Source: a virus
Lineage: Duplodnaviria; Caudoviricetes
DNA: 64,000 bases
Direction: 5' to 3' (one strand)
IMG/VR virus record: IMGVR_UViG_3300036833_000307
Span: 38,564 to 102,563 of that record
Shown here: piece after piece, positions 1 through 64,000 of the stretch
Layout of the letters: each line of letters begins with the position of its first letter
Position numbering within the stretch: position 1 is the stretch's first letter
Position numbers and translations under genes: made by a program
Notes under the pieces: model-generated
What the model saw: the letters and a program-made list of their open reading frames with translations, nothing else
The model's database searches: none
What the model was told of the DNA's origin: nothing

Positions 1-62
1 AGTCATGGTTTAGGCTCCCGCCCAGATCGCCGAAAGCAACCCATTGTGCTAGACCGGCAGTC

Positions 63-452
63 ATGGATACCAGTATGAGCGTTCAGCCGACCTTCAGCCA
101 CCGGATCGAGGCCTACGTCGACCGGGCGAACGTGCTGCTCGACGAGATCCGTCGAGCGGCAAACTACCTGCGCGGCAAGTACGGGTACACGCTGGCGATG
201 TTGGAATCCGTTGCCAAGGTGCACAAAAACAGCTTGCTCAAGCTGGCCGACCCTGACTGGCGGCCGAAGATGGATACCCTGGTCCGCCTCGGAGCGCTGG
301 TGGAGCGCGCGCAAGCGCATCGCCGCGGCGAGGTGTTCCGGTTTCCCGAGCGCCGCGGTCCCGGACGGCCACCCGGATCGAAGAACAGCAAATCGCGCCG
401 TTCGCCGACCAAGGCGCGAAAAAATATGCCGAAAAGTATTCCACCGCCATGA
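63..452 (+). CDS. putative DNA-binding regulator (HTH-like, basic C-terminal AT-hook-like tail)
   Basis: 129-aa ORF with a helical HTH-like middle and an RRGPGRPPGSK motif; overlaps the next gene via ATGA. Confidence 0.5.
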   Translation: MDTSMSVQPTFSHRIEAYVDRANVLLDEIRRAANYLRGKYGYTLAMLESVAKVHKNSLLKLADPDWRPKMDTLVRLGALVERAQAHRRGEVFRFPERRGPGRPPGSKNSKSRRSPTKARKNMPKSIPPP

Positions 453-988
453 CCGAGCCGGCCCAGACCAAGGTCCAGACCAAGGTCCAGACCAAGGTCC
501 AGACCAAGCCCAACCAGCACGAGACCAGGCTGCAGATCTACCTGGTCGAGTTGTTCATCAAGCACGTGAAGCGCGAAGACGCGGTGCTGGCGATGACCGG
601 CAACGGCAGCTACCGCACGCCGGAAACCCTGCGGCTGATCACCCGCATGGGCCTCGTCGAGGGTCTGCCGGACCTGGTGCTGATCCTGCCCGAGACCCGG
701 CTGCACTGGATCGAGGTGAAGCTCGAGAAGACGCTGTGGCACAAACGCACCGACCTCACCGGAGCCCAGCCGGCAATGCATACGCTGCTGCGGACGATGG
801 GTCACCGGGTGAGCACGGTGCGGAATGCCAAGGAGCTCTGGGCGATCATCGAGGCGGAGCGGATCCCCCACACACTGACCGAGTTTCCGCCCGAGCAGAT
901 GACCTTCGAGTACAGCCGGCGCCCGCTCAAACGGCGACGCCGCACTTCACCCGAATCCGCTGCAGCACCGCCTCCTGCTTCTCCGTAG
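449..988 (+). CDS. VRR-NUC family (PD-(D/E)xK) endonuclease / putative resolvase
   Basis: MGLVEGLPDL...WIEVK...Q motif pattern typical of phage VRR-NUC proteins. Confidence 0.75.
   Translation: MTEPAQTKVQTKVQTKVQTKPNQHETRLQIYLVELFIKHVKREDAVLAMTGNGSYRTPETLRLITRMGLVEGLPDLVLILPETRLHWIEVKLEKTLWHKRTDLTGAQPAMHTLLRTMGHRVSTVRNAKELWAIIEAERIPHTLTEFPPEQMTFEYSRRPLKRRRRTSPESAAAPPPASP
464..508 (+). repeat. 12-bp in-frame tandem repeat (CAGACCAAGGTC, about 3.75 copies), encoding QTKV repeats
   Basis: three perfect copies plus a partial fourth, read directly. Confidence 0.95.
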
Positions 989-1436
989 GTGGCCGGAGCC
1001 GCTCGCCGATCGAAGTCTTCAGAAAGTCATGTTCCCATTGGGACAATCGATTGCTGTATTCCTGCAGCAATGAATTGGCCTCGACTTGCCAAGGATATGG
1101 CTCTGGCGGTGGCGGTGGCGGCGGCGGACGCCTTGGCTGCGGCCTGGCCTGCTTAACTCCGGCGGCAAAGCCGCGCCGATAACCTTCCGCCAGCCCGCGC
1201 TGATAGCCTGCCGCCACCCCGCTCTGATAAGCCGCCAGCCCGCTCCGGTAATCCGCCTCATTGGGCTCTGCCGGCAGCAGGCCAAGCACATCGTTCCACT
1301 GCAGCTGGAGTTTCTGCACCAGGCGATTGGCCAGCCGCGCGGCATTGAGCGCTTCGCCGTCGTGGCCGCTGCCGATCATCCCGAGCAGCTGAGCAAGGCG
1401 CTTGCGATCCGGCCCTTCGATGCGCGCCACGGCCAT
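927..1436 (-). CDS. hypothetical phage protein (Pro-rich linker)
   Basis: 169-aa ORF; last gene of the leftward operon. Confidence 0.65.
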   Translation of the reverse strand: MAVARIEGPDRKRLAQLLGMIGSGHDGEALNAARLANRLVQKLQLQWNDVLGLLPAEPNEADYRSGLAAYQSGVAAGYQRGLAEGYRRGFAAGVKQARPQPRRPPPPPPPPEPYPWQVEANSLLQEYSNRLSQWEHDFLKTSIGERLRPPTEKQEAVLQRIRVKCGVAV

Positions 1437-1516
1437 TCAACGAGCGGCGACCTGCAGGCGCCACGTTGCCCATATCGCCGCTCTCGCCGTGGCTTCCCCG
1501 CTACGAACTTCCTCGT

Positions 1517-1789
1517 TCAAGTGATGAATTGCATCTCGCCCGGGAAGCCCATGGCAAGACATTGGGTCAACGATTGATCGAGCGCCCGGTCGAAGAAGCT
1601 GCGGCATTGTCGCACGGCGTCCGGCGAGCCAGTGCCGATCACGGTGGAGGCGACGGTGAAGGCGAGCGCGTTGAGCGCTTCATAAATCCGGTCAGCGGAG
1701 CAGGGACCTTTGAGATAATTGCCACGGATCGCCTCCAGCATGATCAGGCTCAAGCTTTCTACCCGCTCTCGATCGAGTTCGTCCATCAT
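1517..1789 (-). CDS. hypothetical protein
   Basis: 90-aa ORF in a tightly packed leftward operon. Confidence 0.6.
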   Translation of the reverse strand: MMDELDRERVESLSLIMLEAIRGNYLKGPCSADRIYEALNALAFTVASTVIGTGSPDAVRQCRSFFDRALDQSLTQCLAMGFPGEMQFIT

Positions 1790-1801
1790 CGTGTGCTCGG
1801 T

Positions 1802-2023
1802 TTATCTCGCGCCATCTTGTTGCGTCCAGTCGTGGCACCGGCCGCAATAGCCTTCAGCGATGTCCTTCGGATGATAACTCGTCAGGCCGCAGCGCGGGCA
1901 GGTGATACTCGGCGGCGTATGCGCGGTTTTCCCACTCGAGGAACCACCGCAGCAATCGTCGAGTTCTTCCTGGGTCACTGGCGACGTGCGCCAACGGCCT
2001 GGCAGATCAAACAGGTCAGGCAT
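1802..2023 (-). CDS. small Zn-finger-like protein
   Basis: CPRC...YCGRC motifs; start overlaps the upstream stop. Confidence 0.55.
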   Translation of the reverse strand: MPDLFDLPGRWRTSPVTQEELDDCCGGSSSGKTAHTPPSITCPRCGLTSYHPKDIAEGYCGRCHDWTQQDGAR

Positions 2024-2250
2024 CAGGATGGCTCGCTCGTACTGTGCTGCGATATCGGCGAATGGCGTCCGAAGCGCAGCAGCTGCAGCATCTCGGTGAG
2101 CAATTGCTGGGTTGCCGCAGGACCGCCTGCCGAGCTCAGGCAGTGCACTCGACCATCGCCGCCGGTGCGGAACATCAGGACGAACTCGCCGACATCATCG
2201 GGGAACGCATGCGCCAGCGTTTCGCCGATCACCTGGTAGTCCACATTCAT
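2023..2250 (-). CDS. hypothetical protein
   Basis: start moved to MNVDYQ at 2250, after a GAGGA RBS and coupled to the upstream stop. Confidence 0.55.
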   Translation of the reverse strand: MNVDYQVIGETLAHAFPDDVGEFVLMFRTGGDGRVHCLSSAGGPAATQQLLTEMLQLLRFGRHSPISQHSTSEPS

Positions 2251-2591
2251 CGCCGTTCCTCCTCGAGCGGGAGCAAGACGCCCTTCCGCCAGTGCCATTC
2301 GAACGCGGTGCGGTCGCCGGCGTCGAGGATCCAGATGCGTTCGATCCGGCCAACGCAGGCATCGATCGAGCGCAGCAGCCGGCGCACGGTATGGCTGGCG
2401 GTTGCCGCGTCGGTCCGGCCGGCGACCGCAAACGCGCTGCTGTCGAACAGCTGGGCGCAGACCTGGAACTGCCGGCTGTCGGCCTTCTGAGACGCCATCT
2501 CATCAGTCGGGATGGCCTTGGCTTGGCCTGGGAAGCCCGTAGGCGGCTTCCCGACTTCGCGGGCCTGCAGATACCCGAACAGCCGGTTCAT
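2247..2591 (-). CDS. hypothetical protein
   Basis: ORF coupled to the downstream gene; start uncertain. Confidence 0.45.
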   Translation of the reverse strand: MNRLFGYLQAREVGKPPTGFPGQAKAIPTDEMASQKADSRQFQVCAQLFDSSAFAVAGRTDAATASHTVRRLLRSIDACVGRIERIWILDAGDRTAFEWHWRKGVLLPLEEERR

Positions 2592-2619
2592 GGCGCCAGC
2601 GACCGCCGGACGGCCAGCA

Positions 2620-2898
2620 TCAGGCGGATCGCCCGGCGGGCAACTCGCGCAGCAACTCTACCATCATGCGCGCCGTCCCCATGGTCAGCTTACCGGCCTC
2701 GAGTTTGTCGACCACCGCCTGGGCCGCCCGTTCGGTCAGCGGCAGGGCGCAGCATGGGCAGAGACTGAGCGGTGGCCCGGCACCGTCATCGATGGCGAAT
2801 CCGCCACCGGCCACCCGGCGGATGGTGAAGTTCATCGGCGTTCCCCTTTCCCCGAGCCGCAGAAATGGCAGCATTGCTGCCTTGATTTGGGATATCAC
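2620..2898 (-). CDS. hypothetical protein
   Basis: 92-aa ORF with CPCC motif, coupled to the upstream gene; start uncertain. Confidence 0.5.
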   Translation of the reverse strand: MISQIKAAMLPFLRLGERGTPMNFTIRRVAGGGFAIDDGAGPPLSLCPCCALPLTERAAQAVVDKLEAGKLTMGTARMMVELLRELPAGRSA

Positions 2899-3116
2899 CC
2901 TTCCGCAACCGGATCGGCCGGTCGGTCGAGAGCGTCACCCAGCCGGTCGATAGCAGCGGTCATTCCCGCAATGGCGCGAGCGATGGCGAACAGTCCATCG
3001 GCCACGTTGGCGGAGACTGTATCGGTGCCGCGGGGATCTTCGTAGGGGCTGACAAAGGCGTCGTCGATCGCCGTTGCGATGGTCTCGAGAGGGGTCACGA
3101 GAGCATCATCGGCCAT
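2895..3116 (-). CDS. hypothetical protein
   Basis: 73-aa acidic ORF preceded by GGAG. Confidence 0.55.
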   Translation of the reverse strand: MADDALVTPLETIATAIDDAFVSPYEDPRGTDTVSANVADGLFAIARAIAGMTAAIDRLGDALDRPADPVAEG

Positions 3117-3330
3117 GCTCGGGCACTCCGCTGCGGGTTTGGACGATGAGCGCTTCCATGTCGGCCCGATGGGTGCGGCAGGTCCAGCGGATTTGCGGCC
3201 AGGGTGTGAGCGGCGGGCCGAAGCCGAAGGGGGCGTAGGAGGCGCCGCAGAAGTGGCAGGGATGATCGCGCAGCGGTGGTGAGTATCTCTGGACAGTCAC
3301 CGGCGGCCGCGGTGGAGGTCTCCGGGCCAT
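3106..3330 (-). CDS. small Cys/His (Zn-binding) protein
   Basis: CHFCG...WTCRTH; GGAG RBS. Confidence 0.6.
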   Translation of the reverse strand: MARRPPPRPPVTVQRYSPPLRDHPCHFCGASYAPFGFGPPLTPWPQIRWTCRTHRADMEALIVQTRSGVPEHGR

Positions 3331-3390
3331 ATCACTCCCGCCAGTTCTTCTCTGGCGGCTTGCTTTCGTCTGCGGGATCTGAGCCAGTCA

Positions 3391-3684
3391 TCAGTCGGCC
3401 TCCATTCTGCTCAGAGCGAGATCACGGCGTTCTCTGCACACCTTGCGGCCGGGCGCCTTACAGGCTTGGCAACGGCGGGACGGCCATTTGCTGTCTGGAA
3501 CGGTAAAGAGCTCAAAGGTGACACCGCAGGTCGGACACTTGGTTTGCCAATAGACGACGAAGATCGTTTTACCACGACGGTTGACGTAATTGCCCAGCCG
3601 AACAAATCGATAGAGCTGTTTATCGAACTCAAAACTGCTGGGTTGCCGATGCTCCTCGGACAGAGGAATGCTTGGCTCAGCCAT
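3391..3684 (-). CDS. Zn-ribbon protein (paralog of 15996-16253)
   Basis: start MAEPS at 3684 after AGGAG; W..CPTCG..F....RRC..C.APG motif shared with 15996-16253. Confidence 0.65.
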   Translation of the reverse strand: MAEPSIPLSEEHRQPSSFEFDKQLYRFVRLGNYVNRRGKTIFVVYWQTKCPTCGVTFELFTVPDSKWPSRRCQACKAPGRKVCRERRDLALSRMEAD

Positions 3685-3699
3685 CTGCGCATCTCCTAA

Positions 3700-4050
3700 T
3701 GCGTGAGGGTCAGGACCGGCCCGGAGGGTTTGCAGCCTCCGGGTTGGTCCGCTGATCCAACCCCTTCGGTCGACCAGCGTCAAGCATCCGAACCCCCCCC
3801 TCAAGCCCCGCGCGCGATTCGCGCGCGGGCGCGCGCGCGCCCCCCACTAAAGGGGGGGAGGACCAACGGACCAGCGGACCAAAAACGCCCCTTGGAGAGG
3901 CGTTTTGGTCCGGTTCTGGACCAGCAGAAGTTGTTGATTTCATTGACATATTCGGACCGTAGCTTCAGCTTGCTTCATTGTTACGGTCCGGGACGGACCA
4001 GTTCGTTAACGGACCAGTCCAATGAAGCAAGGGACCAGCCCGGGACCGTA
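3700..4050. other. candidate replication origin (GGWCC iteron-like cluster, GC palindromes, AT-rich core)
   Basis: about 13 GGACC/GGTCC copies in both orientations in non-coding DNA just downstream of the helicase; C8/G7 runs flanking a CGCGCG palindrome; AT-rich segment 3928-3952. Confidence 0.55.
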
Positions 4051-4055
4051 ATGGA

Positions 4056-5252
4056 TTACAAACCTGCTGCCTTCAGCACATCCTGGCCCTTTTGGGTCAC
4101 CGACCAAGGACCGCGCTTACGTTGCTGCGCGATGAGCTTGTCGGCCGCTAAGGCCTTGATTGATCTATCAACCCGCGTCCTCAACGGCATGTCACCCTCA
4201 CTGACCCACCCAGCTTCACGGCAGATTTGGTTCCGGGACCAATCTGGATGGTCGCGCATGCTGCGTAGCACAATATCGTCGTTGGCCAGCGCTTGCTTCT
4301 GCTGATCCGCCGCAGCTTCCTCCGACATCGGCTCGGCGATGATGGTGACCTCGGGTTCGTCCCATTCATCGAGCAGGCCGGTTTCGACTGGCCGCAACCG
4401 ATAGTGGAAGGTCGGGAAATCCGGACCACGGATTTTGCCGAGCCAATGCAATCTGGTGTTCTCGCCAAGCGCCTCCGACCATAGGGTCAGGTTGCCATCC
4501 AGCTCGTTGACAAATCCGCCTCCTCCACGAGGCAGAAGAGTGCCTTCGGTCGCGTTCTTCACCGGATGTGACAGCATCATGATGGCCGGCTTGCCGTTAC
4601 AGCCGTTCAGTATCCGCAAGGTGCGGGCATACAACCCCATGGGCACGTTGGCGTTGTCGTCCTCGCCGGGGAAGAAGCTGGACGTGGTGTCGCCGACGAT
4701 CAGACCGAACGGGATCCCCAGGGCGTCGATGTCCTGCTTGAGCGCCTTGATCGCCTCCTCGTTGAGCGGGAAGGCGCCTGGGAGCACAAACGGCAGATGA
4801 CCCCTGGGCAACTTGTAGGCTTTTGCCATGCCCAGCATACGAGCCTCGAGGTCGGCGGGGTTTTCCCCGGCCAGGAACAGCACGTTGCTTTTGAACGTCC
4901 GCAGATGGCCGATCATGCGGCCGGCGTGAATCATGCAGGCATTGAACAGCCAGACCGCGGTCTTGCCGTGGCCGGTGAGCGAGGTGCACGAGTAGAGCCT
5001 GCCGCGCTGCACAATGCCTTCGATCAGCCAAACTGGAGGGACGTGAGTGGCGACGAATGCGGCACCGGTCTTGATCCGCCCGTTGTCTTGGCCGTTTGGC
5101 TTGTATTCCTTCTCGGCATCGGGTGGCGGTTGGCCGTCCTTCCAGCCGTGCTCGCGCTGATAATCCTTACCCGGCGGTGGCATGTAGTCGGGGTCATCGG
5201 TGCCGTCGCGGTCACGCCATGGCTGGTCGTCATCGTTCTTGGAGCCGCTCAT
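4056..5252 (-). CDS. RepA-type (AAA_25-like) replicative helicase with C-terminal winged helix
   Basis: WLIEGI..RGRL; Walker A SLTGHGKT; VLFLAGEN; Walker B LIVGDT; HPVK...RGGG; adjacent to Prim-Pol. Confidence 0.85.
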   Translation of the reverse strand: MSGSKNDDDQPWRDRDGTDDPDYMPPPGKDYQREHGWKDGQPPPDAEKEYKPNGQDNGRIKTGAAFVATHVPPVWLIEGIVQRGRLYSCTSLTGHGKTAVWLFNACMIHAGRMIGHLRTFKSNVLFLAGENPADLEARMLGMAKAYKLPRGHLPFVLPGAFPLNEEAIKALKQDIDALGIPFGLIVGDTTSSFFPGEDDNANVPMGLYARTLRILNGCNGKPAIMMLSHPVKNATEGTLLPRGGGGFVNELDGNLTLWSEALGENTRLHWLGKIRGPDFPTFHYRLRPVETGLLDEWDEPEVTIIAEPMSEEAAADQQKQALANDDIVLRSMRDHPDWSRNQICREAGWVSEGDMPLRTRVDRSIKALAADKLIAQQRKRGPWSVTQKGQDVLKAAGL

Positions 5253-6085
5253 GCGCCAGCCGCTTTCAACCCTGACTGGATGGTCCGGGCGCTGGCCTTG
5301 ATGTCGGCGGCCGAGACGAAGCCAGCGTCGCGCGCGGCGTTGGCCAGCAGGGTTTCGGCCTCGAGGCGTCCTAGCTCACCCTCGACCACGCGTCGGCCGA
5401 GGCACCACGCCCCCCAGTTCAGCATGGCGTTGCGGTTGCCTTCCGGGGTTTCGGCGATCTTGCGCAGGATTGCGCCGATGCCGGCCTCGCTGTAGCGGCG
5501 CGGATCGCCGGTGACCTTGGGTCTGGGCGGTGGTGGCGCCGGTGGAGGAAACAGCGCCTTGCTCAGCCAGTCCGGCCAGGGGGCTGGCGGTGCGCTGTTG
5601 AGCATCGGCAGGCCGGCGGCAAACCAGAAGATGGCGAAACCGCCTTCGCCGCGAACGTCGACGCCACGCAGCGGGTCTGGTGGTGCGCCTGTGCGCTTGT
5701 TGCCATGGGTGATCGAGCCGACTTCGGCGGTCGCCAGGAAATGCAGATGGATGCCCCCCCGCCTGGTACGCAATACGGTGGTCGGCAGCAGCGAGCGGCC
5801 GAAGATGTGCCACCAGGCGCGTGCGGTGTCGTGCTCGACGTCGAGGTCCAGCACGATGCGGTTGGAAACCTTGCCGGTGGCAACTCCGATCAGCGGTCCC
5901 GGCCAGTTGCGCCACAGCCAGCCAATTTCGTCGGGATCCTTCGAGGCGTCCTTGAACCCGTGCTCGCCTTCCTCGCCTTTCGGGCATGGCCGGGTTGGTC
6001 GCTTGTCATCGCCGCACGGGAACACGGCAAAGCCGCAGTTACGCGCCAGCGCTTGGGCCATGGTGCAGATATCTTCGTGCTTCAT
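5249..6085 (-). CDS. bifunctional DNA primase/polymerase (Prim-Pol) with PriCT-like C-terminus
   Basis: AVFPC..DKRP, HGFKDAS.D, IGVATG, VLDLDV, T.RGGIHLHF, GVDVRGEGG, EGNRN motifs. Confidence 0.9.
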   Translation of the reverse strand: MKHEDICTMAQALARNCGFAVFPCGDDKRPTRPCPKGEEGEHGFKDASKDPDEIGWLWRNWPGPLIGVATGKVSNRIVLDLDVEHDTARAWWHIFGRSLLPTTVLRTRRGGIHLHFLATAEVGSITHGNKRTGAPPDPLRGVDVRGEGGFAIFWFAAGLPMLNSAPPAPWPDWLSKALFPPPAPPPPRPKVTGDPRRYSEAGIGAILRKIAETPEGNRNAMLNWGAWCLGRRVVEGELGRLEAETLLANAARDAGFVSAADIKASARTIQSGLKAAGA

Positions 6086-6477
6086 GACGCCACCTCCTGG
6101 CCGGAGGCCTGCGGCGACGGCAACTGGGCTTGCAGCTCGCCCAGCAGATGCGGGCGGTCGCGGCGGATCGCCTCGATCACCGCCGCCGACCAGCGGCGGC
6201 GGATGTCCGGGGTCTCGAAGCTGATCAGGTCATTCGACCACACTAGCTTGCCGCCGGCATCGCGCAGCGGCTCCGACGAGCCGTCACGCAGCCGGAGCCG
6301 TGCCGGTGGCGCCGCCCAGCAGGTGTTGCCATGGCGGTGGATGCCGATCTCGCCGATGACGAGGCCGGATGGAAACACCATCCGGGCGAAGCCGATCAGC
6401 GAGCCTTTGGTGAAGTCGCGGAAGTGGATGAGCCGCGCGCGGTTGCCGTTTGACGGACCATTGAGCGGGGCATTCAT
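6082..6477 (-). CDS. replication-module small protein, possibly ssDNA-binding
   Basis: beta-rich pattern GSLIGFARM..SGLVI..I.IH....WAAPP; directly upstream of Prim-Pol. Confidence 0.55.
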   Translation of the reverse strand: MNAPLNGPSNGNRARLIHFRDFTKGSLIGFARMVFPSGLVIGEIGIHRHGNTCWAAPPARLRLRDGSSEPLRDAGGKLVWSNDLISFETPDIRRRWSAAVIEAIRRDRPHLLGELQAQLPSPQASGQEVAS

Positions 6478-6930
6478 CCATGCGCCCCCCTGGCCCGCGT
6501 GTGCGGCACATCACAATGGACAATTTTCGCGGGTATCGGGGGAACGAAACCAGAAACAATGAAGGCTATCGTGCTGTGCATAAATTTCCCTCCCCCGTGA
6601 CCGCACCATGACGGATCGATGATCCGCCGGTGAAAATGCCGGTGTGGAGGGCTGGTCTGCCGCGGGAAAAGCCTTGCTGCCGGATTTTCCGTCGCCTATA
6701 TATTTCCATGGCGACGGGAAACCGGCGTTGCACAGGGGCTGCTCAACAAACCCTGCTGCTGCTCCGCGGTGTGGCTTGCAAAACCTCACACCGGTAGTTT
6801 TCTCCCAAACCGAAGGCCGGGGGGCGGGCTACGCTTCCCGGCCTTCATCGTTCAGGAAGCTATGCAGCCTAGCGCCAAACCGCGCTGCACGGCAAACCGA
6901 ATTTCCGTCATAGCTTAATAGGCTAGCTGC

Positions 6931-6961
6931 TTGATGCGTCAGGCAAAAATCGCCATATAAC
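6931..6961 (+). promoter_or_regulatory. candidate sigma70 promoter of the rightward early arm
   Basis: TTGATG-N17-CATATA with an A-tract in the spacer, in the divergent intergenic region. Confidence 0.5.
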
Positions 6962-7022
6962 CTTGTGCCGGATAGTTATCCCCAGGCTTATCCCCCAGAA
7001 ACATTGAGCAACACTGCCGTGA

Positions 7023-7080
7023 GTTCCTGAAACCCGCTCGGGTCTCCGGGCGGAATTCCCCGCCCGGGTAGACAAGGAAC
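7023..7080 (+). ncRNA. three-way-junction leader element, copy G (permutation II)
   Basis: gttcct-GAAA-ccc/ggg-TC-9 bp stem-TAGACA-aggaac; ATG at 7089. Confidence 0.6.
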
Positions 7081-7088
7081 CACTCATC

Positions 7089-7574
7089 ATGGCCTCATTG
7101 TTCCAGGTTCATAAGAACTCTGGCGACATTGTCGCGGTCAGCGCCCGCACCATGCTGGGCATGCTGGCCGATCCCTATTCGGCCGCGCGCCTGATGCGCG
7201 AGCTGGCGTTCGATCGCGAGGTCGAGGTCGAGCTGCGCGACGGGCCGGCCAAGGTCAAATACGCTGACCCATTACCCAAACGGCAGCGCGAGCTGCCGAT
7301 CATCCCCTACGATGCTCAGGTGAACCTCGTCTTCGTGCTGCCGGCGCTGGTGAAGTGCCGCGCCAGTTCGGAGATGGAGGCCAAGCACACCATCGAGGAA
7401 ATCCTGCTGCGCGCCGGCCGCTGGCCGAGCGACGGCTTCGATCTCATTCTCCGGCCCGAGGACCTGAAGGCGTTCATTGAAAGTCTGGAGATCAAAAGCA
7501 CTCTGGCGATCCAGGACGTCGAATTCCTCAACGTCTATCCATGCAAGCAGCTGACCCACGAGCGGAGGACCTGA
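7089..7574 (+). CDS. hypothetical early protein
   Basis: 161-aa ORF, AAGGA RBS. Confidence 0.7.
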   Translation: MASLFQVHKNSGDIVAVSARTMLGMLADPYSAARLMRELAFDREVEVELRDGPAKVKYADPLPKRQRELPIIPYDAQVNLVFVLPALVKCRASSEMEAKHTIEEILLRAGRWPSDGFDLILRPEDLKAFIESLEIKSTLAIQDVEFLNVYPCKQLTHERRT

Positions 7575-7576
7575 CC

Positions 7577-8134
7577 ATGCTGATGTCGGTATTCCGCCAG
7601 GGCCAGCCCACGCTGCAGATCGACCACCTGGTCGCCATACGCGAGGCGGTCGATCCGGATCACGCCGGCATGGTGTTGCACGCCTGGACGCAGAACGCGA
7701 CCGTATTGATCGGTCTGCGTTCCGGCGAGGCGATCATCAAGCCTGCCGCCGACGGCGATGAGCAGCTCAGCTTCGAGGCGCTCTATGACACCTGCATTTC
7801 GCTTTCGCAGTGGAAGCAGATGAAGGCTCAGCGCGTCGTCAAACCTGAGGACCTCGCACCGCATCTCTACGAGCTCGATGTTCTGCTCGAACAGGCTCGT
7901 CCGGTGCGTGTGCGGCTGCGCATTAAAGCCAAAACAACCACCGAAGTAAGTCAGCTTCTCAATCGCTTGGTCCGTGAAGACAAAGAATTTCAGGATAGCT
8001 TGATGGCGAAGCTTACCGAGGCGTTGTTGATACAGGACGACGGCTCGATCATTTCTACTTCAGTACACAAGGTTGAGCACGTTGCGCCTGGAGATGCGCC
8101 GCTCTGGTCGTTCGTCCCAGAGGAACCTGGCTGA
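7577..8134 (+). CDS. hypothetical early protein
   Basis: start MLMSV at 7577 after GGAGG. Confidence 0.7.
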   Translation: MLMSVFRQGQPTLQIDHLVAIREAVDPDHAGMVLHAWTQNATVLIGLRSGEAIIKPAADGDEQLSFEALYDTCISLSQWKQMKAQRVVKPEDLAPHLYELDVLLEQARPVRVRLRIKAKTTTEVSQLLNRLVREDKEFQDSLMAKLTEALLIQDDGSIISTSVHKVEHVAPGDAPLWSFVPEEPG

Positions 8135-8151
8135 TGGCTCGGAAACCGCGC

Positions 8152-8297
8152 TTGCATTTCCAGTCCATGCCGCTAGACTGCATTTTGTCGGCTCGACGCG
8201 GCATGGCGCGACTTGGCCAGTCCCGGCTCGGCTTGGCAGGCACGGAGAAGCAGGACCCAGAAGCACCATGCCGCTTCCGGGTCCTGCGCTCGGTTTT
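8152..8297 (+). ncRNA. promoter-pentamer repeat-hairpin unit E1
   Basis: TTGCAT-N16-TAGACT; pentamers 8191-8245; hairpin 8250-8287; TTTT downstream. Confidence 0.65.
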
Positions 8298-8304
8298 CCG
8301 CACA

Positions 8305-8368
8305 GTGTCTTTCGCACGCCATCCTGGTGTGCGGCAGAGAGCCCGCTGTTCAACGGGTAGAAAGACAC
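8305..8368 (+). ncRNA. three-way-junction leader element, copy A (permutation III)
   Basis: gtgtcT-T-stem-CAGAGA-stem-aGAAAgacac; ATG at 8376. Confidence 0.7.
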
Positions 8369-8375
8369 CAAAAAT

Positions 8376-9197
8376 ATGTCTGATATCGTAAGGATGTTAT
8401 CGAACCCGCTGGCAAAATCCGCATCCCAAACCGATTTCTTTCTCCTTACATTGGCGGAATGTGCAAAATTCGGCGTGCCGCCGCAGGCGCTTGCGCTGCT
8501 GCGCGATGTGCATAGCATGTTGGGATATTCCAAACCGCTCGGCGAAAAACAGATCAGCGCCCTGGCTGGGCCGTTGGTGGCGTGGCGCACCGATCCCCGG
8601 CAGCCGCATTTCGAGCGCGTTGTCGATCTCGAACGGCTGGCCTTTCACCAGCGCGCGCTGATCGCCTTTGGCGGCGGCAAACCTGGCGAAATGGTGGGCC
8701 GTGCCGAGATCGTATACGCGATGGGAAATCTGCTGCACGGGACCTCGCCGCCGGAATACTACGAAGTATTCCAGTGGGCCTCCGTCGATACGCTCGCGGA
8801 GATCGAGGGAGACAGCAAGGCGAAAATCCTGGCCGACCGTGAAAAGGACGGCTGGACAGCCGTCGCCGATGCGGAAGTAACCCAGCCCGGTGGGCGGCTC
8901 TACGCCACCTACCAGGAAATCTGCACGTCGATCCGCCGCGAGGCAATCGCCGGACTGGAGCGGAACCCGGCGGGGCATCCACGCAACATACTGCGGCCAA
9001 TGGCCGCTCTGGCCATCGCCAACCATGCCCGGATCAAACAGGAACTCCTCGCCGAGGGGCGTCCCGAAGTGGTGGAGACACTCGACCGCACGATCGAACA
9101 GATCCGCGGCATGTTTCCTGGTCTTGGCTCGTTGGACGATGAGCTCAAGCGGCGCAACCAGGCCGCTCTCAACGAGGTCCTGGAAGAACTCCTGTGA
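8376..9197 (+). CDS. hypothetical early protein
   Basis: 273-aa ORF with globular composition. Confidence 0.75.
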   Translation: MSDIVRMLSNPLAKSASQTDFFLLTLAECAKFGVPPQALALLRDVHSMLGYSKPLGEKQISALAGPLVAWRTDPRQPHFERVVDLERLAFHQRALIAFGGGKPGEMVGRAEIVYAMGNLLHGTSPPEYYEVFQWASVDTLAEIEGDSKAKILADREKDGWTAVADAEVTQPGGRLYATYQEICTSIRREAIAGLERNPAGHPRNILRPMAALAIANHARIKQELLAEGRPEVVETLDRTIEQIRGMFPGLGSLDDELKRRNQAALNEVLEELL

Positions 9198-9241
9198 GCC
9201 TCGCGGATCCCGGTGCGCAAGCACCGGGTTCCGGTCCGCCA

Positions 9242-9302
9242 TCCCTATCGCCGCACTCATTGTGCGGCGGCAGAGAGCCGGCTGATACCGGCGCAAGGGA
9301 GG
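9242..9302 (+). ncRNA. three-way-junction leader element, copy B
   Basis: tcccT-A-9 bp stem-CAGAGA-gccgg/ccggc-GCAAgggagg; ATG at 9307. Confidence 0.7.
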
Positions 9303-9306
9303 CCTT

Positions 9307-9594
9307 ATGGCTAAACCAACGAAGTATCCACGCAGACTGCGGCGAACCCTCGAGAAGGTCGCCGACGGCCGGCGGGAGCGGGAAGCCAAAGCGGCGGCGG
9401 AGGACGATGTTCCACCGCTGTTCCGATCGTTCTACCAGTCAGGATTTCTGACCCAGGTGCAGACGATCCATACCCGTTTCAACGACGCGGCAACGCAAGC
9501 GACAACCATCTATCAGTTGCATCCGTTGCCGGCGAACCGGCGTATTTTCGTGCCGCCGCCGTGGATCCTAAAACCCAAAAGCGACGCGTCCTGA
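9307..9594 (+). CDS. hypothetical early protein
   Basis: 95-aa ORF, GGAGG RBS. Confidence 0.65.
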   Translation: MAKPTKYPRRLRRTLEKVADGRREREAKAAAEDDVPPLFRSFYQSGFLTQVQTIHTRFNDAATQATTIYQLHPLPANRRIFVPPPWILKPKSDAS

Positions 9595-9607
9595 GAGGGG
9601 CGCGCTG

Positions 9608-9664
9608 CTTATCCCGCAGCTTCCTGCGGGGCAGTCGAGCCGACGCTGCTCAGTCGGCGAAAGG
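9608..9664 (+). ncRNA. three-way-junction leader element, copy C
   Basis: ctT-A-8 bp stem-CAGTCGA-gccgac/gtcggc-GAAAgg; ATG at 9672. Confidence 0.65.
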
Positions 9665-9671
9665 AAACCCC

Positions 9672-9887
9672 ATGCGGAAAATCATGCGAATGATGCGCGA
9701 CGCCTGGCGGGCTGGGCGGTTGCCCGAGCCATTCAACGTACGCGCCTTTCGTACGGCCTGCCCAGGTCTCGCCGCCACGACCTACCCGACGTTCCTGGCG
9801 AAGCACGCTAAGGACAATCCGGGTGGTAACTCGACACGGTTCAAGCGTGTTTCACGTGGCTGGTACCGTTTCTACGATCATGAATGA
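9672..9887 (+). CDS. small basic protein, possibly winged-helix DNA-binding
   Basis: start MRKIM after AAAGGA; FLAKH...NP...F.RV.RG.YR. Confidence 0.65.
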   Translation: MRKIMRMMRDAWRAGRLPEPFNVRAFRTACPGLAATTYPTFLAKHAKDNPGGNSTRFKRVSRGWYRFYDHE

Positions 9888-10071
9888 TCGGGACCGCGCG
9901 CAGTGGGTCGACAACGACGAGGGCCTGTATCGCTGGTGGCGCCAACACCGCCAGAGCAAAGCCGCCTTCATTCGCGCTAACCGCGCCGAGATCGACGAGA
10001 TCATCGGCAAGATCCAACGCGGCGAACATAAGCCGCATTACCTAGCCTACCCGCCTACGCGCAAAGCGTAG
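9880..10071 (+). CDS. hypothetical phage protein
   Basis: MNDRDRAQWVDNDEGLYRWW..., overlapping the upstream gene. Confidence 0.65.
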   Translation: MNDRDRAQWVDNDEGLYRWWRQHRQSKAAFIRANRAEIDEIIGKIQRGEHKPHYLAYPPTRKA

Positions 10072-10074
10072 GCG

Positions 10075-10130
10075 CCTTTCGCACGCAGCATGCGTTGCGG
10101 CAGAGAGCCGGTCTGCCAACCGGCGCAAGG
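10075..10130 (+). ncRNA. three-way-junction leader element, copy D
   Basis: ccT-T-stem-CAGAGA-gccggt/accggc-GCAAgg; ATG at 10143. Confidence 0.7.
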
Positions 10131-10142
10131 AAACCCCATATA

Positions 10143-10364
10143 ATGGCCAGTCCATTCGACTATGACCTCGACCTCAACCTCGACGCAATGGCCGAGGAAG
10201 ACCTCGAGGCCTGCGCGAACCATCTGACAACGATGGTCGATTATTGCTCGCACAAGCTCCTGGCAATGCGGCAACGCAAGATCGGTCGCATCCAGGATGC
10301 GCTCGACAACGAGCGCGCATGCGAGCTGATCTACCAGCGCATCCCCGCCAACTGGCGGTGGTGA
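10143..10364 (+). CDS. hypothetical early protein
   Basis: start MASPF after AAGGA. Confidence 0.65.
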   Translation: MASPFDYDLDLNLDAMAEEDLEACANHLTTMVDYCSHKLLAMRQRKIGRIQDALDNERACELIYQRIPANWRW

Positions 10365-10398
10365 TCCGCGCAAAACCAACGCCTGCGCAACGCAGGCG

Positions 10399-10450
10399 TC
10401 TCTCGCTTGATTTCAAGCGGCAGAGAACCGGTCTGATCACCGGCGAAAGA
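10399..10450 (+). ncRNA. three-way-junction leader element, copy E
   Basis: tcT-C-stem-CAGAGA-stem-GAAAga; ATG at 10454. Confidence 0.7.
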
Positions 10451-10453
10451 ATA

Positions 10454-10702
10454 ATGATGAGCAACGAACGCAGCGCCGAGGCGGAGGTCCGCAATCCGCT
10501 CCTCAGCCTGCCGGCGATGCAGAAAATTCGGGCACTTCCGGCGCCGGCGCGCCAGGCGCTCGCGGAACTCCTGGTGGAGCTCCACAGCGATGCCGAGCGT
10601 CGGGCGCAGGTCGCCTGGAACCGCAGCAAAGCACCGATGGCGGCGTACTGGAAATCGGTCGCCGTCTATACGCTGCACATCCACCGGGCGCTGCGAAAAT
10701 AG
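10454..10702 (+). CDS. hypothetical helical protein of mobile-element type
   Basis: RNPLL.LP...L..L..DA..RA..AW...KAPMAAYWK.VAVY. Confidence 0.7.
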   Translation: MMSNERSAEAEVRNPLLSLPAMQKIRALPAPARQALAELLVELHSDAERRAQVAWNRSKAPMAAYWKSVAVYTLHIHRALRK

Positions 10703-10707
10703 CGCCC

Positions 10708-10767
10708 GGCTTTCGTGCAACAGCCTGTTGCACGGCAGAGAGCCGGTCTGCTCACCGGCGAAAGACC
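10708..10767 (+). ncRNA. three-way-junction leader element, copy F
   Basis: cT-T-10 bp stem-CAGAGA-gccggt/accggc-GAAAg; ATG at 10775. Confidence 0.7.
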
Positions 10768-10774
10768 CCATTCC

Positions 10775-10981
10775 ATGACCAAACCCGACAAGTCGGCCAC
10801 AGCGCGCGCGCTGGAGCGGTTTTTGCGGCATATGCTGGCCGGCAAACGGCCCGCCACGCTCAACGCCTGGCACAAGCTGGGTAATGAGTTGCAACTGGAG
10901 CCACTGCCACCAGCCGAGGAAGTCCTCGAGGTGCTGTCAGGCTTTTCACTGTCGCGCACCATGGCCGAAAAAACCGACTAA
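10775..10981 (+). CDS. hypothetical early protein
   Basis: start MTKPD directly after element F. Confidence 0.55.
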   Translation: MTKPDKSATARALERFLRHMLAGKRPATLNAWHKLGNELQLEPLPPAEEVLEVLSGFSLSRTMAEKTD

Positions 10982-11043
10982 TGCCGAACCTCGCGCTCTG
11001 CGGAGCCGAGGCTCCGGGCAATTCCGCCCGGGCAGAAGAGGCA
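10982..11043 (+). ncRNA. three-way-junction leader element, copy H (permutation II)
   Basis: tgcc-GAAC-stem-G-C-tccgggc/gcccggg-CAGAAGA-ggca; ATG at 11050. Confidence 0.7.
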
Positions 11044-11049
11044 CGACAG

Positions 11050-11241
11050 ATGAAGATCACCACCGATCTTTACACCGGGAAGCCGTTCCGCTGGAACACC
11101 ACGGTTTTGCATCGGGCACCCGACGGCAAACTTACCACCGTGCCCGCCCGCAGCACATCGCGTAGTAGTACCTGGCTGCATCCTTCACGGGTGCCGGCGG
11201 CACTGCTAGCCGAATTGAACCCGGACAAGACCAAACCCTGA
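11050..11241 (+). CDS. hypothetical small protein
   Basis: start MKITT after GAGG. Confidence 0.55.
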   Translation: MKITTDLYTGKPFRWNTTVLHRAPDGKLTTVPARSTSRSSTWLHPSRVPAALLAELNPDKTKP

Positions 11242-11242
11242 A

Positions 11243-11309
11243 CGTGCCGAACCTCGCGCCGGAAAGCGGCCGGGGTTCCGGGCAATCAAGCCCGGGCAGA
11301 AGAGGCACG
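11243..11309 (+). ncRNA. three-way-junction leader element, copy I (permutation II)
   Basis: cgtgcc-GAAC-stem-G-T-tccgggc/gcccggg-CAGAAGA-ggcacg; ATG at 11315. Confidence 0.7.
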
Positions 11310-11314
11310 ATCAA

Positions 11315-12067
11315 ATGTCGAAATCTGTCGCTCCGCGTCAGCCTCTCGATGAGCTGGCGCGGGCGTTGAACTCGTTCGACCACCGCCACCGCATCGACGA
11401 GATCTTTTTCAACTGGCTGGAAATGAGCGCGATCGCGATCTCCAACGCGGTCGACCGGGCTCAGTACGACAAACGCGAGGCCCGCTACATGGCCATCGTC
11501 GGCAACTATTCGCGCGACGAGGCGCAACTGCTGGCCGAGATGACGGGCATGCTCTGGCTCGCGATCGCCAGAGGCGGTGCCCCGCTCAGCGAGCTGATGA
11601 CCAGGCTCGAGCTTGGCAGCAAGGCGATGAAGAGCCGGCTCGGCCAGTTCTACACGCCATTCAACGTTTCCTACATGATGGCGAAAATGCTGCTCCAGCC
11701 ACGCGACCAACTGGTCGAAGAGATTAAGGCGAAGGGCTACGTCACCATGATGGAGCCCGCATGCGGTGCCGGCGGTATGGTGCTTGCGTTCGCACAGGCA
11801 TTCGAGGAAGCCGGGTTCAACCCCCACACTCAACTGTACGTTGCCGCGGTCGACATCGATCAGGCCGCAGTGCACATGACCTATCTGCAGATTGCGATGC
11901 TCAGCATTCCCGCTGTCGTCTTCCAAGGCGATAGTCTTCGCGTCAACACTTCGGCGCACTGGCTGACCCCGGAATATGTTTCCGGCCGCTGGAACCTCCG
12001 CCTCAACGGCGAGACACCCAAGCCGGTTCCCGGGATTGCCCGCTGGAGCATCCGCCAGCAGATATGA
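11315..12067 (+). CDS. orphan N-6 DNA methylase family protein (short HsdM-like)
   Basis: GQFYTP, MEPACGAGGM, VDID and GDSL motifs; no NPPY-type catalytic motif visible. Confidence 0.8.
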   Translation: MSKSVAPRQPLDELARALNSFDHRHRIDEIFFNWLEMSAIAISNAVDRAQYDKREARYMAIVGNYSRDEAQLLAEMTGMLWLAIARGGAPLSELMTRLELGSKAMKSRLGQFYTPFNVSYMMAKMLLQPRDQLVEEIKAKGYVTMMEPACGAGGMVLAFAQAFEEAGFNPHTQLYVAAVDIDQAAVHMTYLQIAMLSIPAVVFQGDSLRVNTSAHWLTPEYVSGRWNLRLNGETPKPVPGIARWSIRQQI

Positions 12068-12069
12068 CC

Positions 12070-12111
12070 AAACCCCCGAGGCTTCGCGCCTTGGGGGTTT
12101 TATTTTATTTT
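12070..12111 (+). terminator. intrinsic terminator
   Basis: AAACCCCCGAGGC/GCCTTGGGGGTTT stem followed by a T-rich tract. Confidence 0.85.
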
Positions 12112-12312
12112 GCACTGTTGCGTGGGAGGGGTAAACCGGAGTAAGCTGGCTGATCCTGATAGGAAGTCGGCTGATGTCGTTCCTGTTGTCCCGCCCGGGT
12201 TATCCCCCAGCTTATTCGTCCTGGCCCATCGCCGCGAAAACCCGTCACACCAATATAGACTACGGGAGCACGGAGGTTGGCTATGCCCGAACCACGACGG
12301 CGGTCGGGGCGG

Positions 12313-12456
12313 ATGACCATTCGCGAGGCGACGGTCGAGGTCGCGACTATGTTGCTCGGCACCGCCATCGGGTTGGTTATCGTCCTCGGCTTGGCTTACT
12401 GGTTAGGTCGCCACTTTCTCGTGGCCTTCCTGGGCGCCGTATCCGGACACTACTAG
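12313..12456 (+). CDS. 47-aa putative membrane peptide (below the ORF-track size cut-off)
   Basis: manual translation MTIREATVEVATMLLGTAIGLVIVLGLAYWLGRHFLVAFLGAVSGHY*. Confidence 0.4.
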   Translation: MTIREATVEVATMLLGTAIGLVIVLGLAYWLGRHFLVAFLGAVSGHY

Positions 12457-12500
12457 TCCGGGTACGGTGTTCCATCGTTTATGTGGTCTATGAAAATGTT

Positions 12501-12660
12501 TTGAGTTTAGTGGAAGATCGGCTAAGCTGTAGGCGCGGCTCGTCTAAGCCCGACATGGCAGGCTCGGCAAGACAAGGCACGGCGGGGCTCGGCATGGCCG
12601 GGCTTGGCAGGCGCGGCCTATGGACCCGGAGGAAACCTGCCTCCTCCGGGTCTTCGCTTG
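12501..12660 (+). ncRNA. promoter-pentamer repeat-hairpin unit E2
   Basis: TTGAGT-N16-TAAGCT; pentamers 12533-12616; 10-bp hairpin 12623-12652. Confidence 0.65.
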
Positions 12661-12690
12661 TACCCTTCGCTTCGATCGGAGGTTTGAGCA

Positions 12691-13494
12691 ATGAGTGAAG
12701 ATCCAACATTGCCGAGGTTCTTCCCGCCGGAGGGTGCGCCGAAGGTCATCCAAGCCATTGTCGAAGTCATGCGGAACATCCCGGCGGTTCCCAAAAGTGG
12801 CCGCAATCTGGAGCAAAAATATAACTACGTCGAAGCAACCGTCCTGACCGCAAAAATCCAGGATGCGATGATCAAGGCCGGCCTCGTTCTGGTGCCACGC
12901 GAGCTTTCGCGTTCAGTACAATCCGGTATTCTGTTTATTCGTTTTGCCTTTGATGCGCACAGTGGCGATCAGTCGATTTTTGCCATCGGAAATTTTACCG
13001 GAGCATGTCGTTTCCAGTTTCAGCGTAGTGGCGCGTTTGACGACAAAGCGGCAAATAAATGCCTCACGACCGCGCTTAAACAATTCGAAATCGCATTGTT
13101 TAAAATCCCGGCTGATGTTGCCGATATAGAACGGGATGAAGAGGTGCGCGAACCTTCGGGACGCGGCGACGGCCGAGACAACCCGCCCGATGAACCGCCG
13201 GATGACCGGCCGCCGCCGCACGACACCGCACCAGATGACCAGCCACCCAGCGATGATGGCCCGCCGGACGACGAGCCTGTCGGCGATGCCGAACCGGGCG
13301 ACGAAGCTCCAGTCGACTTCCAGACCCGGGTGCGCGAATTCGCCCAGCGGCTGAAGACGGCGCAGAACCAACGCGAAGCCGACGCGCTGTGGAGCGACGA
13401 AGCGGTCATGCTACGACAGTGCAATGACACCACGTATCGCTGGCTGGCCGATGCCTACGAAGGCCGCTGGAATATCCGTCCCCCGAAAGTATGA
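12691..13494 (+). CDS. ERF-family single-strand annealing recombinase
   Basis: VPKSGRN..QKYNY...K....M...GL...DKA.NK..T.ALK...LF.IP; adjacent to ssb. Confidence 0.75.
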   Translation: MSEDPTLPRFFPPEGAPKVIQAIVEVMRNIPAVPKSGRNLEQKYNYVEATVLTAKIQDAMIKAGLVLVPRELSRSVQSGILFIRFAFDAHSGDQSIFAIGNFTGACRFQFQRSGAFDDKAANKCLTTALKQFEIALFKIPADVADIERDEEVREPSGRGDGRDNPPDEPPDDRPPPHDTAPDDQPPSDDGPPDDEPVGDAEPGDEAPVDFQTRVREFAQRLKTAQNQREADALWSDEAVMLRQCNDTTYRWLADAYEGRWNIRPPKV

Positions 13495-13509
13495 GGAGAG
13501 GAACAAGCT

Positions 13510-14109
13510 ATGGCTGGGCTGAACAAGGTCCAATTGATCGGCAACCTGGGCGCTGATCCCGAAATGCGCACCACCCAGAATGGCGACAAGGTCGTCAACT
13601 TGCGAGTTGCCACTTCAGAGACCTGGAAAGATCGGCAAGGCGAGCGCCAGGAACGCACCACCTGGCACCAGGTGGTGATCTGGAACGAGAACCTTGGCGA
13701 CGTCGCTGACAAGTATCTGCGCAAAGGTTCCAAGGTCTATCTCGAGGGCTCGCTGCAAACCCGCAAATGGACCGACAAGGACGGCCAGGACCGCTACACG
13801 ACCGAGGTCGTGCTGCAGCGCTTCCGCGGCGAACTGGTGATGCTGGACAGCCGCCGTGACGACGATCGCGACGACGATCGCGGCGGCCGGGACCGCGGCG
13901 GCAGCCGTGAGCGCGACCGTGGCGACAGCCGGGACCGTGGCCGCGATGACCGTGGTGGCGGGCGTGACGATCGCCGGGACAGCTCCCCGGCACGTGGCGA
14001 TACCAACGGCAGCGGCCGTAGCCGCGAGGGGCCGCTCGGGGGTGGCTATCGGCCGGGTGGCCGAGGCACCCAGAGCGCGCCCGACCTGGACGATGAAATA
14101 CCGTTCTAA
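13510..14109 (+). CDS. ssb: single-stranded DNA-binding protein
   Basis: [17 protein letters not shown]-fold start and DLDDEIPF acidic tail. Confidence 0.97.
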
Positions 14110-14133
14110 TCTCCCTGCCGCAACAACATAGCC

Positions 14134-14604
14134 ATGATCCTCATTCCTTGTCAAGAATGCGGGCTAAGGAAACGGAGGGTCGAGTTCCCCCCGCGCATCG
14201 GGAGGTACAAGCGGCGATGCAGAGCATGCATCGCTCGCTTGATGGGGCGGCTGGGCCCGGATGGCTATAGGCGACTGTTCGAGGATGAGCGCCTGCACGA
14301 TCCACATCGCGTCGCTATGCGAGACGCCTATCGCAAGACGGCTAACGGCCAAGAGCGGCTGACTGCCGGCAAGATCGCTTGGATCGCGCGCAACCCTGAG
14401 AAGCGCCAGTGCCACGTCATCTTCGGCAATGCGCTGCGTGACGGCAAGATCGAGCGCCAGCCCTGCCAACGCTGTAGCAACCCGAGATCCCATGCCCACC
14501 ACAAGGACTACTCCAAGCCGCTGAAGGTCCGCTGGTTGTGCGCGGCGTGTCACAGCGCTTTGCACAAGCGTGAACGAAGGAGAATTGCCAATGCCGATCA
14601 GTAA
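14134..14604 (+). CDS. HNH-like Zn-binding nuclease
   Basis: CQEC...CRAC; CQRC...HAHHKDYSKPLKVRWLCAACH. Confidence 0.7.
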   Translation: MILIPCQECGLRKRRVEFPPRIGRYKRRCRACIARLMGRLGPDGYRRLFEDERLHDPHRVAMRDAYRKTANGQERLTAGKIAWIARNPEKRQCHVIFGNALRDGKIERQPCQRCSNPRSHAHHKDYSKPLKVRWLCAACHSALHKRERRRIANADQ

Positions 14605-14851
14605 CGCCGAACGGCTGGCCCAGGCGGTGCTGCTGTTCCATCGCGGCGGCCCGTGGACGGCCTTAGACAGCGGCCACTGGCTGGCGCTGACCGGCAAGGT
14701 GGACTGCACCACCAAGGTGCTCTGCGACCTTGCCCGCCGCATCCTCGAGACCGCCGAGCGTGAGGTAGTGATCCAGCTACCGTTGGAGCCATTGAGCGAT
14801 GCGGACATCCGGCAGGCCGCGCTAGGCCCCCTGGAATGGAAGCAGCGCTGA
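14591..14851 (+). CDS. hypothetical protein
   Basis: start MPISN after AAGGAG. Confidence 0.6.
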   Translation: MPISNAERLAQAVLLFHRGGPWTALDSGHWLALTGKVDCTTKVLCDLARRILETAEREVVIQLPLEPLSDADIRQAALGPLEWKQR

Positions 14852-15087
14852 TGCCGCGCTGGTCTGAGGTCGTCACCATCACCCTGCCGGACGGCACACA
14901 GGCTCAAGCCATCGTCTGTGGCAGCGGCAAGCGTCCGCGTACGCCGCGCTGCCGCTGCGGCCGGACGTCGAGCATCCAGTGCGACTTTCCGCTGCTGGAT
15001 GGCAAGACCTGCGACCAACACCTGTGTCGCTCCTGCGCCGTCCCGGTCGGGCGCAACCGCGACTACTGCCCCGAGCATCCACGGTGA
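14851..15087 (+). CDS. Cys-rich Zn-finger protein
   Basis: CRCG...CD...TCD..LC..C...DYCPEH. Confidence 0.65.
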   Translation: MPRWSEVVTITLPDGTQAQAIVCGSGKRPRTPRCRCGRTSSIQCDFPLLDGKTCDQHLCRSCAVPVGRNRDYCPEHPR

Positions 15088-15479
15088 GTACCACCCGCCG
15101 CACCCCTCGTTACGAGGACGTCCAGCCGGTCAAGGACCTCGTCACCAACGAGGAGATGTACGAGGCGATGGTCTACATGGACCAGAGCCCGCACGACTAT
15201 GCCGAGGCGGTCGCTGACGCTGAGTACGCCGCGTACAAAATCCGCATGGCCGAGGCAGTCGGCATCCTCGTGTCGGGCGAACGGAACGCCGCCCGCCAAC
15301 AAGCTGATGCCCGCACCTCGCAAGCCTATGCCAACGCCGTTGAGGACAACCGCCGCGCGCAGATGCAAGCCGAGATGATGAAAGCCAGGCGCGCCGCTGC
15401 ACAGTTGAAAATCGAGGTATGGCGAACCCTTCGCGCCGACCAACGCGCCCGGGATGTGTCCGAACCAGGAAGTAGATGA
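15084..15479 (+). CDS. coiled-coil protein, possibly a recombination accessory factor
   Basis: GTG start coupled to the upstream stop; Ala-rich helical ORF ending IEVWRTL. Confidence 0.55.
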   Translation: MSTTRRTPRYEDVQPVKDLVTNEEMYEAMVYMDQSPHDYAEAVADAEYAAYKIRMAEAVGILVSGERNAARQQADARTSQAYANAVEDNRRAQMQAEMMKARRAAAQLKIEVWRTLRADQRARDVSEPGSR

Positions 15480-15490
15480 TGACGCGTGCG

Positions 15491-15638
15491 AAAAGGGCTC
15501 TCCAGCCTAAGCCGAAGAGCCCCGTGCCGCGTCCGGCGTTGCCACGTCCTGCCAAGCCTCGTCTCGCCGCAGCATGTCATGCCTGGCCGTGTGTGGCATA
15601 GGCACATCACGATATGCCACATTTTTTATCCTTGGCAA
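15491..15638 (-). ncRNA. promoter-pentamer repeat-hairpin unit E3 (antisense to flanking genes)
   Basis: minus strand: TTGCCA-N16-CATATC (or N18-TATCGT), pentamers about 15587-15523, hairpin 15522-15495, TTTT. Confidence 0.65.
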
Positions 15639-15648
15639 CGGTTCGCTG

Positions 15649-15999
15649 ATGCCCTGCCGCGACTGTAATCACTGGAACCGGGTTCCGGTCTGCGCTGCCC
15701 TCGAGCGCTTTACCCCCGGCTGGTGTGAAGTCCAGCACCGTGCGGTATTCCCGCACTATCACTGCCCCAGGTGGGTACAACGCGAGGTCACCCACGCCGA
15801 GGTCGGCCTCACCCGCGACGAAGTCGCCTGGGCGCGCCAGCATCGTGACGACCCATCGGTTCGCGCCCTCAACTTCCTGTTCCGCCGCATCCAGTTCCAG
15901 CCGCAGAACCCCGCGATCCGCGCGGAATTCACCACGACGCTGGAAATCTGGCGCAGCAAGCGACGTATCGCATTCGGTCAACCGGAGGAAATGCCATGA
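15649..15999 (+). CDS. hypothetical protein with N-terminal Cys cluster
   Basis: MPCRDCNHW...GWC...HCPRW. Confidence 0.55.
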   Translation: MPCRDCNHWNRVPVCAALERFTPGWCEVQHRAVFPHYHCPRWVQREVTHAEVGLTRDEVAWARQHRDDPSVRALNFLFRRIQFQPQNPAIRAEFTTTLEIWRSKRRIAFGQPEEMP

Positions 16000-16253
16000 G
16001 CGGGACCGGCTTCCCCGAAGGTTTCGCTATCGTTCATGCCGGACAACTCTACCGACCGATTGGCACCCGGGAATTCGTCAACACCAAGGGTCAGCGGGTG
16101 ATGTGCATCGACTGGCGTTCGGTCTGTCCGGAGTGCGGTGAGGCTTTCACCCTCACCACCGGCCGGCGCTGGCAGCGCCCGCACGCACGCCGTTGTCCGG
16201 GTTGTCGAGCGCCGGGCCAAGCGGTGCAAGATGCTCGTATCGGGCAGCGATAG
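15996..16253 (+). CDS. Zn-ribbon protein (paralog of 3391-3684)
   Basis: WRSVCPECG..F....RRCPGCRAPG. Confidence 0.65.
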   Translation: MSGTGFPEGFAIVHAGQLYRPIGTREFVNTKGQRVMCIDWRSVCPECGEAFTLTTGRRWQRPHARRCPGCRAPGQAVQDARIGQR

Positions 16254-16279
16254 ACCCTATATAATAAGCCGCAACGATC

Positions 16280-16340
16280 TGCCTCCCGGCCCGAGCATCG
16301 GTGACCGGCAGTGAACCCGGCTGCTCCCGGGGGAAAGGCA
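16280..16340 (+). ncRNA. three-way-junction leader element, copy J
   Basis: tgccT-C-stem-CAGTGA-cccgg/ccggg-gGAAAggca; ATG at 16346; TATAAT at 16260-16265 just upstream. Confidence 0.6.
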
Positions 16341-16345
16341 TATCA

Positions 16346-16672
16346 ATGTCAGAACCAGTATCCCGCATCCAGATCCTCGCTCCTGAGCGGCTGGATGCCT
16401 TCTTCGCACACTATCATTCCGGCGCGGACTACGGGCTGTTTCGCCAGGGTCTCGCCCGGCTGCTGGAGCTCTGCTCCCGCTATTGCTCAAATCTTCCTGC
16501 TGGCGCGTACCGCGTCGCCAGCCTCATGCCTGACCACCGCGATTTCCAATCAATCGACTGGTGCATTCAGGAAAATCCGGAGCCATCCGGATTCCACGGC
16601 AAGCACATCATCAATGGTGGCTTAAACCACCACAGCGATGTTTCCACTCCAACGTGGAGCATCAACACTTAG
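16346..16672 (+). CDS. hypothetical protein, DUF4120-like C-terminus
   Basis: ends INGGLNHH...WSINT, resembling the NGGLIYH...WSIHT family motif. Confidence 0.55.
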   Translation: MSEPVSRIQILAPERLDAFFAHYHSGADYGLFRQGLARLLELCSRYCSNLPAGAYRVASLMPDHRDFQSIDWCIQENPEPSGFHGKHIINGGLNHHSDVSTPTWSINT

Positions 16673-16681
16673 AAGGGAGGA

Positions 16682-17332
16682 ATGGCGATGCCAGCCCATA
16701 AGAACTATCGCGTCAATCGCGATGCGTTCAAACCTCCCCTGTCAGCAGCGGCTGAATATTGGCTTGGCTTTCTGTTGGCAGATGGGAATATCGACCAAGG
16801 CGGCTACTGGCTACAGATTTTGCTGAGAGCAGGTGACAGAGATCACTTGCAAAAATTCCGCACGTTTATGAAAGCCGAGACGCCAATCTATGACAGATTT
16901 ATCAACGGTTATTCGCTCGTGCAGCTACGAATTGGATCAGTCAAAATCTGCCAGGATCTGATCGCCCTGGGTGTCGTTCCAAGAAAATCCCTCAAGCAGC
17001 GAGCCGCTGACTGCGTCAAGCATAGTTGGCACTTCTGGCGAGGGATAATCGACGGCAATGGTTATGTCTCGATGGATCGGTTGCAACTCAGCGGGGGCAA
17101 AACTCTGCTGAGGCAATGGATCCAGTTCTCTCGGCATAGAAACTCAACGCCAAAACTCCGGCAAAGCCGAAGCCATGCTTCTGAGGTTTTCTATGCCACC
17201 TGTTACGGCAGGACAATGCGTAGATTGCTTCACCACCTCTACAGCAAAGCCTCAGTGGCAATGCGTTTGGAGCGCAAGTTCCAGATAGCGGTGGCGACCT
17301 TAAGCAGGTTTCCGCAGGAGGATCACACATGA
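16682..17332 (+). CDS. free-standing two-motif LAGLIDADG homing endonuclease
   Basis: YWLGFLLADG and FWRGIIDGNG motifs, LG..PRKS; visibly lower GC than neighbours. Confidence 0.85.
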   Translation: MAMPAHKNYRVNRDAFKPPLSAAAEYWLGFLLADGNIDQGGYWLQILLRAGDRDHLQKFRTFMKAETPIYDRFINGYSLVQLRIGSVKICQDLIALGVVPRKSLKQRAADCVKHSWHFWRGIIDGNGYVSMDRLQLSGGKTLLRQWIQFSRHRNSTPKLRQSRSHASEVFYATCYGRTMRRLLHHLYSKASVAMRLERKFQIAVATLSRFPQEDHT

Positions 17333-17589
17333 CCAACATCGACTGGAGCGATCCAGTCGATCGCCTGCGCTTGGTCGAAAAGCTTGGCGCAGCTCAATAC
17401 AACGAAGCCTACCGACGCTGGCTCGCCTCGATCGTCGTCGCGACGGTCAACGGGCGCAACATCCATCCCGTCCAAACGAAATACGGTCGCCTCTATGCGG
17501 TGTCGAACACCGGCAAGGCGTTCGCCACCCAACAGGAGGCCGAAAACTACGCTGCTCAACTACCCAACCAGGAGAACGACAATGTCTGA
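17329..17589 (+). CDS. hypothetical protein
   Basis: coupled ORF, GGAGG RBS. Confidence 0.65.
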   Translation: MTNIDWSDPVDRLRLVEKLGAAQYNEAYRRWLASIVVATVNGRNIHPVQTKYGRLYAVSNTGKAFATQQEAENYAAQLPNQENDNV

Positions 17590-17989
17590 CGACGACAACG
17601 CCTATCGTGTCATTACGCTCAGCAACCGCGCTCCGGTACGGATTGTGCACGCGGACTGGCCGGTCATCGCCCGTGGCGACTTCAGCCACTTCGTTGGCGA
17701 AACCGCCGATGAGGCAAGCCGGTCATGGCGGACCCGCATTCGCGTGCGCCAGCATGCGGACGGACGGACCATCGCCTACGGTGTGTATAACTATCAGACC
17801 CAGTTCCAGCGCGAACAGGATCAGACCTGTCAGGCTGGCCTGTTGGTAACCGACGAGGATCTGGTTGCGGCCATTCAGACGGTTGTTGGGCTGCTGACGG
17901 CGCGGATCACCGATCGAGAAGAACACCCGAACGTCGAGGCGGCAGGTGATGCCGCCATCGCCGATTTGCCGCCGGAGGACCTGACATGA
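17582..17989 (+). CDS. hypothetical protein
   Basis: start MSDDD after AGGAG. Confidence 0.65.
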   Translation: MSDDDNAYRVITLSNRAPVRIVHADWPVIARGDFSHFVGETADEASRSWRTRIRVRQHADGRTIAYGVYNYQTQFQREQDQTCQAGLLVTDEDLVAAIQTVVGLLTARITDREEHPNVEAAGDAAIADLPPEDLT

Positions 17990-18198
17990 GTGACGCCCAA
18001 CTTGTCGCTCATGCGCTGCACTTGCTGAAGACCAAGCCGCACTATGTCGCGGACGCCCGCCAGGGCGCTCGTCTCGGCAATTCGATTATCGGCAGCATCA
18101 TGAACCTGACGCTGAAGTCTCCGCGCCAGATGACCGAGGCCGCCGTGGTCGAAGCGCTGCAGCTCCTCGACGCCGAAAAGCGGAGGCAACAGCCATGA
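17986..18198 (+). CDS. hypothetical protein
   Basis: ATGA-coupled, GGAGG RBS. Confidence 0.6.
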   Translation: MSDAQLVAHALHLLKTKPHYVADARQGARLGNSIIGSIMNLTLKSPRQMTEAAVVEALQLLDAEKRRQQP

Positions 18199-18338
18199 GA
18201 AAACCCAACCGGGCGAATGACGCGTTTCCCAACCTCAGTCCAGGCGAACGTGAGTTCATCCTGACCGGCGTAACGCCGCAGGAATGGCAACAGCTGGTGG
18301 TTGGTCCGCCCGATGATGAGGAGGGCGATCCATGCTGA
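18195..18338 (+). CDS. 47-aa phage protein (DAFPNLSP.EREFI.TG.TP.EW type)
   Basis: manual translation; coupled at both ends. Confidence 0.55.
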   Translation: MRKPNRANDAFPNLSPGEREFILTGVTPQEWQQLVVGPPDDEEGDPC

Positions 18339-18718
18339 AACCTGCCGCACTCCTCAATGGATTGAGCCAGTTCTGCGGGACCGAGAAATGGACCCGTCAC
18401 GCACTGGCCCGCAACGTCGTCATGACCGATGGCATCCTTTATTTGCGTGAAAACGCGGACTGCTACTGGCTGATCGACGCAATCGCTTCGCACATCGCGA
18501 CGAACGCTACCTTGCAGAAGGTGCCATACCAGCACTGGATGCTCTGGTGCTTTGGTGAAGAAGCCAACAGCGCCGTACTTTCTGCCAGCGGCTCAGGTGA
18601 TCCGATTGTTACACAGAAGTTCGAGGTCACCAATTTCCCGCTGCCGGAGATCAGGCTGCTAGCGGTGTGGGACGAGGGCATGCGCGCCTTCGTCCTGATG
18701 CTGCCAAGCGAATACTGA
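18332..18718 (+). CDS. DUF6876-like protein
   Basis: L.QF.GTE.W.RH....TDG..YL.E.A.CYWLIDAIAS...VLMLPSEY. Confidence 0.7.
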   Translation: MLKPAALLNGLSQFCGTEKWTRHALARNVVMTDGILYLRENADCYWLIDAIASHIATNATLQKVPYQHWMLWCFGEEANSAVLSASGSGDPIVTQKFEVTNFPLPEIRLLAVWDEGMRAFVLMLPSEY

Positions 18719-18730
18719 GGAGGACGGGCG

Positions 18731-19195
18731 ATGAATGACCGTCCGCCTGCAGGCATCGGGCACAACCGCCCGCCCGCTCAATCGCGCTTGGCCAAGCTGC
18801 CGCTGGACGCCGAAGCCGTGCAGCGCCTCATCGAGGAGCTGCACCGGCTCAGGGCGGCCGCGATCACCGAATGCCAGGGACACATCCGCGACTATGTGCA
18901 GGTGTCGCCCTGGCGGTTCTCGCCGTCGCGGTTGGAGAGGTGGCCAACCGGCCGGCAGACCCTGGCGACCATCCTGGACCTCACCTGGCCCCAAGCGATC
19001 GCCAAGCGATTGCCGCAGATCGCACGAGTGGAGCGCAAGCTCGCCCGCCTCTGTGCGGACTGGCCGGGCCTCTCCGAGGCCCAGCTCACCGAAGCGCCGT
19101 GCGGTGAATTTTTCAGCACAGCGGTCGGCGATACGTGGTCGGTAAGATCGTTATTGACGGGAAAGGAGGCGCCGTTATGCCGCAGGCCAAAGTGA
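18731..19195 (+). CDS. hypothetical protein
   Basis: GIGHNRPP N-terminal motif; GGAGG RBS. Confidence 0.55.
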   Translation: MNDRPPAGIGHNRPPAQSRLAKLPLDAEAVQRLIEELHRLRAAAITECQGHIRDYVQVSPWRFSPSRLERWPTGRQTLATILDLTWPQAIAKRLPQIARVERKLARLCADWPGLSEAQLTEAPCGEFFSTAVGDTWSVRSLLTGKEAPLCRRPK

Positions 19196-19314
19196 TCTTT
19201 TTCGCGCTCGCCGGCGGCCTCGTGGTCGGGACGCTGGTGGATCACTGGATCGCCTTCACCCTGGCCGCTGCCGCCCTCGCGGCCGGCTTTATCCTCGAAT
19301 ACCGGGAGGACTGA
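19177..19314 (+). CDS. 45-aa two-helix membrane peptide
   Basis: AAAGGAGG RBS; MPQAKVIFFALAGGLVVGTLVDHWIAFTLAAAALAAGFILEYRED*. Confidence 0.6.
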   Translation: MPQAKVIFFALAGGLVVGTLVDHWIAFTLAAAALAAGFILEYRED

Positions 19315-19317
19315 ACC

Positions 19318-19548
19318 ATGGACCAAATCCACGAAATGGATGAACTGCTCGCTTATCTCGATGAGATGACCAAGCGAGCCAAATCAGCCGCTCCCTTCGG
19401 GGTTAAGGCGAATGTCGAAAGCATCTGCGCGCACATGTGGCAGCGGTTTACCCCGCACGCGTTGAGCTTTTGGACGCCGGCAGGAGTGTTGCAGCACATC
19501 GCTACTTGTCTGTCGCCACCCGAACCCGAAGCGGATGAGGAGGACTGA
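19318..19548 (+). CDS. hypothetical protein
   Basis: GGAGG RBS. Confidence 0.6.
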   Translation: MDQIHEMDELLAYLDEMTKRAKSAAPFGVKANVESICAHMWQRFTPHALSFWTPAGVLQHIATCLSPPEPEADEED

Positions 19549-19551
19549 GCC

Positions 19552-19770
19552 ATGGCCGGACTTCGCAAATGGGAAAGAGGCGACAGTCCCTGGTCGGACG
19601 CAACTGTGGTTCACCTGCGCCAGCTGTGGGGCACCGACCTTTCCGCCACCAAGATCGGTCGCAAGCTCGGCGTGTCGAAGAGCGCCGTCATCAGCAAGGC
19701 GCATCGGCTCGATCTGCCGGCGCGGCGGTCGCCGATCAAACGCCAAAGCAAGGGGAGCATAGACGCATGA
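19552..19770 (+). CDS. GcrA-like protein, N-terminal HTH domain only
   Basis: WS...V..LRQLW...LSA..IG..LGVSK.AVI.KAHRL.LPAR.SP matches the GcrA N-terminal domain. Confidence 0.8.
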   Translation: MAGLRKWERGDSPWSDATVVHLRQLWGTDLSATKIGRKLGVSKSAVISKAHRLDLPARRSPIKRQSKGSIDA

Positions 19771-19973
19771 GCACCGTCATTATCACCATCGACACCGAAA
19801 ACGACGTCTTCGCTGGCAACCCAGCCGGAGAAGTCGCGCGGATCCTTGAGGAGCTCGTCGTCACGCTACGCGACGGCCATCCACGGATGGGCACGACAGC
19901 GTTGCGCGACATCAACGGCAACCGTGTCGGCTCGATGAAGATCGTCCAGGGAGAGACTAATGATGGTTGCTGA
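19767..19973 (+). CDS. hypothetical phage protein
   Basis: I.IDTENDVF...EVARIL...LRDINGN.VG. Confidence 0.65.
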   Translation: MSTVIITIDTENDVFAGNPAGEVARILEELVVTLRDGHPRMGTTALRDINGNRVGSMKIVQGETNDGC

Positions 19974-20172
19974 TCAAAAACGCAGCAATGTCCGCCAGCG
20001 ACTGCAACGGATGGACTTCCATCCCTGGCATCGCTGCTACGGGCTCGACGTGTGGCGTAACCACATTCGCGAATGGTGGTTCTCGGTCAACGGTCAGATC
20101 GTCTCGAAGGAACATGGCATCGATGCCGCCGTCGCCTTCGTGATGGCCAATGGCTGGGAGGATCAACCATGA
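19960..20172 (+). CDS. hypothetical protein
   Basis: coupled ORF. Confidence 0.5.
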   Translation: MMVADQKRSNVRQRLQRMDFHPWHRCYGLDVWRNHIREWWFSVNGQIVSKEHGIDAAVAFVMANGWEDQP

Positions 20173-20390
20173 CCGGCTATGTCACTGTCATGAGCCCGTG
20201 CATTGGGTGCGGGCGCGTTTTCTCCTACAACCCGCATCGGGTGCCATCGTCATCGGCGCTGACCGGCGAACGAGAGCCGATCTGCCGCCCGTGCGTGGAT
20301 CGCCTCAACGTCATACGCAAGGCGAAGGGCCTGGAGCCCATCGTCCCCGCAGCGGATGCTTACGAGGCGATCGAGGAGAGCGAGCTATGA
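20169..20390 (+). CDS. Zn-binding small protein
   Basis: CIGC...ICRPC; GGAGG RBS. Confidence 0.6.
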   Translation: MTGYVTVMSPCIGCGRVFSYNPHRVPSSSALTGEREPICRPCVDRLNVIRKAKGLEPIVPAADAYEAIEESEL

Positions 20391-20761
20391 ACGCGCTATT
20401 CCCCGATTGCCGCCAGCCCGACGACTGCGAGTGCCGCAAGCGCGGCTACGAGCATGAGGCGGACAGCTGCCGGATCCCGCTGGTTAAGCGAGCCATCGAG
20501 ACGCTGTTTTTCAGCGACGACGATCTGTTGGAATGGAGTGACGACATGCTGATGCAGTTCGTCGCCGCTGCCATTCTGGTCGCCGAAGGCACGGTGCCAC
20601 CGCTGCCCGAACAGGGCGAAGGCCTCCGCCTGGTCCCCTGGGCGATCGCGCATGTCTCGCCCCAGGTGTTCGCCGCTGCCGTCAAACGCGCCGAAGCGAT
20701 GCCGCCCAGCGAACGCGGGCAGCATCTGCGCAAGGCGATCGATGGCGCCACCGATGCATGA
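20387..20761 (+). CDS. hypothetical protein
   Basis: start MNALF, ATGA-coupled. Confidence 0.55.
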   Translation: MNALFPDCRQPDDCECRKRGYEHEADSCRIPLVKRAIETLFFSDDDLLEWSDDMLMQFVAAAILVAEGTVPPLPEQGEGLRLVPWAIAHVSPQVFAAAVKRAEAMPPSERGQHLRKAIDGATDA

Positions 20762-21438
20762 CGAAAGACAATGGGATGAGTAACAACCCAGATGTTCGCT
20801 CAATCGCTTCGGATGTCGATATCGACGCTCTGTTCGAAGGCAATACCGTTGCCAGGCTTTTGCCAGGCGGTGGTTATGCCATCGAGGCAAGGCCTCCAGG
20901 AGGCCGCCAATGCGGCACCTGCACGCTGTGCTGTAAGCTCGTCCCGGTCCCCGAGATCCGGAAGTCCGCCGGCGAGCGCTGCCGTTATCAGCAGGCCGGC
21001 AAAGGCTGCCGGGTGTATCGCAAGCCGGGCTTCCCCCGCAGCTGCCTGCTATGGAGCTGCCGGTGGCTGTCTGATCCCGATACTGCGGGGCTGGCCCGGC
21101 CGGATCGCTCGCACTGCGTGATCGACGTGATGACCGACGTGGTGCAACTCGGCGGCCAGCAGGTGCCGGTCATTCAGATCTGGGTGGACCCGGCGTTTCG
21201 CGACGCCTGGCGCACCCAGGAGATGAAGGCCTACATCGAGCGGGTCGGCAAAAGCTATGGCTGCATGACGATCATTCGCTGGGACGCCGAAAGCGGCCTG
21301 GTGGTCTGTCCACCGGCACTTTCAGAGGACGGCGAATGGCACGAGCGATCCGGCCAATCGATGCCGCGCGACGCGTTCGAGGCGCAGATCCTGGCTGACG
21401 CCAGGGCCGCGAAACTTGCGCAAACAAAATCCAACTGA
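20758..21438 (+). CDS. Cys-rich metal-binding (YkgJ/CxxCxxCC-like) protein
   Basis: CGTCTLCCK...C...CRVY..P..C..W.C.WL. Confidence 0.7.
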   Translation: MTKDNGMSNNPDVRSIASDVDIDALFEGNTVARLLPGGGYAIEARPPGGRQCGTCTLCCKLVPVPEIRKSAGERCRYQQAGKGCRVYRKPGFPRSCLLWSCRWLSDPDTAGLARPDRSHCVIDVMTDVVQLGGQQVPVIQIWVDPAFRDAWRTQEMKAYIERVGKSYGCMTIIRWDAESGLVVCPPALSEDGEWHERSGQSMPRDAFEAQILADARAAKLAQTKSN

Positions 21439-21455
21439 ATCCTACTCGATCCAAT

Positions 21456-21525
21456 AACCCCCCCCACGGTCCGGGCCCCAACGAACTTGTTCGTTGGGTT
21501 CCCGGTGCGGCCGTGGGGGGTTTTT
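21456..21525. terminator. long hairpin terminator between the convergent arms
   Basis: about 70-nt imperfect inverted repeat ending in TTTTT at the early/late convergence point. Confidence 0.75.
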
Positions 21526-21529
21526 GCGT

Positions 21530-23608
21530 TCAGCGTCGCCAGGAGTGCTGTGGCCGGTCCTGATAGCCTCGCTCCAGGTCGAAGGTCGCGCTGTTGGCGA
21601 ACAGCCACTCGCACGCCGCGGCGTAGTCGGGGTCGATCCGCGCCGCTTCGGCCAGCACCGAGTTCATCAACTCGGCGTACTGCCGGATATCGCCTGGCGG
21701 CCAGGGCGAGCCGTCCGCGAGCACGAAGCCATGCTGGTTGGGTCGTGATGGATCGGCGCTCTGACCGCGCTCGCCGGTCAACTCCTGTGATTGTTCCCAG
21801 GTGCCACCGGCCCAGTACCAGTTGTAGCAAAGCCCGTTAGCGGGATTGTACTGCCCGTGCGCGGAAAACCGCTCGGTGATGTATGGCTTGAGCTTGTCGA
21901 GACAGTCGCGTGCCTGCGGCAGCCTCATGCGGATCGCGCGGATCAGCGTCGAGAGGTAGTAGTCCTGCTGCCACGGCGCCATGGCCGGCGGTGTCTCGGA
22001 GCCGTAGACGCCAGGGATGCTCAATTGCGCCTCGGTTGCGGTTTTTTCCAGCGTCTTCAGCCGCGTGAAGTTGTCCTGCACCATCGGCGCGAACACCGCC
22101 GACATTGCCGGCGAGATGTAGGCGCTGTCGATAAGCTGGCGCAGCGACCAAGCTTGCGAGCGCACCTGGATGTCGCCGCCGTAGACACCTTTCTCGTTGC
22201 CGCGCGAGCCGGGCGGCACCCACATGATGGCCCAGCCCGCCTGCGCGTCCAGCATATCGAGCCGATGCCGGTCGCCGGTCAGGAGATACGGCAGGTAATG
22301 CGCGTCCGGCTGATGGCCGGCTTCCGGCGACCAGCCGGTTCCCGCGGTGTCGATCGGCTGGGTCAGTCCGCCCTGCGCTGCGCTCTGGCGCGGATCGGCC
22401 CACAGCAGCGGGCGATCTTGCGGGTTGAGCCAACGGTAGTGCTCGATGTCCCACAGGTGCCACGGACAGGAACCCGCTGCGTCCGACATCGCCACCGCGT
22501 AGGCGTAGGCGCGCGGGTCCTGTGAGATGAGCCAGGCGGCGTTCCACAGCGGGTCGGGGCCGATGTCCGGCCGGCCGCCGCCGGCGCCCATGTACATCGC
22601 GAAATCGCCCGGACCCAGGGGATCGAACTTCGGTCCGTCGCACGGCTTGGCGAGCACCGCTTCGGCGACCGGACCCGGGCCGTAGACGTGCACCGCGCCA
22701 GAGGCCTCGAGCGCGGCGCGATCGTGGGCGATGAAATGCCCTGGCGCATCGCCGATCCAGTACGTGTGGTGCCAGATCTGGTATTGGTGGTGCGTCAGCG
22801 GCCCGACGGCATAGACCTGCTGACCATTTGCGGTGAGCGCCATGGTATAGGTCTGCGCGCCGCCTTCCGGTCCCATCGCGCCGTCGTTGCGGAAGCCGAA
22901 GACGATGCGGACAGTATCGTCTTGGTAGCGGCGGATATCGATTACCAGCCGCATAGCCGCGTGCACCGGCAGCACGTAACGCGTCTCGCTGGCGGACGAT
23001 CCCTCGAAATACATGCTGCCTGGCCCGCTGGCGAGGATCTGGTCGAGATCGAAGACCATGGGACCGTCATTGAAATCGAGCGTCAGCACCACGGATTTAG
23101 GCAACGGTCCGATGCCTACCATCGTCCCAGCCGATGCTGGATCAGCAAGGCTGAGTTCTACATCGTGGCTCTCGCCAGGAGCCAATGCGGGAGCGGCGAT
23201 AGTGATCGCGCCATGGCGGACGGTGCCGTCCTCATGAACCATCAATGGATTGAGTTGTTGGCCGGCGATGCCGGCGCCGGCTGGCACCTGACCTGGCGCA
23301 AACGGCAACGCGAAAGTCAACAGTCGCTCAGCGATCGCAGCAGGACCGATATTGCGCAGTCGCAGAGTTGCCAACGTGGCACCCGGCACTGGCGGCAGTT
23401 CGGTATCCGGCGGCTGCTCTCCCGGTGGGACAATCGGGCCCGGATGGCCGGGCACCGGCGGTATCGGGTGCTCCGGGTGCAGCGGCGGCTGCGGTGGCTC
23501 TGGTTCCGGTTTTCCGCCACCTGGCGGATGTTCCGGATGCGGCGGATGCTCCGGATGCGGCGGATGCTCGTCGGGTTTGCTTGTGTCGGGCTTGGTGGGC
23601 TTGGCCAT
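21530..23608 (-). CDS. large enzyme-like protein, possibly a polysaccharide-lyase-type fold, with Pro/His-rich N-terminus
   Basis: HPPHPE repeats; TFALPFAPGQVP and DGTVRHG N-terminal region; aromatic-rich helical C-terminus (HQP..YLPYLLTGD, QVRSQAWSLR). Confidence 0.5.
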   Translation of the reverse strand: MAKPTKPDTSKPDEHPPHPEHPPHPEHPPGGGKPEPEPPQPPLHPEHPIPPVPGHPGPIVPPGEQPPDTELPPVPGATLATLRLRNIGPAAIAERLLTFALPFAPGQVPAGAGIAGQQLNPLMVHEDGTVRHGAITIAAPALAPGESHDVELSLADPASAGTMVGIGPLPKSVVLTLDFNDGPMVFDLDQILASGPGSMYFEGSSASETRYVLPVHAAMRLVIDIRRYQDDTVRIVFGFRNDGAMGPEGGAQTYTMALTANGQQVYAVGPLTHHQYQIWHHTYWIGDAPGHFIAHDRAALEASGAVHVYGPGPVAEAVLAKPCDGPKFDPLGPGDFAMYMGAGGGRPDIGPDPLWNAAWLISQDPRAYAYAVAMSDAAGSCPWHLWDIEHYRWLNPQDRPLLWADPRQSAAQGGLTQPIDTAGTGWSPEAGHQPDAHYLPYLLTGDRHRLDMLDAQAGWAIMWVPPGSRGNEKGVYGGDIQVRSQAWSLRQLIDSAYISPAMSAVFAPMVQDNFTRLKTLEKTATEAQLSIPGVYGSETPPAMAPWQQDYYLSTLIRAIRMRLPQARDCLDKLKPYITERFSAHGQYNPANGLCYNWYWAGGTWEQSQELTGERGQSADPSRPNQHGFVLADGSPWPPGDIRQYAELMNSVLAEAARIDPDYAAACEWLFANSATFDLERGYQDRPQHSWRR

Positions 23609-23634
23609 CGGTTGTCTCCTCTTTCAGGATCAAC

Positions 23635-23775
23635 TTGACGGGACTGCTAAAATCTGGCACACATGAATGTGCCAGGCAGGCCGGGCTCGGCATGACGTGG
23701 CACGGTGCGGCGCGGCTGGGCTCGACATGGCATGGCCCGGCAGGCACGGGACCCTCCGGCTTCGGCCGGAGGGTC
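23635..23775 (+). ncRNA. promoter-pentamer repeat-hairpin unit E4 (antisense to flanking genes)
   Basis: TTGACG-N17-CACACA; pentamers 23671-23749; perfect 11-bp stem with TTCG loop at 23750-23775. Confidence 0.7.
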
Positions 23776-24460
23776 ATTGCAGCCGCAGGATCGCATGCGT
23801 TGCGTCAGCGGCAGGCATGACGATGGTAAAGGTTCCTGATGCGACTTGTTGGCGGCCACCGAAGTCGCCGGCATAGATCGCTCTGCCGCTGCCCGTAGTA
23901 CTGGCGCCGCTGGCGCCACCGAGGCGAGGATTGACACCGGAATTGTAAATTATGCAGCCATCGCTATCAATTGTGGCACTGGTCCAACTGATGGTGCCGC
24001 CAAAGCTGACGAACGCGGTAGAGCCGGCCACAGCGGGCGAGACGTTGCTGAGCCCCAGGCCGCCCGCGGCGTAGCCAACGCCGACCACCTCATCGACGTT
24101 GCTGGTGACATCGGCGTAGTTCACCGACGCCGCGCCGTAGGTGCCAACCGGAGCGTGCCGGATCAGCGCAATCCGGAACACATCGCCGTTGAAGCTCAGC
24201 GCGACGCCGGTCGCGGTGGCGGTAGCGTTCGGATAGATCTTGATCGCCGTGGCGCTGGTGATCTGCGAGACGATGCAGCCGACCGGGATCCCGGGGCCCG
24301 AAACGCGCATTCCGACGCTGATCCCGACCATGCTAGCGAGCGTATCGACAATATCATTGCTATAAGTGTTGCCGGTCGTGTTCACGGTGCCGCCGAAGCA
24401 ATGGGCGCCGGCGAACAGCTCGGACTTGAAACTGGTCGGCATCGCGGTGGTGATTGCCAT
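23774..24460 (-). CDS. putative virion structural / tail-associated protein
   Basis: start MAITTAM.TSFK.EL; C-terminal DFGG.....GTFTI..P....AILRL. Confidence 0.7.
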   Translation of the reverse strand: MAITTAMPTSFKSELFAGAHCFGGTVNTTGNTYSNDIVDTLASMVGISVGMRVSGPGIPVGCIVSQITSATAIKIYPNATATATGVALSFNGDVFRIALIRHAPVGTYGAASVNYADVTSNVDEVVGVGYAAGGLGLSNVSPAVAGSTAFVSFGGTISWTSATIDSDGCIIYNSGVNPRLGGASGASTTGSGRAIYAGDFGGRQQVASGTFTIVMPAADATHAILRLQ

Positions 24461-24473
24461 TGGACTAGCTCCC

Positions 24474-24965
24474 TCAGGCGGCAGCGGCGGCCACAGGCGG
24501 CTCTGGCAAGTCCGGCAGCCCATGAACCCGGCGATAAGCCAGACCGGCCTCCAGCCGCGTCCTGTCGGCGTGCCAGAGACGTTCGATGTGACGGATGTGG
24601 CGGATGTGGTCGGTCACCACCTGACGGATCGCGTCGATCACCTCGGGACCGCCGATATGGCCTTCCCAGGGTGTGCCAGCGGCGGTCGCCTGCAGTTCGG
24701 CGAACAGGTGGCCGAAATCCGGATGGCCGTCGAGTTCGGTGGCAAAGCAGGCTGCGGCGTCGTCGCGCAGCGATTTGCGTTCCGCCTCCTGGATCGCTTG
24801 GTAATGCTCGGCCAGCACCTCGAGCAGCCGGCCGCGCAGAATGATGCCCTGCGACTGATGTTCGGCCGGGATGCCGTCGAGCGGGATGAGGTCTTCGCAG
24901 GTGACACGAGCCCAGTCGGCGGCGGCGTGGGGTCCGCCGGGAGTTGCCAGCACGCGGTTGTACAT
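24474..24965 (-). CDS. hypothetical protein
   Basis: coupled ORF, GGAGG RBS. Confidence 0.6.
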   Translation of the reverse strand: MYNRVLATPGGPHAAADWARVTCEDLIPLDGIPAEHQSQGIILRGRLLEVLAEHYQAIQEAERKSLRDDAAACFATELDGHPDFGHLFAELQATAAGTPWEGHIGGPEVIDAIRQVVTDHIRHIRHIERLWHADRTRLEAGLAYRRVHGLPDLPEPPVAAAAA

Positions 24966-26224
24966 CAGAAAACGCCTCCCATGAAAAAGATGTAGCGTTT
25001 AACGACGCCGCCGGCGATCGCAAACAGTATGCCTGGTACACCGGTGGCGTAGACATCGACCAGGAAGACGGCCGGGCCGGCATAGGCTTGTACCGCCTGT
25101 GCCATGCCGGTGGCAGCCACGCCGGCGAGCGGCACGATACGCGGAATGACGATCGCTAACGTACCGACAGCGCTGATGGCGGCGACACCGGCCAGGACCG
25201 GGGCGATCGGCGCGACGAGGGCCACGCTTATCGTGCCAGCTATACCGGTAGCGGCGACGCCGGTCAGGTTTCCGGCGATGCCGACTATCGTGATCGGAGC
25301 TTCGTTGAGAATGCTGGGCAGCGACGTGGCGTAACTGCGCGTCGTGGTGCGCATGCCGATCGCCGAGCCGAGGCCGGCTCGAGAGGCGGTCAGCGCGTAG
25401 GCTGGTCCGATGATCGATTGAATGGCGATCGTTGCCCATTGCTCGAGCGCTGTCTGTGTGGCCTGCAATTGCAGGCTGGCGGAACTCGCCCTCGCCCAGT
25501 GTTCGAGCGCCGTTTGAGTAGCTTGAAGCTGGGCGTTGGGTGCACCCCACTCCTCAACCCCGATCTGCGTGAGTTGCATTGAGGGCGTGCTAACGCCCCA
25601 CTCTTCAACGCCAATCTGCGTTAGCAACTCATTGGTCGGGATGACCGCGCCGGAGGTGAAGCCGGAGGTAAAGCCACTGGGCACCGCGCCGCTGAACGCG
25701 CTGTCGCCGAAGTTGGCGGTAACGACGCTGACGGAGGAACCGCACTCCTCGAACCCGTAAACCGGAATTATGCCAGCGGCGATTGACGCGATCGAGATGC
25801 CGCCTACGCCAGTCGCAGGGTTGTAGGTTGCATTGCCGTTCCAGTTGCCGGCTGCGCCGGAACGGAACCAGACCAGTTTATTGGTAAGGTCGAGTGCGAT
25901 GCAGATGACACCGCCGTTCGCAGTGGCGCCGATGTTCTGGCCGGTATTGGTGCCGTTGTAATTGACCTGACCAGTATTGAACGCACAGCAAGCGTTGATG
26001 GTCCCGGCTCCGAAGGGAGCGGTTCCTGTAGCGATGCCGACGCCGAGGGCCAGCACTGACCCCCATGTCGTCACCGTGTATTCAAAGTAATATTTCCCCG
26101 CGTTCTGCTTGTCGATGGTGCGAACGCCGGTCGCTGCTGCGGTCGATGTTGTCGCGGTGAGATTATTGGTCCCGCTGAGTGTAACGCCGGCTTGGTCAGT
26201 GGCGCTCCAGGTGGTGTTGGCCAC
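24965..26224 (-). CDS. tail-associated protein with N-terminal SPRY/ConA-like domain
   Basis: TLSG.NNLTAT...GKYYFEY...IALDL..KLVWFR...NFGDSAF; TQ.G.E.W repeats. Confidence 0.7.
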   Translation of the reverse strand: MANTTWSATDQAGVTLSGTNNLTATTSTAAATGVRTIDKQNAGKYYFEYTVTTWGSVLALGVGIATGTAPFGAGTINACCAFNTGQVNYNGTNTGQNIGATANGGVICIALDLTNKLVWFRSGAAGNWNGNATYNPATGVGGISIASIAAGIIPVYGFEECGSSVSVVTANFGDSAFSGAVPSGFTSGFTSGAVIPTNELLTQIGVEEWGVSTPSMQLTQIGVEEWGAPNAQLQATQTALEHWARASSASLQLQATQTALEQWATIAIQSIIGPAYALTASRAGLGSAIGMRTTTRSYATSLPSILNEAPITIVGIAGNLTGVAATGIAGTISVALVAPIAPVLAGVAAISAVGTLAIVIPRIVPLAGVAATGMAQAVQAYAGPAVFLVDVYATGVPGILFAIAGGVVKRYIFFMGGVF

Positions 26225-26227
26225 GAT

Positions 26228-28291
26228 CTAGCTCACCATCACTGGCCCGATCAGCGCGGCATTCACCGCCGCTGACGTCCACGTCGCACTGGTCGCCGGG
26301 TCCGTCTGATCAGTACGCCACAGCCAACTCCAGGACGTGGAGAGGGGAGTGGTCGGTGAGGCGACAGTCGTCCCGAGAATCCCGAAGCCAGCGTTAAACC
26401 CGCCCGGCACCGAGAAGGCGAAAGCGGTGGCCCCGAAGTTGGCGGTGACCCCTGCGTTCTGCTGTCCACCGCATGTGGCGTAGAGCGCCGCCGTGGCGAC
26501 GCCGGAGATGTCAAAACCGCCGGTGCCGGTCGCCGGGTTGGCGGTGCCGGAGTTGTTCCAGTTGCCCGCGTTCAGCCGGAACCAGATGAGCTTGGCGCTT
26601 AGATCAACTGCGATCTGTATGATGTCCCCGTTGACTGGGCTTACCCCAAAATTAGCGGTGAGGCTGGTCCCGACGTACACGAACCCGGACCCCAGGAACA
26701 TAACTGTCCCGGCGACGGGGGAGCCTGTCCCGATAGTCGCGATGGATGCGAGACTTACACTCGCCAGAGCGAGCCCGAGTGATGAGTTGGACGGGCTGTT
26801 TACCCGCATTTCCAGATAGTATTTGCCGCTGCTTGCGCCGAAGATCGAGCGTACGGCCGAGTTTGTCGTTGTCCCCGCGAAGGTCGCCGTGAGGTTGCCG
26901 CCGGACAGCGTGGTGTTCAGCTGGTCCGATGGGTTCCATGTCGTCGTCGTGGCGCCGGATTTGAGCTGCACCGCTCCGCTGCGCGTGCCCGCGTCGGATT
27001 TCTCCGCGAACCCGCGTGTGGTCACGGCGACCACGCTGGCTAGCGTCGCGCCTGCGGCGGCGATGGTGTAGAAGTCGGCGTCGCCGGGGTTGGCGTCGTA
27101 GATGTAGCTCGTGACGCCGTCCTGCTGCGGCTCGCTGACCAAGGTAGCGTTGCTGGCAACCGTCAGCGTCCATGAGCAATTTGGCCCACTGTTATTGCCA
27201 CTGGTCGCCGGGAACGCGGTGGGAAACGTCGCGTAGGATGCGCCGCCCTGTAACACGCCGGTGGCCAGGGGTGAGATGTTCCAGGATCCTGATAACGTGT
27301 CTGACATGAAACCAATCCAATATTGCGTGCCTCTGCTGACAGTGACCGGAGTGGAAAACGTGAAGGTATTGTTCCCGGTTGCGGGGTTGACGATTGGTGT
27401 GGCGCTCCCGAGGATCGTTGTCGGCGCTGTAGCGGGTCCGGCAAAGATCGTGCATTTCATGTTGCCGGTGTAACCCGTTGCCATCGACAGGATGACGGAA
27501 GCGACGGTGCCGTCGTAAGCTGCCGTCAGTGGAATGTAACGCGCTATCGTATTGCTGACGGGTGATGAGCTACTTTGACCGGTTGATTGCACGACAGAAG
27601 ACAGGCTGCGCGTGAACAGCGTGCTCACGTCGCTCGCCGGCATCCGCGTGTAGCACCTGATGTCGCCGACCCACGGCACGTTGGCGCTGTCGCTGCGCCA
27701 GAGCAGGTCGTCGAGCAGTTGGTTTGCGGGGGTGATATTTGCCCCCACGCTAAGACGGTTGGCGTAGTTGTTCGCCGTACCGCCGCGTGTGTTGAGCGAC
27801 CCGAGCACGTGGTCGTTGCTGGTGTTGCCGTTTTTGCGCGCTGCCCAGGCACCGGTAGTGTTGTTGATGACTATCTCAAACTCGAACGCAGTCCAGACAT
27901 TCTGCGAAAAGGCCCCTGTCCATGTGTCGAGCGTCGTGCCGGTCGGACCTCCGGAAGTCAGCAGGATAGCGCCGTCTTGACGGAAAACTATGCTGCACTG
28001 AGCCGTTGCGCCATCACCAAGCGAGAAATACATACAGGCATTGGTTCCACTCAGTGCGGCCGTATCTTGGAATGCACAGACGATGTGGTGAATGGCATCG
28101 TTGGAACCGGATGACTTAATCAGGTAGATTACGGTGGAATTTGGATTATTCTGGAGTGCCCGGCTACCAGCGAAGCGTCCCGGCTGTAATGACCAGTTGA
28201 CTGCGCCAGAACCACCGTCCCAGTAGCCTGCCAGTGCGTCATTTGGCGAGGCGTAGAGATCGAAACCGTCGCCGAAGCACCAGTTCACCAT
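26228..28291 (-). CDS. tail-associated lectin-like protein (SPRY-like domain inserted near the C-terminus)
   Basis: paralog of 28293-30365. Confidence 0.7.
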   Translation of the reverse strand: MVNWCFGDGFDLYASPNDALAGYWDGGSGAVNWSLQPGRFAGSRALQNNPNSTVIYLIKSSGSNDAIHHIVCAFQDTAALSGTNACMYFSLGDGATAQCSIVFRQDGAILLTSGGPTGTTLDTWTGAFSQNVWTAFEFEIVINNTTGAWAARKNGNTSNDHVLGSLNTRGGTANNYANRLSVGANITPANQLLDDLLWRSDSANVPWVGDIRCYTRMPASDVSTLFTRSLSSVVQSTGQSSSSPVSNTIARYIPLTAAYDGTVASVILSMATGYTGNMKCTIFAGPATAPTTILGSATPIVNPATGNNTFTFSTPVTVSRGTQYWIGFMSDTLSGSWNISPLATGVLQGGASYATFPTAFPATSGNNSGPNCSWTLTVASNATLVSEPQQDGVTSYIYDANPGDADFYTIAAAGATLASVVAVTTRGFAEKSDAGTRSGAVQLKSGATTTTWNPSDQLNTTLSGGNLTATFAGTTTNSAVRSIFGASSGKYYLEMRVNSPSNSSLGLALASVSLASIATIGTGSPVAGTVMFLGSGFVYVGTSLTANFGVSPVNGDIIQIAVDLSAKLIWFRLNAGNWNNSGTANPATGTGGFDISGVATAALYATCGGQQNAGVTANFGATAFAFSVPGGFNAGFGILGTTVASPTTPLSTSWSWLWRTDQTDPATSATWTSAAVNAALIGPVMVS

Positions 28292-28292
28292 A

Positions 28293-30365
28293 TCACGTCA
28301 CCACCGTTTGGCCGATCTGCACGTTGTTCACCGCTGCTGCGGTCCAGGCCGCGCCGGTTGCCGGGTCCATCTGATCCGTGCGCCAGGCCCAGTTCCATCC
28401 AGTCGCGAGTGCTAGCGTGGGTGAAGCTACCTGGGTAGCGCCGCTTTTGAGCAGCGCGGCAGCCGAACGGCTTCCGGCATCACTCTTCTGCATGAAGCTG
28501 CGCACCGTCGTGGCGATGGTGCTGGCAGGCGTCGCGCTGAGCGGCGCAATGGTATAGAGGTCGGTATCGCCCTGGTTGACGTCGAACACGTAGCTCGTGG
28601 TGCCGTCCTCTTGCGATTCGTTGACCAAGGCGGAGTTGTTGCTGATTGCGATCGTCAATGAGCCTGCGATAGCTGAGACGCCGGACGTGACCGTTGGCGA
28701 TGCGATCGGAAACGCCGCGTATGTTGTGGCGTTCTGCGCGCCATTGACGCCGCTGCCGGTGTTGAATGTCCCCGACGATGTATCGGACATAAAGCCGATC
28801 CAGTACTGGATCCCTCTGCTAACCGTGACCGGGGTGGGAAATGTGAATGTGGAACTGCCGGTGGCCGGATTGTTGATCGGTGTGGCGCTGCCGAGGATTG
28901 CCCCAACGGTGGTGCTGGTTGGGGCGGCAAAGATCGAGCACTTCATGTTGCCGGTGTAGCCCGTCAGGAGTGAGACCGTGGCGGTGCCCACCGTGCCGTC
29001 GAATGGCGCGGTGATCAGCGAGTAACGAGCGGTTGTATTAAGGATAGTGGTGCTGCTGCTAATGGCGGTTATCTGCGTCGTCGTGCTGGCCGAGCTCTTG
29101 GTGAACTGCACGCTGGCATCGCTCGCCGGCATTCGCACGTAGCACCGGATGTCGCCGACCCATGGCACGCTGGTGGCATCGCTACGCCAAAGGAGGTCGT
29201 CAAATAGTTGGTTGATGACGATGCCAGTTCCCACCCCGAGTGAGAGCCGGCTGGCGTAGTTGTTCGTAGTACCACCGCGCGTGTTGAGCGAGCTCAGAAG
29301 GTGGTCGTTGCTGGTATTGCCATTCTTCCTTACCGTCCACGAGCCGGTGGTGTTGTGGATGACGACCTCGACCTCAAACGCGAACCATGTGCTCTGTGCG
29401 CTGACCGCGCCCGTGTAGGTGTCCAGCGCCGTGCCGGTCGGGCCGCCGGACGTCAGCACGATCGCGCCGTCTGAGCGGAACACGAGGGAGCATTGCGCGG
29501 TAGCGCCATCGCCGATGGTAAGGTACATCCCTACCGCAGTACCGCTCAGCGCTTGCGTCTGCTCGAAGGCGAAGACGATGTGATGGATCGCATCATTGGA
29601 ACCAGACGATTTTACCAAATAGACGGCGTTGCCGGCGTTTTCCTGTAGCGCTCGACTGCCGGCAAAGCGCCCGGGCACCAGGGTCCAGTTGGATCCGCCC
29701 AGACCGCTGTCCCAGTAGCCAGAGATCGCGTCGGTCGGCGTGGCGTATAGGTCGAAGCTGTCGCCGAAGCACCAGTTGACGCCGACCTTGATCGGATAGC
29801 CTGCGGTGAAACCGGCCGGTACTGTGCCGGTGAAGGCGGTATCGCCGAAATTCGCGGTGATGGTTGGTGTAGCGGCAGAGACGGTAGCGAACAGGCCAAA
29901 GATCGCCTGGGCAGCGGCAACCAGCGGAGCGATCGAGAAACCACCGGTATTGCTGGCTGGATTTGCTCCGCTGCTGCCGTTCCAATTTCCCGCTGCGCCT
30001 AAACGAAACCAGATCTGCTGGTTGATGAGGTCGAGGGCGATCCCCACGACGGTGCCGTTGCTGATCGTTCCCAGCGTCGCGAGCACGGTGGTGTTGTTGA
30101 TGGCGATTTGGCCACTAATGTTGATGACCGCGCCACCGACGCCGCTGCCGGCAACGGCGGTGAGAACAGCGCCGGCGTTGGCAACGCCAATGACATTGGC
30201 GCCGGTTATCGCGGTACAGGTGTATTCGAAGTAGAATTTCCCGGTCGTCCAGCCTTGGATCGTACGGACACCCCCGTTGGCGCTGGCAGCGCTGATGGTA
30301 AGGTTGTTCGTCCCGCTTAGCGTGACATTGGCTAGGTCGGATGGGTTCCATGTCGTGTTTGCCAT
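28293..30365 (-). CDS. tail-associated lectin-like protein (N-terminal SPRY-like domain)
   Basis: paralog of 26228-28291. Confidence 0.7.
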   Translation of the reverse strand: MANTTWNPSDLANVTLSGTNNLTISAASANGGVRTIQGWTTGKFYFEYTCTAITGANVIGVANAGAVLTAVAGSGVGGAVINISGQIAINNTTVLATLGTISNGTVVGIALDLINQQIWFRLGAAGNWNGSSGANPASNTGGFSIAPLVAAAQAIFGLFATVSAATPTITANFGDTAFTGTVPAGFTAGYPIKVGVNWCFGDSFDLYATPTDAISGYWDSGLGGSNWTLVPGRFAGSRALQENAGNAVYLVKSSGSNDAIHHIVFAFEQTQALSGTAVGMYLTIGDGATAQCSLVFRSDGAIVLTSGGPTGTALDTYTGAVSAQSTWFAFEVEVVIHNTTGSWTVRKNGNTSNDHLLSSLNTRGGTTNNYASRLSLGVGTGIVINQLFDDLLWRSDATSVPWVGDIRCYVRMPASDASVQFTKSSASTTTQITAISSSTTILNTTARYSLITAPFDGTVGTATVSLLTGYTGNMKCSIFAAPTSTTVGAILGSATPINNPATGSSTFTFPTPVTVSRGIQYWIGFMSDTSSGTFNTGSGVNGAQNATTYAAFPIASPTVTSGVSAIAGSLTIAISNNSALVNESQEDGTTSYVFDVNQGDTDLYTIAPLSATPASTIATTVRSFMQKSDAGSRSAAALLKSGATQVASPTLALATGWNWAWRTDQMDPATGAAWTAAAVNNVQIGQTVVT

Positions 30366-30380
30366 CGGATCAGGTTTCTC

Positions 30381-31529
30381 CTAGGCCACGTTCTGGATGC
30401 CAAACGTCACGTGCGTGGGACTGATCGCGTAATAGCTCACGATGTCATAGGCGTTCGGCGCCGTCGTCAGTGCGCCGGCCAGGCCGCCGAGCGGAAACCA
30501 GCTCGAGCCGAAGGTCAGCGTGCGGCTGCCGATGGCATCCTGACGCACTGCGATGTTACCATTGTCGCCGGCCATGCAATTCGCCGGATTGGCCATGGCG
30601 CGGTTGCCGCCGAGCGTCACGGTGAAATTGTTGCCGAGATTGAAGTCGATGAAGATCGAGGCGGCATCGGTCAGTGTTACCGGCGGCGTGTGCTGTCGTG
30701 CGGTCCAGGTGTTTACCGCCGATAAGACCGGCTGTCCGCCATCGCCGGTGCGGCTGAAGGAAAAGCCGAGCACCGCGCCGTTGCTGAACGGTGCGGTGGC
30801 CGAGGCGCCGATCGGAGTGACGGCGAATTCGCGATAGCCGGGCGGCGCAAACCGGTGGGTCAGGTTGAACAGTATCCACTGCGCCGTATTGATGGTGTTC
30901 CACAGCCTGATCTGGCCCATCACCGTGCTCGAGGACGCGTCCAGCGTGTCCAGCACCGAGGTCCAGTCGGTGCCGTTGTAATCCAGCAGGTCCATGTAAA
31001 TCGCGGTCGCGGCGTTTTGCGCGGTGACGTTGTTCAGCCGCAGCTTGCCATTGCCGGGATCGGCATTGGCGATCGAAGTGGCATCGAACGCGGTGAGAAT
31101 GGTGATGGCGCCGCCCGCAGCGCCGGCAGCGCCGGCAGCGTAGGCGGTGACGTTGCTGCCGTCCGATTGCAGCATTGCCGCCGAGGACGGCGGCAGCGTC
31201 GCCACCGCACCGGATGTTCCACCGACCAGCAGCGACCAGGCGGTCGACTGGTTCTGCACCATGAACACGCGATACGCCGGCAGGCCTCCGGTGGGCGTCA
31301 GCTGCGGAATGGTCAGCTTCTGCAGGTTGGCCGTCAGCCCGCTGCAGATGAATACCTGGAAGCGGCTGAACTGGGTGAAGCTCAGTGCCACCGGGCCGGA
31401 CGCGAAGCTGACCAGGAGCTGGGCGTTGAACGCCGCCTCGAGGGCGACGAAGTCGTCGTTGATCGCCGGCACCTTGTCGATCTGCGTCGGTGCGAGCTGC
31501 GGAATTTCGAGGATCGGGCTCACAGCCAT
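30381..31529 (-). CDS. putative tail fibre / receptor-binding protein
   Basis: ADPGNGKLRLNN; C-terminal TLGGNR...QDA.GSRTL.F module; located after the tail-tip genes. Confidence 0.65.
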   Translation of the reverse strand: MAVSPILEIPQLAPTQIDKVPAINDDFVALEAAFNAQLLVSFASGPVALSFTQFSRFQVFICSGLTANLQKLTIPQLTPTGGLPAYRVFMVQNQSTAWSLLVGGTSGAVATLPPSSAAMLQSDGSNVTAYAAGAAGAAGGAITILTAFDATSIANADPGNGKLRLNNVTAQNAATAIYMDLLDYNGTDWTSVLDTLDASSSTVMGQIRLWNTINTAQWILFNLTHRFAPPGYREFAVTPIGASATAPFSNGAVLGFSFSRTGDGGQPVLSAVNTWTARQHTPPVTLTDAASIFIDFNLGNNFTVTLGGNRAMANPANCMAGDNGNIAVRQDAIGSRTLTFGSSWFPLGGLAGALTTAPNAYDIVSYYAISPTHVTFGIQNVA

Positions 31530-31548
31530 GGCGCGGCCCCCGTAACGG

Positions 31549-31705
31549 AAAAGTCCCGGTCAAGCGCTCTGCCTGCCGGGACCCTTGCCGCGCCTGCCAC
31601 GTCGTGCCTCGTCTCGCCATGCCTTGGCGAGCGATGCCCCGCCCAGCCTGCCATGCCAGGTTTTATGCGGCCCATCATGCTATATCCTTTTATCGGCACC
31701 GTCGA
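31549..31705 (-). ncRNA. promoter-pentamer repeat-hairpin unit E5
   Basis: minus strand: TCGACG-N17-TAGCAT; pentamers about 31660-31584; hairpin 31582-31553; TTTT. Confidence 0.65.
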
Positions 31706-33162
31706 GCCATGATCTTGCCCCAGCCGCCAACCGTGCCGCCGCCGATGATGGGACTTCCCCCCAGCGCCACGGTGATCGTCGCCGCGGCGGTCGACACCCG
31801 CATCTGCGGTATCGGCAAGATCACCTGCGGTGTGTTGTTGGCGATCGGCATCATGAAGTTGCCGCCAAACTGGTCGATCGGCGGCTGCGTCACGCCGCCG
31901 GCATTGAGCCACGCCTTCAAGGTGACGTTGTTGTTGGAGGTCATGGTGAAGCCGACCGAGGCCCAGACATCCCAGTCACCGGCGGTGAGCGAGAGCGTCG
32001 CGATCACCGTATCGACGCTGCCGGGCAGGTTCACCGCACTGGTGCTGACCGTCTGCACGCTAAGGAATTCACCGACATCGCCGGCCGTGGCACTGGAGCC
32101 GTCGGTGACGCCTTTGACCTTGCTGACCAGGGGATTGGGATAGGTGCCCCCCAGATAGCCGCCAGCGGCCCCGGCAGGCGGCCCGGCGGGATGCACGTGG
32201 TCGGCCCGGGAATAGCGCTGCGAGGTTCCCGAAGCCCCGATGCCCTCGATGATCGGCATGCTATTGGCGGCCTGGCCGAGCACGAACTGGGTGCTGGCTA
32301 TGGCTGCCGTGTTGGTGTCCGGTGGCGTGAGCGGCACCAGCGGGGTGCCGGTGAACTGCGGTGAATTCAGCGGCGCGCGCGAGCTATCGGTCGGGTGCAC
32401 ATGATCGGCGCGGCTGTAGCGAAACGCTATCCCGGGTACCGCAGTGCCGTCGACCAGCGGCACGGCGGTTGCGGCTTGCGCCAGTACGAACTGGGTGCTG
32501 GCTATGGCTGCCGTGTTGGTGTCCGGCGGCATGGTTGGCGTGGTCGGGGTGCCGCTGAGCTGCGGGCTGTCGAGCGGCGCGAGCGAGCTGTCGGCCGGAT
32601 GCACATGATCGCCGCGGCTGAACCGCGTCGAGACCCCGGCGGTCGGCTGCGTGCTCGCCATCGTGGGCATTGCAGTCGAGGCCTGGCCGAGCACGAAGGC
32701 GCAGTTCGCCAGCTGGTCGGTGGCGTTGTCGATCGGCGCCTGCGGCGCGGTGGGTATCCCGGTCAGCTGCGGGCTATTGAGCGGCGCGTATGGCGGCTCC
32801 GCCGCCATGGTGTTCACCACCCACTGGGTGGTCGCGATCATGTCGGTGGCGTCGCCCGGCGGCGGGTTGACCGAACGCGGCAACCCCGTGAATAGCGGGC
32901 TGTCAAGCGGCGCGCGGGTAAGATCAGAGGGATGCTGATGGTCGGCTCGGGCATAATCCGTTGTGGTGCCGGGATGTCCGGGATCGGAGGATCCCGGAGG
33001 GACCTGATTACCGGCGAGCGAGGTGACGTAGGTCGCCACGTCCGACATCATCGCGTTGTACGGCACATCGGAGCCCTGCCGGGCGATCGGCACCTGGTCG
33101 TTGGCTACCAGCGGTGCCGCCGAGGCGGCGTCGGAGATCTTGACCCCTGTAGTGCCTGACAT
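31690..33162 (-). CDS. tail fibre protein with repeats
   Basis: four R(A/G)DHxHP repeats interleaved with APL(D/N)SP..TG.P and A(S/T)TQ(F/W)V repeats. Confidence 0.8.
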   Translation of the reverse strand: MSGTTGVKISDAASAAPLVANDQVPIARQGSDVPYNAMMSDVATYVTSLAGNQVPPGSSDPGHPGTTTDYARADHQHPSDLTRAPLDSPLFTGLPRSVNPPPGDATDMIATTQWVVNTMAAEPPYAPLNSPQLTGIPTAPQAPIDNATDQLANCAFVLGQASTAMPTMASTQPTAGVSTRFSRGDHVHPADSSLAPLDSPQLSGTPTTPTMPPDTNTAAIASTQFVLAQAATAVPLVDGTAVPGIAFRYSRADHVHPTDSSRAPLNSPQFTGTPLVPLTPPDTNTAAIASTQFVLGQAANSMPIIEGIGASGTSQRYSRADHVHPAGPPAGAAGGYLGGTYPNPLVSKVKGVTDGSSATAGDVGEFLSVQTVSTSAVNLPGSVDTVIATLSLTAGDWDVWASVGFTMTSNNNVTLKAWLNAGGVTQPPIDQFGGNFMMPIANNTPQVILPIPQMRVSTAAATITVALGGSPIIGGGTVGGWGKIMARRCR

Positions 33163-33168
33163 TGTTTG

Positions 33169-36100
33169 CTATCCCCAGAGCCAGGAGCCGCCGAGTGCCG
33201 ACCAGTCGCCACCGCCGCTTTCGAGGCCAACGGTGATCCCGACCAGTGCCGGCGGCAGTTCGTGGTAACCCGGGAAGCCCCGGCCGACCACGCCGGAGAG
33301 CTGATAGATCACTGCATGCAGCGTCTGTGACGGGTCCCAGGCGTCGGTCGCCATCATCGCCGCGGTGTAGAGCACTGAGGCGGTGGTCAGCCCGGTGAAG
33401 GCCCGCATATAGCTTGCCGGGTTGCCCGGATTGAAACCGGGCACGTCAGCTTTGCTGTGCAGCAAGTAGACCTCGTAGGCCTCGGTGGTCTCGTAAGTTG
33501 GTGCGGTATCGGAGCCGTCGACCAGAAGGCCACCCAGGCGGGTGCGCCGGGTCCACGAAAGCAGCAGGTTGGAGCCGCCGGAGAGCTGGCGTTTCGCGTT
33601 GACTGGCGCATACGGCATCAGATCGTAGCCGCGATAAGTGAAGGCGTCGGTCGGCGCCTGGTCGATGACCCGGCCCGAAGGTACCAGTTTCCAGAGTTCT
33701 TGGACGCCGATCTCCGGCAAGCTGAGCGTGTAGCCGCTGATATTGCCGAGTTCGAGCAGGATGAAGAGATCGCCCATGGTGTGTGTGGCGCAGGCCCATT
33801 CGGTGCCGCGCCGGCCGCGCAGGATGTTGGACAGCGTGAGCGAGCCGTCGGCGTTCAAGCTCACCGTCTGGTACTGGATCACCTCGCTGCCCAGCAGCGC
33901 GCCGTTGGCACCGGAGAGCATCTGGTCGTAGGTGCAGGAAAGTGGCGTCGAGCCGGTGAGTATCCGCACCGTCACGGTGTTGGCGATGTCGGTCGCGAAC
34001 TGCGATGGCGTGTCCTCAAGTTCGGTGAGTGCATAGCCCCAACTCGCCGCCCTCGGGAGGCCGACGAAATCCTGCCAGGTCGCCGAATTGTCGGTCGAGC
34101 GCCAGAGCTCGCCGGTGATCCAGCCGGCGCTGTAGGCGCCCACCGCATAATAGATCCGCGTCGAGATGCCGCCGGTGTCATCCTCGTCGCGCAACAGCGG
34201 CGTATTCCATTGCAGCAATTCGCCGAACGGCGCCTGCTGCACGGTCTGTGACTGGAACCCGGTAATGGCACCTTGCAGGTGCGGTGCCGGGATATAGACG
34301 CTGAGGTCCTCGAAAGCGGCGTTGACATGGATCGAGAAGTCGGCGCCGATGTTTTGTTCTTCGATGCGGATGACATTGATATCGCCGCTGTCGAGCAACA
34401 CGGTGATGTTGTCGGCGGGGTCGAGAAACAGATACTTCCAGGGCAGCACGGTCTCGACCGTGTCGCGTTCGGCCCACATCGTGTAGAGCCATTTCTCCGC
34501 GACCTGGCGCGCCTGAGTATTATTGAGGATCACCGGCAGATCGATGCTCATCCGTCGTTTCGACCAGGCGGTCGTGACCGGCAGCTCGATGCGCTTGGCG
34601 TAGGAGGCACCGGACTGGAAATCGAGGTCGGGATCCTGGAACCGTACCGTGATCTCGATCGGCAGTTCTTGCTGCTGGGCGCGCTTTACGCGCCAGAACT
34701 GGGATGGGTCCTTGTCGTCGACCGAAGCCAGGTCGCTTTGCGGAATGCTGACGACCGCGGCCTGCCCGCGCGGCACGAACTTCAGCTTAAAATCGCTCTC
34801 GACCATGTCGATCTGGTAGACGTGCAGTAGATCGGCGATGGCTGAGCCAGCCGACTTGCTCTCCTGCACGCAGTAGCCGGTCGTCGTGTAGCTATCGATC
34901 TGCGTTACATCGATCATGTCTGGAGTAACCGCAACGCGGCCGCAGATGTCGGTGATGATATCGCCGACCTTGATCAGCTTGTCGGTGTTGCGCAGCAGGT
35001 AGACGATGTAGATCGTCTGGGTTTCGAAGCCCTGATAGACGATATAGTCGCCGTAGCTCTGCGAGAATTCCATGCCGCCGAAGAACGGATAAGTCATGTT
35101 CGGCGGGGGTGAGGAATAGTTGACCGGGCTTCGGGTGACTTCGCCGTCAGCCAGATTGATGTTGAACCACTGGCTGGTGCCGTACCAGGCGGCCTGAAGG
35201 GGATAGAAGGTAGCGACCGGCAACACCCCCAGCGAGGTGTCGGCCTGCGGATTGTAATTGCCTACGCCCTGGCCGATCACCCATACGACACCAACGCCGG
35301 GGATGAATTTGATGGTTCTTTCCATCGCTTGAATGATCACACTGTCATCGGCGTCGTAATAGAACATATTGCCGAAGTTTGGTTCCCAGGCGACAGGTTG
35401 TGGATCGGTGATGCCGAAATCTGGCGGATGCAGGATGGCGAGTTCCGTCCACTCACCGATGTCGCCGAGCGGCGATATATCGGCACCGCGGATCGTGCCT
35501 TTCCAGATATGAATGGTGTGGTCCGGGTCGAACATTCGTCCGGTGACGTACCAGATATCGATGGAACCCGAGATCGTGTCCTGATGGCCGATGGTGAATT
35601 GGCTTTGCAGATAAATGCTGGCGGGATTGAAACTGCCAACCGGCAGCACCGCGCTCACCGAGCGGGAGCCTGGATTGATGATGCAAATGCCTGCGTAGAG
35701 TAGTTGACCGACCAGCATTTCGGTCTGACCAAGCGGCGTGACCATATCGAACCCGGTCAGTTCCGTGAGGATGTTGAACCCTCCGCCAGCGACGGCGACC
35801 TGGATAAAATGGCCGTCGAAGCTCAGGGTGTTGGGATCGATCCGCATGATATAGGAGGAGAAATCGGCATATAGCTCGGATCCCTCAGTAAAGACGTAAA
35901 GGCTGCCGCCCTGGACGCAGGTAAGGCCGTACGGTTTGGTGGGATAAATGCCCGGATGGCCACCCCAGATATGGTCACTGTCGGCGAACCGGATCTGGCC
36001 ACCCGAGGGAAGGCTATAAACGCCGATCCCCCAATTGTTCCATTCCAGTATGGTCGCCGTGTCGCTCACCATCAATACATAGAGCTGACCGCGTACCCAA

Positions 36101-36840
36101 TCGATCGCCATCTGATGGGGAGAACCCCACCAGAAGTTGACGGGGCGGTAGCCGGTTACGAGATTGGTGAGGGTGGTAAACTTGGTTTCCTGCGTGGAAC
36201 TCGTCTGCAGAATAGCTGACGCTTGGGGGAACCGGTTGCCGAAATGCGTCAGATCGGGATTTTCGAGCACCAGATAGGCGAGCCCATGATAGGCGGGACA
36301 GGAATTATTCGGCAGCACGTTTGACTGCACCCAGGCGACCATCGCCGGATCGGCGGACTGGGTTTCGTCGCCGACGTAGGAGCGCATGGTGAATTTGTAT
36401 TTGGTCTGCTCGTCGGGAAACAGCGCCGTCCAGTCGAAGAACAGCTTGCCATCAAGAAACAGCTTCAGGAAATCGGCCCGTCCTTCGCAAAACGCCAGCG
36501 CCGCACTCTGGGTATAGCTGTAGGTAGTTTGACCGTGACTGCGCAGCCCCTTGCCGCCACCACCAACACTGTGCTCGTGGGTCGCGATGTTGGTCTGCCA
36601 GAGCATCATCGCGGGCAGCCGCATCTTGCCCCAGATGATCGGGATCGACCGGCCATAGCTCGAATTCATCATCTGCACATCAGGCACCAGAGGCTTGTTC
36701 TTGGTGCTGTGCCCGAAGACCAGTGAACCGATGATACCGCCGGCCATGCCGCCGATGGCGGCCCCGATGGGGCCGCCAAGAAACCCGCCGATGAGATTGC
36801 CGGCCAAGCCAAAAGCGGTGGTACCGACTTGCTGGCCCAT
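33169..36840 (-). CDS. central tail tip / host-specificity protein (J-like, GTA-type)
   Basis: SSYGRSIP..WG..RL; PAY.GLAY.V; DF.L.F.PRG; L.RGRRGTEWA; W.RRTR. Confidence 0.85.
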   Translation of the reverse strand: MGQQVGTTAFGLAGNLIGGFLGGPIGAAIGGMAGGIIGSLVFGHSTKNKPLVPDVQMMNSSYGRSIPIIWGKMRLPAMMLWQTNIATHEHSVGGGGKGLRSHGQTTYSYTQSAALAFCEGRADFLKLFLDGKLFFDWTALFPDEQTKYKFTMRSYVGDETQSADPAMVAWVQSNVLPNNSCPAYHGLAYLVLENPDLTHFGNRFPQASAILQTSSTQETKFTTLTNLVTGYRPVNFWWGSPHQMAIDWVRGQLYVLMVSDTATILEWNNWGIGVYSLPSGGQIRFADSDHIWGGHPGIYPTKPYGLTCVQGGSLYVFTEGSELYADFSSYIMRIDPNTLSFDGHFIQVAVAGGGFNILTELTGFDMVTPLGQTEMLVGQLLYAGICIINPGSRSVSAVLPVGSFNPASIYLQSQFTIGHQDTISGSIDIWYVTGRMFDPDHTIHIWKGTIRGADISPLGDIGEWTELAILHPPDFGITDPQPVAWEPNFGNMFYYDADDSVIIQAMERTIKFIPGVGVVWVIGQGVGNYNPQADTSLGVLPVATFYPLQAAWYGTSQWFNINLADGEVTRSPVNYSSPPPNMTYPFFGGMEFSQSYGDYIVYQGFETQTIYIVYLLRNTDKLIKVGDIITDICGRVAVTPDMIDVTQIDSYTTTGYCVQESKSAGSAIADLLHVYQIDMVESDFKLKFVPRGQAAVVSIPQSDLASVDDKDPSQFWRVKRAQQQELPIEITVRFQDPDLDFQSGASYAKRIELPVTTAWSKRRMSIDLPVILNNTQARQVAEKWLYTMWAERDTVETVLPWKYLFLDPADNITVLLDSGDINVIRIEEQNIGADFSIHVNAAFEDLSVYIPAPHLQGAITGFQSQTVQQAPFGELLQWNTPLLRDEDDTGGISTRIYYAVGAYSAGWITGELWRSTDNSATWQDFVGLPRAASWGYALTELEDTPSQFATDIANTVTVRILTGSTPLSCTYDQMLSGANGALLGSEVIQYQTVSLNADGSLTLSNILRGRRGTEWACATHTMGDLFILLELGNISGYTLSLPEIGVQELWKLVPSGRVIDQAPTDAFTYRGYDLMPYAPVNAKRQLSGGSNLLLSWTRRTRLGGLLVDGSDTAPTYETTEAYEVYLLHSKADVPGFNPGNPASYMRAFTGLTTASVLYTAAMMATDAWDPSQTLHAVIYQLSGVVGRGFPGYHELPPALVGITVGLESGGGDWSALGGSWLWG

Positions 36841-36842
36841 GG

Positions 36843-37271
36843 CTAGTCTTCCATCTCGGGAAAGGCAAACGCCTCGATCAGCCGAAACGGGGCTTTCACC
36901 ACGTCGGGATTATAGACCTCCTCGGCCACGCCGCAGTCGATCCTGGTATGCAACACGTGCTGCCGATAGTCTTTCATGGTGAAGAAGCCGATATGGCAGG
37001 GCAGCCGCGTCATGGCGAACACGCCGATGCAGCCGGTCAGGTTGCCGGCGCGCGGCATCGGCTTGAGATATTTGCGCAGCAGGTTGAGCACCAGACGGTT
37101 CGGATGCGGCTGGGCGGCATAATCCGGCACATCGACGTAATGCACGCCGAAATGGTCAGCGACCACACAGCCCAGACCCAGGCAGTCGAGACCGGCGCGG
37201 GTGCGCCCGCGATGGCGGAACGGCACAAAAAGATATTGGCGCGCCTCTTCGATGATCTCGTCGCGGGTCAT
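36843..37271 (-). CDS. NlpC/P60 tail-tip peptidase
   Basis: start MTRDEIIEEAR; PFRHRGR...GLDCLG...HIG. Confidence 0.85.
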   Translation of the reverse strand: MTRDEIIEEARQYLFVPFRHRGRTRAGLDCLGLGCVVADHFGVHYVDVPDYAAQPHPNRLVLNLLRKYLKPMPRAGNLTGCIGVFAMTRLPCHIGFFTMKDYRQHVLHTRIDCGVAEEVYNPDVVKAPFRLIEAFAFPEMED

Positions 37272-37272
37272 G

Positions 37273-38631
37273 CTATCCGGCGTCCGGGTAGGTGAGCATT
37301 CGGTCGATGCCCGGCATGTCGGGCTCGGCGCGGAAATTGACGATGTTGTTGTACTTCCTGACACAGGTATCGCGCCGTTTGTCGCAGCCCGGATGGTAAA
37401 AGAACCGATCGCCGACGGTGACCGCCATCCGGATCCCGAGATAGGTGGTCACCACGTCGGAACTGGTGTTGTAGGTCTTGAGCTCGACTGAAACACCGGC
37501 ATTGAAGCCGGTATCCCAGGTGATGACGCCGCCATCGAGGAAGGTGTCGCCGAAATTATCGATGATGAGGCCGCCGAGAATGTCGCCGGTTTTGGTGATG
37601 CTGCCCGGCTTCCCGGTGTGGATCTCGATCTGCAGTGTCGTCGAATTGGCAGGGCCGATCTGCGTGATCGTGGCATTGAGGCCGGAACTATGCAGGCCGT
37701 TCCAGATGGCATTGAACGCGTCCTGGGTTTTGTAGTCATAAGCAAAACTCCAGGTCCAGGTGTTGACGCCATCGCTGACTTCCAGAGCCGAGCCAGCGGA
37801 GACGTCTTTGAACACCAGGATCTGCCCGATCGTGCCAGTGAGAGTTTCTGCTGAGGCGGGAAAAGCCAGTGGTGTCGATTGGAAATTATGCTGATCGATC
37901 GGCGCCACCACATAGGCAATCAGCCGATATGGCGTCTTCGAGACCCACACGATGTCGTTGTCATAGGTGTTGGTACCCCACGCCGGCGACCAGATCGGCT
38001 CGGTCGCCCAGGTCGTGCCACCGTTCTTCGCCTGATAGATGGCGGTCTTCAGGTCATCGGTAGAGGCGGTTAACTGTCGGACATACTGGCCGTTTCCCAC
38101 CGTCCAGCCGGGTTGCCAAAGCGGCGGCAGGATCGGGATCTTGCAATTCATATCTCCGAGGTCATTGCGACAGAGCGGGGAATAGAAATTGCCGAATTCC
38201 TGCACCAGCGCTTGGTTGATGCCCCTGAGTTCGGCGGCGAACGCACCGTTTGGCACAGCCACCGTCTCGCCCAGCCAGCCACGGCGCAGGTTGAGTTGGC
38301 CCTGGGTCAGATCACCCCAGTTGACCAGGAACAAAAATACGCTGGCGTAGTCATACAGTCCGTTCTTGACGTCGGCCTCGTGGATGCCGTCAGGGGAAAA
38401 GAAGCCGAGCACCTGCAGGTTGTCGACCTGCCCGGTGGTGCCGGACTGGACGGCGGTCTGCGAAAACCCGGAGACCGACTGGTAGCGCACGCCGAGCACG
38501 TTGAGGTCGCGGTCGAAAGTCGTGAAGCCGACGGTAAAGCCGTTGAGAGCGACGATGCGCCAGCAGGTGGCGAGCGTGGTCACCGCCTGGGCGAGATGGC
38601 CTTTGAGCGCCACGGAGATGTTCTTCGGCAT
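37273..38631 (-). CDS. DUF2163 / BR0599-type tail hub protein
   Basis: TTLATCW.I...GFT..DRDL; CR.DLGD..C; GCDK...TC..KY.N..NFRAEP.MPG. Confidence 0.9.
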   Translation of the reverse strand: MPKNISVALKGHLAQAVTTLATCWRIVALNGFTVGFTTFDRDLNVLGVRYQSVSGFSQTAVQSGTTGQVDNLQVLGFFSPDGIHEADVKNGLYDYASVFLFLVNWGDLTQGQLNLRRGWLGETVAVPNGAFAAELRGINQALVQEFGNFYSPLCRNDLGDMNCKIPILPPLWQPGWTVGNGQYVRQLTASTDDLKTAIYQAKNGGTTWATEPIWSPAWGTNTYDNDIVWVSKTPYRLIAYVVAPIDQHNFQSTPLAFPASAETLTGTIGQILVFKDVSAGSALEVSDGVNTWTWSFAYDYKTQDAFNAIWNGLHSSGLNATITQIGPANSTTLQIEIHTGKPGSITKTGDILGGLIIDNFGDTFLDGGVITWDTGFNAGVSVELKTYNTSSDVVTTYLGIRMAVTVGDRFFYHPGCDKRRDTCVRKYNNIVNFRAEPDMPGIDRMLTYPDAG

Positions 38632-39149
38632 CAGGTGACCTCCAGACTGGCAAGATGGCTTTGCCGGGCTTTCCAGCCGTTTTCGCCAGTTCTGTTAGCT
38701 TCAAGAATGATTTTTGAGATACCGCCTTGGCTTAAGTGAAACTGCTTGGCCAGATCCCTCTGTGAATAGCACCCAGTCGCGTAAAGTCTGACGATACGTT
38801 TCCGGGTGGCTGGCGTGGTGGTTCTCTGGAATAGGGTTGCGACGGGAGCGCGCCCACGGTTCCACATGTCGCGCATATTTTGAGCCTGGGTGCCGGCGTA
38901 GATGTGATCCGGGTTGACGCAACGCGGATTGTCGCACGTGTGATTGGCCTGTTCACCTTTCCGCAGTTTTCGTTGGTGAATTTCAAAGGAAATGTGGTTG
39001 ACGCGCAGATGTCGATCACCCCCATTGGAGCGGTCGTGGATTACCGGATACCCCATGACATGCGATCCTGTCCACGTCCAGCAGTCATCGCGATGAACTC
39101 CTTTAGTGACATGGTTCCAGAACCAGGATTTCTTCTTGGCTAGTCTCAT
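38631..39149 (-). CDS. HNH homing endonuclease
   Basis: CWTWTG...HTCDNPRCVNPDH...GT..QN..DM; C-terminal HTH. Confidence 0.9.
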   Translation of the reverse strand: MRLAKKKSWFWNHVTKGVHRDDCWTWTGSHVMGYPVIHDRSNGGDRHLRVNHISFEIHQRKLRKGEQANHTCDNPRCVNPDHIYAGTQAQNMRDMWNRGRAPVATLFQRTTTPATRKRIVRLYATGCYSQRDLAKQFHLSQGGISKIILEANRTGENGWKARQSHLASLEVT

Positions 39150-39799
39150 GTAATTTCTCGTATTTCTACCACACTTACACTATCCCACGAGTAAATCTCC
39201 GTCGTCGTTATTGTCGCCTGCATTTCGTCGGTATCGAACCGACAGGGCACATCGAACTCGCATGCGAGGCCGATCTGCGTGCCTGTCGTGCTGTAGACCG
39301 AGGAGGCCAGCGTGACGATGCCCGTCGTGGTATCGACCGCCCACAGCGGCGGCATGATCTGCACGCCGTTTTGCAGCACCACCACCGAGCCGGCGACCGG
39401 CTTCTGGATCATGCGCAGATAGCCGCGGTTTACGTCGCCGTAAAACTTAGTGATCTGGAACGAAGGGGTGTGGCCGTCGGTGGTGAACATCACCGGGATT
39501 GGAAACAGATCGCCAGGCGCGTATTCCCAGCGCGGCACCCGGTAATCGATCCAGTCCTTGAAGCGAAAGCCGTAGGCGCGACCGTAGCGGGCGGCGAAGA
39601 AATCGATCAACTGCTCGATCTGGGTCTGGGTTTTCAGCCCATGCTTGACGTCCCATTTGCCGCGCGAGTTTCCCCAGTTGACGTTGCGGTGCTCGCTGCC
39701 GGAAGAGAGCGAGATAACGGTGGTGGAAAACCGCATGCCACCGACCGCGCCCTGGCTGATCGATGCCGGAAACTGCACCTCATCGAAGCTGACGCCCAT
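39146..39799 (-). CDS. DUF2460 distal tail protein
   Basis: FDEVQFP..IS.GA.GG..FST...SG.E.RN..W; FF.AR.GRAYGFRFKDW.DY; FDVPCRFDTD. Confidence 0.92.
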   Translation of the reverse strand: MGVSFDEVQFPASISQGAVGGMRFSTTVISLSSGSEHRNVNWGNSRGKWDVKHGLKTQTQIEQLIDFFAARYGRAYGFRFKDWIDYRVPRWEYAPGDLFPIPVMFTTDGHTPSFQITKFYGDVNRGYLRMIQKPVAGSVVVLQNGVQIMPPLWAVDTTTGIVTLASSVYSTTGTQIGLACEFDVPCRFDTDEMQATITTTEIYSWDSVSVVEIREIT

Positions 39800-39810
39800 A
39801 CGACTGGTCT

Positions 39811-42800
39811 CTACTGATTATTACGTTGCCTGGCTTTGACGATGCTGAGGTTCACCGATGCTTCGATCTGGTTGCGGCTGCGCATGAAGCTGTCGGCGTT
39901 CGGCGTGTTGATGTTCCAGGTATGGTAGTGATTGTCGCCACTGCTGCCGCCGAAACTGCCTGCCGCCACGCCGAGACGCCCCGAGCCGTCGCGCTTCAGC
40001 GGCAGGATGGCCTCACCGCCCGCCTCGCCGGCGAGGCCGGTGCGGCCGCCCTGGGCGAAGCGGAATACGGTCGGAGCCTCGACGACGGTGTTGCGCAAGG
40101 CGGCGAGACCGCCGCGGGAGATGCCGCCCAGGGCATAGATGCCGCTGCTGGTAACGTCACTGGCACTGCCGATATCGGCACCGCCAGTATCCCAACTGCC
40201 GCCGGTGCTGACGCCGGTATCCAAAGGAAGATCGACGCTAGGGAGACCGCCGGTGAGCGAAATCGGGCCACCGGTGTCGCCGCCGCCTCCGCTACCCGGC
40301 CCCCAGAGGCCGAGGCTGCGGCCGGCCATGCCGATCAGGCCGCCTTGCTGGTAAGCGCCTTGACCGAGGATCTGATCGGTCATCCAACCGGTGAAACCAC
40401 CGGCATGGCCGAAGATCTGGGAGAACAAACCGCCACCACCGTCACCACCGGCGCCACCACCACCGGCGCCGCCACCGCCGACGCCACCACCACCGCGGCC
40501 GCCGCCGCCGCCAGTTTGGCCGACGGCTTTAAGGACGCTCATCAAGCTGGAAAAGATGTTGATGTTACCGCCTGGGCCAGCACCAACGCTGGCGCCGCGC
40601 ACGGCCGGGAAGAGGTTGCCTATGAGGCCAAGGCCCTGGATGCCGGTATCGAGCGCACTGCCGGTATAAGCAGCGGATACCCGCGGGCCGCCACCGAGCG
40701 AAATCGGGGTACCGGTGTCGCCGCTGCCGGGGACGTCCCAACGGGTTCCATCGCCGCCGCCGTCCCCGCCGTAGCTGACGTAGTTGGTGGTCGCATCGCC
40801 GGCGCCCATGCCGCTGGTGTTCCAGAAGCCACTGAGGTCTGGTTGGTCGGTGGGATACGTGATGAGGTTGGTCGACGCTGCACCGGTAGCCGGCTGCATG
40901 GTTTGGCCAGACTTGAGCGGAGCGTTGGGATCGGCCGTCCACCCGACCAGGTTGCCGCCGGTGTCGAAGATGTTGAAGCCGCTGCCGCCGCCGGTTTTGA
41001 TGTCGGCCGGCGCCGGTGCGGTACGCAAACCGCCGGGCGTCCCGCCGCCGCCCGTGACGATGGGAGCGCCGCCACCACCGCCCGTAGTGACGGGAGCGCC
41101 GCCGCCACCGACATCCCAGGTATCACCGCCATCAGTCGTGCCCGCGGGTCCGGCGATGACTTGGCCGTTGGCGGTGACGGTGGCACCTGGAAATCTGTTA
41201 GCGATCGCCTGGCCGCCCTGCCGTGCCAGCGCATCGGCCAGGGCTTTGTCGTTAGTGGCTCCCGCCGCTCCCGTAGTCGCGGCCGCGTTGGTGTTGCCTA
41301 CGCCAGCGCCGCCGAGACTGACCGGCCAGTTGACGACGTAGACCGGTGTTGCGTTGGCCATGAGTGCGGTGTTGAGCGCACCCGCTATACCACCCGCCGA
41401 TTGATCGGCCAGGGTCCCGGTCCCGCCAGCACCCGCCGCCTGGCCGATGGCGTTGCCGCCATCCTGGCCAGTGCCGGTCGGCTGGTTGCGGCCGAACAGC
41501 CAGTGCCAGCCGCGGCTGACCAGGTCTTCACCTTGCGGCGCGCCACCGCCACCACCACCGCCGCCTTCGTTGGCCATCAACCGCTGGGCGATACCGAACA
41601 CCGTCTTATCGGTCGCCCCGCCGCTTGTTCCCGTTGGTTCGCCGCCGAACAGGTCGGTGAACAGGCCGCTCATCATGCGTTCGAACGGCTTGATGACGAA
41701 GGTGCGCAGCGCGATCGTTTGCAATGAAGCGGCCAGGTTGTGCACCGCCTGGCCGGCGGTCTCCGAGCGGTTGACGACCGCCGTGAAGGCCTCCTCGATG
41801 GCATCGCCGGTTGACTGCGCCGCCTGGCGCAACTCGCCCATCGCCTGGGTCTGCTTGTCGATCGCGTCGGCCGCTTCGGTGGTGGCGATCCGCTGCTGAC
41901 CCGCCTGGGTTTGCTCGAGGCCGGGATGGGCAGCGAATTCCTGTGCGACGCCCATCCAGCGCTGGGTGCGGCGGATGTCGAGGTCGGATGCAAACGGTCC
42001 CAGCGCGTTGACCGCCATCTGCTGCTGGTTCTGCAGCGATTGCCGGTAGGCCTCAGAGGCGGCCTGTGCCTGTGCCTGCGCCTGGGCGTTCTGCACGATC
42101 GCCTGGCCGAGTTGCTGATACTTCTCGATCGCCTTGTCGATGTCGGCCGCTTCTTGCGCCGTCGCCGTCTGGCGCTTGATCATCAGGCTCTCGATCTCGG
42201 TGGCGATCGGCGCGAGCTCGCCGGCGAGCTGTGCCGCCTGCGGACCGAACTGCGCAGCGTGGGCAGAGGCCTGGACCGCCGCGGTCTGCTTCTGCAAGGC
42301 CTGGGTCTGTTGTGAAAGCTCCTCGGTTTCCTTGGCCAGGTTCTCGCGGAAATGCTGGCTCGCGAGCGCTGCTTCATTGGCGACGCCGCCACCATATTTC
42401 AGCGCATCGGCGTGGGCTTGGGCAGCCGCGGTCGCCTCGCGTGTCCTGGCGATCTGTTCGGCAAGTGTGCCGGTGTAGGCCTGCTGGGCCTGTTGCGAAC
42501 GCCGGATTGCTTCTTCCCGTGCGGCGATATCGCCGGCCGCTTGTTCGGTCTGACCACCGATAACCCGCCGTACTTCCTGTTGTTGGCGCTGGGCCCATTC
42601 CTCATCGGTCATCCCGGTGGGGCGGGTTACGATGCGTGCGGCTGCGCCCGTACCGGCACCACCGGCCAGCAAGCGAACCCGGGCCCCTGAGGCCTGCAGT
42701 TCGCGATCGATCTGTTCGCGCATTTCCTGCGTCGTGCGGGCGATCCCGGTCGCGCGGTGAGCCCGGACCTGGTCGGCGGCCTGGTTGATGGCGTCGATAT

Positions 42801-45800
42801 CGGCGTTGGACAGGCCATAGGCGCCTTGCGGCAGATGCTCGCCACGCTCGATGAGGCGGCGGATGTCGTCATTGCTGAGAGTGAAACCACCAGGCGCCTG
42901 CGGCCCAGTGGCTGGCGTGGTGAAGCTTGGCTGACCCGGCTCGCCGGCCCGCCCGGCGATCTGGCCGAGCGTCATGCCCGGCGTGGCGCCCGGATAGGCG
43001 CTGAGCACCGCCTGGCGAGTACCCGGCGCCCAACGGCTGAGCGGGATGACCGCAGCGACGCGGGCTTGCACGGCAGGCGGGGCACCCAGCGCAGTTGGAT
43101 ACTGCCTGAGCTCCACGCCAGCCTGGGGCGCGAACTCACGCCAGGTCGGCGGTTCGATCTGGAAGTAGCCCTCGGCCGGGCCGCCGCGTTGCGGAATGTC
43201 GCGACCGAACCCGGGGCGACCGCCGCTTTCGGCACCAGCAACGACGCCGAAAACACCACTGATCCTGGCTTCGCCACCACCCGGAGCTTGCAGAATAGGC
43301 TGGATCAGCCGTTGGAACTCGTCGGCGGCCTGCCGGAAGGCCTCGCCGATGTTCATGTCGGTGATGGTGCGGTTGGTGTCCTCCATGATCTGGCGCGTCT
43401 GTTCCAGCACCTGAGTGATGGCGCGCTGGGCATCGAGTTCCTTCATCAAGGCATCGAGCCGCTGCTGCTCGGCCTGCACCGTCGCCAGCGCCTGGGTGGC
43501 GACGTCGTGCTCTTTTCTTGCCTGGTCATCGGTGGCGTTGGCGGTCGCTTCCATCGCCGCTTGGGCTTTGCCGGCAGCATCGGCCAACTTCTGTTCAGCA
43601 TCGGCGCGTTCGGCTGCCTGCTGACCGGTAAACCCGCCGCGCATCAGTTCGGCGGCACGCGCGCTGGTCTGCGTCGCAGTCACAATGCCGGTCGCCTGGC
43701 CGGCAGCAGCTTCGGCGCCAGCGCCGGCTTGCTGCACCAAGAGGCTGCGGCGATATTCCTCGATGGTCTGCTGCGCCTGACGCCGCTCGGGCTCCGATAG
43801 CGTGACATTCTGGAAGCCGGTGATCATGCCGGCGGCATTGCGGACCGGGGCGCGACCACCTGCAGGGTCCTGAAGCTGGCCGGCAAAGATCGCCCGCTGG
43901 ATTTGCGCATCGACGCCGGACGCGGCCATGTAGGCGGCGCGTGTCACCGGATCGGCGGTGGCGTAGCGCGACGCATCGGCAGCACGCTGAACAGCGACGA
44001 CGTTTTCCTGCTGTTGCTGACGTACCAGCGCCTGGCCCTGCGTGATGCGCTGCGCCATCGCGACAGTGACCGCATCCTCGGCCGCGGCATTGGCGCGCGC
44101 CGTGTCCGCACCACGCCCTTGGGCGTCATAGAAGGCGAGGAAAGCGCGGTTGGCGTCTTCAGCCGCGGCACGCGAGCGGCCCATCGCCTCGCGCAGCTCA
44201 TCCTGCGAAGCAATTATTCGCTGGGTCTGCTCGATATCCTGTTGGCGCAGTCCTAGCTGGCGTTCCTGGAACAGCGCCTGGCCCGGTTCGCCTCTGGGGC
44301 CGAGCTCTTGGAACGCGGCACCAGCGCCGGCACCAACGCCCGGGACGAATTCATTTCCGGTGACGGTGCGGTAAAATTCGGCGCCGAATTGCGCGCGCGC
44401 CCGGTCCCCGGGTGCCAGGCCGAGCAGGTAGCGCTGGAACGCTGCCTGGCGCTGCGCCGGCGCTTCCGGCCGTCTCAGGTCCTCGAGTTCGCGTTGCCGC
44501 CGTAGTTGCGCGTAGCCGAACTGGCTAGCGCCCTCACCGGGCGCGAACCCTTCACCGGTGTAAGCCCGGTTGTAAATGTCCAGAAGCTTGGTCGGATCGG
44601 CGCCCAGCACGTCCTGGAGCCGAACGATATTTTGTACCCGGGTCTCGCCGAGATTAGTGGCGAGCGCTTCACCAGCCGCCCGTTGGCGTTCACGCAGTTC
44701 TTCCGGCCTGAGCGCTGTCTGAAGTTCCTCCGGCTTCAGCGCCTGATACCGACCGACAAAATTCGCCCAGGAGCGCTTGACGTCAGTGATGTAAGCTTGG
44801 ATGCGCCCGACGTCGTCGATGTCCTTGGAGAACCGCGCCTCGATTTCCGCTTGGTTGGATGTGTACGCGCCCGTCGAGAAGTTGCGGAAGGCTCTGACGA
44901 GATCGCTTCGTTCAAGTCCCTGACGAACGATTTCGCCGGGCCGTTCATAGCGCTGGCGCTCGGCTTCCGGGCGTTGCTCGATCGCGCGATACTGTTGCAG
45001 CAGTTGCGTGTTGGGCGTGAACAGGTTGGCGAAGAAGTCGGAGATCCCGGCGCGACCGAGAGGACCACCAAAGCGGGTGAAGCGTGCTGTCAGATCGGCA
45101 AGTTCGTCCTGGCGCTGCTGACGTTCGAACGTCATCCGCTGGATGCCGACCTGCTGCTGGTCGATCTGCGCGCGGACGTTGGCCTGGCGGTTTTGTTCCT
45201 GCTGCTGCCAAAACGGGATGTACGGTTGGCGAACGAGTTGCTGGGTGTCCTGCGCGGTGAAGGCCGGACCCATCACCCGCTGGGCCATTTGCAGCTGCAG
45301 CGTCGGATCCTGGATCTGGCGTAGCGTTTCCTGGATCCGCTGCAGCACGAGGTTGGGCTGGTTGGGCGAGATGCCAGACATGCTGACGCCCATCGCGCTC
45401 AGCATGATGTTGGCATTGAGCCCGGCGCTGGTCTGGCCCTTCAGCGCGTCGGTGATGCGGTTGAGACCGGTCGCCAGATCCTGCGCGGTGATGTTGAGCT
45501 GGCGTGCTTTGCTGATGAACCGGTCGATACCTTCGACGGAGGTGTTCAGCTGTGCGGCGACGGCCTGCGCCTCGTTCAGCATCCGCGCGTAGCCGGAGAA
45601 CAGATTGCCGCCGGATGCGGAGGTGACCGCGCTGCGCAGTTGGTTCAGTTGGCTGACGAGGCCGGCGAGCGTGCCACCGTAGTTGCGTGTCTGATCGGCC
45701 AGCCGCGACATCTCCGCGACTTGCTGAGCGTACGATGTCGTCAGCTGCGCATTGATCTGCTGCAGTTGGGTCGAGGAGGCGACCGCGGCCTGCGCCTGCG

Positions 45801-45882
45801 CGACCAGGGTCTGCAGCACGGAGACGGCGCGTTGCGCGGAGGTGCTGTCGACATCGAACGACAGCGGAGCGCGATCGCTCAT
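39811..45882 (-). CDS. tail tape measure protein with internal transglycosylase-like domain
   Basis: 2023 aa, Ala/Gln-rich helical; C-terminal GLAGEAGGEAILPLKR..SGRLGV; follows the chaperone genes. Confidence 0.9.
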   Translation of the reverse strand: MSDRAPLSFDVDSTSAQRAVSVLQTLVAQAQAAVASSTQLQQINAQLTTSYAQQVAEMSRLADQTRNYGGTLAGLVSQLNQLRSAVTSASGGNLFSGYARMLNEAQAVAAQLNTSVEGIDRFISKARQLNITAQDLATGLNRITDALKGQTSAGLNANIMLSAMGVSMSGISPNQPNLVLQRIQETLRQIQDPTLQLQMAQRVMGPAFTAQDTQQLVRQPYIPFWQQQEQNRQANVRAQIDQQQVGIQRMTFERQQRQDELADLTARFTRFGGPLGRAGISDFFANLFTPNTQLLQQYRAIEQRPEAERQRYERPGEIVRQGLERSDLVRAFRNFSTGAYTSNQAEIEARFSKDIDDVGRIQAYITDVKRSWANFVGRYQALKPEELQTALRPEELRERQRAAGEALATNLGETRVQNIVRLQDVLGADPTKLLDIYNRAYTGEGFAPGEGASQFGYAQLRRQRELEDLRRPEAPAQRQAAFQRYLLGLAPGDRARAQFGAEFYRTVTGNEFVPGVGAGAGAAFQELGPRGEPGQALFQERQLGLRQQDIEQTQRIIASQDELREAMGRSRAAAEDANRAFLAFYDAQGRGADTARANAAAEDAVTVAMAQRITQGQALVRQQQQENVVAVQRAADASRYATADPVTRAAYMAASGVDAQIQRAIFAGQLQDPAGGRAPVRNAAGMITGFQNVTLSEPERRQAQQTIEEYRRSLLVQQAGAGAEAAAGQATGIVTATQTSARAAELMRGGFTGQQAAERADAEQKLADAAGKAQAAMEATANATDDQARKEHDVATQALATVQAEQQRLDALMKELDAQRAITQVLEQTRQIMEDTNRTITDMNIGEAFRQAADEFQRLIQPILQAPGGGEARISGVFGVVAGAESGGRPGFGRDIPQRGGPAEGYFQIEPPTWREFAPQAGVELRQYPTALGAPPAVQARVAAVIPLSRWAPGTRQAVLSAYPGATPGMTLGQIAGRAGEPGQPSFTTPATGPQAPGGFTLSNDDIRRLIERGEHLPQGAYGLSNADIDAINQAADQVRAHRATGIARTTQEMREQIDRELQASGARVRLLAGGAGTGAAARIVTRPTGMTDEEWAQRQQQEVRRVIGGQTEQAAGDIAAREEAIRRSQQAQQAYTGTLAEQIARTREATAAAQAHADALKYGGGVANEAALASQHFRENLAKETEELSQQTQALQKQTAAVQASAHAAQFGPQAAQLAGELAPIATEIESLMIKRQTATAQEAADIDKAIEKYQQLGQAIVQNAQAQAQAQAASEAYRQSLQNQQQMAVNALGPFASDLDIRRTQRWMGVAQEFAAHPGLEQTQAGQQRIATTEAADAIDKQTQAMGELRQAAQSTGDAIEEAFTAVVNRSETAGQAVHNLAASLQTIALRTFVIKPFERMMSGLFTDLFGGEPTGTSGGATDKTVFGIAQRLMANEGGGGGGGGAPQGEDLVSRGWHWLFGRNQPTGTGQDGGNAIGQAAGAGGTGTLADQSAGGIAGALNTALMANATPVYVVNWPVSLGGAGVGNTNAAATTGAAGATNDKALADALARQGGQAIANRFPGATVTANGQVIAGPAGTTDGGDTWDVGGGGAPVTTGGGGGAPIVTGGGGTPGGLRTAPAPADIKTGGGSGFNIFDTGGNLVGWTADPNAPLKSGQTMQPATGAASTNLITYPTDQPDLSGFWNTSGMGAGDATTNYVSYGGDGGGDGTRWDVPGSGDTGTPISLGGGPRVSAAYTGSALDTGIQGLGLIGNLFPAVRGASVGAGPGGNINIFSSLMSVLKAVGQTGGGGGRGGGGVGGGGAGGGGAGGDGGGGLFSQIFGHAGGFTGWMTDQILGQGAYQQGGLIGMAGRSLGLWGPGSGGGGDTGGPISLTGGLPSVDLPLDTGVSTGGSWDTGGADIGSASDVTSSGIYALGGISRGGLAALRNTVVEAPTVFRFAQGGRTGLAGEAGGEAILPLKRDGSGRLGVAAGSFGGSSGDNHYHTWNINTPNADSFMRSRNQIEASVNLSIVKARQRNNQ

Positions 45883-46415
45883 TGGACGTGCGTCCAGCTT
45901 TTACGGTTGACGATGGCCGATATACTTAGCGGGTGAATTCCGAACCGCTTCGCAAGAGCGGTAGAATTTCCAGTGTTGTGCTGGTTTGTCCCGCGTACAT
46001 ATAGCTGTCTGATCAACCGAACCTTGGCTTCGGTGAGCTTGGCGCTACCATGATTTTCTCCTCGCGTGCCGCGGCCGCGATCGCGGCCTTTCCGGTACAT
46101 GTCCAGTATGTTGTCGGTATGGGAACCGGCCAGGAGATGAGCGGGATTGCAGCAAGGCGGGTTATCGCAGGAGTGTCGGATAACGATCCCACTGGAAATC
46201 GGACCATTTACCAGTTCGAACGCTATCCGGTGTGCATCGATCTGCCGGTGCCCGCCATGGTCGCAGATAGTCCACTTGCCATAGCCCATTTTGCCATAGC
46301 GGCATTTTTGCCAGAGCCAACATTCATCAGGATGACCGATCGCCACGGCCGCCCAGAACAGAGGTGCGCGGAGGTCTCTGGTCTCGCTGGCGGGCCTCGT
46401 CGGCTTCGTGCTCAT
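45879..46415 (-). CDS. HNH homing endonuclease
   Basis: ECWLW...AHR.AF...RHSCDNPPCCNPAHL..G...DN..DM; GENH..AKLTE. Confidence 0.9.
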   Translation of the reverse strand: MSTKPTRPASETRDLRAPLFWAAVAIGHPDECWLWQKCRYGKMGYGKWTICDHGGHRQIDAHRIAFELVNGPISSGIVIRHSCDNPPCCNPAHLLAGSHTDNILDMYRKGRDRGRGTRGENHGSAKLTEAKVRLIRQLYVRGTNQHNTGNSTALAKRFGIHPLSISAIVNRKSWTHVQ

Positions 46416-46797
46416 CGCTGATCTCTTCGAAGGGATTTCCTTTCTCCTGGCAAACGCTAAGCCAGACCCGGTCGAGCCTCAAGATTATGTCTATTTCGAA
46501 GGGCTCTAGCTCTACCTGTTGTAGTCTGGCCCAGGCGCCGATCTCGCTCCAGGTCAGCGCGGTGATCTCCTTTCGCCCGCGCGAGACCAGGTTGAACCAC
46601 TCGTAGACGTAGAACAGCTGCCGCGGCATGGGTGGCGCCAGCAGTTCGATCTTGTGCGGCTTGCCGGTGAACTTGCGGAACTTTGCGATGGCGTCGGCGA
46701 CTACTCCGCTGCCAGCGGGGCCGGGGAGGGGCTTGTGGAGACGGAACTGGTATCGCGCAAAGCGCTCGACAGCGGCGATGGCGCCGGCAAAAAATTT
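46327..46797 (-). CDS. tail assembly chaperone, frameshifted C-terminal part (gpGT-like)
   Basis: -1 frame after the slippery A AAT TTT; PP.P....YVYEWF....R....LTWSEI.AW..L...L.PFE...I.RLD. Confidence 0.7.
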   Translation of the reverse strand, partial: KFFAGAIAAVERFARYQFRLHKPLPGPAGSGVVADAIAKFRKFTGKPHKIELLAPPMPRQLFYVYEWFNLVSRGRKEITALTWSEIGAWARLQQVELEPFEIDIILRLDRVWLSVCQEKGNPFEEISDEHEADEARQRDQRPPRTSVLGGRGDRSS

Positions 46798-47219
46798 CCG
46801 TTGTTCAGCATGAACTGCACGGCCTGGAAGCGGAGGAACGCGAAACGCTCGTCGGTCCAGAGCTTGCGGGCGTTGTCCTCGGAGTACGGCAGCGGCTCGT
46901 CGGGTGCCAGCTGATCGAAGTTCCAGCCCGCAGTGCAAGCCACCAGGAGCTCGGTGTCGGTCTCGTAGATATGGTCCTGGCTGCGGATCTCGTCGTCGGT
47001 CAGCCGGCGTTCAGCGCGCTTCCGGTTCATCGCCAGCACGGTGTCACGGAAGGCGCGGCTGGTCTGGCCACGGATGGTGATCGAGGCCGGACTGTCGTCA
47101 GCGTTGCGCATCAGTTCGAAGCTGGTGGGATGGCGGATGAACATCTCGGCGCCGTCATTGGCGCGCACCGGCATCACGCTGACCAGGGAGAACCTCGCGT
47201 CGCCGTTGACGGCCATCAC
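46701..47219 (-). CDS. tail assembly chaperone (gpG-like)
   Basis: HP.....I.I.G..S..F; LLVACT.GWN; YS.DNA..L; GNFL slippery site. Confidence 0.8.
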   Translation of the reverse strand: MMAVNGDARFSLVSVMPVRANDGAEMFIRHPTSFELMRNADDSPASITIRGQTSRAFRDTVLAMNRKRAERRLTDDEIRSQDHIYETDTELLVACTAGWNFDQLAPDEPLPYSEDNARKLWTDERFAFLRFQAVQFMLNNGNFLPAPSPLSSALRDTSSVSTSPSPAPLAAE

Positions 47220-47473
47220 TCTTGCCCGGTGCCGTAGCCGTATGGATCGTTCTCGTCGTCGCCGTAACCGTATGGATCATCGCTTTCCGGATCGATCGGC
47301 TCGGCCTCTTCCGGCTCGAAGGCGAGATCGCTCACCTCAGCTTCCAGCGGTTCATCACCAGGATCCTCGACAGTCTCCGGCTCCTCGTAGCCCGGCTCGC
47401 CCGGTTCCGGCACCAGCTCGTACTGACCGATGGCCGGGAACCCGGGCAGCGGGTTTTCACCCGTGCCGCTCAT
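47216..47473 (-). CDS. highly acidic small protein
   Basis: GGAGG RBS; E/D/P-rich; duplicated DPYGYG. Confidence 0.55.
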   Translation of the reverse strand: MSGTGENPLPGFPAIGQYELVPEPGEPGYEEPETVEDPGDEPLEAEVSDLAFEPEEAEPIDPESDDPYGYGDDENDPYGYGTGQE

Positions 47474-47509
47474 GGGGTTTCCCTCCGCGTTGGTGGCGGG
47501 ACTGAACCA

Positions 47510-47716
47510 TCACTCGTCCGTGTGGGCAAGGGCATTGGCTGCCTCGCGGTGCCGGCGCAGGTAGTAGACCATCTCCTCTAGCTTGGTCTTGGCGATCGCG
47601 AGATGCGTCGTCCGGCCGGCCTGGGCGTTGCAGAAGGCCAGCGCCCGGGCCTTGAATTCATCGATGTCGTCGTGGCCGGGCTGGCGGATTGTGCCTCGGC
47701 CGGTGCTGTCGCTCAT
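47510..47716 (-). CDS. small helical protein, Acb2/Tad1-like hairpin candidate
   Basis: HLAIAKTKLEEMVYYL. Confidence 0.45.
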   Translation of the reverse strand: MSDSTGRGTIRQPGHDDIDEFKARALAFCNAQAGRTTHLAIAKTKLEEMVYYLRRHREAANALAHTDE

Positions 47717-47720
47717 GATT

Positions 47721-48344
47721 TCACCAACTTGCAAAGGTCATTGCCGCGCGCTGTAGCGCAGGGCTGATTTGTTCCTCAAAGTGCCGGTTTGGAGCGTCTT
47801 TCCAGCCGATGATCAATACGCCGACGGTTACCGATACGATGGGCGGGACCGCCACGATACAGGCCCGGGTGATGCCGATCTTGCCCTCGGCTTCCCATTC
47901 AGGGGTCTCCGGACTGCCGAGCGGGACGCCGCGGCAGACGACTTCGTTTCTCATGAGGCGGACGACGTCCTCCATCGACTGGCCGTGGTGCAGGATGGAC
48001 TGCTCGCCGACGACCGGGATGAAGGCATTGCCGTCCCGGTCCCAGCCGGCAACGTCCTCGATGATATTGCTGACGAGATCGACATGGGCGAGAACGATAA
48101 TGTCGGCCCTGGTTCGCCGCAGCAGCTCTCGGGCATCGGCGTTGAAGGTATCGATCCGAAGCTTTGGCAGTGAGGCGCTTTCGAAGATGGCCTCGGCGAT
48201 CCGAATCCGCTCAAGCCACGCGAAGTAGCCGAGACCGACGAGGATGACGAGGACAACAACCGTGACGGCCTTCCAGGGGCGATCGATGAACCGCAGGACC
48301 TGGCCGAGTAGCCGCCCGCTCATGCCGTTCATCTTGTCGCCCAA
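47721..48344 (-). CDS. single-TM protein with GAF-like soluble domain (possible T4-type holin)
   Basis: N-terminal TM KAVTVVVLVILVGLGYFAW; two Cys and VPP....GVL.IGW. Confidence 0.5.
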   Translation of the reverse strand: MGDKMNGMSGRLLGQVLRFIDRPWKAVTVVVLVILVGLGYFAWLERIRIAEAIFESASLPKLRIDTFNADARELLRRTRADIIVLAHVDLVSNIIEDVAGWDRDGNAFIPVVGEQSILHHGQSMEDVVRLMRNEVVCRGVPLGSPETPEWEAEGKIGITRACIVAVPPIVSVTVGVLIIGWKDAPNRHFEEQISPALQRAAMTFASW

Positions 48345-48653
48345 TCACGACCGTCCTGGCCGCGCGCGAACGTCGTCGGTGGGCGCCAGTTGGTTGATCT
48401 CCTCGATCGAGAGCGGCTTGCGCCAGTTCACCGAGATCGGCCGCCGCCCGATCGCCGCGATCGCCACCTCGTCCGGCAGGACCTCCTCGAACAGCGGATC
48501 GTCAGTGGTGCCGAGATGACGCATGATGCGGTCGCGGACATGCTCGACACGGCGCCGGATGGTCGGGCTCCAACGGAGCACCGGCAAGGGGGCTTCCGGA
48601 CGTTGAACCGCAAGGCTCAACTGCCATAACGGGCGCCCCCCCGCGTAGCGCAT
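48345..48653 (-). CDS. hypothetical protein
   Basis: 102-aa ORF in operon. Confidence 0.5.
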   Translation of the reverse strand: MRYAGGRPLWQLSLAVQRPEAPLPVLRWSPTIRRRVEHVRDRIMRHLGTTDDPLFEEVLPDEVAIAAIGRRPISVNWRKPLSIEEINQLAPTDDVRARPGRS

Positions 48654-48894
48654 TCATTCCATTCCGAGATTGACAGTGAGGCAGGCGGAGAGATCACGTT
48701 CCTCCAGCCAGTAATGGCCGCCGATGATCTGGCGCTCAGGATCGTAGACCGGATGGGCGAGGGCGAAGCGGGCATGGACGTGCATCGGGTGCGCTCCTGT
48801 GGTCTGCTGGCGCATGGAACCGTGGCTGCTGGTGCTGCTGGCCTTCCTGATCGGCTGCCTGATCGGTGCCGGCGGGATGGCATTATACGGCATG
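48654..48894 (-). CDS. hypothetical protein (start uncertain)
   Basis: fills the gap in the minus-strand operon. Confidence 0.35.
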
Positions 48895-48931
48895 GTTGAC
48901 CGGCCACACTGGTGGCATCGGTACTGACCAC

Positions 48932-51010
48932 TCAAGTCACCAAGACCTGCGGGTTGACCCAAACGGTGGCCGCGAGCCTGCCCAGCCGCACTTGAGCGCG
49001 CAGGCGGCCGGCTTGCTGCGGCGTAAAAACCACCTGTAGGTGTTGGACGGTTGGTGGAAAACCCGACGTGAAGCCCGCCGGCACGGCGCCTGAGAAGGCG
49101 CTCCCGCCGAAGTTGGCGGTGGCATTCAAGCCCGCGGTGCTGGCGGCGTTGGCGAATAGTCCGAATAAGGGCAGCAAGGAGGACTGGATCGAGACGATGG
49201 ATAGGCCGCCGACACCGGTCGCCGGATTAGCTGTACCGCTGGCGTTCCAGTTGCCGGAGGGTGCGACACGAAACCAGATGAGGCTGTTGGTGAGATCGAC
49301 CGCAACGGCGATAACGTCGCCGTTCGCTCGGACACCGAGGTTGGCTGTTGTTTGATTGACGCCGTTGATCCAGACGTTGCCGTTGCCTCCTTGGACGAAG
49401 GCGGCGTTGAATGGGGAGGCTCCCACCGTTCCGAGAGCAGCATTAGGGTTGGCAACCCCAACGCCTATGCTGGTGGTCCAATTGGTGCAGCTGTATTCGA
49501 AGTAGTATTTGCCCGACGTTTGTCCTGCCGTAGTGCGGACCGCGCCCGTCGCGGCGCCAGTTGTCGCCGTAAGGTTGTTTGTTCCGCTCAAGGTGATGTT
49601 CAACAGGTCGGCTGGGTTCCATGTTAGCAGCGGTGGGTTGTTCCACGCCGCTGTCGATGTCGGCAGCGCCGCGAGCGCGGTCAGTGCGGACGGCAGGCTG
49701 AAGCCGAATGCCGCCAGCGACGAGCCAGCGGTTGCCTGATATTCTAGCGCAAGACTGATATCGATGTTGTTCAGCGTGGCTAACGAGAGGATCTCGATCG
49801 TTGCGGTGCGGAGTGTGCCGACCAGCGTGTTCTCAACGTCGAACCAGAAGGTGTCGAGTGTGCCGACCCAAGGGCCGACGTTGGTGTTCGATACCAACTT
49901 CAGGGAATAGAGACCAACGTCGTCCTGGGCGCCTCCGACCATTGTGACGGTGGTGTCGGTGTTGATGTCGCCATAGGCTGTGTGGCGCTCGGAGAAGATG
50001 TGCGTGCCGTCGTAGCAGTTGACTAGTTCGATTTCGTCCTGCAAACCGCCGGACCCTGGTCCGCCGTAACGTGTGACGCTTGGTGCGATCCGGCAGCTAT
50101 CCAGCAGTACTTTTTGCGTAGCAGTGTTGCCCGGAGTTGCTACCAGGGCCGTGGTGAGGGCGCTTAAATCAACCCCGCGGCAGGTGACTGCCGGCGTGAA
50201 GAGCGAGAATAGACTAGTCGGAAAGGTTGCGCCCTGGAGGGCCGCCGATGTGTTGAGCCAAGAAAAATCCAACAGATAGCTGGTGGATTGAATTCCCTGG
50301 CTGGCGGCGCCGAATTGCACTGTGGTGTTGTCGAAGACAACGTGTCCAGGATTGTTGAAATGAATGCCTAAGGCGGTAGCGCCGAGGATAATCGAGCAGT
50401 TCTTTAGGTAGTTGGTTTTGACGCCGAAGTTGTTGAAAGCGAATGTCCCGGTCCCGCTGAGGTTGAAGGTAATCCCCTGCCAATAGTTGTTGACGTAAGC
50501 ATCAATATAGAGGGTGGCGGTGGTTGTTCCGATTATGCTTGCCCCCGACAGTTGGTCGGCCGCCGCTGGTGGCACGCTGCCGGCTCGGTTAACCGAGATA
50601 ACCTCGATAACGCCTGGTGCCGGAGTGCTAAAGCCGTAGGTGCTGCCGCCCGACGTGGTGGTTTCTGAATGGTCGCTCGATAGAAATGCCCTATCCCCCG
50701 CCACAAAGCGGTTGTTGCCGCCGTTGCCGAGGCTGACCAGGCTTCCCGCCGCTGCACCCCAGCCGTAGGCCGATTGGCCCGAGACGTTGGCGAACGTGGC
50801 GCCGCCGGAGGCGATGGTGACGTTGTTGCCAACAGGCCAAGCTGGTTCGGTAGCTGCCGACGTGCCCGCTACCGTGCAGCGAAACACATACATCGCGTTA
50901 ACCGCCTGGGCCGTGAGCGGGCGAATGATCTGCCCGACGGTATAGGCAGTCGAGATGGCGAACTGCGGAAGCGCTGCGTAAGCCGCACTCGAAACGAACC
51001 AGTCGGCCAT
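48932..51010 (-). CDS. tail-associated protein (beta-helix-like) with inserted SPRY-like domain
   Basis: GGAGG RBS; N-terminal YTVGQIIRP..FRC..AGTS..TEP.WP module; SPRY-like block 49052-49627. Confidence 0.7.
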   Translation of the reverse strand: MADWFVSSAAYAALPQFAISTAYTVGQIIRPLTAQAVNAMYVFRCTVAGTSAATEPAWPVGNNVTIASGGATFANVSGQSAYGWGAAAGSLVSLGNGGNNRFVAGDRAFLSSDHSETTTSGGSTYGFSTPAPGVIEVISVNRAGSVPPAAADQLSGASIIGTTTATLYIDAYVNNYWQGITFNLSGTGTFAFNNFGVKTNYLKNCSIILGATALGIHFNNPGHVVFDNTTVQFGAASQGIQSTSYLLDFSWLNTSAALQGATFPTSLFSLFTPAVTCRGVDLSALTTALVATPGNTATQKVLLDSCRIAPSVTRYGGPGSGGLQDEIELVNCYDGTHIFSERHTAYGDINTDTTVTMVGGAQDDVGLYSLKLVSNTNVGPWVGTLDTFWFDVENTLVGTLRTATIEILSLATLNNIDISLALEYQATAGSSLAAFGFSLPSALTALAALPTSTAAWNNPPLLTWNPADLLNITLSGTNNLTATTGAATGAVRTTAGQTSGKYYFEYSCTNWTTSIGVGVANPNAALGTVGASPFNAAFVQGGNGNVWINGVNQTTANLGVRANGDVIAVAVDLTNSLIWFRVAPSGNWNASGTANPATGVGGLSIVSIQSSLLPLFGLFANAASTAGLNATANFGGSAFSGAVPAGFTSGFPPTVQHLQVVFTPQQAGRLRAQVRLGRLAATVWVNPQVLVT

Positions 51011-51051
51011 GTCTCAGACCTCCCGCGCGGCCCGGCTGCGTCAGACCGGGC

Positions 51052-52254
51052 TCAGGCGAGACTGTCCTGGATCATGAAGGTGCTCATGACGCCGTTCGGC
51101 TCGAAGGTGACGTTCTCCAAAGCGGTGAAGTTGAAGGTCTGGATCAGCGCCATGTCGCTATCCGATTTGGTCGAGCCCATCAGCTTCACCCTGGGCATGA
51201 CGAAGTTCATGAAATCGGCGCTCGGCCCCGAACCCATAGTTAGCATGAGGGTGACGGCCACCTCGGTCTCGTTCAGGAACGTGTTGAACATCACCTCGTC
51301 CATGAACAAGGCGGTCATGTTGCCGGTGACGCGGAAGCGACCCTGAAAGATATGCGGCACGATGTTCGACCCGACCACCGGATCGGCGCCCAAGGCGCCG
51401 TTCAGCTGGATGTTCATGCCGGTGATGATGGCGACATCGGCATTGTTGTATTCGACCAAGCCGTTCACCGCGGCGAGTGAGGTCGAGGTCGTGGTCGGTG
51501 CCGGCGAGGTCAGCTGCTGGGTGAGCGACTGGATCATGTTCATGCCGATCACCTGCGAGGAAAAAGTGACCAGGCCAGTGGCCGGCAGCGCGATCGCAGT
51601 CTGCCCGAATTTGCAGCCGACGAACAGTTCACTTTGGCCGATGTCGGAGAAGTAGTGCTCGATCGAGTAGCTCTTGTAGAGCGCGCCGATCGGCGGCATC
51701 GATATCTTCCTGCCGACCACCGAGACGGTGATACCGGCGAGCGATCCCGCCGTGAGACCAATGATCTTGCTGATGTCACGGCTAGTGATCACCGTATCGG
51801 TCAGCGTGTTGATCCTGAGGTTGACGGTATTGATCGCGGCATTCGGCGCTCCCGCCCCGCTGATCCGGAACACGTCATGGCGCTTGAAGCCGGCGGCGAG
51901 CAGGCCGCCTGCGCCCAGCGTCAGCGTGCCGGCCACCGGATCGAGCGTGAAAGTGGATGGCCCCATGGTCACGCCGGCGGCAAAGTTATTGCGCAGGATG
52001 CCCTGCCAGAAGTCGTTGAACGACCCGGGCGAGACCTGGCCGGCGAAGGTGCCCTGCGGGCGGTGCACGCCATGGCGGGCGTCACGGATCTGCTGGGAGA
52101 CCAGGATTTCCTGGCTCTCGTAGGTATCCTTGTTCATCGCCAGGTCGGAGGACACGCGCCGAAGGTATTTGCCGCCGGTGATCGGGTTGGTGCCTTCTGC
52201 CGTCTCTTCGGCGATGGCTACTTGTTTTGCTACGCCAGTTGCGAATGTCGGCAT
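51052..52254 (-). CDS. major tail tube protein
   Basis: LRRVSS.L...KD.Y.S.EI...Q..DARHG; SYSIEH; position between neck and chaperone genes. Confidence 0.85.
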   Translation of the reverse strand: MPTFATGVAKQVAIAEETAEGTNPITGGKYLRRVSSDLAMNKDTYESQEILVSQQIRDARHGVHRPQGTFAGQVSPGSFNDFWQGILRNNFAAGVTMGPSTFTLDPVAGTLTLGAGGLLAAGFKRHDVFRISGAGAPNAAINTVNLRINTLTDTVITSRDISKIIGLTAGSLAGITVSVVGRKISMPPIGALYKSYSIEHYFSDIGQSELFVGCKFGQTAIALPATGLVTFSSQVIGMNMIQSLTQQLTSPAPTTTSTSLAAVNGLVEYNNADVAIITGMNIQLNGALGADPVVGSNIVPHIFQGRFRVTGNMTALFMDEVMFNTFLNETEVAVTLMLTMGSGPSADFMNFVMPRVKLMGSTKSDSDMALIQTFNFTALENVTFEPNGVMSTFMIQDSLA

Positions 52255-52266
52255 CGCCTGTCTCCG

Positions 52267-52701
52267 TCAGCTAGGGGGCTCGTGGGCGAACCAGGAAACT
52301 TGCACCGGCAAATTGATCCAGTCGTTCCATGGCACCGCCGCCGGCACGGTGACCGCGACGACGATGACCAAGACCCCCTGCGGGGTGGTGACCGAGTGGC
52401 CGCGCGGGTAGGCTGCCAGCACGGCGCTGGCGATTTCGTTCTGCAGCCGCGTACCGGTATCGCGCGGCACCATGACGCTGACCTGGAACGTTCCGGTCCA
52501 TTCCTGAACGGCGTCGGCACCGACGCCCATCGGCCGGCGCAGGCGGGCCGCCATTTCGGGACGGATATAGGGCCGTCCCTTGGCCGGAACGTACGTCTTC
52601 TCTGGCCACGCGATCTGCGTGTCAGGGTTGATACCTGGAATGCTCGCGGCTGCCAGCAGGCTGTTCAGCACGTCATCGAAAAATCTGAGTTGGATGCTCA
52701 T
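52267..52701 (-). CDS. tail terminator protein
   Basis: start MSIQL at 52701; IAWP...Y.P....YIR; G.FQVSV..P..G. Confidence 0.75.
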   Translation of the reverse strand: MSIQLRFFDDVLNSLLAAASIPGINPDTQIAWPEKTYVPAKGRPYIRPEMAARLRRPMGVGADAVQEWTGTFQVSVMVPRDTGTRLQNEIASAVLAAYPRGHSVTTPQGVLVIVVAVTVPAAVPWNDWINLPVQVSWFAHEPPS

Positions 52702-52710
52702 GGGATGGCT

Positions 52711-52849
52711 GGCGGGCGCCGTAGCGCCCGCCCCGTGCCATGCCTTGCCAGGCTTGCCACACCGAGCCCCGCCCAGCCACGCCGCGTCTTGTCGCGCCGG
52801 GCCCTGCCACGACACATAGAAGTGTGCCTAGTTTTACTCATCGCGTCAA
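52711..52849 (-). ncRNA. promoter-pentamer repeat-hairpin unit E6
   Basis: minus strand: TTGACG-N17-CACACT; pentamers about 52812-52733; 9-bp hairpin 52732-52711. Confidence 0.7.
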
Positions 52850-53265
52850 CCTGGCGCCTGCTGGTAGCGCGCGAGCACCCGCTCGGCGATCACCGGCAGC
52901 TCGGCCAGGGCTTGTTCCAGCATGTGAGCGCCCTGCTGGTGGTAGTGCCGGCCGAGGCTGTCCTCGCCAACGAAGCCATAATTTATGCGCCTTGCGTAAC
53001 GGGTCGGGTTGATGATCGTGATGCGGTCGGCCGGCGTCAAACCGGCCAGCGCGGCCTGCGGATCCGGCACCGCGCCGGCCACCGGAATGGCATCGCCGGC
53101 CTTGATCACCGTCCAGTTCGAACGGAGAAAGCCGGTATCCACCGGGGTTAGTTCCTTCACCCGGTTCACCAGTTCGACGGCGATCGCGATGCGGATTTCC
53201 TGCGCCTGTGACCGCCGGCGGTTCACCCATCGTTCGACGGAAATTGAGAAGTCGGCGGGCGGCAT
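52846..53265 (-). CDS. HK97 gp10-like tail completion protein
   Basis: TPVDTGFLRSNW; N...YA....YG. Confidence 0.85.
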   Translation of the reverse strand: MPPADFSISVERWVNRRRSQAQEIRIAIAVELVNRVKELTPVDTGFLRSNWTVIKAGDAIPVAGAVPDPQAALAGLTPADRITIINPTRYARRINYGFVGEDSLGRHYHQQGAHMLEQALAELPVIAERVLARYQQAPG

Positions 53266-53268
53266 GCA

Positions 53269-53973
53269 TCAGCGGGCCTGGATCTGCAAGGAAAAGGTGG
53301 TGCCGGCAATCGCCCGGCGGTTCACCGTCATGATCGAGCGGATGTCGGTGCCGCCAGAAAAGATGATCTGGTCGTTGACCTTGGGCAGCGGTTCCTCGAG
53401 GCCGTGGCCGGCGAGCTCCACGCCGATGCTGTCGACCTCGATCCAGCCCATCTGGACCATCTTCTCGCGGCTCATCTGCATGCCGTAGACCTGTTGGTCA
53501 GCGGCGAAGTCGATGTCCTCGATCGGGGTGCCGATCAGGGTCGTGGGATCGGCGATGCCGGAGACCGCAACCACCGGGAAGCTGTTGTCGTCGGCCAGCG
53601 TGTCGGAATGATAGATCAGTGGCGTGCCGACCACTGGATTGCCGTTGGCGTCGGTCTCCGGGATGCCGTCGGTATCGGTCGCGACGAAGTTCGGCATGGT
53701 GAGCACGGTCAGCACCAGGGTGGCGGGCGCGGGAAAGCTGATCTGATCGCCTGGCACCAGGCGTCCGGTGACGGTCGAGCCCTGGATACCGATGAACGCC
53801 TGACCGTTGGTGATGGAAGCCGCGGTGATGGTGAGGTCAGCGGACAGATCGGGCGGATTGCGGAACGGCTCCGGGCCATTGAGCATCGAGACGCTGCGCA
53901 CGGTGATCGGCTCGCCGCGCTGCTTCATGCGCGCCTCGACCCGGTTTTGCACATAGCGGTTACGGCAGACCAT
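53269..53973 (-). CDS. putative head closure (stopper) protein
   Basis: position in the neck module; P.VND.I and LQIQAR C-terminus. Confidence 0.55.
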   Translation of the reverse strand: MVCRNRYVQNRVEARMKQRGEPITVRSVSMLNGPEPFRNPPDLSADLTITAASITNGQAFIGIQGSTVTGRLVPGDQISFPAPATLVLTVLTMPNFVATDTDGIPETDANGNPVVGTPLIYHSDTLADDNSFPVVAVSGIADPTTLIGTPIEDIDFAADQQVYGMQMSREKMVQMGWIEVDSIGVELAGHGLEEPLPKVNDQIIFSGGTDIRSIMTVNRRAIAGTTFSLQIQAR

Positions 53974-53982
53974 CGCCAGGCC

Positions 53983-54630
53983 TCATGGCGTGTAGCCGAT
54001 GTAGGGATCGAGCAGAAAGCGGGCGCCAGGCGGCACAGCGCCTACGCCGGTGGGATAGAACTGGCCGGAGAATACTCCGATGGTGCTTTCCGCGGCCAGG
54101 TTGGGGTCGGCGGCCTGGGCGTTCCAGATTGCCGAGCCGGTCAATTTTAGCGCCGTATAGATCGACGTAGGCAGGCCGGTGCCGGCGAACCAGTTGCTGG
54201 AGATCGGGTCGGGCGGGGTGCCAATCGGGTAGCCCGCGAGATAGCTGACCAGGATGTTTGGCACGCCATTCCAGGGCCGCGGCAGTCTGCCATAACCGGC
54301 AAACCGCAGCTTGCGGGTCACGTTCGCATCGTCAATCACCCAGCCGGTGTTGTTGGGGTTGCCGAAGTTCGCCATGTTGAAAGCCGGGATCGGGCCAATT
54401 CCGCTGATCTGCACCGAGGCGATGCTGATCACCGGCCAGTTCTCCAGCATGATGTAATCGGTGTTGTTGGTGCTGTAGACCTCGTTGTAGGTACGCTGTT
54501 CGAGATCGCGCTTGAGGTAATCGCGCACTGCGCTGGTGGCCGCGTCGGCCAGCGCCTGCGCCGTCGGGTCATCGACGGTATCGTCGCAGAGATAGGCCTT
54601 CATATCGGCTGAGCTGATCCAACTGGTCAT
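53983..54630 (-). CDS. head-tail connector/adaptor protein
   Basis: KAYL; YL.R.L....Y.E; WPVISI.SV; Y.AGY; LLDPY. Confidence 0.8.
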   Translation of the reverse strand: MTSWISSADMKAYLCDDTVDDPTAQALADAATSAVRDYLKRDLEQRTYNEVYSTNNTDYIMLENWPVISIASVQISGIGPIPAFNMANFGNPNNTGWVIDDANVTRKLRFAGYGRLPRPWNGVPNILVSYLAGYPIGTPPDPISSNWFAGTGLPTSIYTALKLTGSAIWNAQAADPNLAAESTIGVFSGQFYPTGVGAVPPGARFLLDPYIGYTP

Positions 54631-54631
54631 C

Positions 54632-54886
54632 TCAGCTTGCGGCTCCCTCCTTCGCTGACGGCCGGCGCGAAGCCTGGGCTTTGGCGGCCTCGGCCTTCTC
54701 GGCCATGGCTTGGGCTTCGGCCGGATCGACCTTAACTGCTCCGCGCACGACTTCGAGATCGTGGATCAGGTTTGGGGTCAGCATCTCGACCTCGAGCAGC
54801 CCGGACGCCGGATTGACCTTGTGTTCGAAGCCGTCGACCGAGATCGAGGTGATGTCAGGGTTGGATAGCCGGTAGAACATGGGCAT
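54632..54886 (-). CDS. hypothetical protein following the capsid gene
   Basis: start MPMFY after GGAG. Confidence 0.55.
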   Translation of the reverse strand: MPMFYRLSNPDITSISVDGFEHKVNPASGLLEVEMLTPNLIHDLEVVRGAVKVDPAEAQAMAEKAEAAKAQASRRPSAKEGAAS

Positions 54887-54963
54887 TGGGCTTGGCTCCG
54901 TGGCGGATCTGGCGGGGAAGAAGGGGGAGGAAACCGCTCCTCCCCGCCAAACCCTAATCGCGT

Positions 54964-56478
54964 CTAGCCAGGCGCGATATTGGTGATGAAGCCGAGCGAC
55001 GGCGGGAAGTAGTGCTGCAGGACCTCGTCGGAATAGCAGCCGTACTCGTATTTCCTGGTGCGTAACGGCCACTCGATCTGGTAGTAGTCCTTGCGGGTGC
55101 GGACCTGATAGACGTTGGTCACGTCATTCAGCGCGTATGGCAGCTCCGAGGTGGTGAACAGCACATTGCCCGGCGGCATGTCGGGATGCAGCCGGATCGG
55201 GATCTCCTGTGCTTGGCCCATGCCGAACGGGTTCAGGTAGCCGCGCACCGACGAGCCACCGCGCACGCGATCCTGGGCGGTGGCGATGGTAAAGCGAGAC
55301 AATGGAACCGAAGCAGAAGGAGCCTGCAATACTTTCCTGCGAAAGTAGTTTTGCTCCTGCGAGCTCACCCACATCTCGTCGGGACTTAGCCTGAAGTTGT
55401 CCCAGAACGATTGGAGCGCCGCGTCGATTTCAACGATACCGCCTGATCCGTCCGCGGTCAGCGGTGTACCGACACCATCGGTGCCGGTCGGCATCGCCGC
55501 CCAGTACGAACCGGACCCGGCCTTCGCCGCGATCGCCGCGAAGCCATCGAACACCAACTGATTGACCGAGTTGTCGCCCGAGATGGTGGAGAACGCCTGA
55601 GTGCCCGCCGTCACCGGCAAAGCGCCGGTATAGAGCACCGAATTGATGTTGGTGATGGCGGCCAGGATCTGGACGCCGCCGGAGCCGATATACCAGGCAT
55701 AGCCGAACGCGCCGACCACCGGGGCGACGTGCGCCGAGACCGACGAGTTGGCCGCCGTGGTCGCCGCCGTGCCGATTGTCGAAGGACCGGCCGCACCGCC
55801 ACCATAGGTGTCGATCGAGCCGTCGGCGTTGGTACGGCTGATCTGCTGCGGCACGCCGCCGGCCAGCGTCGATAGTCGCCTGCCTTCCATGGTCAGCGCG
55901 ACGCAGCCGACCTGCACGGTGATGCCGGTGCCGATCCCACCCCCCGAGCCAATCGCAGTAACCGATGGCGTCGGCGTGGTGGCAAGCCCGGTGATGCCGT
56001 TGCCGCCCAGGATGATGCGCTCTTCTTGGATCATCAGCGCGCGCAGCAGCGACTGCACCGCGGTCGATTTGAGGTCCTGGAACCCCTCGGCCGACATATC
56101 GGCTTCGAAGGTCACGTAGTTGTCGAGGCCGATCCCGCGGTAGGCAGCGAAGTAATCCCTGGTGGTCTGATCCATCACGCCGCCGCGGTTCCCCTGCCCC
56201 AGCCCGGCGCTGATATTGCTCGGATTTATCGCGGTGATCGCCCGCCAATTGGCTTGAATGCCCCGGCCGCCGCCCACTCTGGGGATCTTGTTCCGCAACG
56301 GCGTCAGCACCGGATACAGCAGCTTGGCTGGCGCTTCGAGATCGTAGACCTGCAACCCGGTCGACGCCCCGGTGGGTTGCAACCAGGCTTTCGCCAGTGG
56401 CGAAGCGCCAACGCTGGCCGCGTTCGACGCCATTTGCTCGCGCACGAGACGCACGCTTTCAGAGACGGTACCAGACAT
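54964..56478 (-). CDS. major capsid protein
   Basis: YDLE.PAK.LYPV.TPLRN.IPR; EE..ILGGN; I..HP.MP.G; YYQIEWP; upstream of the neck genes. Confidence 0.8.
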   Translation of the reverse strand: MSGTVSESVRLVREQMASNAASVGASPLAKAWLQPTGASTGLQVYDLEAPAKLLYPVLTPLRNKIPRVGGGRGIQANWRAITAINPSNISAGLGQGNRGGVMDQTTRDYFAAYRGIGLDNYVTFEADMSAEGFQDLKSTAVQSLLRALMIQEERIILGGNGITGLATTPTPSVTAIGSGGGIGTGITVQVGCVALTMEGRRLSTLAGGVPQQISRTNADGSIDTYGGGAAGPSTIGTAATTAANSSVSAHVAPVVGAFGYAWYIGSGGVQILAAITNINSVLYTGALPVTAGTQAFSTISGDNSVNQLVFDGFAAIAAKAGSGSYWAAMPTGTDGVGTPLTADGSGGIVEIDAALQSFWDNFRLSPDEMWVSSQEQNYFRRKVLQAPSASVPLSRFTIATAQDRVRGGSSVRGYLNPFGMGQAQEIPIRLHPDMPPGNVLFTTSELPYALNDVTNVYQVRTRKDYYQIEWPLRTRKYEYGCYSDEVLQHYFPPSLGFITNIAPG

Positions 56479-56766
56479 GGATGAAGGTTCCCGCCGCGCC
56501 CGCAATCCGCGGCGTGTAACGGGAGGACCGGCACCAGGAAGCGCCAGTGCGTCAGCGCAGGTTTGCCGTGCCCCCGCGGCTAGGTGGGAAGGGCAGTGCC
56601 GGCGGCTCAGACCGGCGAAACGCGAGCTGTATGACCCGGTCCGTGACGGACATAGGCTGCGGCCATACCGCTACGGACCGGGTCAAAAGGTGCTGCTCAA
56701 CACCCAGGTGTCAGCGTTTTCAGATCGCGACACTCATTTCAAGCGGAAAAATTCGGCCCGCCACGG

Positions 56767-58287
56767 CTAGCCTGGCGGAACCAATGGCGTGCCACCGGCC
56801 TGATGCACCCGGCCAATCAGGAATTTTGCCGCGGCCCCGCCTTCGCTGTCCTGCTTCGCCAGCTTCTCCAGCGTCGTCACATCGCCCTCGGTGGTCACGG
56901 CACCTGCCGGTACCCCGTCCTCAGATTTGGAGACCGCAACCGTCTTGGCCGCGCCGCGCGGCGGTGCCGGCTGACCGGCAAGCGCTTCGTAGCGCGCCTT
57001 CAGCATCTCAAACGCCTGATCCTTTTCGCCCAGTTGCTTTTGCAAGCGCGGCATTTGCTTCTGCATCGTGCTGAGTTGCTCGATCGCCTCGCTGAGCGAC
57101 ATGTCGCTTAACCCGGGCATGTTGATCTCGGCCTCGCCGGCCAGGATCTTCGCCAACGGCTGGTCGAGCAGCGGCTCGCCGCGTTGCAGCCCGACATTGC
57201 GGATGTCCGCCTGATCACCGCCCGCACCCGGAGCGGTTACATCACCGGTCTGACCCATCGCCTGCTGCAGTGAGCCGGCGATGACCACGATAATGGAAGC
57301 CAGCCGAGTGATGGTTTCGACCGGGTTCTGCGGCATATCGTCAGCCGGACCGGCCTGGTCGACAGCGCCAGCATCATCGCCGGTATCGTCGCCGGTATCG
57401 CTGCCCTCGTCGGCGGCGTCCCCGCGCCCCAGATTGCGACCGACTTCGTCAGCCGCACGCCGCTTTGGCGGAAACGGCGGCGCCGCCTTATCCAGCGGCT
57501 CGAACACCAGCGGCAACGCATCGACCAGTTCGAGCGGGATCGCCTCGGGATCCTGCTTCAGCATCTCGTCGGCGATGTCGCGCGCGTCCTCGACCAGGCT
57601 CGCGCCCAAGCCGGCGATCGCGGTCAGCACATCCAGCGGTTCGGTCAGATAGGCGGTGTATTCTTCCGGCAGCGCCGTTTTCACCAAGAGCTCGCCCCAG
57701 CTGCCTTCGATCTTCACCAACTCGCCCGAGGCCTCAGCGCGACCAACGTCTTGGTCATCCTCCGGCAGTTCGGCGGTGTCGTTGACCAACTGCCGCAACA
57801 CCAGCACGCCATGGTCGAGGTAGCGATCGAGCAGTGGAATTTCCTCGTCGCCTTTGATTGCCGCTACGCTGTCGGCCATCTTGGCGAGCCCGTGGGCGAA
57901 CAGGGCGATGTGGTCGAGACCTTCGCCGATCGGCTCGGGATCGGCGCCGTATTCCGCTTCGAGCTGGCCGCCCAGGGCTTCGCCGAATTCGCTGAAGCTC
58001 TTGCTCAGCCGCTCATCCATATCCGGCGTTCCGGACGCGACGATACCGGTCACGCTGTCGCGGAGCGTGTCGACAAGTGAAGCTACATCCTTGCGCATGG
58101 CAGGCTCCTTGTTGCGCGTGACCCAGGATGTGTTGAGCAGCGGTATGCGCCGGCGCCGGACGTCGCCGCTGCGACGCCCGGGCCGGAGATCGGTATTGGT
58201 CAGTCCGCCGAACGGATTGGAGCTTTGGCCGAAGCCCCCGCCGGTCCCTCCCGGGCCGGTCGTCATGCCACCACCGCTGCCGCTCAT
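56767..58287 (-). CDS. putative scaffolding protein
   Basis: acidic, with a C-terminal coiled coil; immediately upstream of the capsid gene; ATGA-coupled start MSGSG. Confidence 0.55.
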   Translation of the reverse strand: MSGSGGGMTTGPGGTGGGFGQSSNPFGGLTNTDLRPGRRSGDVRRRRIPLLNTSWVTRNKEPAMRKDVASLVDTLRDSVTGIVASGTPDMDERLSKSFSEFGEALGGQLEAEYGADPEPIGEGLDHIALFAHGLAKMADSVAAIKGDEEIPLLDRYLDHGVLVLRQLVNDTAELPEDDQDVGRAEASGELVKIEGSWGELLVKTALPEEYTAYLTEPLDVLTAIAGLGASLVEDARDIADEMLKQDPEAIPLELVDALPLVFEPLDKAAPPFPPKRRAADEVGRNLGRGDAADEGSDTGDDTGDDAGAVDQAGPADDMPQNPVETITRLASIIVVIAGSLQQAMGQTGDVTAPGAGGDQADIRNVGLQRGEPLLDQPLAKILAGEAEINMPGLSDMSLSEAIEQLSTMQKQMPRLQKQLGEKDQAFEMLKARYEALAGQPAPPRGAAKTVAVSKSEDGVPAGAVTTEGDVTTLEKLAKQDSEGGAAAKFLIGRVHQAGGTPLVPPG

Positions 58288-61200
58288 GCTGTTGGCTTTG
58301 CATGGTGGCCCATGGTGCGCAGCGCATGTTGCGGCACGTGTTCGCCGTAACGGCTGAGATGGCGATAGAGCAGGTTGGCGCCCTCGTCGGTCAGTGCGCC
58401 AGCCAACGTCGAGCCAATTAGCGTGCCGGTTGGACCGATCCAAGGATCGGCCATGGTGCCGACCGCGCCGCCGAGCACCCTGGCAACCGTGCCTGCAATA
58501 GTGCGGCGTGCCGCGCCCCCTATAACAGTGCGACCGATGCGCGGCGCCAGCGCACTGAAGCCGACCTGGGCGGCGCCGCCGGCGACCTGGCGGACCGCCA
58601 TCGCGTTGGTATCCTGCACCGGCTGGGGTGTCCGATCGCCCATCGCGCGGCCGAGCGCCTGGCCGCCGGACTGGCCGACCATCGAACCACCCAACCCGCC
58701 CAACGTGCTGAGGCCGAGCTGCATCGCCCGGCTGACCATGCCGCCACCTGGCATGTAGTGCGAGGCGATATGGTGCACTGCGTCGTAGCCGGCTTGCGAC
58801 AGACCGTAGGTGCCGAGCTGACCGAGTGCGTGCGCCGGCGACAGCATCGACGGCTTGGTCGGTGCCATGCCCGGAGTGTCAGGTGGCCGTCGGTCGGCGA
58901 ACTCGTCCGGCTGTTCCGGGCCAGGCGAGGCCGGTTGCGGCATTGCCAGGCGGGCGTCGCTGATCGCGCCGATCTGCGGCGGCGGCAGACCCAGCCGGCG
59001 GCGGTGATGCTCGGCGAGTTGCTTTTCGAGGCCGAAGATCTTGTAGAGATCACCGCGGATTTCGCCCTTGCGGGGACGATGCAAATCGACCGCCTCGTCG
59101 ACCCCGCGCATGCCGGCACGGTGTTGCGCTTCTTCGGTCGCGTCCGGATGGTCTCGCATAAAGGCCATCCGGTTGTTGTGGTAGATCGCGCGCAGCGCTT
59201 CCCTGAAGGTGTCCTCGTTCGCCCAACGGTCGGGGCGATCCTCCTCCGGCACGTCGTGCAGGATCTGCACGAAGGCCTCTTCGAACCGGTGCTCCGGTGA
59301 TGGTCCAGCGGCTCCTGGTGTCTCGACCGAAGTCGGCGGATTGCTCTTATGCTCGCGTCTCCACACCTGGTTGAGCGTGTCGATCAGCTTTAGCTGAGGT
59401 CCTTCGCCGAGGCCGCGTGAGCGCGCCAGCCAGATCACCCGGCGCATCTGCGCGTAATCGTCGGCATTGCGCAGCGCCAGGCCACCCAGGTTCATCACCC
59501 GGGTCAATTCAGTGGTGATCCTGCCGGCATCCCGGCTCTGATAGATCTGCGGGTTTGGCAGAATGCCGCGAGCGACCTTGCCTTCCCGCTCGGTGCCGAA
59601 CAACAAGCCGGCCCGCTGGCCTAGCGTCAGGAGCTGACTGTACTGGCCGACAAAGGTCTGCGCGAGCGAACGCCAGTAGCGGTTCGCATCGGACTGTGCC
59701 TGATGCACCTGGCGGTTTTTGCTCAGCCAGTCGACGTGGTCGCGATAAAGCCCACGAGCGACATCGCGGGACGCGGCATCGGCGTTGGCTTCGGTCTGAT
59801 CATTGCCACGATGCTGGAACTGGAAGCCTTCCGGCCCTGCGGTGTGCAGGTGTGGCTCGAGGGTATCGGCGGCTTTCTTGACCTCGTTCTCGTTCTGCAC
59901 GTTGACCTTGCCGGCGCGATCGCGCTCGCCGCCGCCGCCGCCGCCGCCGCGCACTGAGTTGCGCACCCGGTCGACTTCGACGTTGGTCGGAATGTCAGTA
60001 TAATCCGAGCCATCCTTCGAACGGATGTGGACGCCCCAGAGGAATTTCTCGCGTCCCTTACGATCCTTGTAGGAGAGGCCGTACAGCGCCTCGTTCGGCC
60101 GCTTGATCGGATCCGGCCATTCGGTGACGACATCGATGTCGCGTGGCATCTGCGGCTGCTTGATTCGTTTGCCGCGGGGAGCCGCGAGATCGATGATACC
60201 GGCCGCGGTGCCGAGACCGATCAGCGACATGATCATCTTATGGTGCTGACGAAACCATCCGCTCATCTTCTCGCCGTAATCCGCCGCGCCGATCGCCATC
60301 TTCTTGGCGGATGCCCAGGCTTGCGCCGGAGCGAGGTTGGCATGCACCTGGTCATAAACGTCGCGCATGGTCCCGGTCAGTGCCTCGCGATGCGCGCGTG
60401 CCAGGTCGGCCGTGTCGGCCGCTGCCTGCTTCGCCCGCCCGGCCATTGCCGCCAGCACTTTCGGCGTCAGCTTGCTGATTACGCCCGGTTCGGTGATGCG
60501 GCCCTGCAATGCGGCTTCGGTCGCAGCCACCATGTCGTCGAGATGATCGTGCGCCTCGGCCGCTTCGTCGGCCAATTGCTCGTGAAATTCCTTGACCGCG
60601 TCGATGCGCAGTCTCTCGATGTGCTTCGGAATGTCGGTGATCAGCGGCTCGAAAACCTTGGTCTTCTTGCGCGAGAACGGGTTGATGACATTCAGCGCTT
60701 CGCGCGGCTCGAAACCCTCGCGTTCTGCCGTGCGCGCGGCGGCGTGCACGCTCTGCTCGGTATCGATATCGATCGCCAGCTTGGCCAAGCGCTGATCGGC
60801 GCCTTCCAACCAGGTCGGGATGTGGTTCTCGACCTCCTCGATAGCCTTGTCGATTGTGCGGGTGCGCACCGTATAGTTCATGCTGGTCTTGGCGAACTCG
60901 CGGACCTGCTCGATCGTCGGGTTGGCCTGGCGCAGCCCGTTCCAGCGGTGCTGGATGCTGCTCATATCAGCCTTGAGTTGGCCCTGTTCCTGGATCATGC
61001 GCGACAATGCCTCGCCATGCCGGCGCGACGTCTCGGCCCGCTCCTGATAGACGTGCTCGATATCCTCAGCGGCCTGGTTGCGAGTTTTCAGTGCGCTGTC
61101 CCAGATCTTCTTCTGTTCCGGGGTCAGTCGCGCTGCATCGATCGCATCGATCAGCGGGCCTTCCTTGGTCGTGCGCGGGATAGTCCGCTCAGCCTTTGGC

Positions 61201-63038
61201 AGTTCGTTGAAGCGGCGGGTGACCTCTCTTTCGAACTCGCGGTCCAGTTGATGGCGATACCAGGCCTTGGCGCCGGCCTGCATCGCCGCGCCCTTCTCAC
61301 GCATGAAGGTATCGACGGCATGCGCCTCCAACTCCGCCGAAATGTGCCGAATGTGCGGTTCACCTTCGACGCCGGGGGCGGCTGCTGCGATCCGTGGCCG
61401 ATGCTCTTGATGAAACTTATGCGCGTAGGCCGCGCGCGCGTGCTGTTCTGCTTCCTCGCGCATTGCCTCGTGCAGATTGATTTCCTTGGTCGCACCACCT
61501 TCGGTGACGGTTGTCGCGTGTCGACCTCGCAGCCGCTCGATCGCTTGAGCCAATAGTTCACGCTGCCCGCGCCGGGCAGCGATCGCGCCCGCTCCGATAC
61601 CGAGGCCAGCACCGATCATCGCGCCAGTCTTGGCGCCAGCGATCGCCGCCTGACCCTTGGAACGGAACCGCCCGCGCGGATCGCGCGGATGCTGCTGCAC
61701 GAACGCCGCCAGACCGGCACCGCTGAGGGCGCCGATACCAGCGCCAGCACCAGCCAATGCCACCCCATGGCCGGCGACATAGAGCGCCTGCGCCAGACGA
61801 TTGCGTGGCACCACGACGTGTGGACGGGCGCGAGCGAACGCTCTGCCGGCGGCACGATAGGCAGCTGTCCCGGGCGGTGCCGCCGCAGGCGCTGCTGTTG
61901 CCACCCTCCTGGCCGGCCGCAACATCGGCAGCCGGCGCAGCGCCGAGAACAACCGCCGCGTCGCCGCAGCGCCAAGCTGTTTCTCGAGCCCGTCCGGCGC
62001 ATCGAGCAGCGTCAGGAGCTCCGCCTGCTTGGCCAGCACCGCGGGTGCATCCCACAGGCTGCCCGCCGCTTTCCGCACCCGGCGCGGGAACATCACGTCC
62101 TCATAGGGACCGACATCTGATTGCCAGCGGTGCAGATATCCGGCGATCGGAATGCCGGGAATGAGCGCTCCGGTCACCGCTCCGGCGGCATGGCCAGCGA
62201 TCCGCGAGCCGGTTCTGGCTTCCATCGCCCGGCGCGCGAAACCCGCCGGCAGTGAGGTCAGCGCCAGGCCGTGGCCGGTCACCCGGCCGGCGAAGGCGCC
62301 GGCACGGCCACCCAACTCTTTGCCCCGTTCCACGGCTCGCACGCCGGCCGCGGCACGCGGCCGCGAGAAGGCAGAGCCAAGCTGCCGGTTGATCGCCGGA
62401 ATGGCATAGCGGGCGGCCAGAATCGGCGCTCGCACGGCAAGCCACCCCGCAGTCCGCCCACCCAACTTGCCGCCGCCGCGACCGATACGTTCGAGGATCC
62501 GGGTGGCCAGGCGATCAACCGGCGAGCCACCACCCCGCCATGGCACGCGATGGCTCGCCATGGCACCGGTGATGGCGCCCGCCACCAGACCAGCTGCACC
62601 GGCAATTTTCGGCCCGAGCACGCTGTAGCGCTGCTCGGGTATGACCTGGGTCTGCGCCGCTTCGAGCAACGCTGGATCGCCGGGCTCGATCCGTGGCACC
62701 AGCGGCCCGTCGTCACCACCACCGCCGCCATCTCCACCACGACCGCCGCCGGAGCGAAACCGACCACTGCGGCCGCGTGGATGACGCCCGGGATCGAACG
62801 GCCCGCGCGCCTTGGTGAGATCGCCCAGCGCCTGGCTCTGTAGCGAAAGCAACCGTCCATCCAGCATGGCGAGCGCGTGGGCGTGCGGATCGGCACCCGA
62901 ATGCCAGCGCTTGTACAGCTTCTTGGCGAGCGACAGCTTGACCTGCAGGTCGGGTTGCGCGGCGACGATCTCGTTATGCGCCGCAACGCGGCTGCGCAGC
63001 GTCTCGATGATCGCCGGGTTGAAGACAGGCTTGCTCAC
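58284..63038 (-). CDS. large head-associated / internal virion protein
   Basis: 1584 aa; two HPR...GRFRS motifs, repeated LEKQL, several glycine-zipper hydrophobic segments. Confidence 0.65.
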   Translation of the reverse strand: MSKPVFNPAIIETLRSRVAAHNEIVAAQPDLQVKLSLAKKLYKRWHSGADPHAHALAMLDGRLLSLQSQALGDLTKARGPFDPGRHPRGRSGRFRSGGGRGGDGGGGGDDGPLVPRIEPGDPALLEAAQTQVIPEQRYSVLGPKIAGAAGLVAGAITGAMASHRVPWRGGGSPVDRLATRILERIGRGGGKLGGRTAGWLAVRAPILAARYAIPAINRQLGSAFSRPRAAAGVRAVERGKELGGRAGAFAGRVTGHGLALTSLPAGFARRAMEARTGSRIAGHAAGAVTGALIPGIPIAGYLHRWQSDVGPYEDVMFPRRVRKAAGSLWDAPAVLAKQAELLTLLDAPDGLEKQLGAAATRRLFSALRRLPMLRPARRVATAAPAAAPPGTAAYRAAGRAFARARPHVVVPRNRLAQALYVAGHGVALAGAGAGIGALSGAGLAAFVQQHPRDPRGRFRSKGQAAIAGAKTGAMIGAGLGIGAGAIAARRGQRELLAQAIERLRGRHATTVTEGGATKEINLHEAMREEAEQHARAAYAHKFHQEHRPRIAAAAPGVEGEPHIRHISAELEAHAVDTFMREKGAAMQAGAKAWYRHQLDREFEREVTRRFNELPKAERTIPRTTKEGPLIDAIDAARLTPEQKKIWDSALKTRNQAAEDIEHVYQERAETSRRHGEALSRMIQEQGQLKADMSSIQHRWNGLRQANPTIEQVREFAKTSMNYTVRTRTIDKAIEEVENHIPTWLEGADQRLAKLAIDIDTEQSVHAAARTAEREGFEPREALNVINPFSRKKTKVFEPLITDIPKHIERLRIDAVKEFHEQLADEAAEAHDHLDDMVAATEAALQGRITEPGVISKLTPKVLAAMAGRAKQAAADTADLARAHREALTGTMRDVYDQVHANLAPAQAWASAKKMAIGAADYGEKMSGWFRQHHKMIMSLIGLGTAAGIIDLAAPRGKRIKQPQMPRDIDVVTEWPDPIKRPNEALYGLSYKDRKGREKFLWGVHIRSKDGSDYTDIPTNVEVDRVRNSVRGGGGGGGERDRAGKVNVQNENEVKKAADTLEPHLHTAGPEGFQFQHRGNDQTEANADAASRDVARGLYRDHVDWLSKNRQVHQAQSDANRYWRSLAQTFVGQYSQLLTLGQRAGLLFGTEREGKVARGILPNPQIYQSRDAGRITTELTRVMNLGGLALRNADDYAQMRRVIWLARSRGLGEGPQLKLIDTLNQVWRREHKSNPPTSVETPGAAGPSPEHRFEEAFVQILHDVPEEDRPDRWANEDTFREALRAIYHNNRMAFMRDHPDATEEAQHRAGMRGVDEAVDLHRPRKGEIRGDLYKIFGLEKQLAEHHRRRLGLPPPQIGAISDARLAMPQPASPGPEQPDEFADRRPPDTPGMAPTKPSMLSPAHALGQLGTYGLSQAGYDAVHHIASHYMPGGGMVSRAMQLGLSTLGGLGGSMVGQSGGQALGRAMGDRTPQPVQDTNAMAVRQVAGGAAQVGFSALAPRIGRTVIGGAARRTIAGTVARVLGGAVGTMADPWIGPTGTLIGSTLAGALTDEGANLLYRHLSRYGEHVPQHALRTMGHHAKPTA

Positions 63039-63985
63039 GAGTTGGCTTTGTCGTCGTCATCCGATGAGCCGCCACTCGTGGCACGGCCCAGGGTAAAGCC
63101 GAGCGCTCCCGCTCCCAGCGCATGCGCTGCCGGGCTCAGGCCGACAATCCGCCCGCCCGACGCTTGGCCCGCTGGCACCAGAGCGGTACCGGCGGCACGG
63201 CGGGAGATGCCCTGACCAATGGCGCTCCCGACGCGTTTGATGCCAGCTCGGATGAGTGACCCAAGCTGCTTCTCGAGGACTTCGTCGTCTAGTTCAATCA
63301 CCTCGGTTAATTCGTCGATGTGCTCGACTACGCCGTAAGGCTCAACTTTCTTTACGCCCGCATTCTTGCCGTGCTTGGCGATCCAGTCATCCACCTCGTC
63401 AGGATGCATGAGATAGAGCTTGTGCTGTGGCCTGCCGAAGCGGCTGAAGTGCCCGACACCAATGCCTGACGGATTGTGCAGCATGCCCCCGGAATGCGGG
63501 ATTTCCATCAGCACATGCGAGCCCGCTTCGGTGTGCGGCTTCATTTTGTCATAAGCTTCGTGCGTATCGGCCACGTTGTGCCAGAAGTGCTCGGCTTCCT
63601 GCTTGACGCGCGCCATCTTGTTATCGTGCCCGAGCAGTGACTGCGAGGCATGCCGATGCAGCGTGTCGTGGTACGCCTCCATGTCGAGCGAGCCCTCTTT
63701 GCGCCAGCGTGCCTTGGCCGCGGCAACCCGCTCGGCACGCTGCTTTTCGGTCAGCGCTCCCAGCTTGCGCTCCATGGTGCCGCGCTGCCGGCGCCGCTCG
63801 ATGGTGCGTTTCAGTTCGCTGGCCGCGTGTTCGGCCAGGGGCGCGATGCTGGCGCCCGGAACCGCGCGGGCCGCTACTCGGCCAGCCAAATGCGTTGTCA
63901 GGTCGATACCACGCCCAGCCTTGCGGTGCGTGTAGCTGCCGGGCTCATCAGGTTTCTGCAAGCTTTTCCGGCGCACTTTCTCCAA
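63035..63985 (-). CDS. head-associated hypothetical protein (5' end may lie outside the window)
   Basis: LEKQLG motif; C-terminal GAGALGFTLG. Confidence 0.55.
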   Translation of the reverse strand: MEKVRRKSLQKPDEPGSYTHRKAGRGIDLTTHLAGRVAARAVPGASIAPLAEHAASELKRTIERRRQRGTMERKLGALTEKQRAERVAAAKARWRKEGSLDMEAYHDTLHRHASQSLLGHDNKMARVKQEAEHFWHNVADTHEAYDKMKPHTEAGSHVLMEIPHSGGMLHNPSGIGVGHFSRFGRPQHKLYLMHPDEVDDWIAKHGKNAGVKKVEPYGVVEHIDELTEVIELDDEVLEKQLGSLIRAGIKRVGSAIGQGISRRAAGTALVPAGQASGGRIVGLSPAAHALGAGALGFTLGRATSGGSSDDDDKANS

Positions 63986-64000
63986 TCGATCAGTGAGCGC

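Follow-up and report, generated by a model that had tools for sequence, protein, structure and literature searches.

In an uncultured phage, represented by a record of 102,563 bp, a small folded RNA recurs about 22 times, 5' of the early genes. These elements may well form a hammerhead-derived RNA family whose members are self-processing cassettes cutting after position 17, a reading drawn from sequence comparison that is judged about evenly poised between right and wrong. The window analysed here is a stretch of 64,000 nucleotides, positions 38,564 to 102,563 of that record. Ten such elements had been predicted in it and all ten are present at the predicted coordinates, but the total was too low, as 12 more copies lie 5' of the window in the same record. 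One of these, in the same array (L002:13174-13234), carries the canonical linker CUGACGA. The record as a whole holds 18 type-III copies, three circularly permuted type-II copies and two divergent ones, on the + strand throughout.

About 90 additional copies were found on five related IMG/VR contigs, one contig of an alphaproteobacterial metagenome-assembled genome (MAG) and six metagenome contigs, so that the family comprises more than 100 copies on at least 12 contigs, with elements of 50-80 nt that all point in the same direction as the genes. A covariance model, which had been proposed as a check, was built from 23 copies; in a search of the whole 102 kb record it returned 16 type-III matches (E 2e-16 to 2e-3), all of them in the early region and on the + strand, and no comparable match elsewhere in the 102 kb. 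The descriptor used for type-II copies was very noisy, and real copies were taken only after filtering, which four of its matches survived; the candidate near position 2372 of L053, considered as a canonical type-II hammerhead, was ruled out because its stem II fails to form. Both circular permutations are present within one operon. Beyond these carriers, blastn of the region against GenBank phages gave no match, and an unbiased pattern that accepted any base at linker positions 3, 4 and 8 revealed no further carriers among viral contigs. Among the pattern matches listed for genome contigs, 80 loci were put to the model and were convincing only in the one alphaproteobacterial MAG contig, while a model search of 151 genomes of the order to which this MAG belongs gave no convincing match. 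A capsid-like protein of the phage is 50% identical to Brevundimonas phage proteins.

Each element is a three-way junction of stems III, I and II, in which one unpaired nucleotide (position 17) separates stems III and I, a linker of 6-7 nt with the pattern N3-N4-G5-A/U-(N)-N8-A (most commonly CAGAGA) separates stems I and II, and GAA plus an A-U pair form the entry to stem III. The copies in the window are as follows, with bit scores from the covariance model.

7023..7080, + strand: type-II (permuted) copy whose closing stem is stem II; linker UAGACA; unpaired C7044; ATG at 7089
8305..8368, + strand: type-III copy; CAGAGA; unpaired U8311; loop II begins CUG; ATG at 8376; 61.9 bits
9242..9300, + strand: type-III copy; CAGAGA; GCA replaces GAA; unpaired A9247; ATG at 9307; 60.8 bits
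9608..9664, + strand: type-III copy; 7-nt linker CAGUCGA; unpaired A9611; ATG at 9672; 38.3 bits
10075..10130, + strand: type-III copy; CAGAGA; GCA replaces GAA; unpaired U10078; ATG at 10143; 63.6 bits
10399..10450, + strand: type-III copy; CAGAGA, then stem II with a basal A.C mismatch; unpaired C10402; ATG at 10454; 54 bits
10710..10764, + strand: type-III copy; CAGAGA; unpaired U10712; ATG at 10775; 64.7 bits
10982..11043, + strand: type-II copy; CAGAAGA; stem III closed by C-G; unpaired C11012; ATG at 11050
11243..11309, + strand: type-II copy; CAGAAGA; unpaired U11276; ATG at 11315, the start of an N6-methylase-like gene
16280..16340, + strand: type-III copy; CAGUGA; unpaired C16285; ATG at 16346; 57.8 bits

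The details predicted for these ten agree with the sequence: the linkers are CAGAGA in five copies, CAGAAGA in two, and CAGUCGA, CAGUGA and UAGACA in one each, stem I starts with U-G in nine of the ten, the elements stop 3-12 nt 5' of an ATG, and each proposed cut position is the single unpaired nucleotide separating stems III and I. The copy at 7023..7080, whose minimum-free-energy fold is the three-way junction, runs in the order GAA, stem III hairpin, unpaired C7044, stem I and linker UAGACA, and the one at 10982..11043 directly follows the stop codon that ends the upstream ORF. About 20 nt 5' of the copy at 16280..16340, for which an ortholog is present in G005, there is a TATAAT-like box.

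The stems keep their pairing while their sequence differs, as had been claimed, and the covariation is strong and is replicated on copies outside the model building. Across 53 copies, pairing is seen in 87.8% of cells against 65.5% in shuffles, and the covariation score is 0.525 against 0.153 in shuffles and at most 0.105 in slid controls. In 34 distinct rows from other metagenome contigs, none of them used in model building and five of them weak reverse-strand matches, pairing reaches 89.6% against 77.7% and covariation 0.295 against 0.106. RNAalifold, run on a MAFFT alignment made without any fitting to the structure, recovered all three helices together with the unpaired column. The predicted hammerhead topology stands, and it occurs in two circular permutations.

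Several nucleotides of the hammerhead junction are retained, together half of its core. Position 17, in 81 distinct model-detected copies, is U in 64, A in eight, C in nine and never G, and the A15.1-U16.1 pair closes stem III in 81 of 81 type-III copies; a C-G pair takes this place in two to three of the four type-II copies. The bases between stems II and III are GAA in 55 of 61 copies, GCA in five and GCU in one, some with one extra base before G12, and stem II opens with G-C, and stem I with a U-G wobble, in 42 of the 61 each. The linkers, on the other hand, depart from CUGANGA at position 4, at N7 and sometimes at A6 or G8, so the core is non-canonical, as originally described, and the copy at L002:13174-13234 is the only one with a CUGANGA linker. 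Position 4, which is U in the hammerhead, is nearly always A, with G in four copies and C in one; N7 is missing from most copies, and A6 or G8 from some, with G5 and A9 kept; A13 is C in several copies, and A6 is U in the GAGUUCA type. The natural cores form a series that begins with canonical CUGACGA, passes through A4 forms with N7 (CAGANGA) and ends with 6-nt CAGAGA and GNG types. Positions 3 and 8 are mostly C..G, with U..A in two copies (UAGAAA) and G..C in about nine (GAGACA, GAGUUCA and GCGUUCA types), a covariation that has two to three exceptions, comprises few independent events and involves a position 3 that covaries with loop II too. The same two swaps, U3-A8 (PMC3088659) and G3-C8 (PMC9901934), are known to leave hammerheads active. 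In a canonical type-III hammerhead, single and double mutants of the CUGA turn have low activity, the sole exception being the C3G/G8C swap (PMC9901934).

The original account of the structure was right about the three-way junction but overlooked a pseudoknot joining the linker to loop II. Linker bases 1-3 are able to pair with loop II bases 1-3 in an H-type pseudoknot. Its middle position takes all four Watson-Crick combinations, with A-U in about 75 copies, G-C in four, and U-A and C-G in one each, and the pseudoknot is well supported by the sequence comparison. It cannot be accommodated in the classical hammerhead active fold and excludes a simultaneous C3-G8 pair; in the solved hammerhead structures, loop II is not known to reach the core. 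A description as a hammerhead with a few core changes is therefore too simple. Placing position 8 in a base triple with the pair between position 3 and loop II was judged, by reasoning only, to be sterically unlikely.

The absence of a strong match to an existing Rfam family, on which the claim of novelty depended, was borne out. No family reached its gathering score in the whole window, the upstream 38 kb or related loci, and typical copies gave no hammerhead match in a 76-nt search even at E<=10. In permissive single-element scans the sole match was Hammerhead_3, obtained over its full length by the canonical-like CUGACGA copy at 17.4 bits against a threshold of 48.5. The family covariance models of twister, twister-sister, pistol, hatchet and HDV-like ribozymes found no match; a twister-sister row at 19.2 bits against a threshold of 34, on the minus strand inside a gene, is at chance level.

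The surroundings of the elements have a recurrent layout. A strong GC hairpin without a U-run lies within a few nt 5' of 13 of the 22 copies, and in type-II copies, which begin 0-1 nt 3' of the preceding stop codon, stem III itself takes the place of this hairpin. The hairpins in the window are listed here together with the likely end of the transcription unit.

9209..9228, + strand: GC-rich hairpin lacking a U-run, 3' of the upstream stop codon (9197) and 5' of the 9242 copy; proposed to protect the upstream product at its 3' end
10054..10072, + strand: GC-rich hairpin directly 5' of the 10075 copy
10380..10398, + strand: GC-rich hairpin directly 5' of the 10399 copy
10684..10709, + strand: GC-rich hairpin directly 5' of the 10710 copy
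12070..12110, + strand: hairpin resembling an intrinsic terminator, with a T-run; nine copies belong to the transcription unit that likely ends here

The upstream GC hairpins were rejected as terminators since they have no U-runs, whereas the phage has a classical terminator at 12070. No promoter-like site was found between 7000 and 12000, and the early transcript appears to be polycistronic. The closing stem, which is just 2-3 bp in many copies, contains a purine-rich stretch resembling a Shine-Dalgarno (SD) sequence in both permutations. The motif GAAAGG precedes none of 50 other phage genes, which carry GGAG, GAGG or AGGA, so that conservation of GAAAG merely as a Shine-Dalgarno sequence is ruled out; in one GAG-type copy (L002:11328-11406) a real AGGAGG site lies outside the structure. 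A tRNA-like substrate of RNase P, with CCA at its 3' end, was also considered, and here the context CC(A)AUG is common, but there is no acceptor-like stem.

If the elements are hammerhead-derived cassettes, the long early transcript would cleave itself after position 17 into messages of one gene each. The upstream product would then end in a stable hairpin, either the separate GC hairpin (type III) or stem III (type II), and the downstream product would carry a 5'-OH and open with the stem I hairpin. The strand paired to GAAAGG or AAGAGG 5' of the ATG would depart with the upstream piece and free the ribosome site. This geometry, in which a cut at the unpaired base releases the SD-like stretch and leaves a 5' hairpin, was part of the original prediction and holds on paper in both permutations, and the hairpins upstream, or stem III in type-II copies, are a further fit to the proposed processing. 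The pseudoknot could belong to a remodelled active site, or it could be an alternative state such as a lock formed after cleavage. Helix covariation, a position 17 that is never G, A15.1-U16.1, GAA, the G-C base of stem II, the 3/8 swaps, both permutations in one operon, the CUGACGA copy in the array, the absence of GAAAGG before other genes and the cassette layout are counted in favour of the hammerhead-derived self-processing cassette; the changes at U4, N7, A13 and A6, the low activity of CUGA-turn mutants (PMC9901934), the pseudoknot, the absent Rfam matches and the type-II C-G closure are counted against it. A bolder version, put forward tentatively, is that of a new self-cleaving ribozyme class or a deeply remodelled hammerhead, in which the U-turn (U4, N7) would be lost, the 5' half of the core would pair with loop II, the pseudoknot would belong to the active fold or act as a product lock, and the whole would be a complete mRNA self-processing cassette with 3' hairpin, ribozyme and ribosome-site unmasking.

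The changes in the core are of the kind that inactivates canonical hammerheads, and the elements could instead be non-catalytic translational operators, in which a former hammerhead scaffold, with its three-way junction and pseudoknot, clamps the anti-SD-like CCUUUC onto GAAAGG until a protein, a ligand or temperature opens the clamp, a rather unlikely reading. The purine-rich stretch within the closing stem in both permutations fits such a clamp, a pseudoknot is typical of small regulatory RNAs, and CCUUUC is similar to the 3' end of many bacterial 16S rRNAs. A closing stem of 2-3 bp in many copies is, however, too weak for masking, and the AGGAGG site of L002:11328-11406 lies outside the structure; one regulator per gene for some 20 genes in few operons would be uneconomical, and operators leave unexplained the lack of G at position 17, the 3/8 covariation and the protective hairpin just upstream.

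The same layout of hairpin, short U-rich single strand and hairpin, one unit per gene in what appears to be a polycistronic transcript, would also suit an endoribonuclease of the host or the phage, such as RNase E/G or a phage enzyme yet unknown, that cuts where a short single-stranded stretch separates the upstream hairpin from stem I. Such sites would parallel in function those of RNase III in phage T7 early mRNA, but they would have no need for hammerhead junction nucleotides, an A-U closing pair, circular permutation or a pseudoknot, the long duplex for RNase III is absent, and no RNase gene was recognised among 28 phage proteins scanned, the smaller part of the phage genes; this explanation is somewhat less probable still. 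Decaying hammerhead relics, or a DNA-level repeat (a promoter or protein-binding site) without RNA function, would account for the deviation of the core from the hammerhead consensus. They are strongly disfavoured, since the junction is preserved in more than 100 copies, spread over at least 12 contigs, with compensatory substitutions in the stems, every copy runs in the direction of the genes, and the U-G wobble opening stem I (42 of 61) is sensible only in RNA.

In the early mRNA of phage T7, RNase III sites are intercistronic structures at which a long transcript is converted into stable single-gene mRNAs ending in hairpins. The elements described here are likewise intercistronic structured elements in an early transcript, with processing proposed from sequence, while at the T7 sites a host protein enzyme cleaves long, irregular hairpins that have no three-way junction with a ribozyme-like core. 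Also close are the clustered type II/III hammerheads flanking single genes in phages and prophages (Perreault et al. 2011, PMC3088659; RF00008, RF02276, clan CL00010), and in prophages arrays of hammerheads flanking single genes have been documented (PMC3088659). With these the phage elements share the three-way junction and strand order, a lone unpaired base other than G at the known or proposed cut site, GAA with the A-U pair, the G-C base of stem II, an apparent 3/8 covariation, a weak stem III, natural circular permutation and a location between small phage genes a few nt 5' of the start codon. They differ in having A, G or C at position 4 where U is invariant, in mostly lacking N7, in their variable A13 and A6, in the pairing of linker positions 3-5 with loop II, which replaces the contact between loops I and II, and in the absence of an Rfam match. 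HHphage of the haloviruses HF1/HF2 is a core-variant hammerhead in a polycistronic transcript, 13 nt 5' of the first early gene's start codon, with a mapped 5' end near the cut site (PMC3088659). It resembles the phage elements in being a core variant placed shortly 5' of an early-gene start codon in such a transcript, but it is a single copy with another core change in an archaeal virus, and a linker/loop II pseudoknot is not described for it.

Should the copies cleave, the hammerhead consensus with its invariant U4 and CUGANGA would be too narrow and homology searches would be missing whole clades of phage ribozymes, and the pseudoknot between linker and loop II would represent either a novel structural solution or an intrinsic switch between two states. 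Should they not cleave, they would be a clear instance of a ribozyme scaffold repurposed at some 20 sites per genome. The natural linker series offers material for telling which core positions matter, and, either way, the cassettes provide a model for how one long early transcript may become many stable, translatable messages without a host nuclease.

The virus of this stretch (record IMGVR_UViG_3300036833_000307, 102,563 bp, 63% G+C; the window covers 38,564-102,563) is a tailed phage, with tail proteins detected by PHROGs and a capsid-like protein 50% identical to Brevundimonas phage proteins. The region bearing the elements encodes mainly small proteins without Pfam families, together with an N6-methylase-like protein, an ERF recombinase and SSB, while a Prim-Pol and an AAA ATPase are encoded immediately upstream on the opposite strand; because of this gene content, it may fairly be called an early or replication module. 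A unit of GGC and two variable bases recurs every 5 nt (e.g. ggcatggc, ggcaaggc) at L002:14940-15130 (L002 is the stretch upstream of the window), at about 27,400-28,300 of the complete record and at about 8190-8290 of the window.

The ten hammerhead-like three-way junctions originally predicted to lead early genes are all present as placed, each ending 3-12 nt before an ATG, with a U-G pair opening stem I in nine of them and with linkers between stems I and II reading CAGAGA (five), CAGAAGA (two), CAGUCGA, CAGUGA and UAGACA. Their ten proposed cut sites coincide exactly with the lone unpaired base between stems III and I (position 17). The ten are real, but as a count the figure was too low, the phage total being about 22, including three permuted copies. 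A covariance model (R1), built on a MAFFT alignment of 23 copies, recovered 16 copies closed by stem III (type III) from the complete phage record, all on the + strand (E 2e-16 to 2e-3), and one weak match (E = 0.82, L002:15189-15251), which by eye and by descriptor scan is a real copy with the linker CAGAAAA. The descriptor scan, which demands only two hairpins, a linker, G-N-A-A and an A-U pair, added two divergent copies, at L002:11328-11406 (GAGUUCA) and 12538-12608 (GAGACA). These 'GNG-type' copies (31227-31305 and 32437-32507 of the complete record) carry CUC in loop II and G/C at linker positions 3/8, and have relatives in sister phages and metagenome contigs; the former has an AGGAGG ribosome site outside the structure. 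Copies were also found in other sequences.

Related copies outside the phage
IMGVR_UViG_3300036846_001176: about 17
3300027821_000007: about 16
3300037231_000129: 6
Fragment 3300005526_000008: 1
Contig CAWCDM010000008.1, from an alphaproteobacterial MAG: 2
Six JGI metagenome contigs: about 29

The carriers found through IMG/VR share a capsid-like protein (69-88% identity) and are one small clade of roughly 100-kb phages. In a sister phage (locus L046), about seven copies have a common loop I, CACCAAC, despite differing stems (e.g. 3004-3066 and 3879-3940), which could reflect a tertiary contact or recent duplication. Three metagenome contigs (L207, L208 and L212) carry copies on each strand, at the head of divergent gene arrays, and the element is therefore not bound to one operon orientation.

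The secondary structure is real. From a MAFFT alignment not fitted to any structure, RNAalifold predicts the three helices that had been proposed (stems III, I and II), with a single unpaired column separating III from I. The three-way junction is the minimum-free-energy fold in 6 of 13 copies folded (ten type III and three of the type II permutation, closed by stem II), the closing stem being too short in the remainder. Over 53 copies, a covariation check gave a score of 0.525 versus 0.153 in shuffles, with 87.8% versus 65.5% of cells paired and 174 versus 58 cells changed on both sides; slid controls reached at most 0.105. Metagenome copies, none of which were used in the model, gave 89.6% versus 77.7% for pairing and 0.295 versus 0.106 for covariation. 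The U-G wobble at the base of stem I (42/61 copies) and the strict co-orientation with genes place this structure in RNA rather than DNA.

As had been proposed, the topology is that of hammerheads, the strand order III-17-I-linker-II-GAA-III being that of a type-III hammerhead, and the type II permutation is found in the copies at 7023, 10982 and 11243 and in one orthologue in a sister phage. Position 17 is U in 64, A in 8 and C in 9 of 81 distinct copies, never G; the A15.1-U16.1 pair is invariant among type-III copies, GAA is kept in 55 of 61, and a G-C pair opens stem II in 42 of 61. Within the linker (positions 3-9), G5 and A9 are nearly invariant and positions 3 and 8 covary, being C and G in most copies, U and A in both UAGAAA copies, and G and C in all copies of the GAGACA, GAGUUCA, GAGUGCA, GAGAUCA and GCGUUCA types, with CAGAAAA and UAGACA as exceptions. 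U3-A8 is a natural hammerhead covariation (PMC3088659), and G3-C8 was the sole activity-rescuing double mutant of that region in complete pairwise mutagenesis of a type-III hammerhead (PMC9901934). The core is nonetheless non-canonical, as described from the start: the U that hammerheads invariably have at position 4 is replaced by A in almost all copies, by G in four and by C in one; the common 6-nt linker has no N7; several copies carry C for A13; and the GAGUUCA type has U instead of A6. No Rfam hammerhead match was obtained for typical copies, not even with a 76-nt query at E<=10. The only copy in the array with a canonical CUGACGA, L002:13174-13234 (33073-33133 of the complete record), has a single Rfam match, to Hammerhead_3, which aligns over its full length but scores 17.4 bits where the gathering score is 48.5.

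Linker bases 3-5 can pair with the first three of loop II, a complementarity absent from the original description, and the two sites vary in concert.

Linker 3-5 and loop II combinations
CAG with CUG: 69 of 74 CAG copies
CGG with CCG: three copies; a fourth has ACG
UAG with CUA: one of two copies
CUG with CAG: the canonical-looking copy L002:13174-13234, its complementarity thus kept
GAG with CUC: seven copies, on at least four contigs
GCG with CGC: one copy

The middle pair thus occurs as A-U, G-C, U-A and C-G, and six of the seven variant triplets in the first 61 copies have the matching complement, for which chance would give about a quarter each. With the complement at the very start of the loop, linker and loop would make an H-type pseudoknot that stacks on stem II and whose groove is crossed by the other three linker bases. 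Position 3 cannot pair with position 8 while this pairing is in place. In solved hammerhead structures loop II lies far from the core, so the pairing cannot form in the classical active fold either. Since position 3 has two covarying partners, the simplest interpretation is a pair of alternative states. Loop II does not exist in type-II copies, and the complement is missing from two copies with 7-nt linkers (CAGACGA, CAGAUGA); position 4 is nevertheless A in every one of them, so A4 is not kept solely for the pseudoknot.

An account from 2011 described prophage hammerhead arrays that flank single genes; it also includes weak stems III, core variants and, in haloviruses, a variant hammerhead 13 nt before an early gene (PMC3088659). 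The elements resemble that family in topology, position 17, GAA and the A-U pair, but fail its linker consensus and Rfam score. The variant is absent from Rfam 15, in line with the novelty claimed for it, and no hammerhead-like variant with this core was found in the literature searched. The elements very probably constitute a genuine structured RNA family that shares descent with hammerheads.

A plain ribosome site was rejected as the explanation of GAAAG: before 50 other phage genes GAAAGG is never found and GAAAG only twice, against 15 occurrences of GGAG, 11 of GAGG and 9 of AGGA. The stretch is probably a weak ribosome site for element-led genes, and its conservation belongs to the element.

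Scanning the + strand from 7000 to 12000 revealed nothing promoter-like, and the methylase gene is followed at 12070 by a classical terminator, so that nine copies are probably in one transcript. Two classical intrinsic-terminator-like hairpins with T-runs, at 12070-12110 and 12432-12482, both after the methylase-like gene, show that the phage employs ordinary terminators where a transcript should end. Within a few nucleotides upstream of 13 of 22 copies there is a strong GC hairpin (-13 to -26 kcal/mol) without a U-run, overlapping or following the preceding stop codon. Type-II copies, starting 0-1 nt past the stop codon, have no separate hairpin, and their long GC-rich stem III hairpin takes its place. 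Hairpin-less copies tend to follow promoter-like boxes. An example is the CAGUGA copy at 16280, which, like its orthologue, is preceded at a distance of about 12-20 nt by a TATAAT or CATATATA box (window 16255-16270; L196, the orthologue's locus, about 1480-1500). The CAGUGA copy is probably at the extreme 5' end of its transcript, where cleavage would remove the triphosphate leader.

In both permutations, a cut after position 17 would give an upstream RNA with a stable hairpin and a few further nucleotides at its 3' end and a downstream RNA starting with the stem I hairpin, and would remove the strand that pairs with the purine-rich stretch before the ATG. That the same logic holds across two connectivities is the chief reason for placing an RNA end at position 17. 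A canonical hammerhead bearing such core changes would be expected to have poor activity. That the elements act as a non-catalytic operator seems unlikely, and that they are a site for a nuclease slightly more so. The chances appear about even that they form a self-cleaving processing cassette.

Follow-up and report, generated by a model that had tools for sequence, protein, structure and literature searches.

The window analysed here, a stretch of 64,000 nucleotides from a phage genome of 102.6 kb, contains six arrays in which a G(G/A)C triplet recurs every five nucleotides (Table 1). A period-5 scan for G[GA]C, with a minimum of 7 of 10 pentamers, recovered only these six within the window, each with the coordinates and on the strand that a model's reading of the sequence alone (hereafter, the sequence-only reading) had given, and no period-5 array was found in 20 Markov shuffles of the whole genome. 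A dynamic-programming parse of the window revealed no further credible array and assigned 10 to 18 units to each of the six; the G(G/A)C triplet proposed earlier holds, and the number of pentamers, formerly put at about 11 to 17, is revised by this parse. Among 79 pentamers, G occupies position 1 and C position 3 in 96% each, and position 2 holds G in 77% and A in 18% (95% together), so that the triplet of the six units is G(G/A)C and not a strict GGY; positions 4 and 5 (NN) display all 16 dinucleotides. The terminal GGC[AG]CGG, which had also been described, closes every one of the six units. GGCA register slips are present inside the arrays, and three more arrays, one of them of 253 units, lie outside the window, giving nine genome-wide with the main array included; the slips and the three outer arrays had been overlooked. 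Tandem Repeats Finder picks up the arrays only as fragments, Rfam at gathering thresholds returned no matches, no tRNAs were found, and a megablast search with 15 kb of sequence found nothing similar in the GenBank phage collection.

Table 1. Window coordinates of the six predicted solo vrRNA genes, their component parts, and the sites in the same genome that their guides match.
Feature	Position	Strand	Period-5 scan extent	Details
U1 solo vrRNA gene (predicted)	8152..8297	+	8180-8249	TTGCAT 8152-8157, 16-nt spacer, TAGACT 8174-8179; ten pentamers 8190-8239; terminal GGCAGGCACGG 8235-8245; hairpin 8250-8287; TTTT 8294-8297
U1 own partial match	8841..8869	-		16/20, in 273-aa gene 8376-9197(+); skipped base is wobble; unique best match of the genome
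U2 solo vrRNA gene (predicted)	12501..12660	+	12546-12625	TTGAGT, 16-nt spacer, TAAGCT; 18 units 12532-12619 with two GGCA junctions (5 + 9 + 2); hairpin 12622-12653; upstream of Erf-like gene 12691-13494
U2 target, own allele	11387..11412	-		13/18, in N6-methyltransferase gene 11315-12067(+); wobble skipped
U3 solo vrRNA gene (predicted)	15491..15638	-	15509-15598	TTGCCA 15638-15633, 16-nt spacer, CATATC; 13 pentamers 15588-15524; hairpin 15523-15494, then TTTT
U3 target, own allele	15360..15397	+		17/26, in gene 14979-15479(+); wobble skipped
U4 solo vrRNA gene (predicted)	23635..23775	+	23669-23758	TTGACG, 17-nt spacer, CACACA; palindrome GGCACA..TGTGCC; GGCA 23675-23678; 13 pentamers 23679-23743; terminal GGCAGGCACGG; hairpin 23750-23775
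U4 target, own allele	23936..23973	-		17/26, in gene 23774-24523(-); skipped base not wobble
U5 solo vrRNA gene (predicted)	31549..31705	-	31589-31653	TCGACG, 17-nt spacer, TAGCAT; 15 units 31657-31585 with two GGCA junctions; hairpin 31582-31553; TTTT 31552-31549
U5 target, own allele	31498..31526	+		15/20, codons 2-11 of 382-aa gene 30381-31529(-); wobble skipped
U6 solo vrRNA gene (predicted)	52711..52849	-	52744-52828	TTGACG, 17-nt spacer, CACACT; 15 units 52808-52735; hairpin 52732-52711; tail-terminator gene downstream
U6 target, own allele	53039..53070	+		17/22, in tail-completion (Neck1) gene 52846-53265(-); wobble skipped

Each array is flanked by a promoter-like module on its 5' side and a hairpin on its 3' side. 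The hexamers and spacers that had been quoted as sigma70-like promoters are literally present in all six units, with TAAAA in four of the spacers; however, a generic sigma-70 scan recovered the promoter of U3 alone and showed no enrichment relative to shuffled sequences, and the -10 hexamers match sigma-70 poorly. What proved specific to the arrays is the composite T[TC]G[AC]C[GA]-N5-12-TAAAA, of which there are four occurrences when both strands of the 102.6-kb genome are counted, all of them immediately 5' of an array. The hairpins have folding energies from -23.5 to -34.5 kcal/mol (z from -2.7 to -5.8) and, in accordance with the earlier description, differ from each other in sequence and are followed by TTTT in three units (U1, U3 and U5); a terminator scan based on the T-run rule recovered none of the six. 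The flanking genes were called from ORFs, GC3 and PHROG or tblastx matches. Both neighbours of U3 and of U4 run on the opposite strand, and neither unit has a gene downstream on its own strand, which identifies the two antisense units reported before; U1, U2, U5 and U6 are each followed directly by a gene on their own strand. With a promoter-like module and a hairpin of their own, and with two of them in antisense orientation, the units have the appearance of small RNA genes that are transcribed independently.

The same genome encodes, 11.8 kb before the window, a Cas7-like protein of 284 aa (L131:1408-2259). The top Foldseek matches of its AF2 model (pLDDT 75) are solely Cas7/Csm3/Cmr RAMPs, with a probability of 0.99, and the profile of its family, which comprises at least 1,227 proteins, has a single match among PDB sequences, the Vipr of SUSP1 (E 2e-4). 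VIPR, a CRISPR-like system of phages whose first description dates from 2026, has a conserved triplet that alternates with two hypervariable bases (bioRxiv 10.64898/2026.04.26.720920), and in its structures Vipr protomers polymerise along the vrRNA, with each GGY held (bioRxiv 10.64898/2026.04.26.720927). The published vrRNA is a small RNA of about 100 nt that co-purifies with Vipr and has GGY or a related triplet, typically 9-16 units and a structured 3' tail that does not vary among members of a clade; the minimal locus consists of two genes, vipr and vipr-accessory (vap), with vrRNAs flanking them. In our phage, the vipr stop is overlapped by a 173-aa partner gene, a candidate vap with no Pfam match and only a PHROG match of unknown function, and then comes the main array of 1.24 kb and 253 units. 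These three elements are located 10-12.7 kb upstream of the window start, and the six window units span about 45 kb, at distances of 19-65 kb from vipr. The same vipr-partner-array order, with the partner again adjoining vipr, is found in the related phage G001, whose Vipr is 63% identical over the full length. The conserved ACGGTTCACCG-loop tail hairpin, with which the arrays close to vipr terminate in both phages, is absent from all six units; with such non-canonical 3' ends, their loading onto Vipr is not assured.

Under the published 1-nt-skip rule, in which two bases are paired and one is skipped, the NN positions match genes of related phages and are consequently not free, as the sequence-only reading had assumed. 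Taking 1000 shuffled guides per unit as the null and three related genomes as the relatives, we found that, for five of the six guides, the match to a related phage exceeds that of shuffled guides, with p 0.024 for one and p <=0.001 for four. The sites are G001 6604 for U2 (15/18; 24/1000 shuffles, p 0.024), G001 3238 for U3 (20/26; 1/1000 shuffles, p 0.001), G002 8735 for U4 (22/26; 0/1000 shuffles), G001 92876 for U5 (17/20; 0/1000 shuffles) and G001 66732 for U6 (20/22; 0/1000 shuffles). For all five, the 1-nt skip outscores skips of 0, 2 and 3 nt. Every one of these rival sites is orthologous to the best nearby own site of its guide, and each lies in the counterpart of a gene located 0.07-1.2 kb from the guide in this genome; the shortest case is U5, whose own site is 73 nt away in the directly downstream 382-aa gene, which adjoins a tail-fibre gene. 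At five of the six sites it is the wobble position that is skipped, U4 being the exception. The identity of U2-U6 is 75-91% with the relative's allele versus 65-77% with their own genome, and no match in the own genome rises above the shuffled-guide null. None of the rival matches is perfect, the site counts given above amounting to 77-91%. Since the own alleles differ from the guides U2-U6 at 5-9 of 18-26 paired positions, the phage would escape its own guides. The remaining guide, U1, has no better target in the relatives (best 15/20, p 0.37), and an exact-pattern scan of IMG/VR for its target gave no matches; its own match of 16/20, i.e. 80%, equals the published match threshold. For the gene next to U1, peptide patterns found no homologue in IMG/VR, and tblastx gave a 64% identical copy in G001. 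In the reverse direction, a G001 guide matches the vipr gene of this phage at 20/22.

From these comparisons we consider, with a probability of about 0.85, that the six units are stand-alone VIPR guide RNA (vrRNA) genes rather than a new class of RNA, and that their likely function is RNA-guided DNA recognition rather than titration of a host factor. They resemble the staggered arrays of VIPR (bioRxiv 10.64898/2026.04.26.720920, fig. S18) in the combination of a Cas7-like Vipr and a partner gene with triplet-plus-NN pentamer RNAs, in the GGCA junctions with a one-nucleotide overlap, and in having 1-nt-skip targets in other phages, mostly in codon register, with no strong self-targets. They differ in that the scaffold is G(G/A)C instead of GGY, and in that the units are dispersed, each with a promoter-like module of its own and an idiosyncratic hairpin in place of the conserved tail of the clade. 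The solo or orphan vrRNAs known from VIPR-null phages and from F5 satellites (bioRxiv 10.64898/2026.10.15.759431) are likewise stand-alone genes without an adjacent vipr, have self-match scores below their rival-match scores, and take part in conflicts between close relatives that include guides against the vipr of a rival, as the G001 guide does here. The published ones, however, sit where a vipr-vap1 locus has been deleted or are carried by satellites, and rely on the Vipr of another element, whereas this phage has its own Vipr and scattered solos, each 0.07-1.2 kb from the diverged version of the targeted gene that the phage itself carries. CRISPR crRNAs bound in Cas7 filaments (type I and type III) share the RAMP filament, the fixed guide steps with periodic unpaired bases, and a programmable guide against mobile elements; here, in contrast, there is no repeat-spacer array and there are no adaptation genes, the unit is 5 nt with 2 paired bases, and the system is phage-encoded.

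The way in which such RNAs may act can be outlined by analogy with the published VIPR work. Each unit would be transcribed from its promoter-like module into a predicted RNA of about 75-130 nt, comprising 10-18 G(G/A)C-NN pentamers, the terminal GGC[AG]CGG and a GC-rich hairpin whose probable role is transcription termination or 3'-end protection. The phage's own Vipr would polymerise along the repeats, gripping each G(G/A)C and displaying the NN, which would pair with double-stranded DNA, every third base being skipped, and transcription would be silenced. In sequence, the guides match the alleles of related phages for the N6-methyltransferase, the tail-completion protein, the 382-aa gene by the tail-fibre gene, and others. 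The earlier proposal of autonomous RNAs that wrap or sequester an oligomeric protein would then survive in its first half, an autonomous RNA (own module, own hairpin, an antisense pair) probably coated by an oligomer, for which a Vipr is encoded and the repeated triplets offer the sort of motif that such proteins bind unit by unit; sequestration does not fit NN that match targets.

A further step, which we regard as possible though with somewhat less than an even chance of being correct, is that a solo guide and the adjacent diverged immune allele form a linked killer-rescue cassette, in which the guide acts by silencing relatives whose allele is sensitive. Under this scheme, tight linkage would prevent recombinants having the guide but lacking the immune allele. 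It would also explain why the guides are scattered rather than collected in the main array and, if true, such cassettes would drive allele replacement in phage populations.

Four other explanations for the units were weighed. The first is that they are cis-acting autoregulators, an imperfect match allowing the vrRNA and Vipr to repress the phage's own adjacent gene in part, for instance to time its expression, a role that could coexist with the targeting of rivals. Four of nine guides (U1, U5, U6 and the unit just before the window) have the genome-unique best match at most 1.5 kb away, the matches of U1 (16/20) and of the unit just before the window (15/18) reach the published threshold of 80%, and the U5 site spans codons 2-11 of the gene directly downstream. 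We nevertheless consider autoregulation unlikely, because the own matches stay within the shuffled-guide null, for five of the six guides the relative's allele is a better match than the own one, and published surveys report no self-targets of at least 80%.

Highly improbable, in our opinion, is that the units are sequestering or decoy RNAs, which would soak up an oligomeric protein such as the Vipr of a rival phage without any target that matters. Solo vrRNAs encoded by satellites that divert the VIPR of a helper phage to decoy sites have already been published, G001 has its own Vipr, and the 3' ends of the six units are non-canonical. A pure sponge, however, needs no specific NN, yet those of four guides match orthologous rival genes in codon register with p <=0.001. 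The sponge model that the sequence-only reading took from TRAP and CsrB/RsmZ has the same geometry, with triplets about 5 nt apart and one oligomer subunit for each; here, the spacer bases carry target information, and the role would be guidance instead of titration or attenuation. A TRAP- or CsrA-like partner is also contradicted by the motif, which is G(G/A)C and not (G/U)AG or GGA, and by the phage genome, in which no TRAP (TrpBP PF02081) or CsrA (PF02599) gene was detected, the control genomes being positive.

An arrangement of promoter, array, terminator and gene could instead act as a leader or attenuator that controls read-through into the downstream mRNA, as in TRAP or nut/put systems, and the position of U1, U2, U5 and U6 and the TTTT after three hairpins would suit it. 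We give this explanation very little credit: U3 and U4, antisense to both neighbours, have no downstream gene to control on their own strand, the same repeats make up the 1.24-kb array behind vipr, and the NN matches to rival genes would be left without a reason.

The comparison with G001 bears on the last explanation, according to which the arrays serve a DNA-binding protein as sites in double-stranded DNA, with two motifs per helical turn. The U1 ortholog (G001 10010-10078, minus strand) keeps the promoter hexamers, with 25/30 identical positions in the GGC scaffold and 13/20 in the NN; that of U4 (G001 100323-100377, minus strand) has a near-identical hairpin, with 30/34 identical scaffold positions and 11/24 in the NN. 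The identity of orthologous units is thus 83-88% in the scaffold versus 46-65% in the NN. The 5-bp period by itself would be expected of DNA sites, an alternative raised in the sequence-only reading; we find it hardly credible, since on the G-rich strand a promoter-like module always comes before the array and a hairpin after it, the NN vary in a conserved scaffold, and the target matches obey the rule of an RNA guide, so that both the strand polarity and the matches would go unexplained. Several further candidates were rejected: two-quartet G-quadruplexes leave the conserved C and the GAC units unexplained, Chi-like or Rho-related sites do not fit an orientation that tracks local promoters and not genome ends, terminase or origin sites do not fit nine copies, and translated pentapeptide repeats, a possibility that had been named in advance, are ruled out by stop codons and by a conservation period of 5 instead of 3.

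The dispersed layout of the units, each with its own promoter-like module and hairpin beside its own diverged allele, is not described in the VIPR preprints. Published surveys of VIPR examined windows of 20 kb surrounding vipr; should scattered solo guides be common, the guide and target sets of phages would be larger than such surveys show. The putative targets are ordinary genes of close relatives (tail parts and a methyltransferase and, in the reverse direction, vipr), which points to competition between near-identical phages in co-infection, and the placement of a guide beside the phage's own escape allele suggests a way for the guide and the immunity to remain linked. The 1-nt-skip rule is independently reproduced here in a GC-rich environmental phage that is distant from the E. 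coli and Pseudomonas models.

The six units in the window (U1 to U6) are most likely solo genes for vrRNAs, the guide RNAs of the CRISPR-like phage system VIPR. According to the 2026 VIPR preprints (10.64898/2026.04.26.720920, 10.64898/2026.04.26.720927 and 10.64898/2026.10.15.759431), this system comprises the Cas7-like protein Vipr, the accessory Vap, and vrRNAs in which 9-16 GGY-NN repeats precede a structured tail; the NN bases recognise double-stranded DNA by pairing that leaves out each third base of the target, and in nature the guides are known to be directed at competing phages and at satellites. “Staggered” vrRNA arrays with 1-nt overlaps (10.64898/2026.04.26.720920) and solo vrRNAs (10.64898/2026.10.15.759431) are both on record.

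When the 64-kb window was scanned for G[GA]C at a 5-nt period (threshold 7 of 10 pentamers), six arrays and no more came up, in the places and on the strands claimed by the sequence-only reading; 20 Markov shuffles of the genome yielded none, and a lower-threshold parse added extra runs at chance level only. Among 79 pentamers, the triplet is GGC in 71% and GAC in 18%, position 1 is G in 96%, position 3 is C in 96%, and positions 4-5 use all 16 dinucleotides. As had been described, all six units end in GGC[AG]CGG and a hairpin (-23.5 to -34.5 kcal/mol), TTTT follows the hairpin in U1, U3 and U5, and two units, U3 and U4, run antisense to the genes on either side. For the proposed sigma70-like promoters, every quoted hexamer and spacer can be read in the sequence, as can the TAAAA boxes; a generic sigma-70 scan backs only the promoter of U3. 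A composite motif, T[TC]G[AC]C[GA]-N5-12-TAAAA, has four occurrences in the complete phage genome, each of them immediately upstream of an array, and similar promoter-like modules stand before arrays in a related phage.

Units, further arrays and core locus of the phage under study, with guide scores as matched/paired NN bases
Feature	Position	Strand	Target gene or content	Best in relative	Shuffled guides with that score or more	Own allele
U1	window 8152-8297	+		15/20, G001	366/1000	16/20
U2	window 12501-12660	+	N6-methyltransferase	15/18, G001	24/1000	13/18
U3	window 15491-15638	-	166 aa, function unknown	20/26, G001	1/1000	17/26
U4	window 23635-23775	+	249 aa, function unknown	22/26, G002	0/1000	17/26
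U5	window 31549-31705	-	codons 2-11 of 382-aa gene adjoining tail-fibre gene	17/20, G001	0/1000	15/20
U6	window 52711-52849	-	tail-completion protein	20/22, G001	0/1000	17/22
Core VIPR locus	genome 25908-28544 (L131:1408-4044), before window		Vipr gene, 173-aa partner gene, 253-unit array			
Main array	genome 27306-28544	+	253 units			
Array	genome 34856-35051, just before window	-	40 units; same promoter module, canonical tail hairpin			
Array	genome 37977-38035, just before window	-	12 units; unique best own-genome match about 230 bp away			15/18

The vrRNA reading draws on the repeat anatomy and on the presence of a Vipr-family gene in this genome. The record, a 102,563-bp IMG/VR virus with direct terminal repeats and 63% GC whose bases 38564-102563 form the window, holds three further arrays, all outside the window. 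Just before the main array lies the gene of a 284-aa protein (L131:1408-2259, in the own-genome stretch preceding the window), which has no match in Pfam and whose family counts 1,227 or more uncharacterised proteins. The top Foldseek matches of its AF2 model (pLDDT 75) are Cas7, Csm3 and Cmr proteins (probability 0.99), and from the PDB sequences its family profile picks out “SUSP1 Vipr protein” alone (E 2e-4), the match spanning the C-terminal, glycine-rich region. The predicted fold is Cas7-like, and by sequence Vipr is the closest solved relative. The N-terminus carries two AT-hook-like RGRPPK repeats. The partner gene (173 aa) overlaps the vipr stop and runs into the main array, in which two hairpins, with ACGGTTCACCG or a close variant of it as the loop, interrupt the repeats. 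Between one GGCA step (4 nt) and the next, the arrays run for about 9-13 pentamers.

The proposal that an oligomeric protein reads triplets spaced 5 nt apart was right in spirit, but its sponge function finds no support, and neither does a host-factor partner or the “free” status of positions 4-5. TRAP and CsrA were rejected as partners, the phage genome having no gene for either.

Targets were called with the published caller logic on pentamer runs in one register. In the phage's own genome (205 kb searched, both strands) no match exceeded the shuffled-guide null. The unique best match lies within 1.5 kb of the guide for U1, U5, U6 and the unit just before the window, and a tied-best match does so for U3 and U4; the chance expectation is about 3% per guide. 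Three relatives were found by peptide-pattern searches with neighbour genes. G001 (104.6 kb; nucleotide identity about 73% over the roughly 57% of the own genome that aligns) likewise carries a vipr-partner-array locus together with dispersed arrays; neither vipr nor arrays were found in the G002 and G003 records, both incomplete. Five of the six guides, those of U2-U6, have significant skip-rule matches to genes of these relatives and weaker ones to the own alleles, and they match best with a 1-nt skip, as compared with skips of 0, 2 or 3 nt. Every rival site is the orthologue of the best own match close to the guide concerned; each guide is placed near its own diverged allele. At five of the six sites, U4 being the exception, the skipped base falls on the wobble position of a codon.

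Under the vrRNA reading, the units would be transcribed from the conserved promoter-like module, the hairpins would terminate or protect the RNAs, these would load onto Vipr, and rivals would be silenced during co-infection. Because the guides sit beside own escape alleles, we infer that guide and immune allele may be linked as a killer-rescue pair. The main caveat concerns the 3' ends of the six window units: near-vipr arrays in both this phage and G001 have a terminal hairpin with the conserved loop ACGGTTCACCG, which is absent from the six units, where unrelated hairpins stand instead. This kind of RNA is already known since the 2026 preprints; neither these nor word searches of the literature gave any mention of solos dispersed over a VIPR-positive genome, of solos equipped with a separate promoter and terminator, or of solos adjacent to the escape allele that the phage itself has of the targeted gene.

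Codon 175 of the own vipr (genome 26430-26461) is matched 20/22, in frame and with the skipped base at wobble, by G001 guide 30885-30939(-), at the vipr-proximal end of the G001 main array adjoining the partner gene. Since this guide fits G001's own vipr at only 18/22, the comparison suggests that relatives may target each other's VIPR systems reciprocally. Among dispersed G001 guides, 4 of 9 parsed have their best own-genome match within about 0.4 kb. Two units have orthologues in G001; both keep the promoter hexamers, GGC columns and GGCAGGC end, U4 also keeps its hairpin, and the scaffold is 83-88% identical against 46-65% for NN. In several vrRNA units of both phages, the putative -10/start region is overlapped by the palindrome GGCACA-N5-6-TGTGCC (window 23657-23674, 52827-52810 and related sites), perhaps an operator or else a stem at the 5' end of the transcript.

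Seven consecutive GGCNN units occur on at least 120 viral contigs in an IMG/VR scan, with GC from 37% to 76% among those listed (L011-L130); arrays of this kind are therefore widespread. Some listed contigs have tandem array-plus-hairpin units (L012), and in AT-rich phages some arrays directly precede a ribosome-binding site (L024, L035). Downstream of the U1 hairpin, in the stretch before the next gene (window 8298-8375), is a conserved element of CTTTC, a hairpin, GGCAGAGAGCCCGCTGT and then GAAAGACAC, near-identical in G001 despite diverged flanks. The 692-aa gene divergent from U4 has an 18-bp tandem repeat, GGCGGATGCTCCGGATGC, in 2.6 copies at its 5' end (window 23523-23569).
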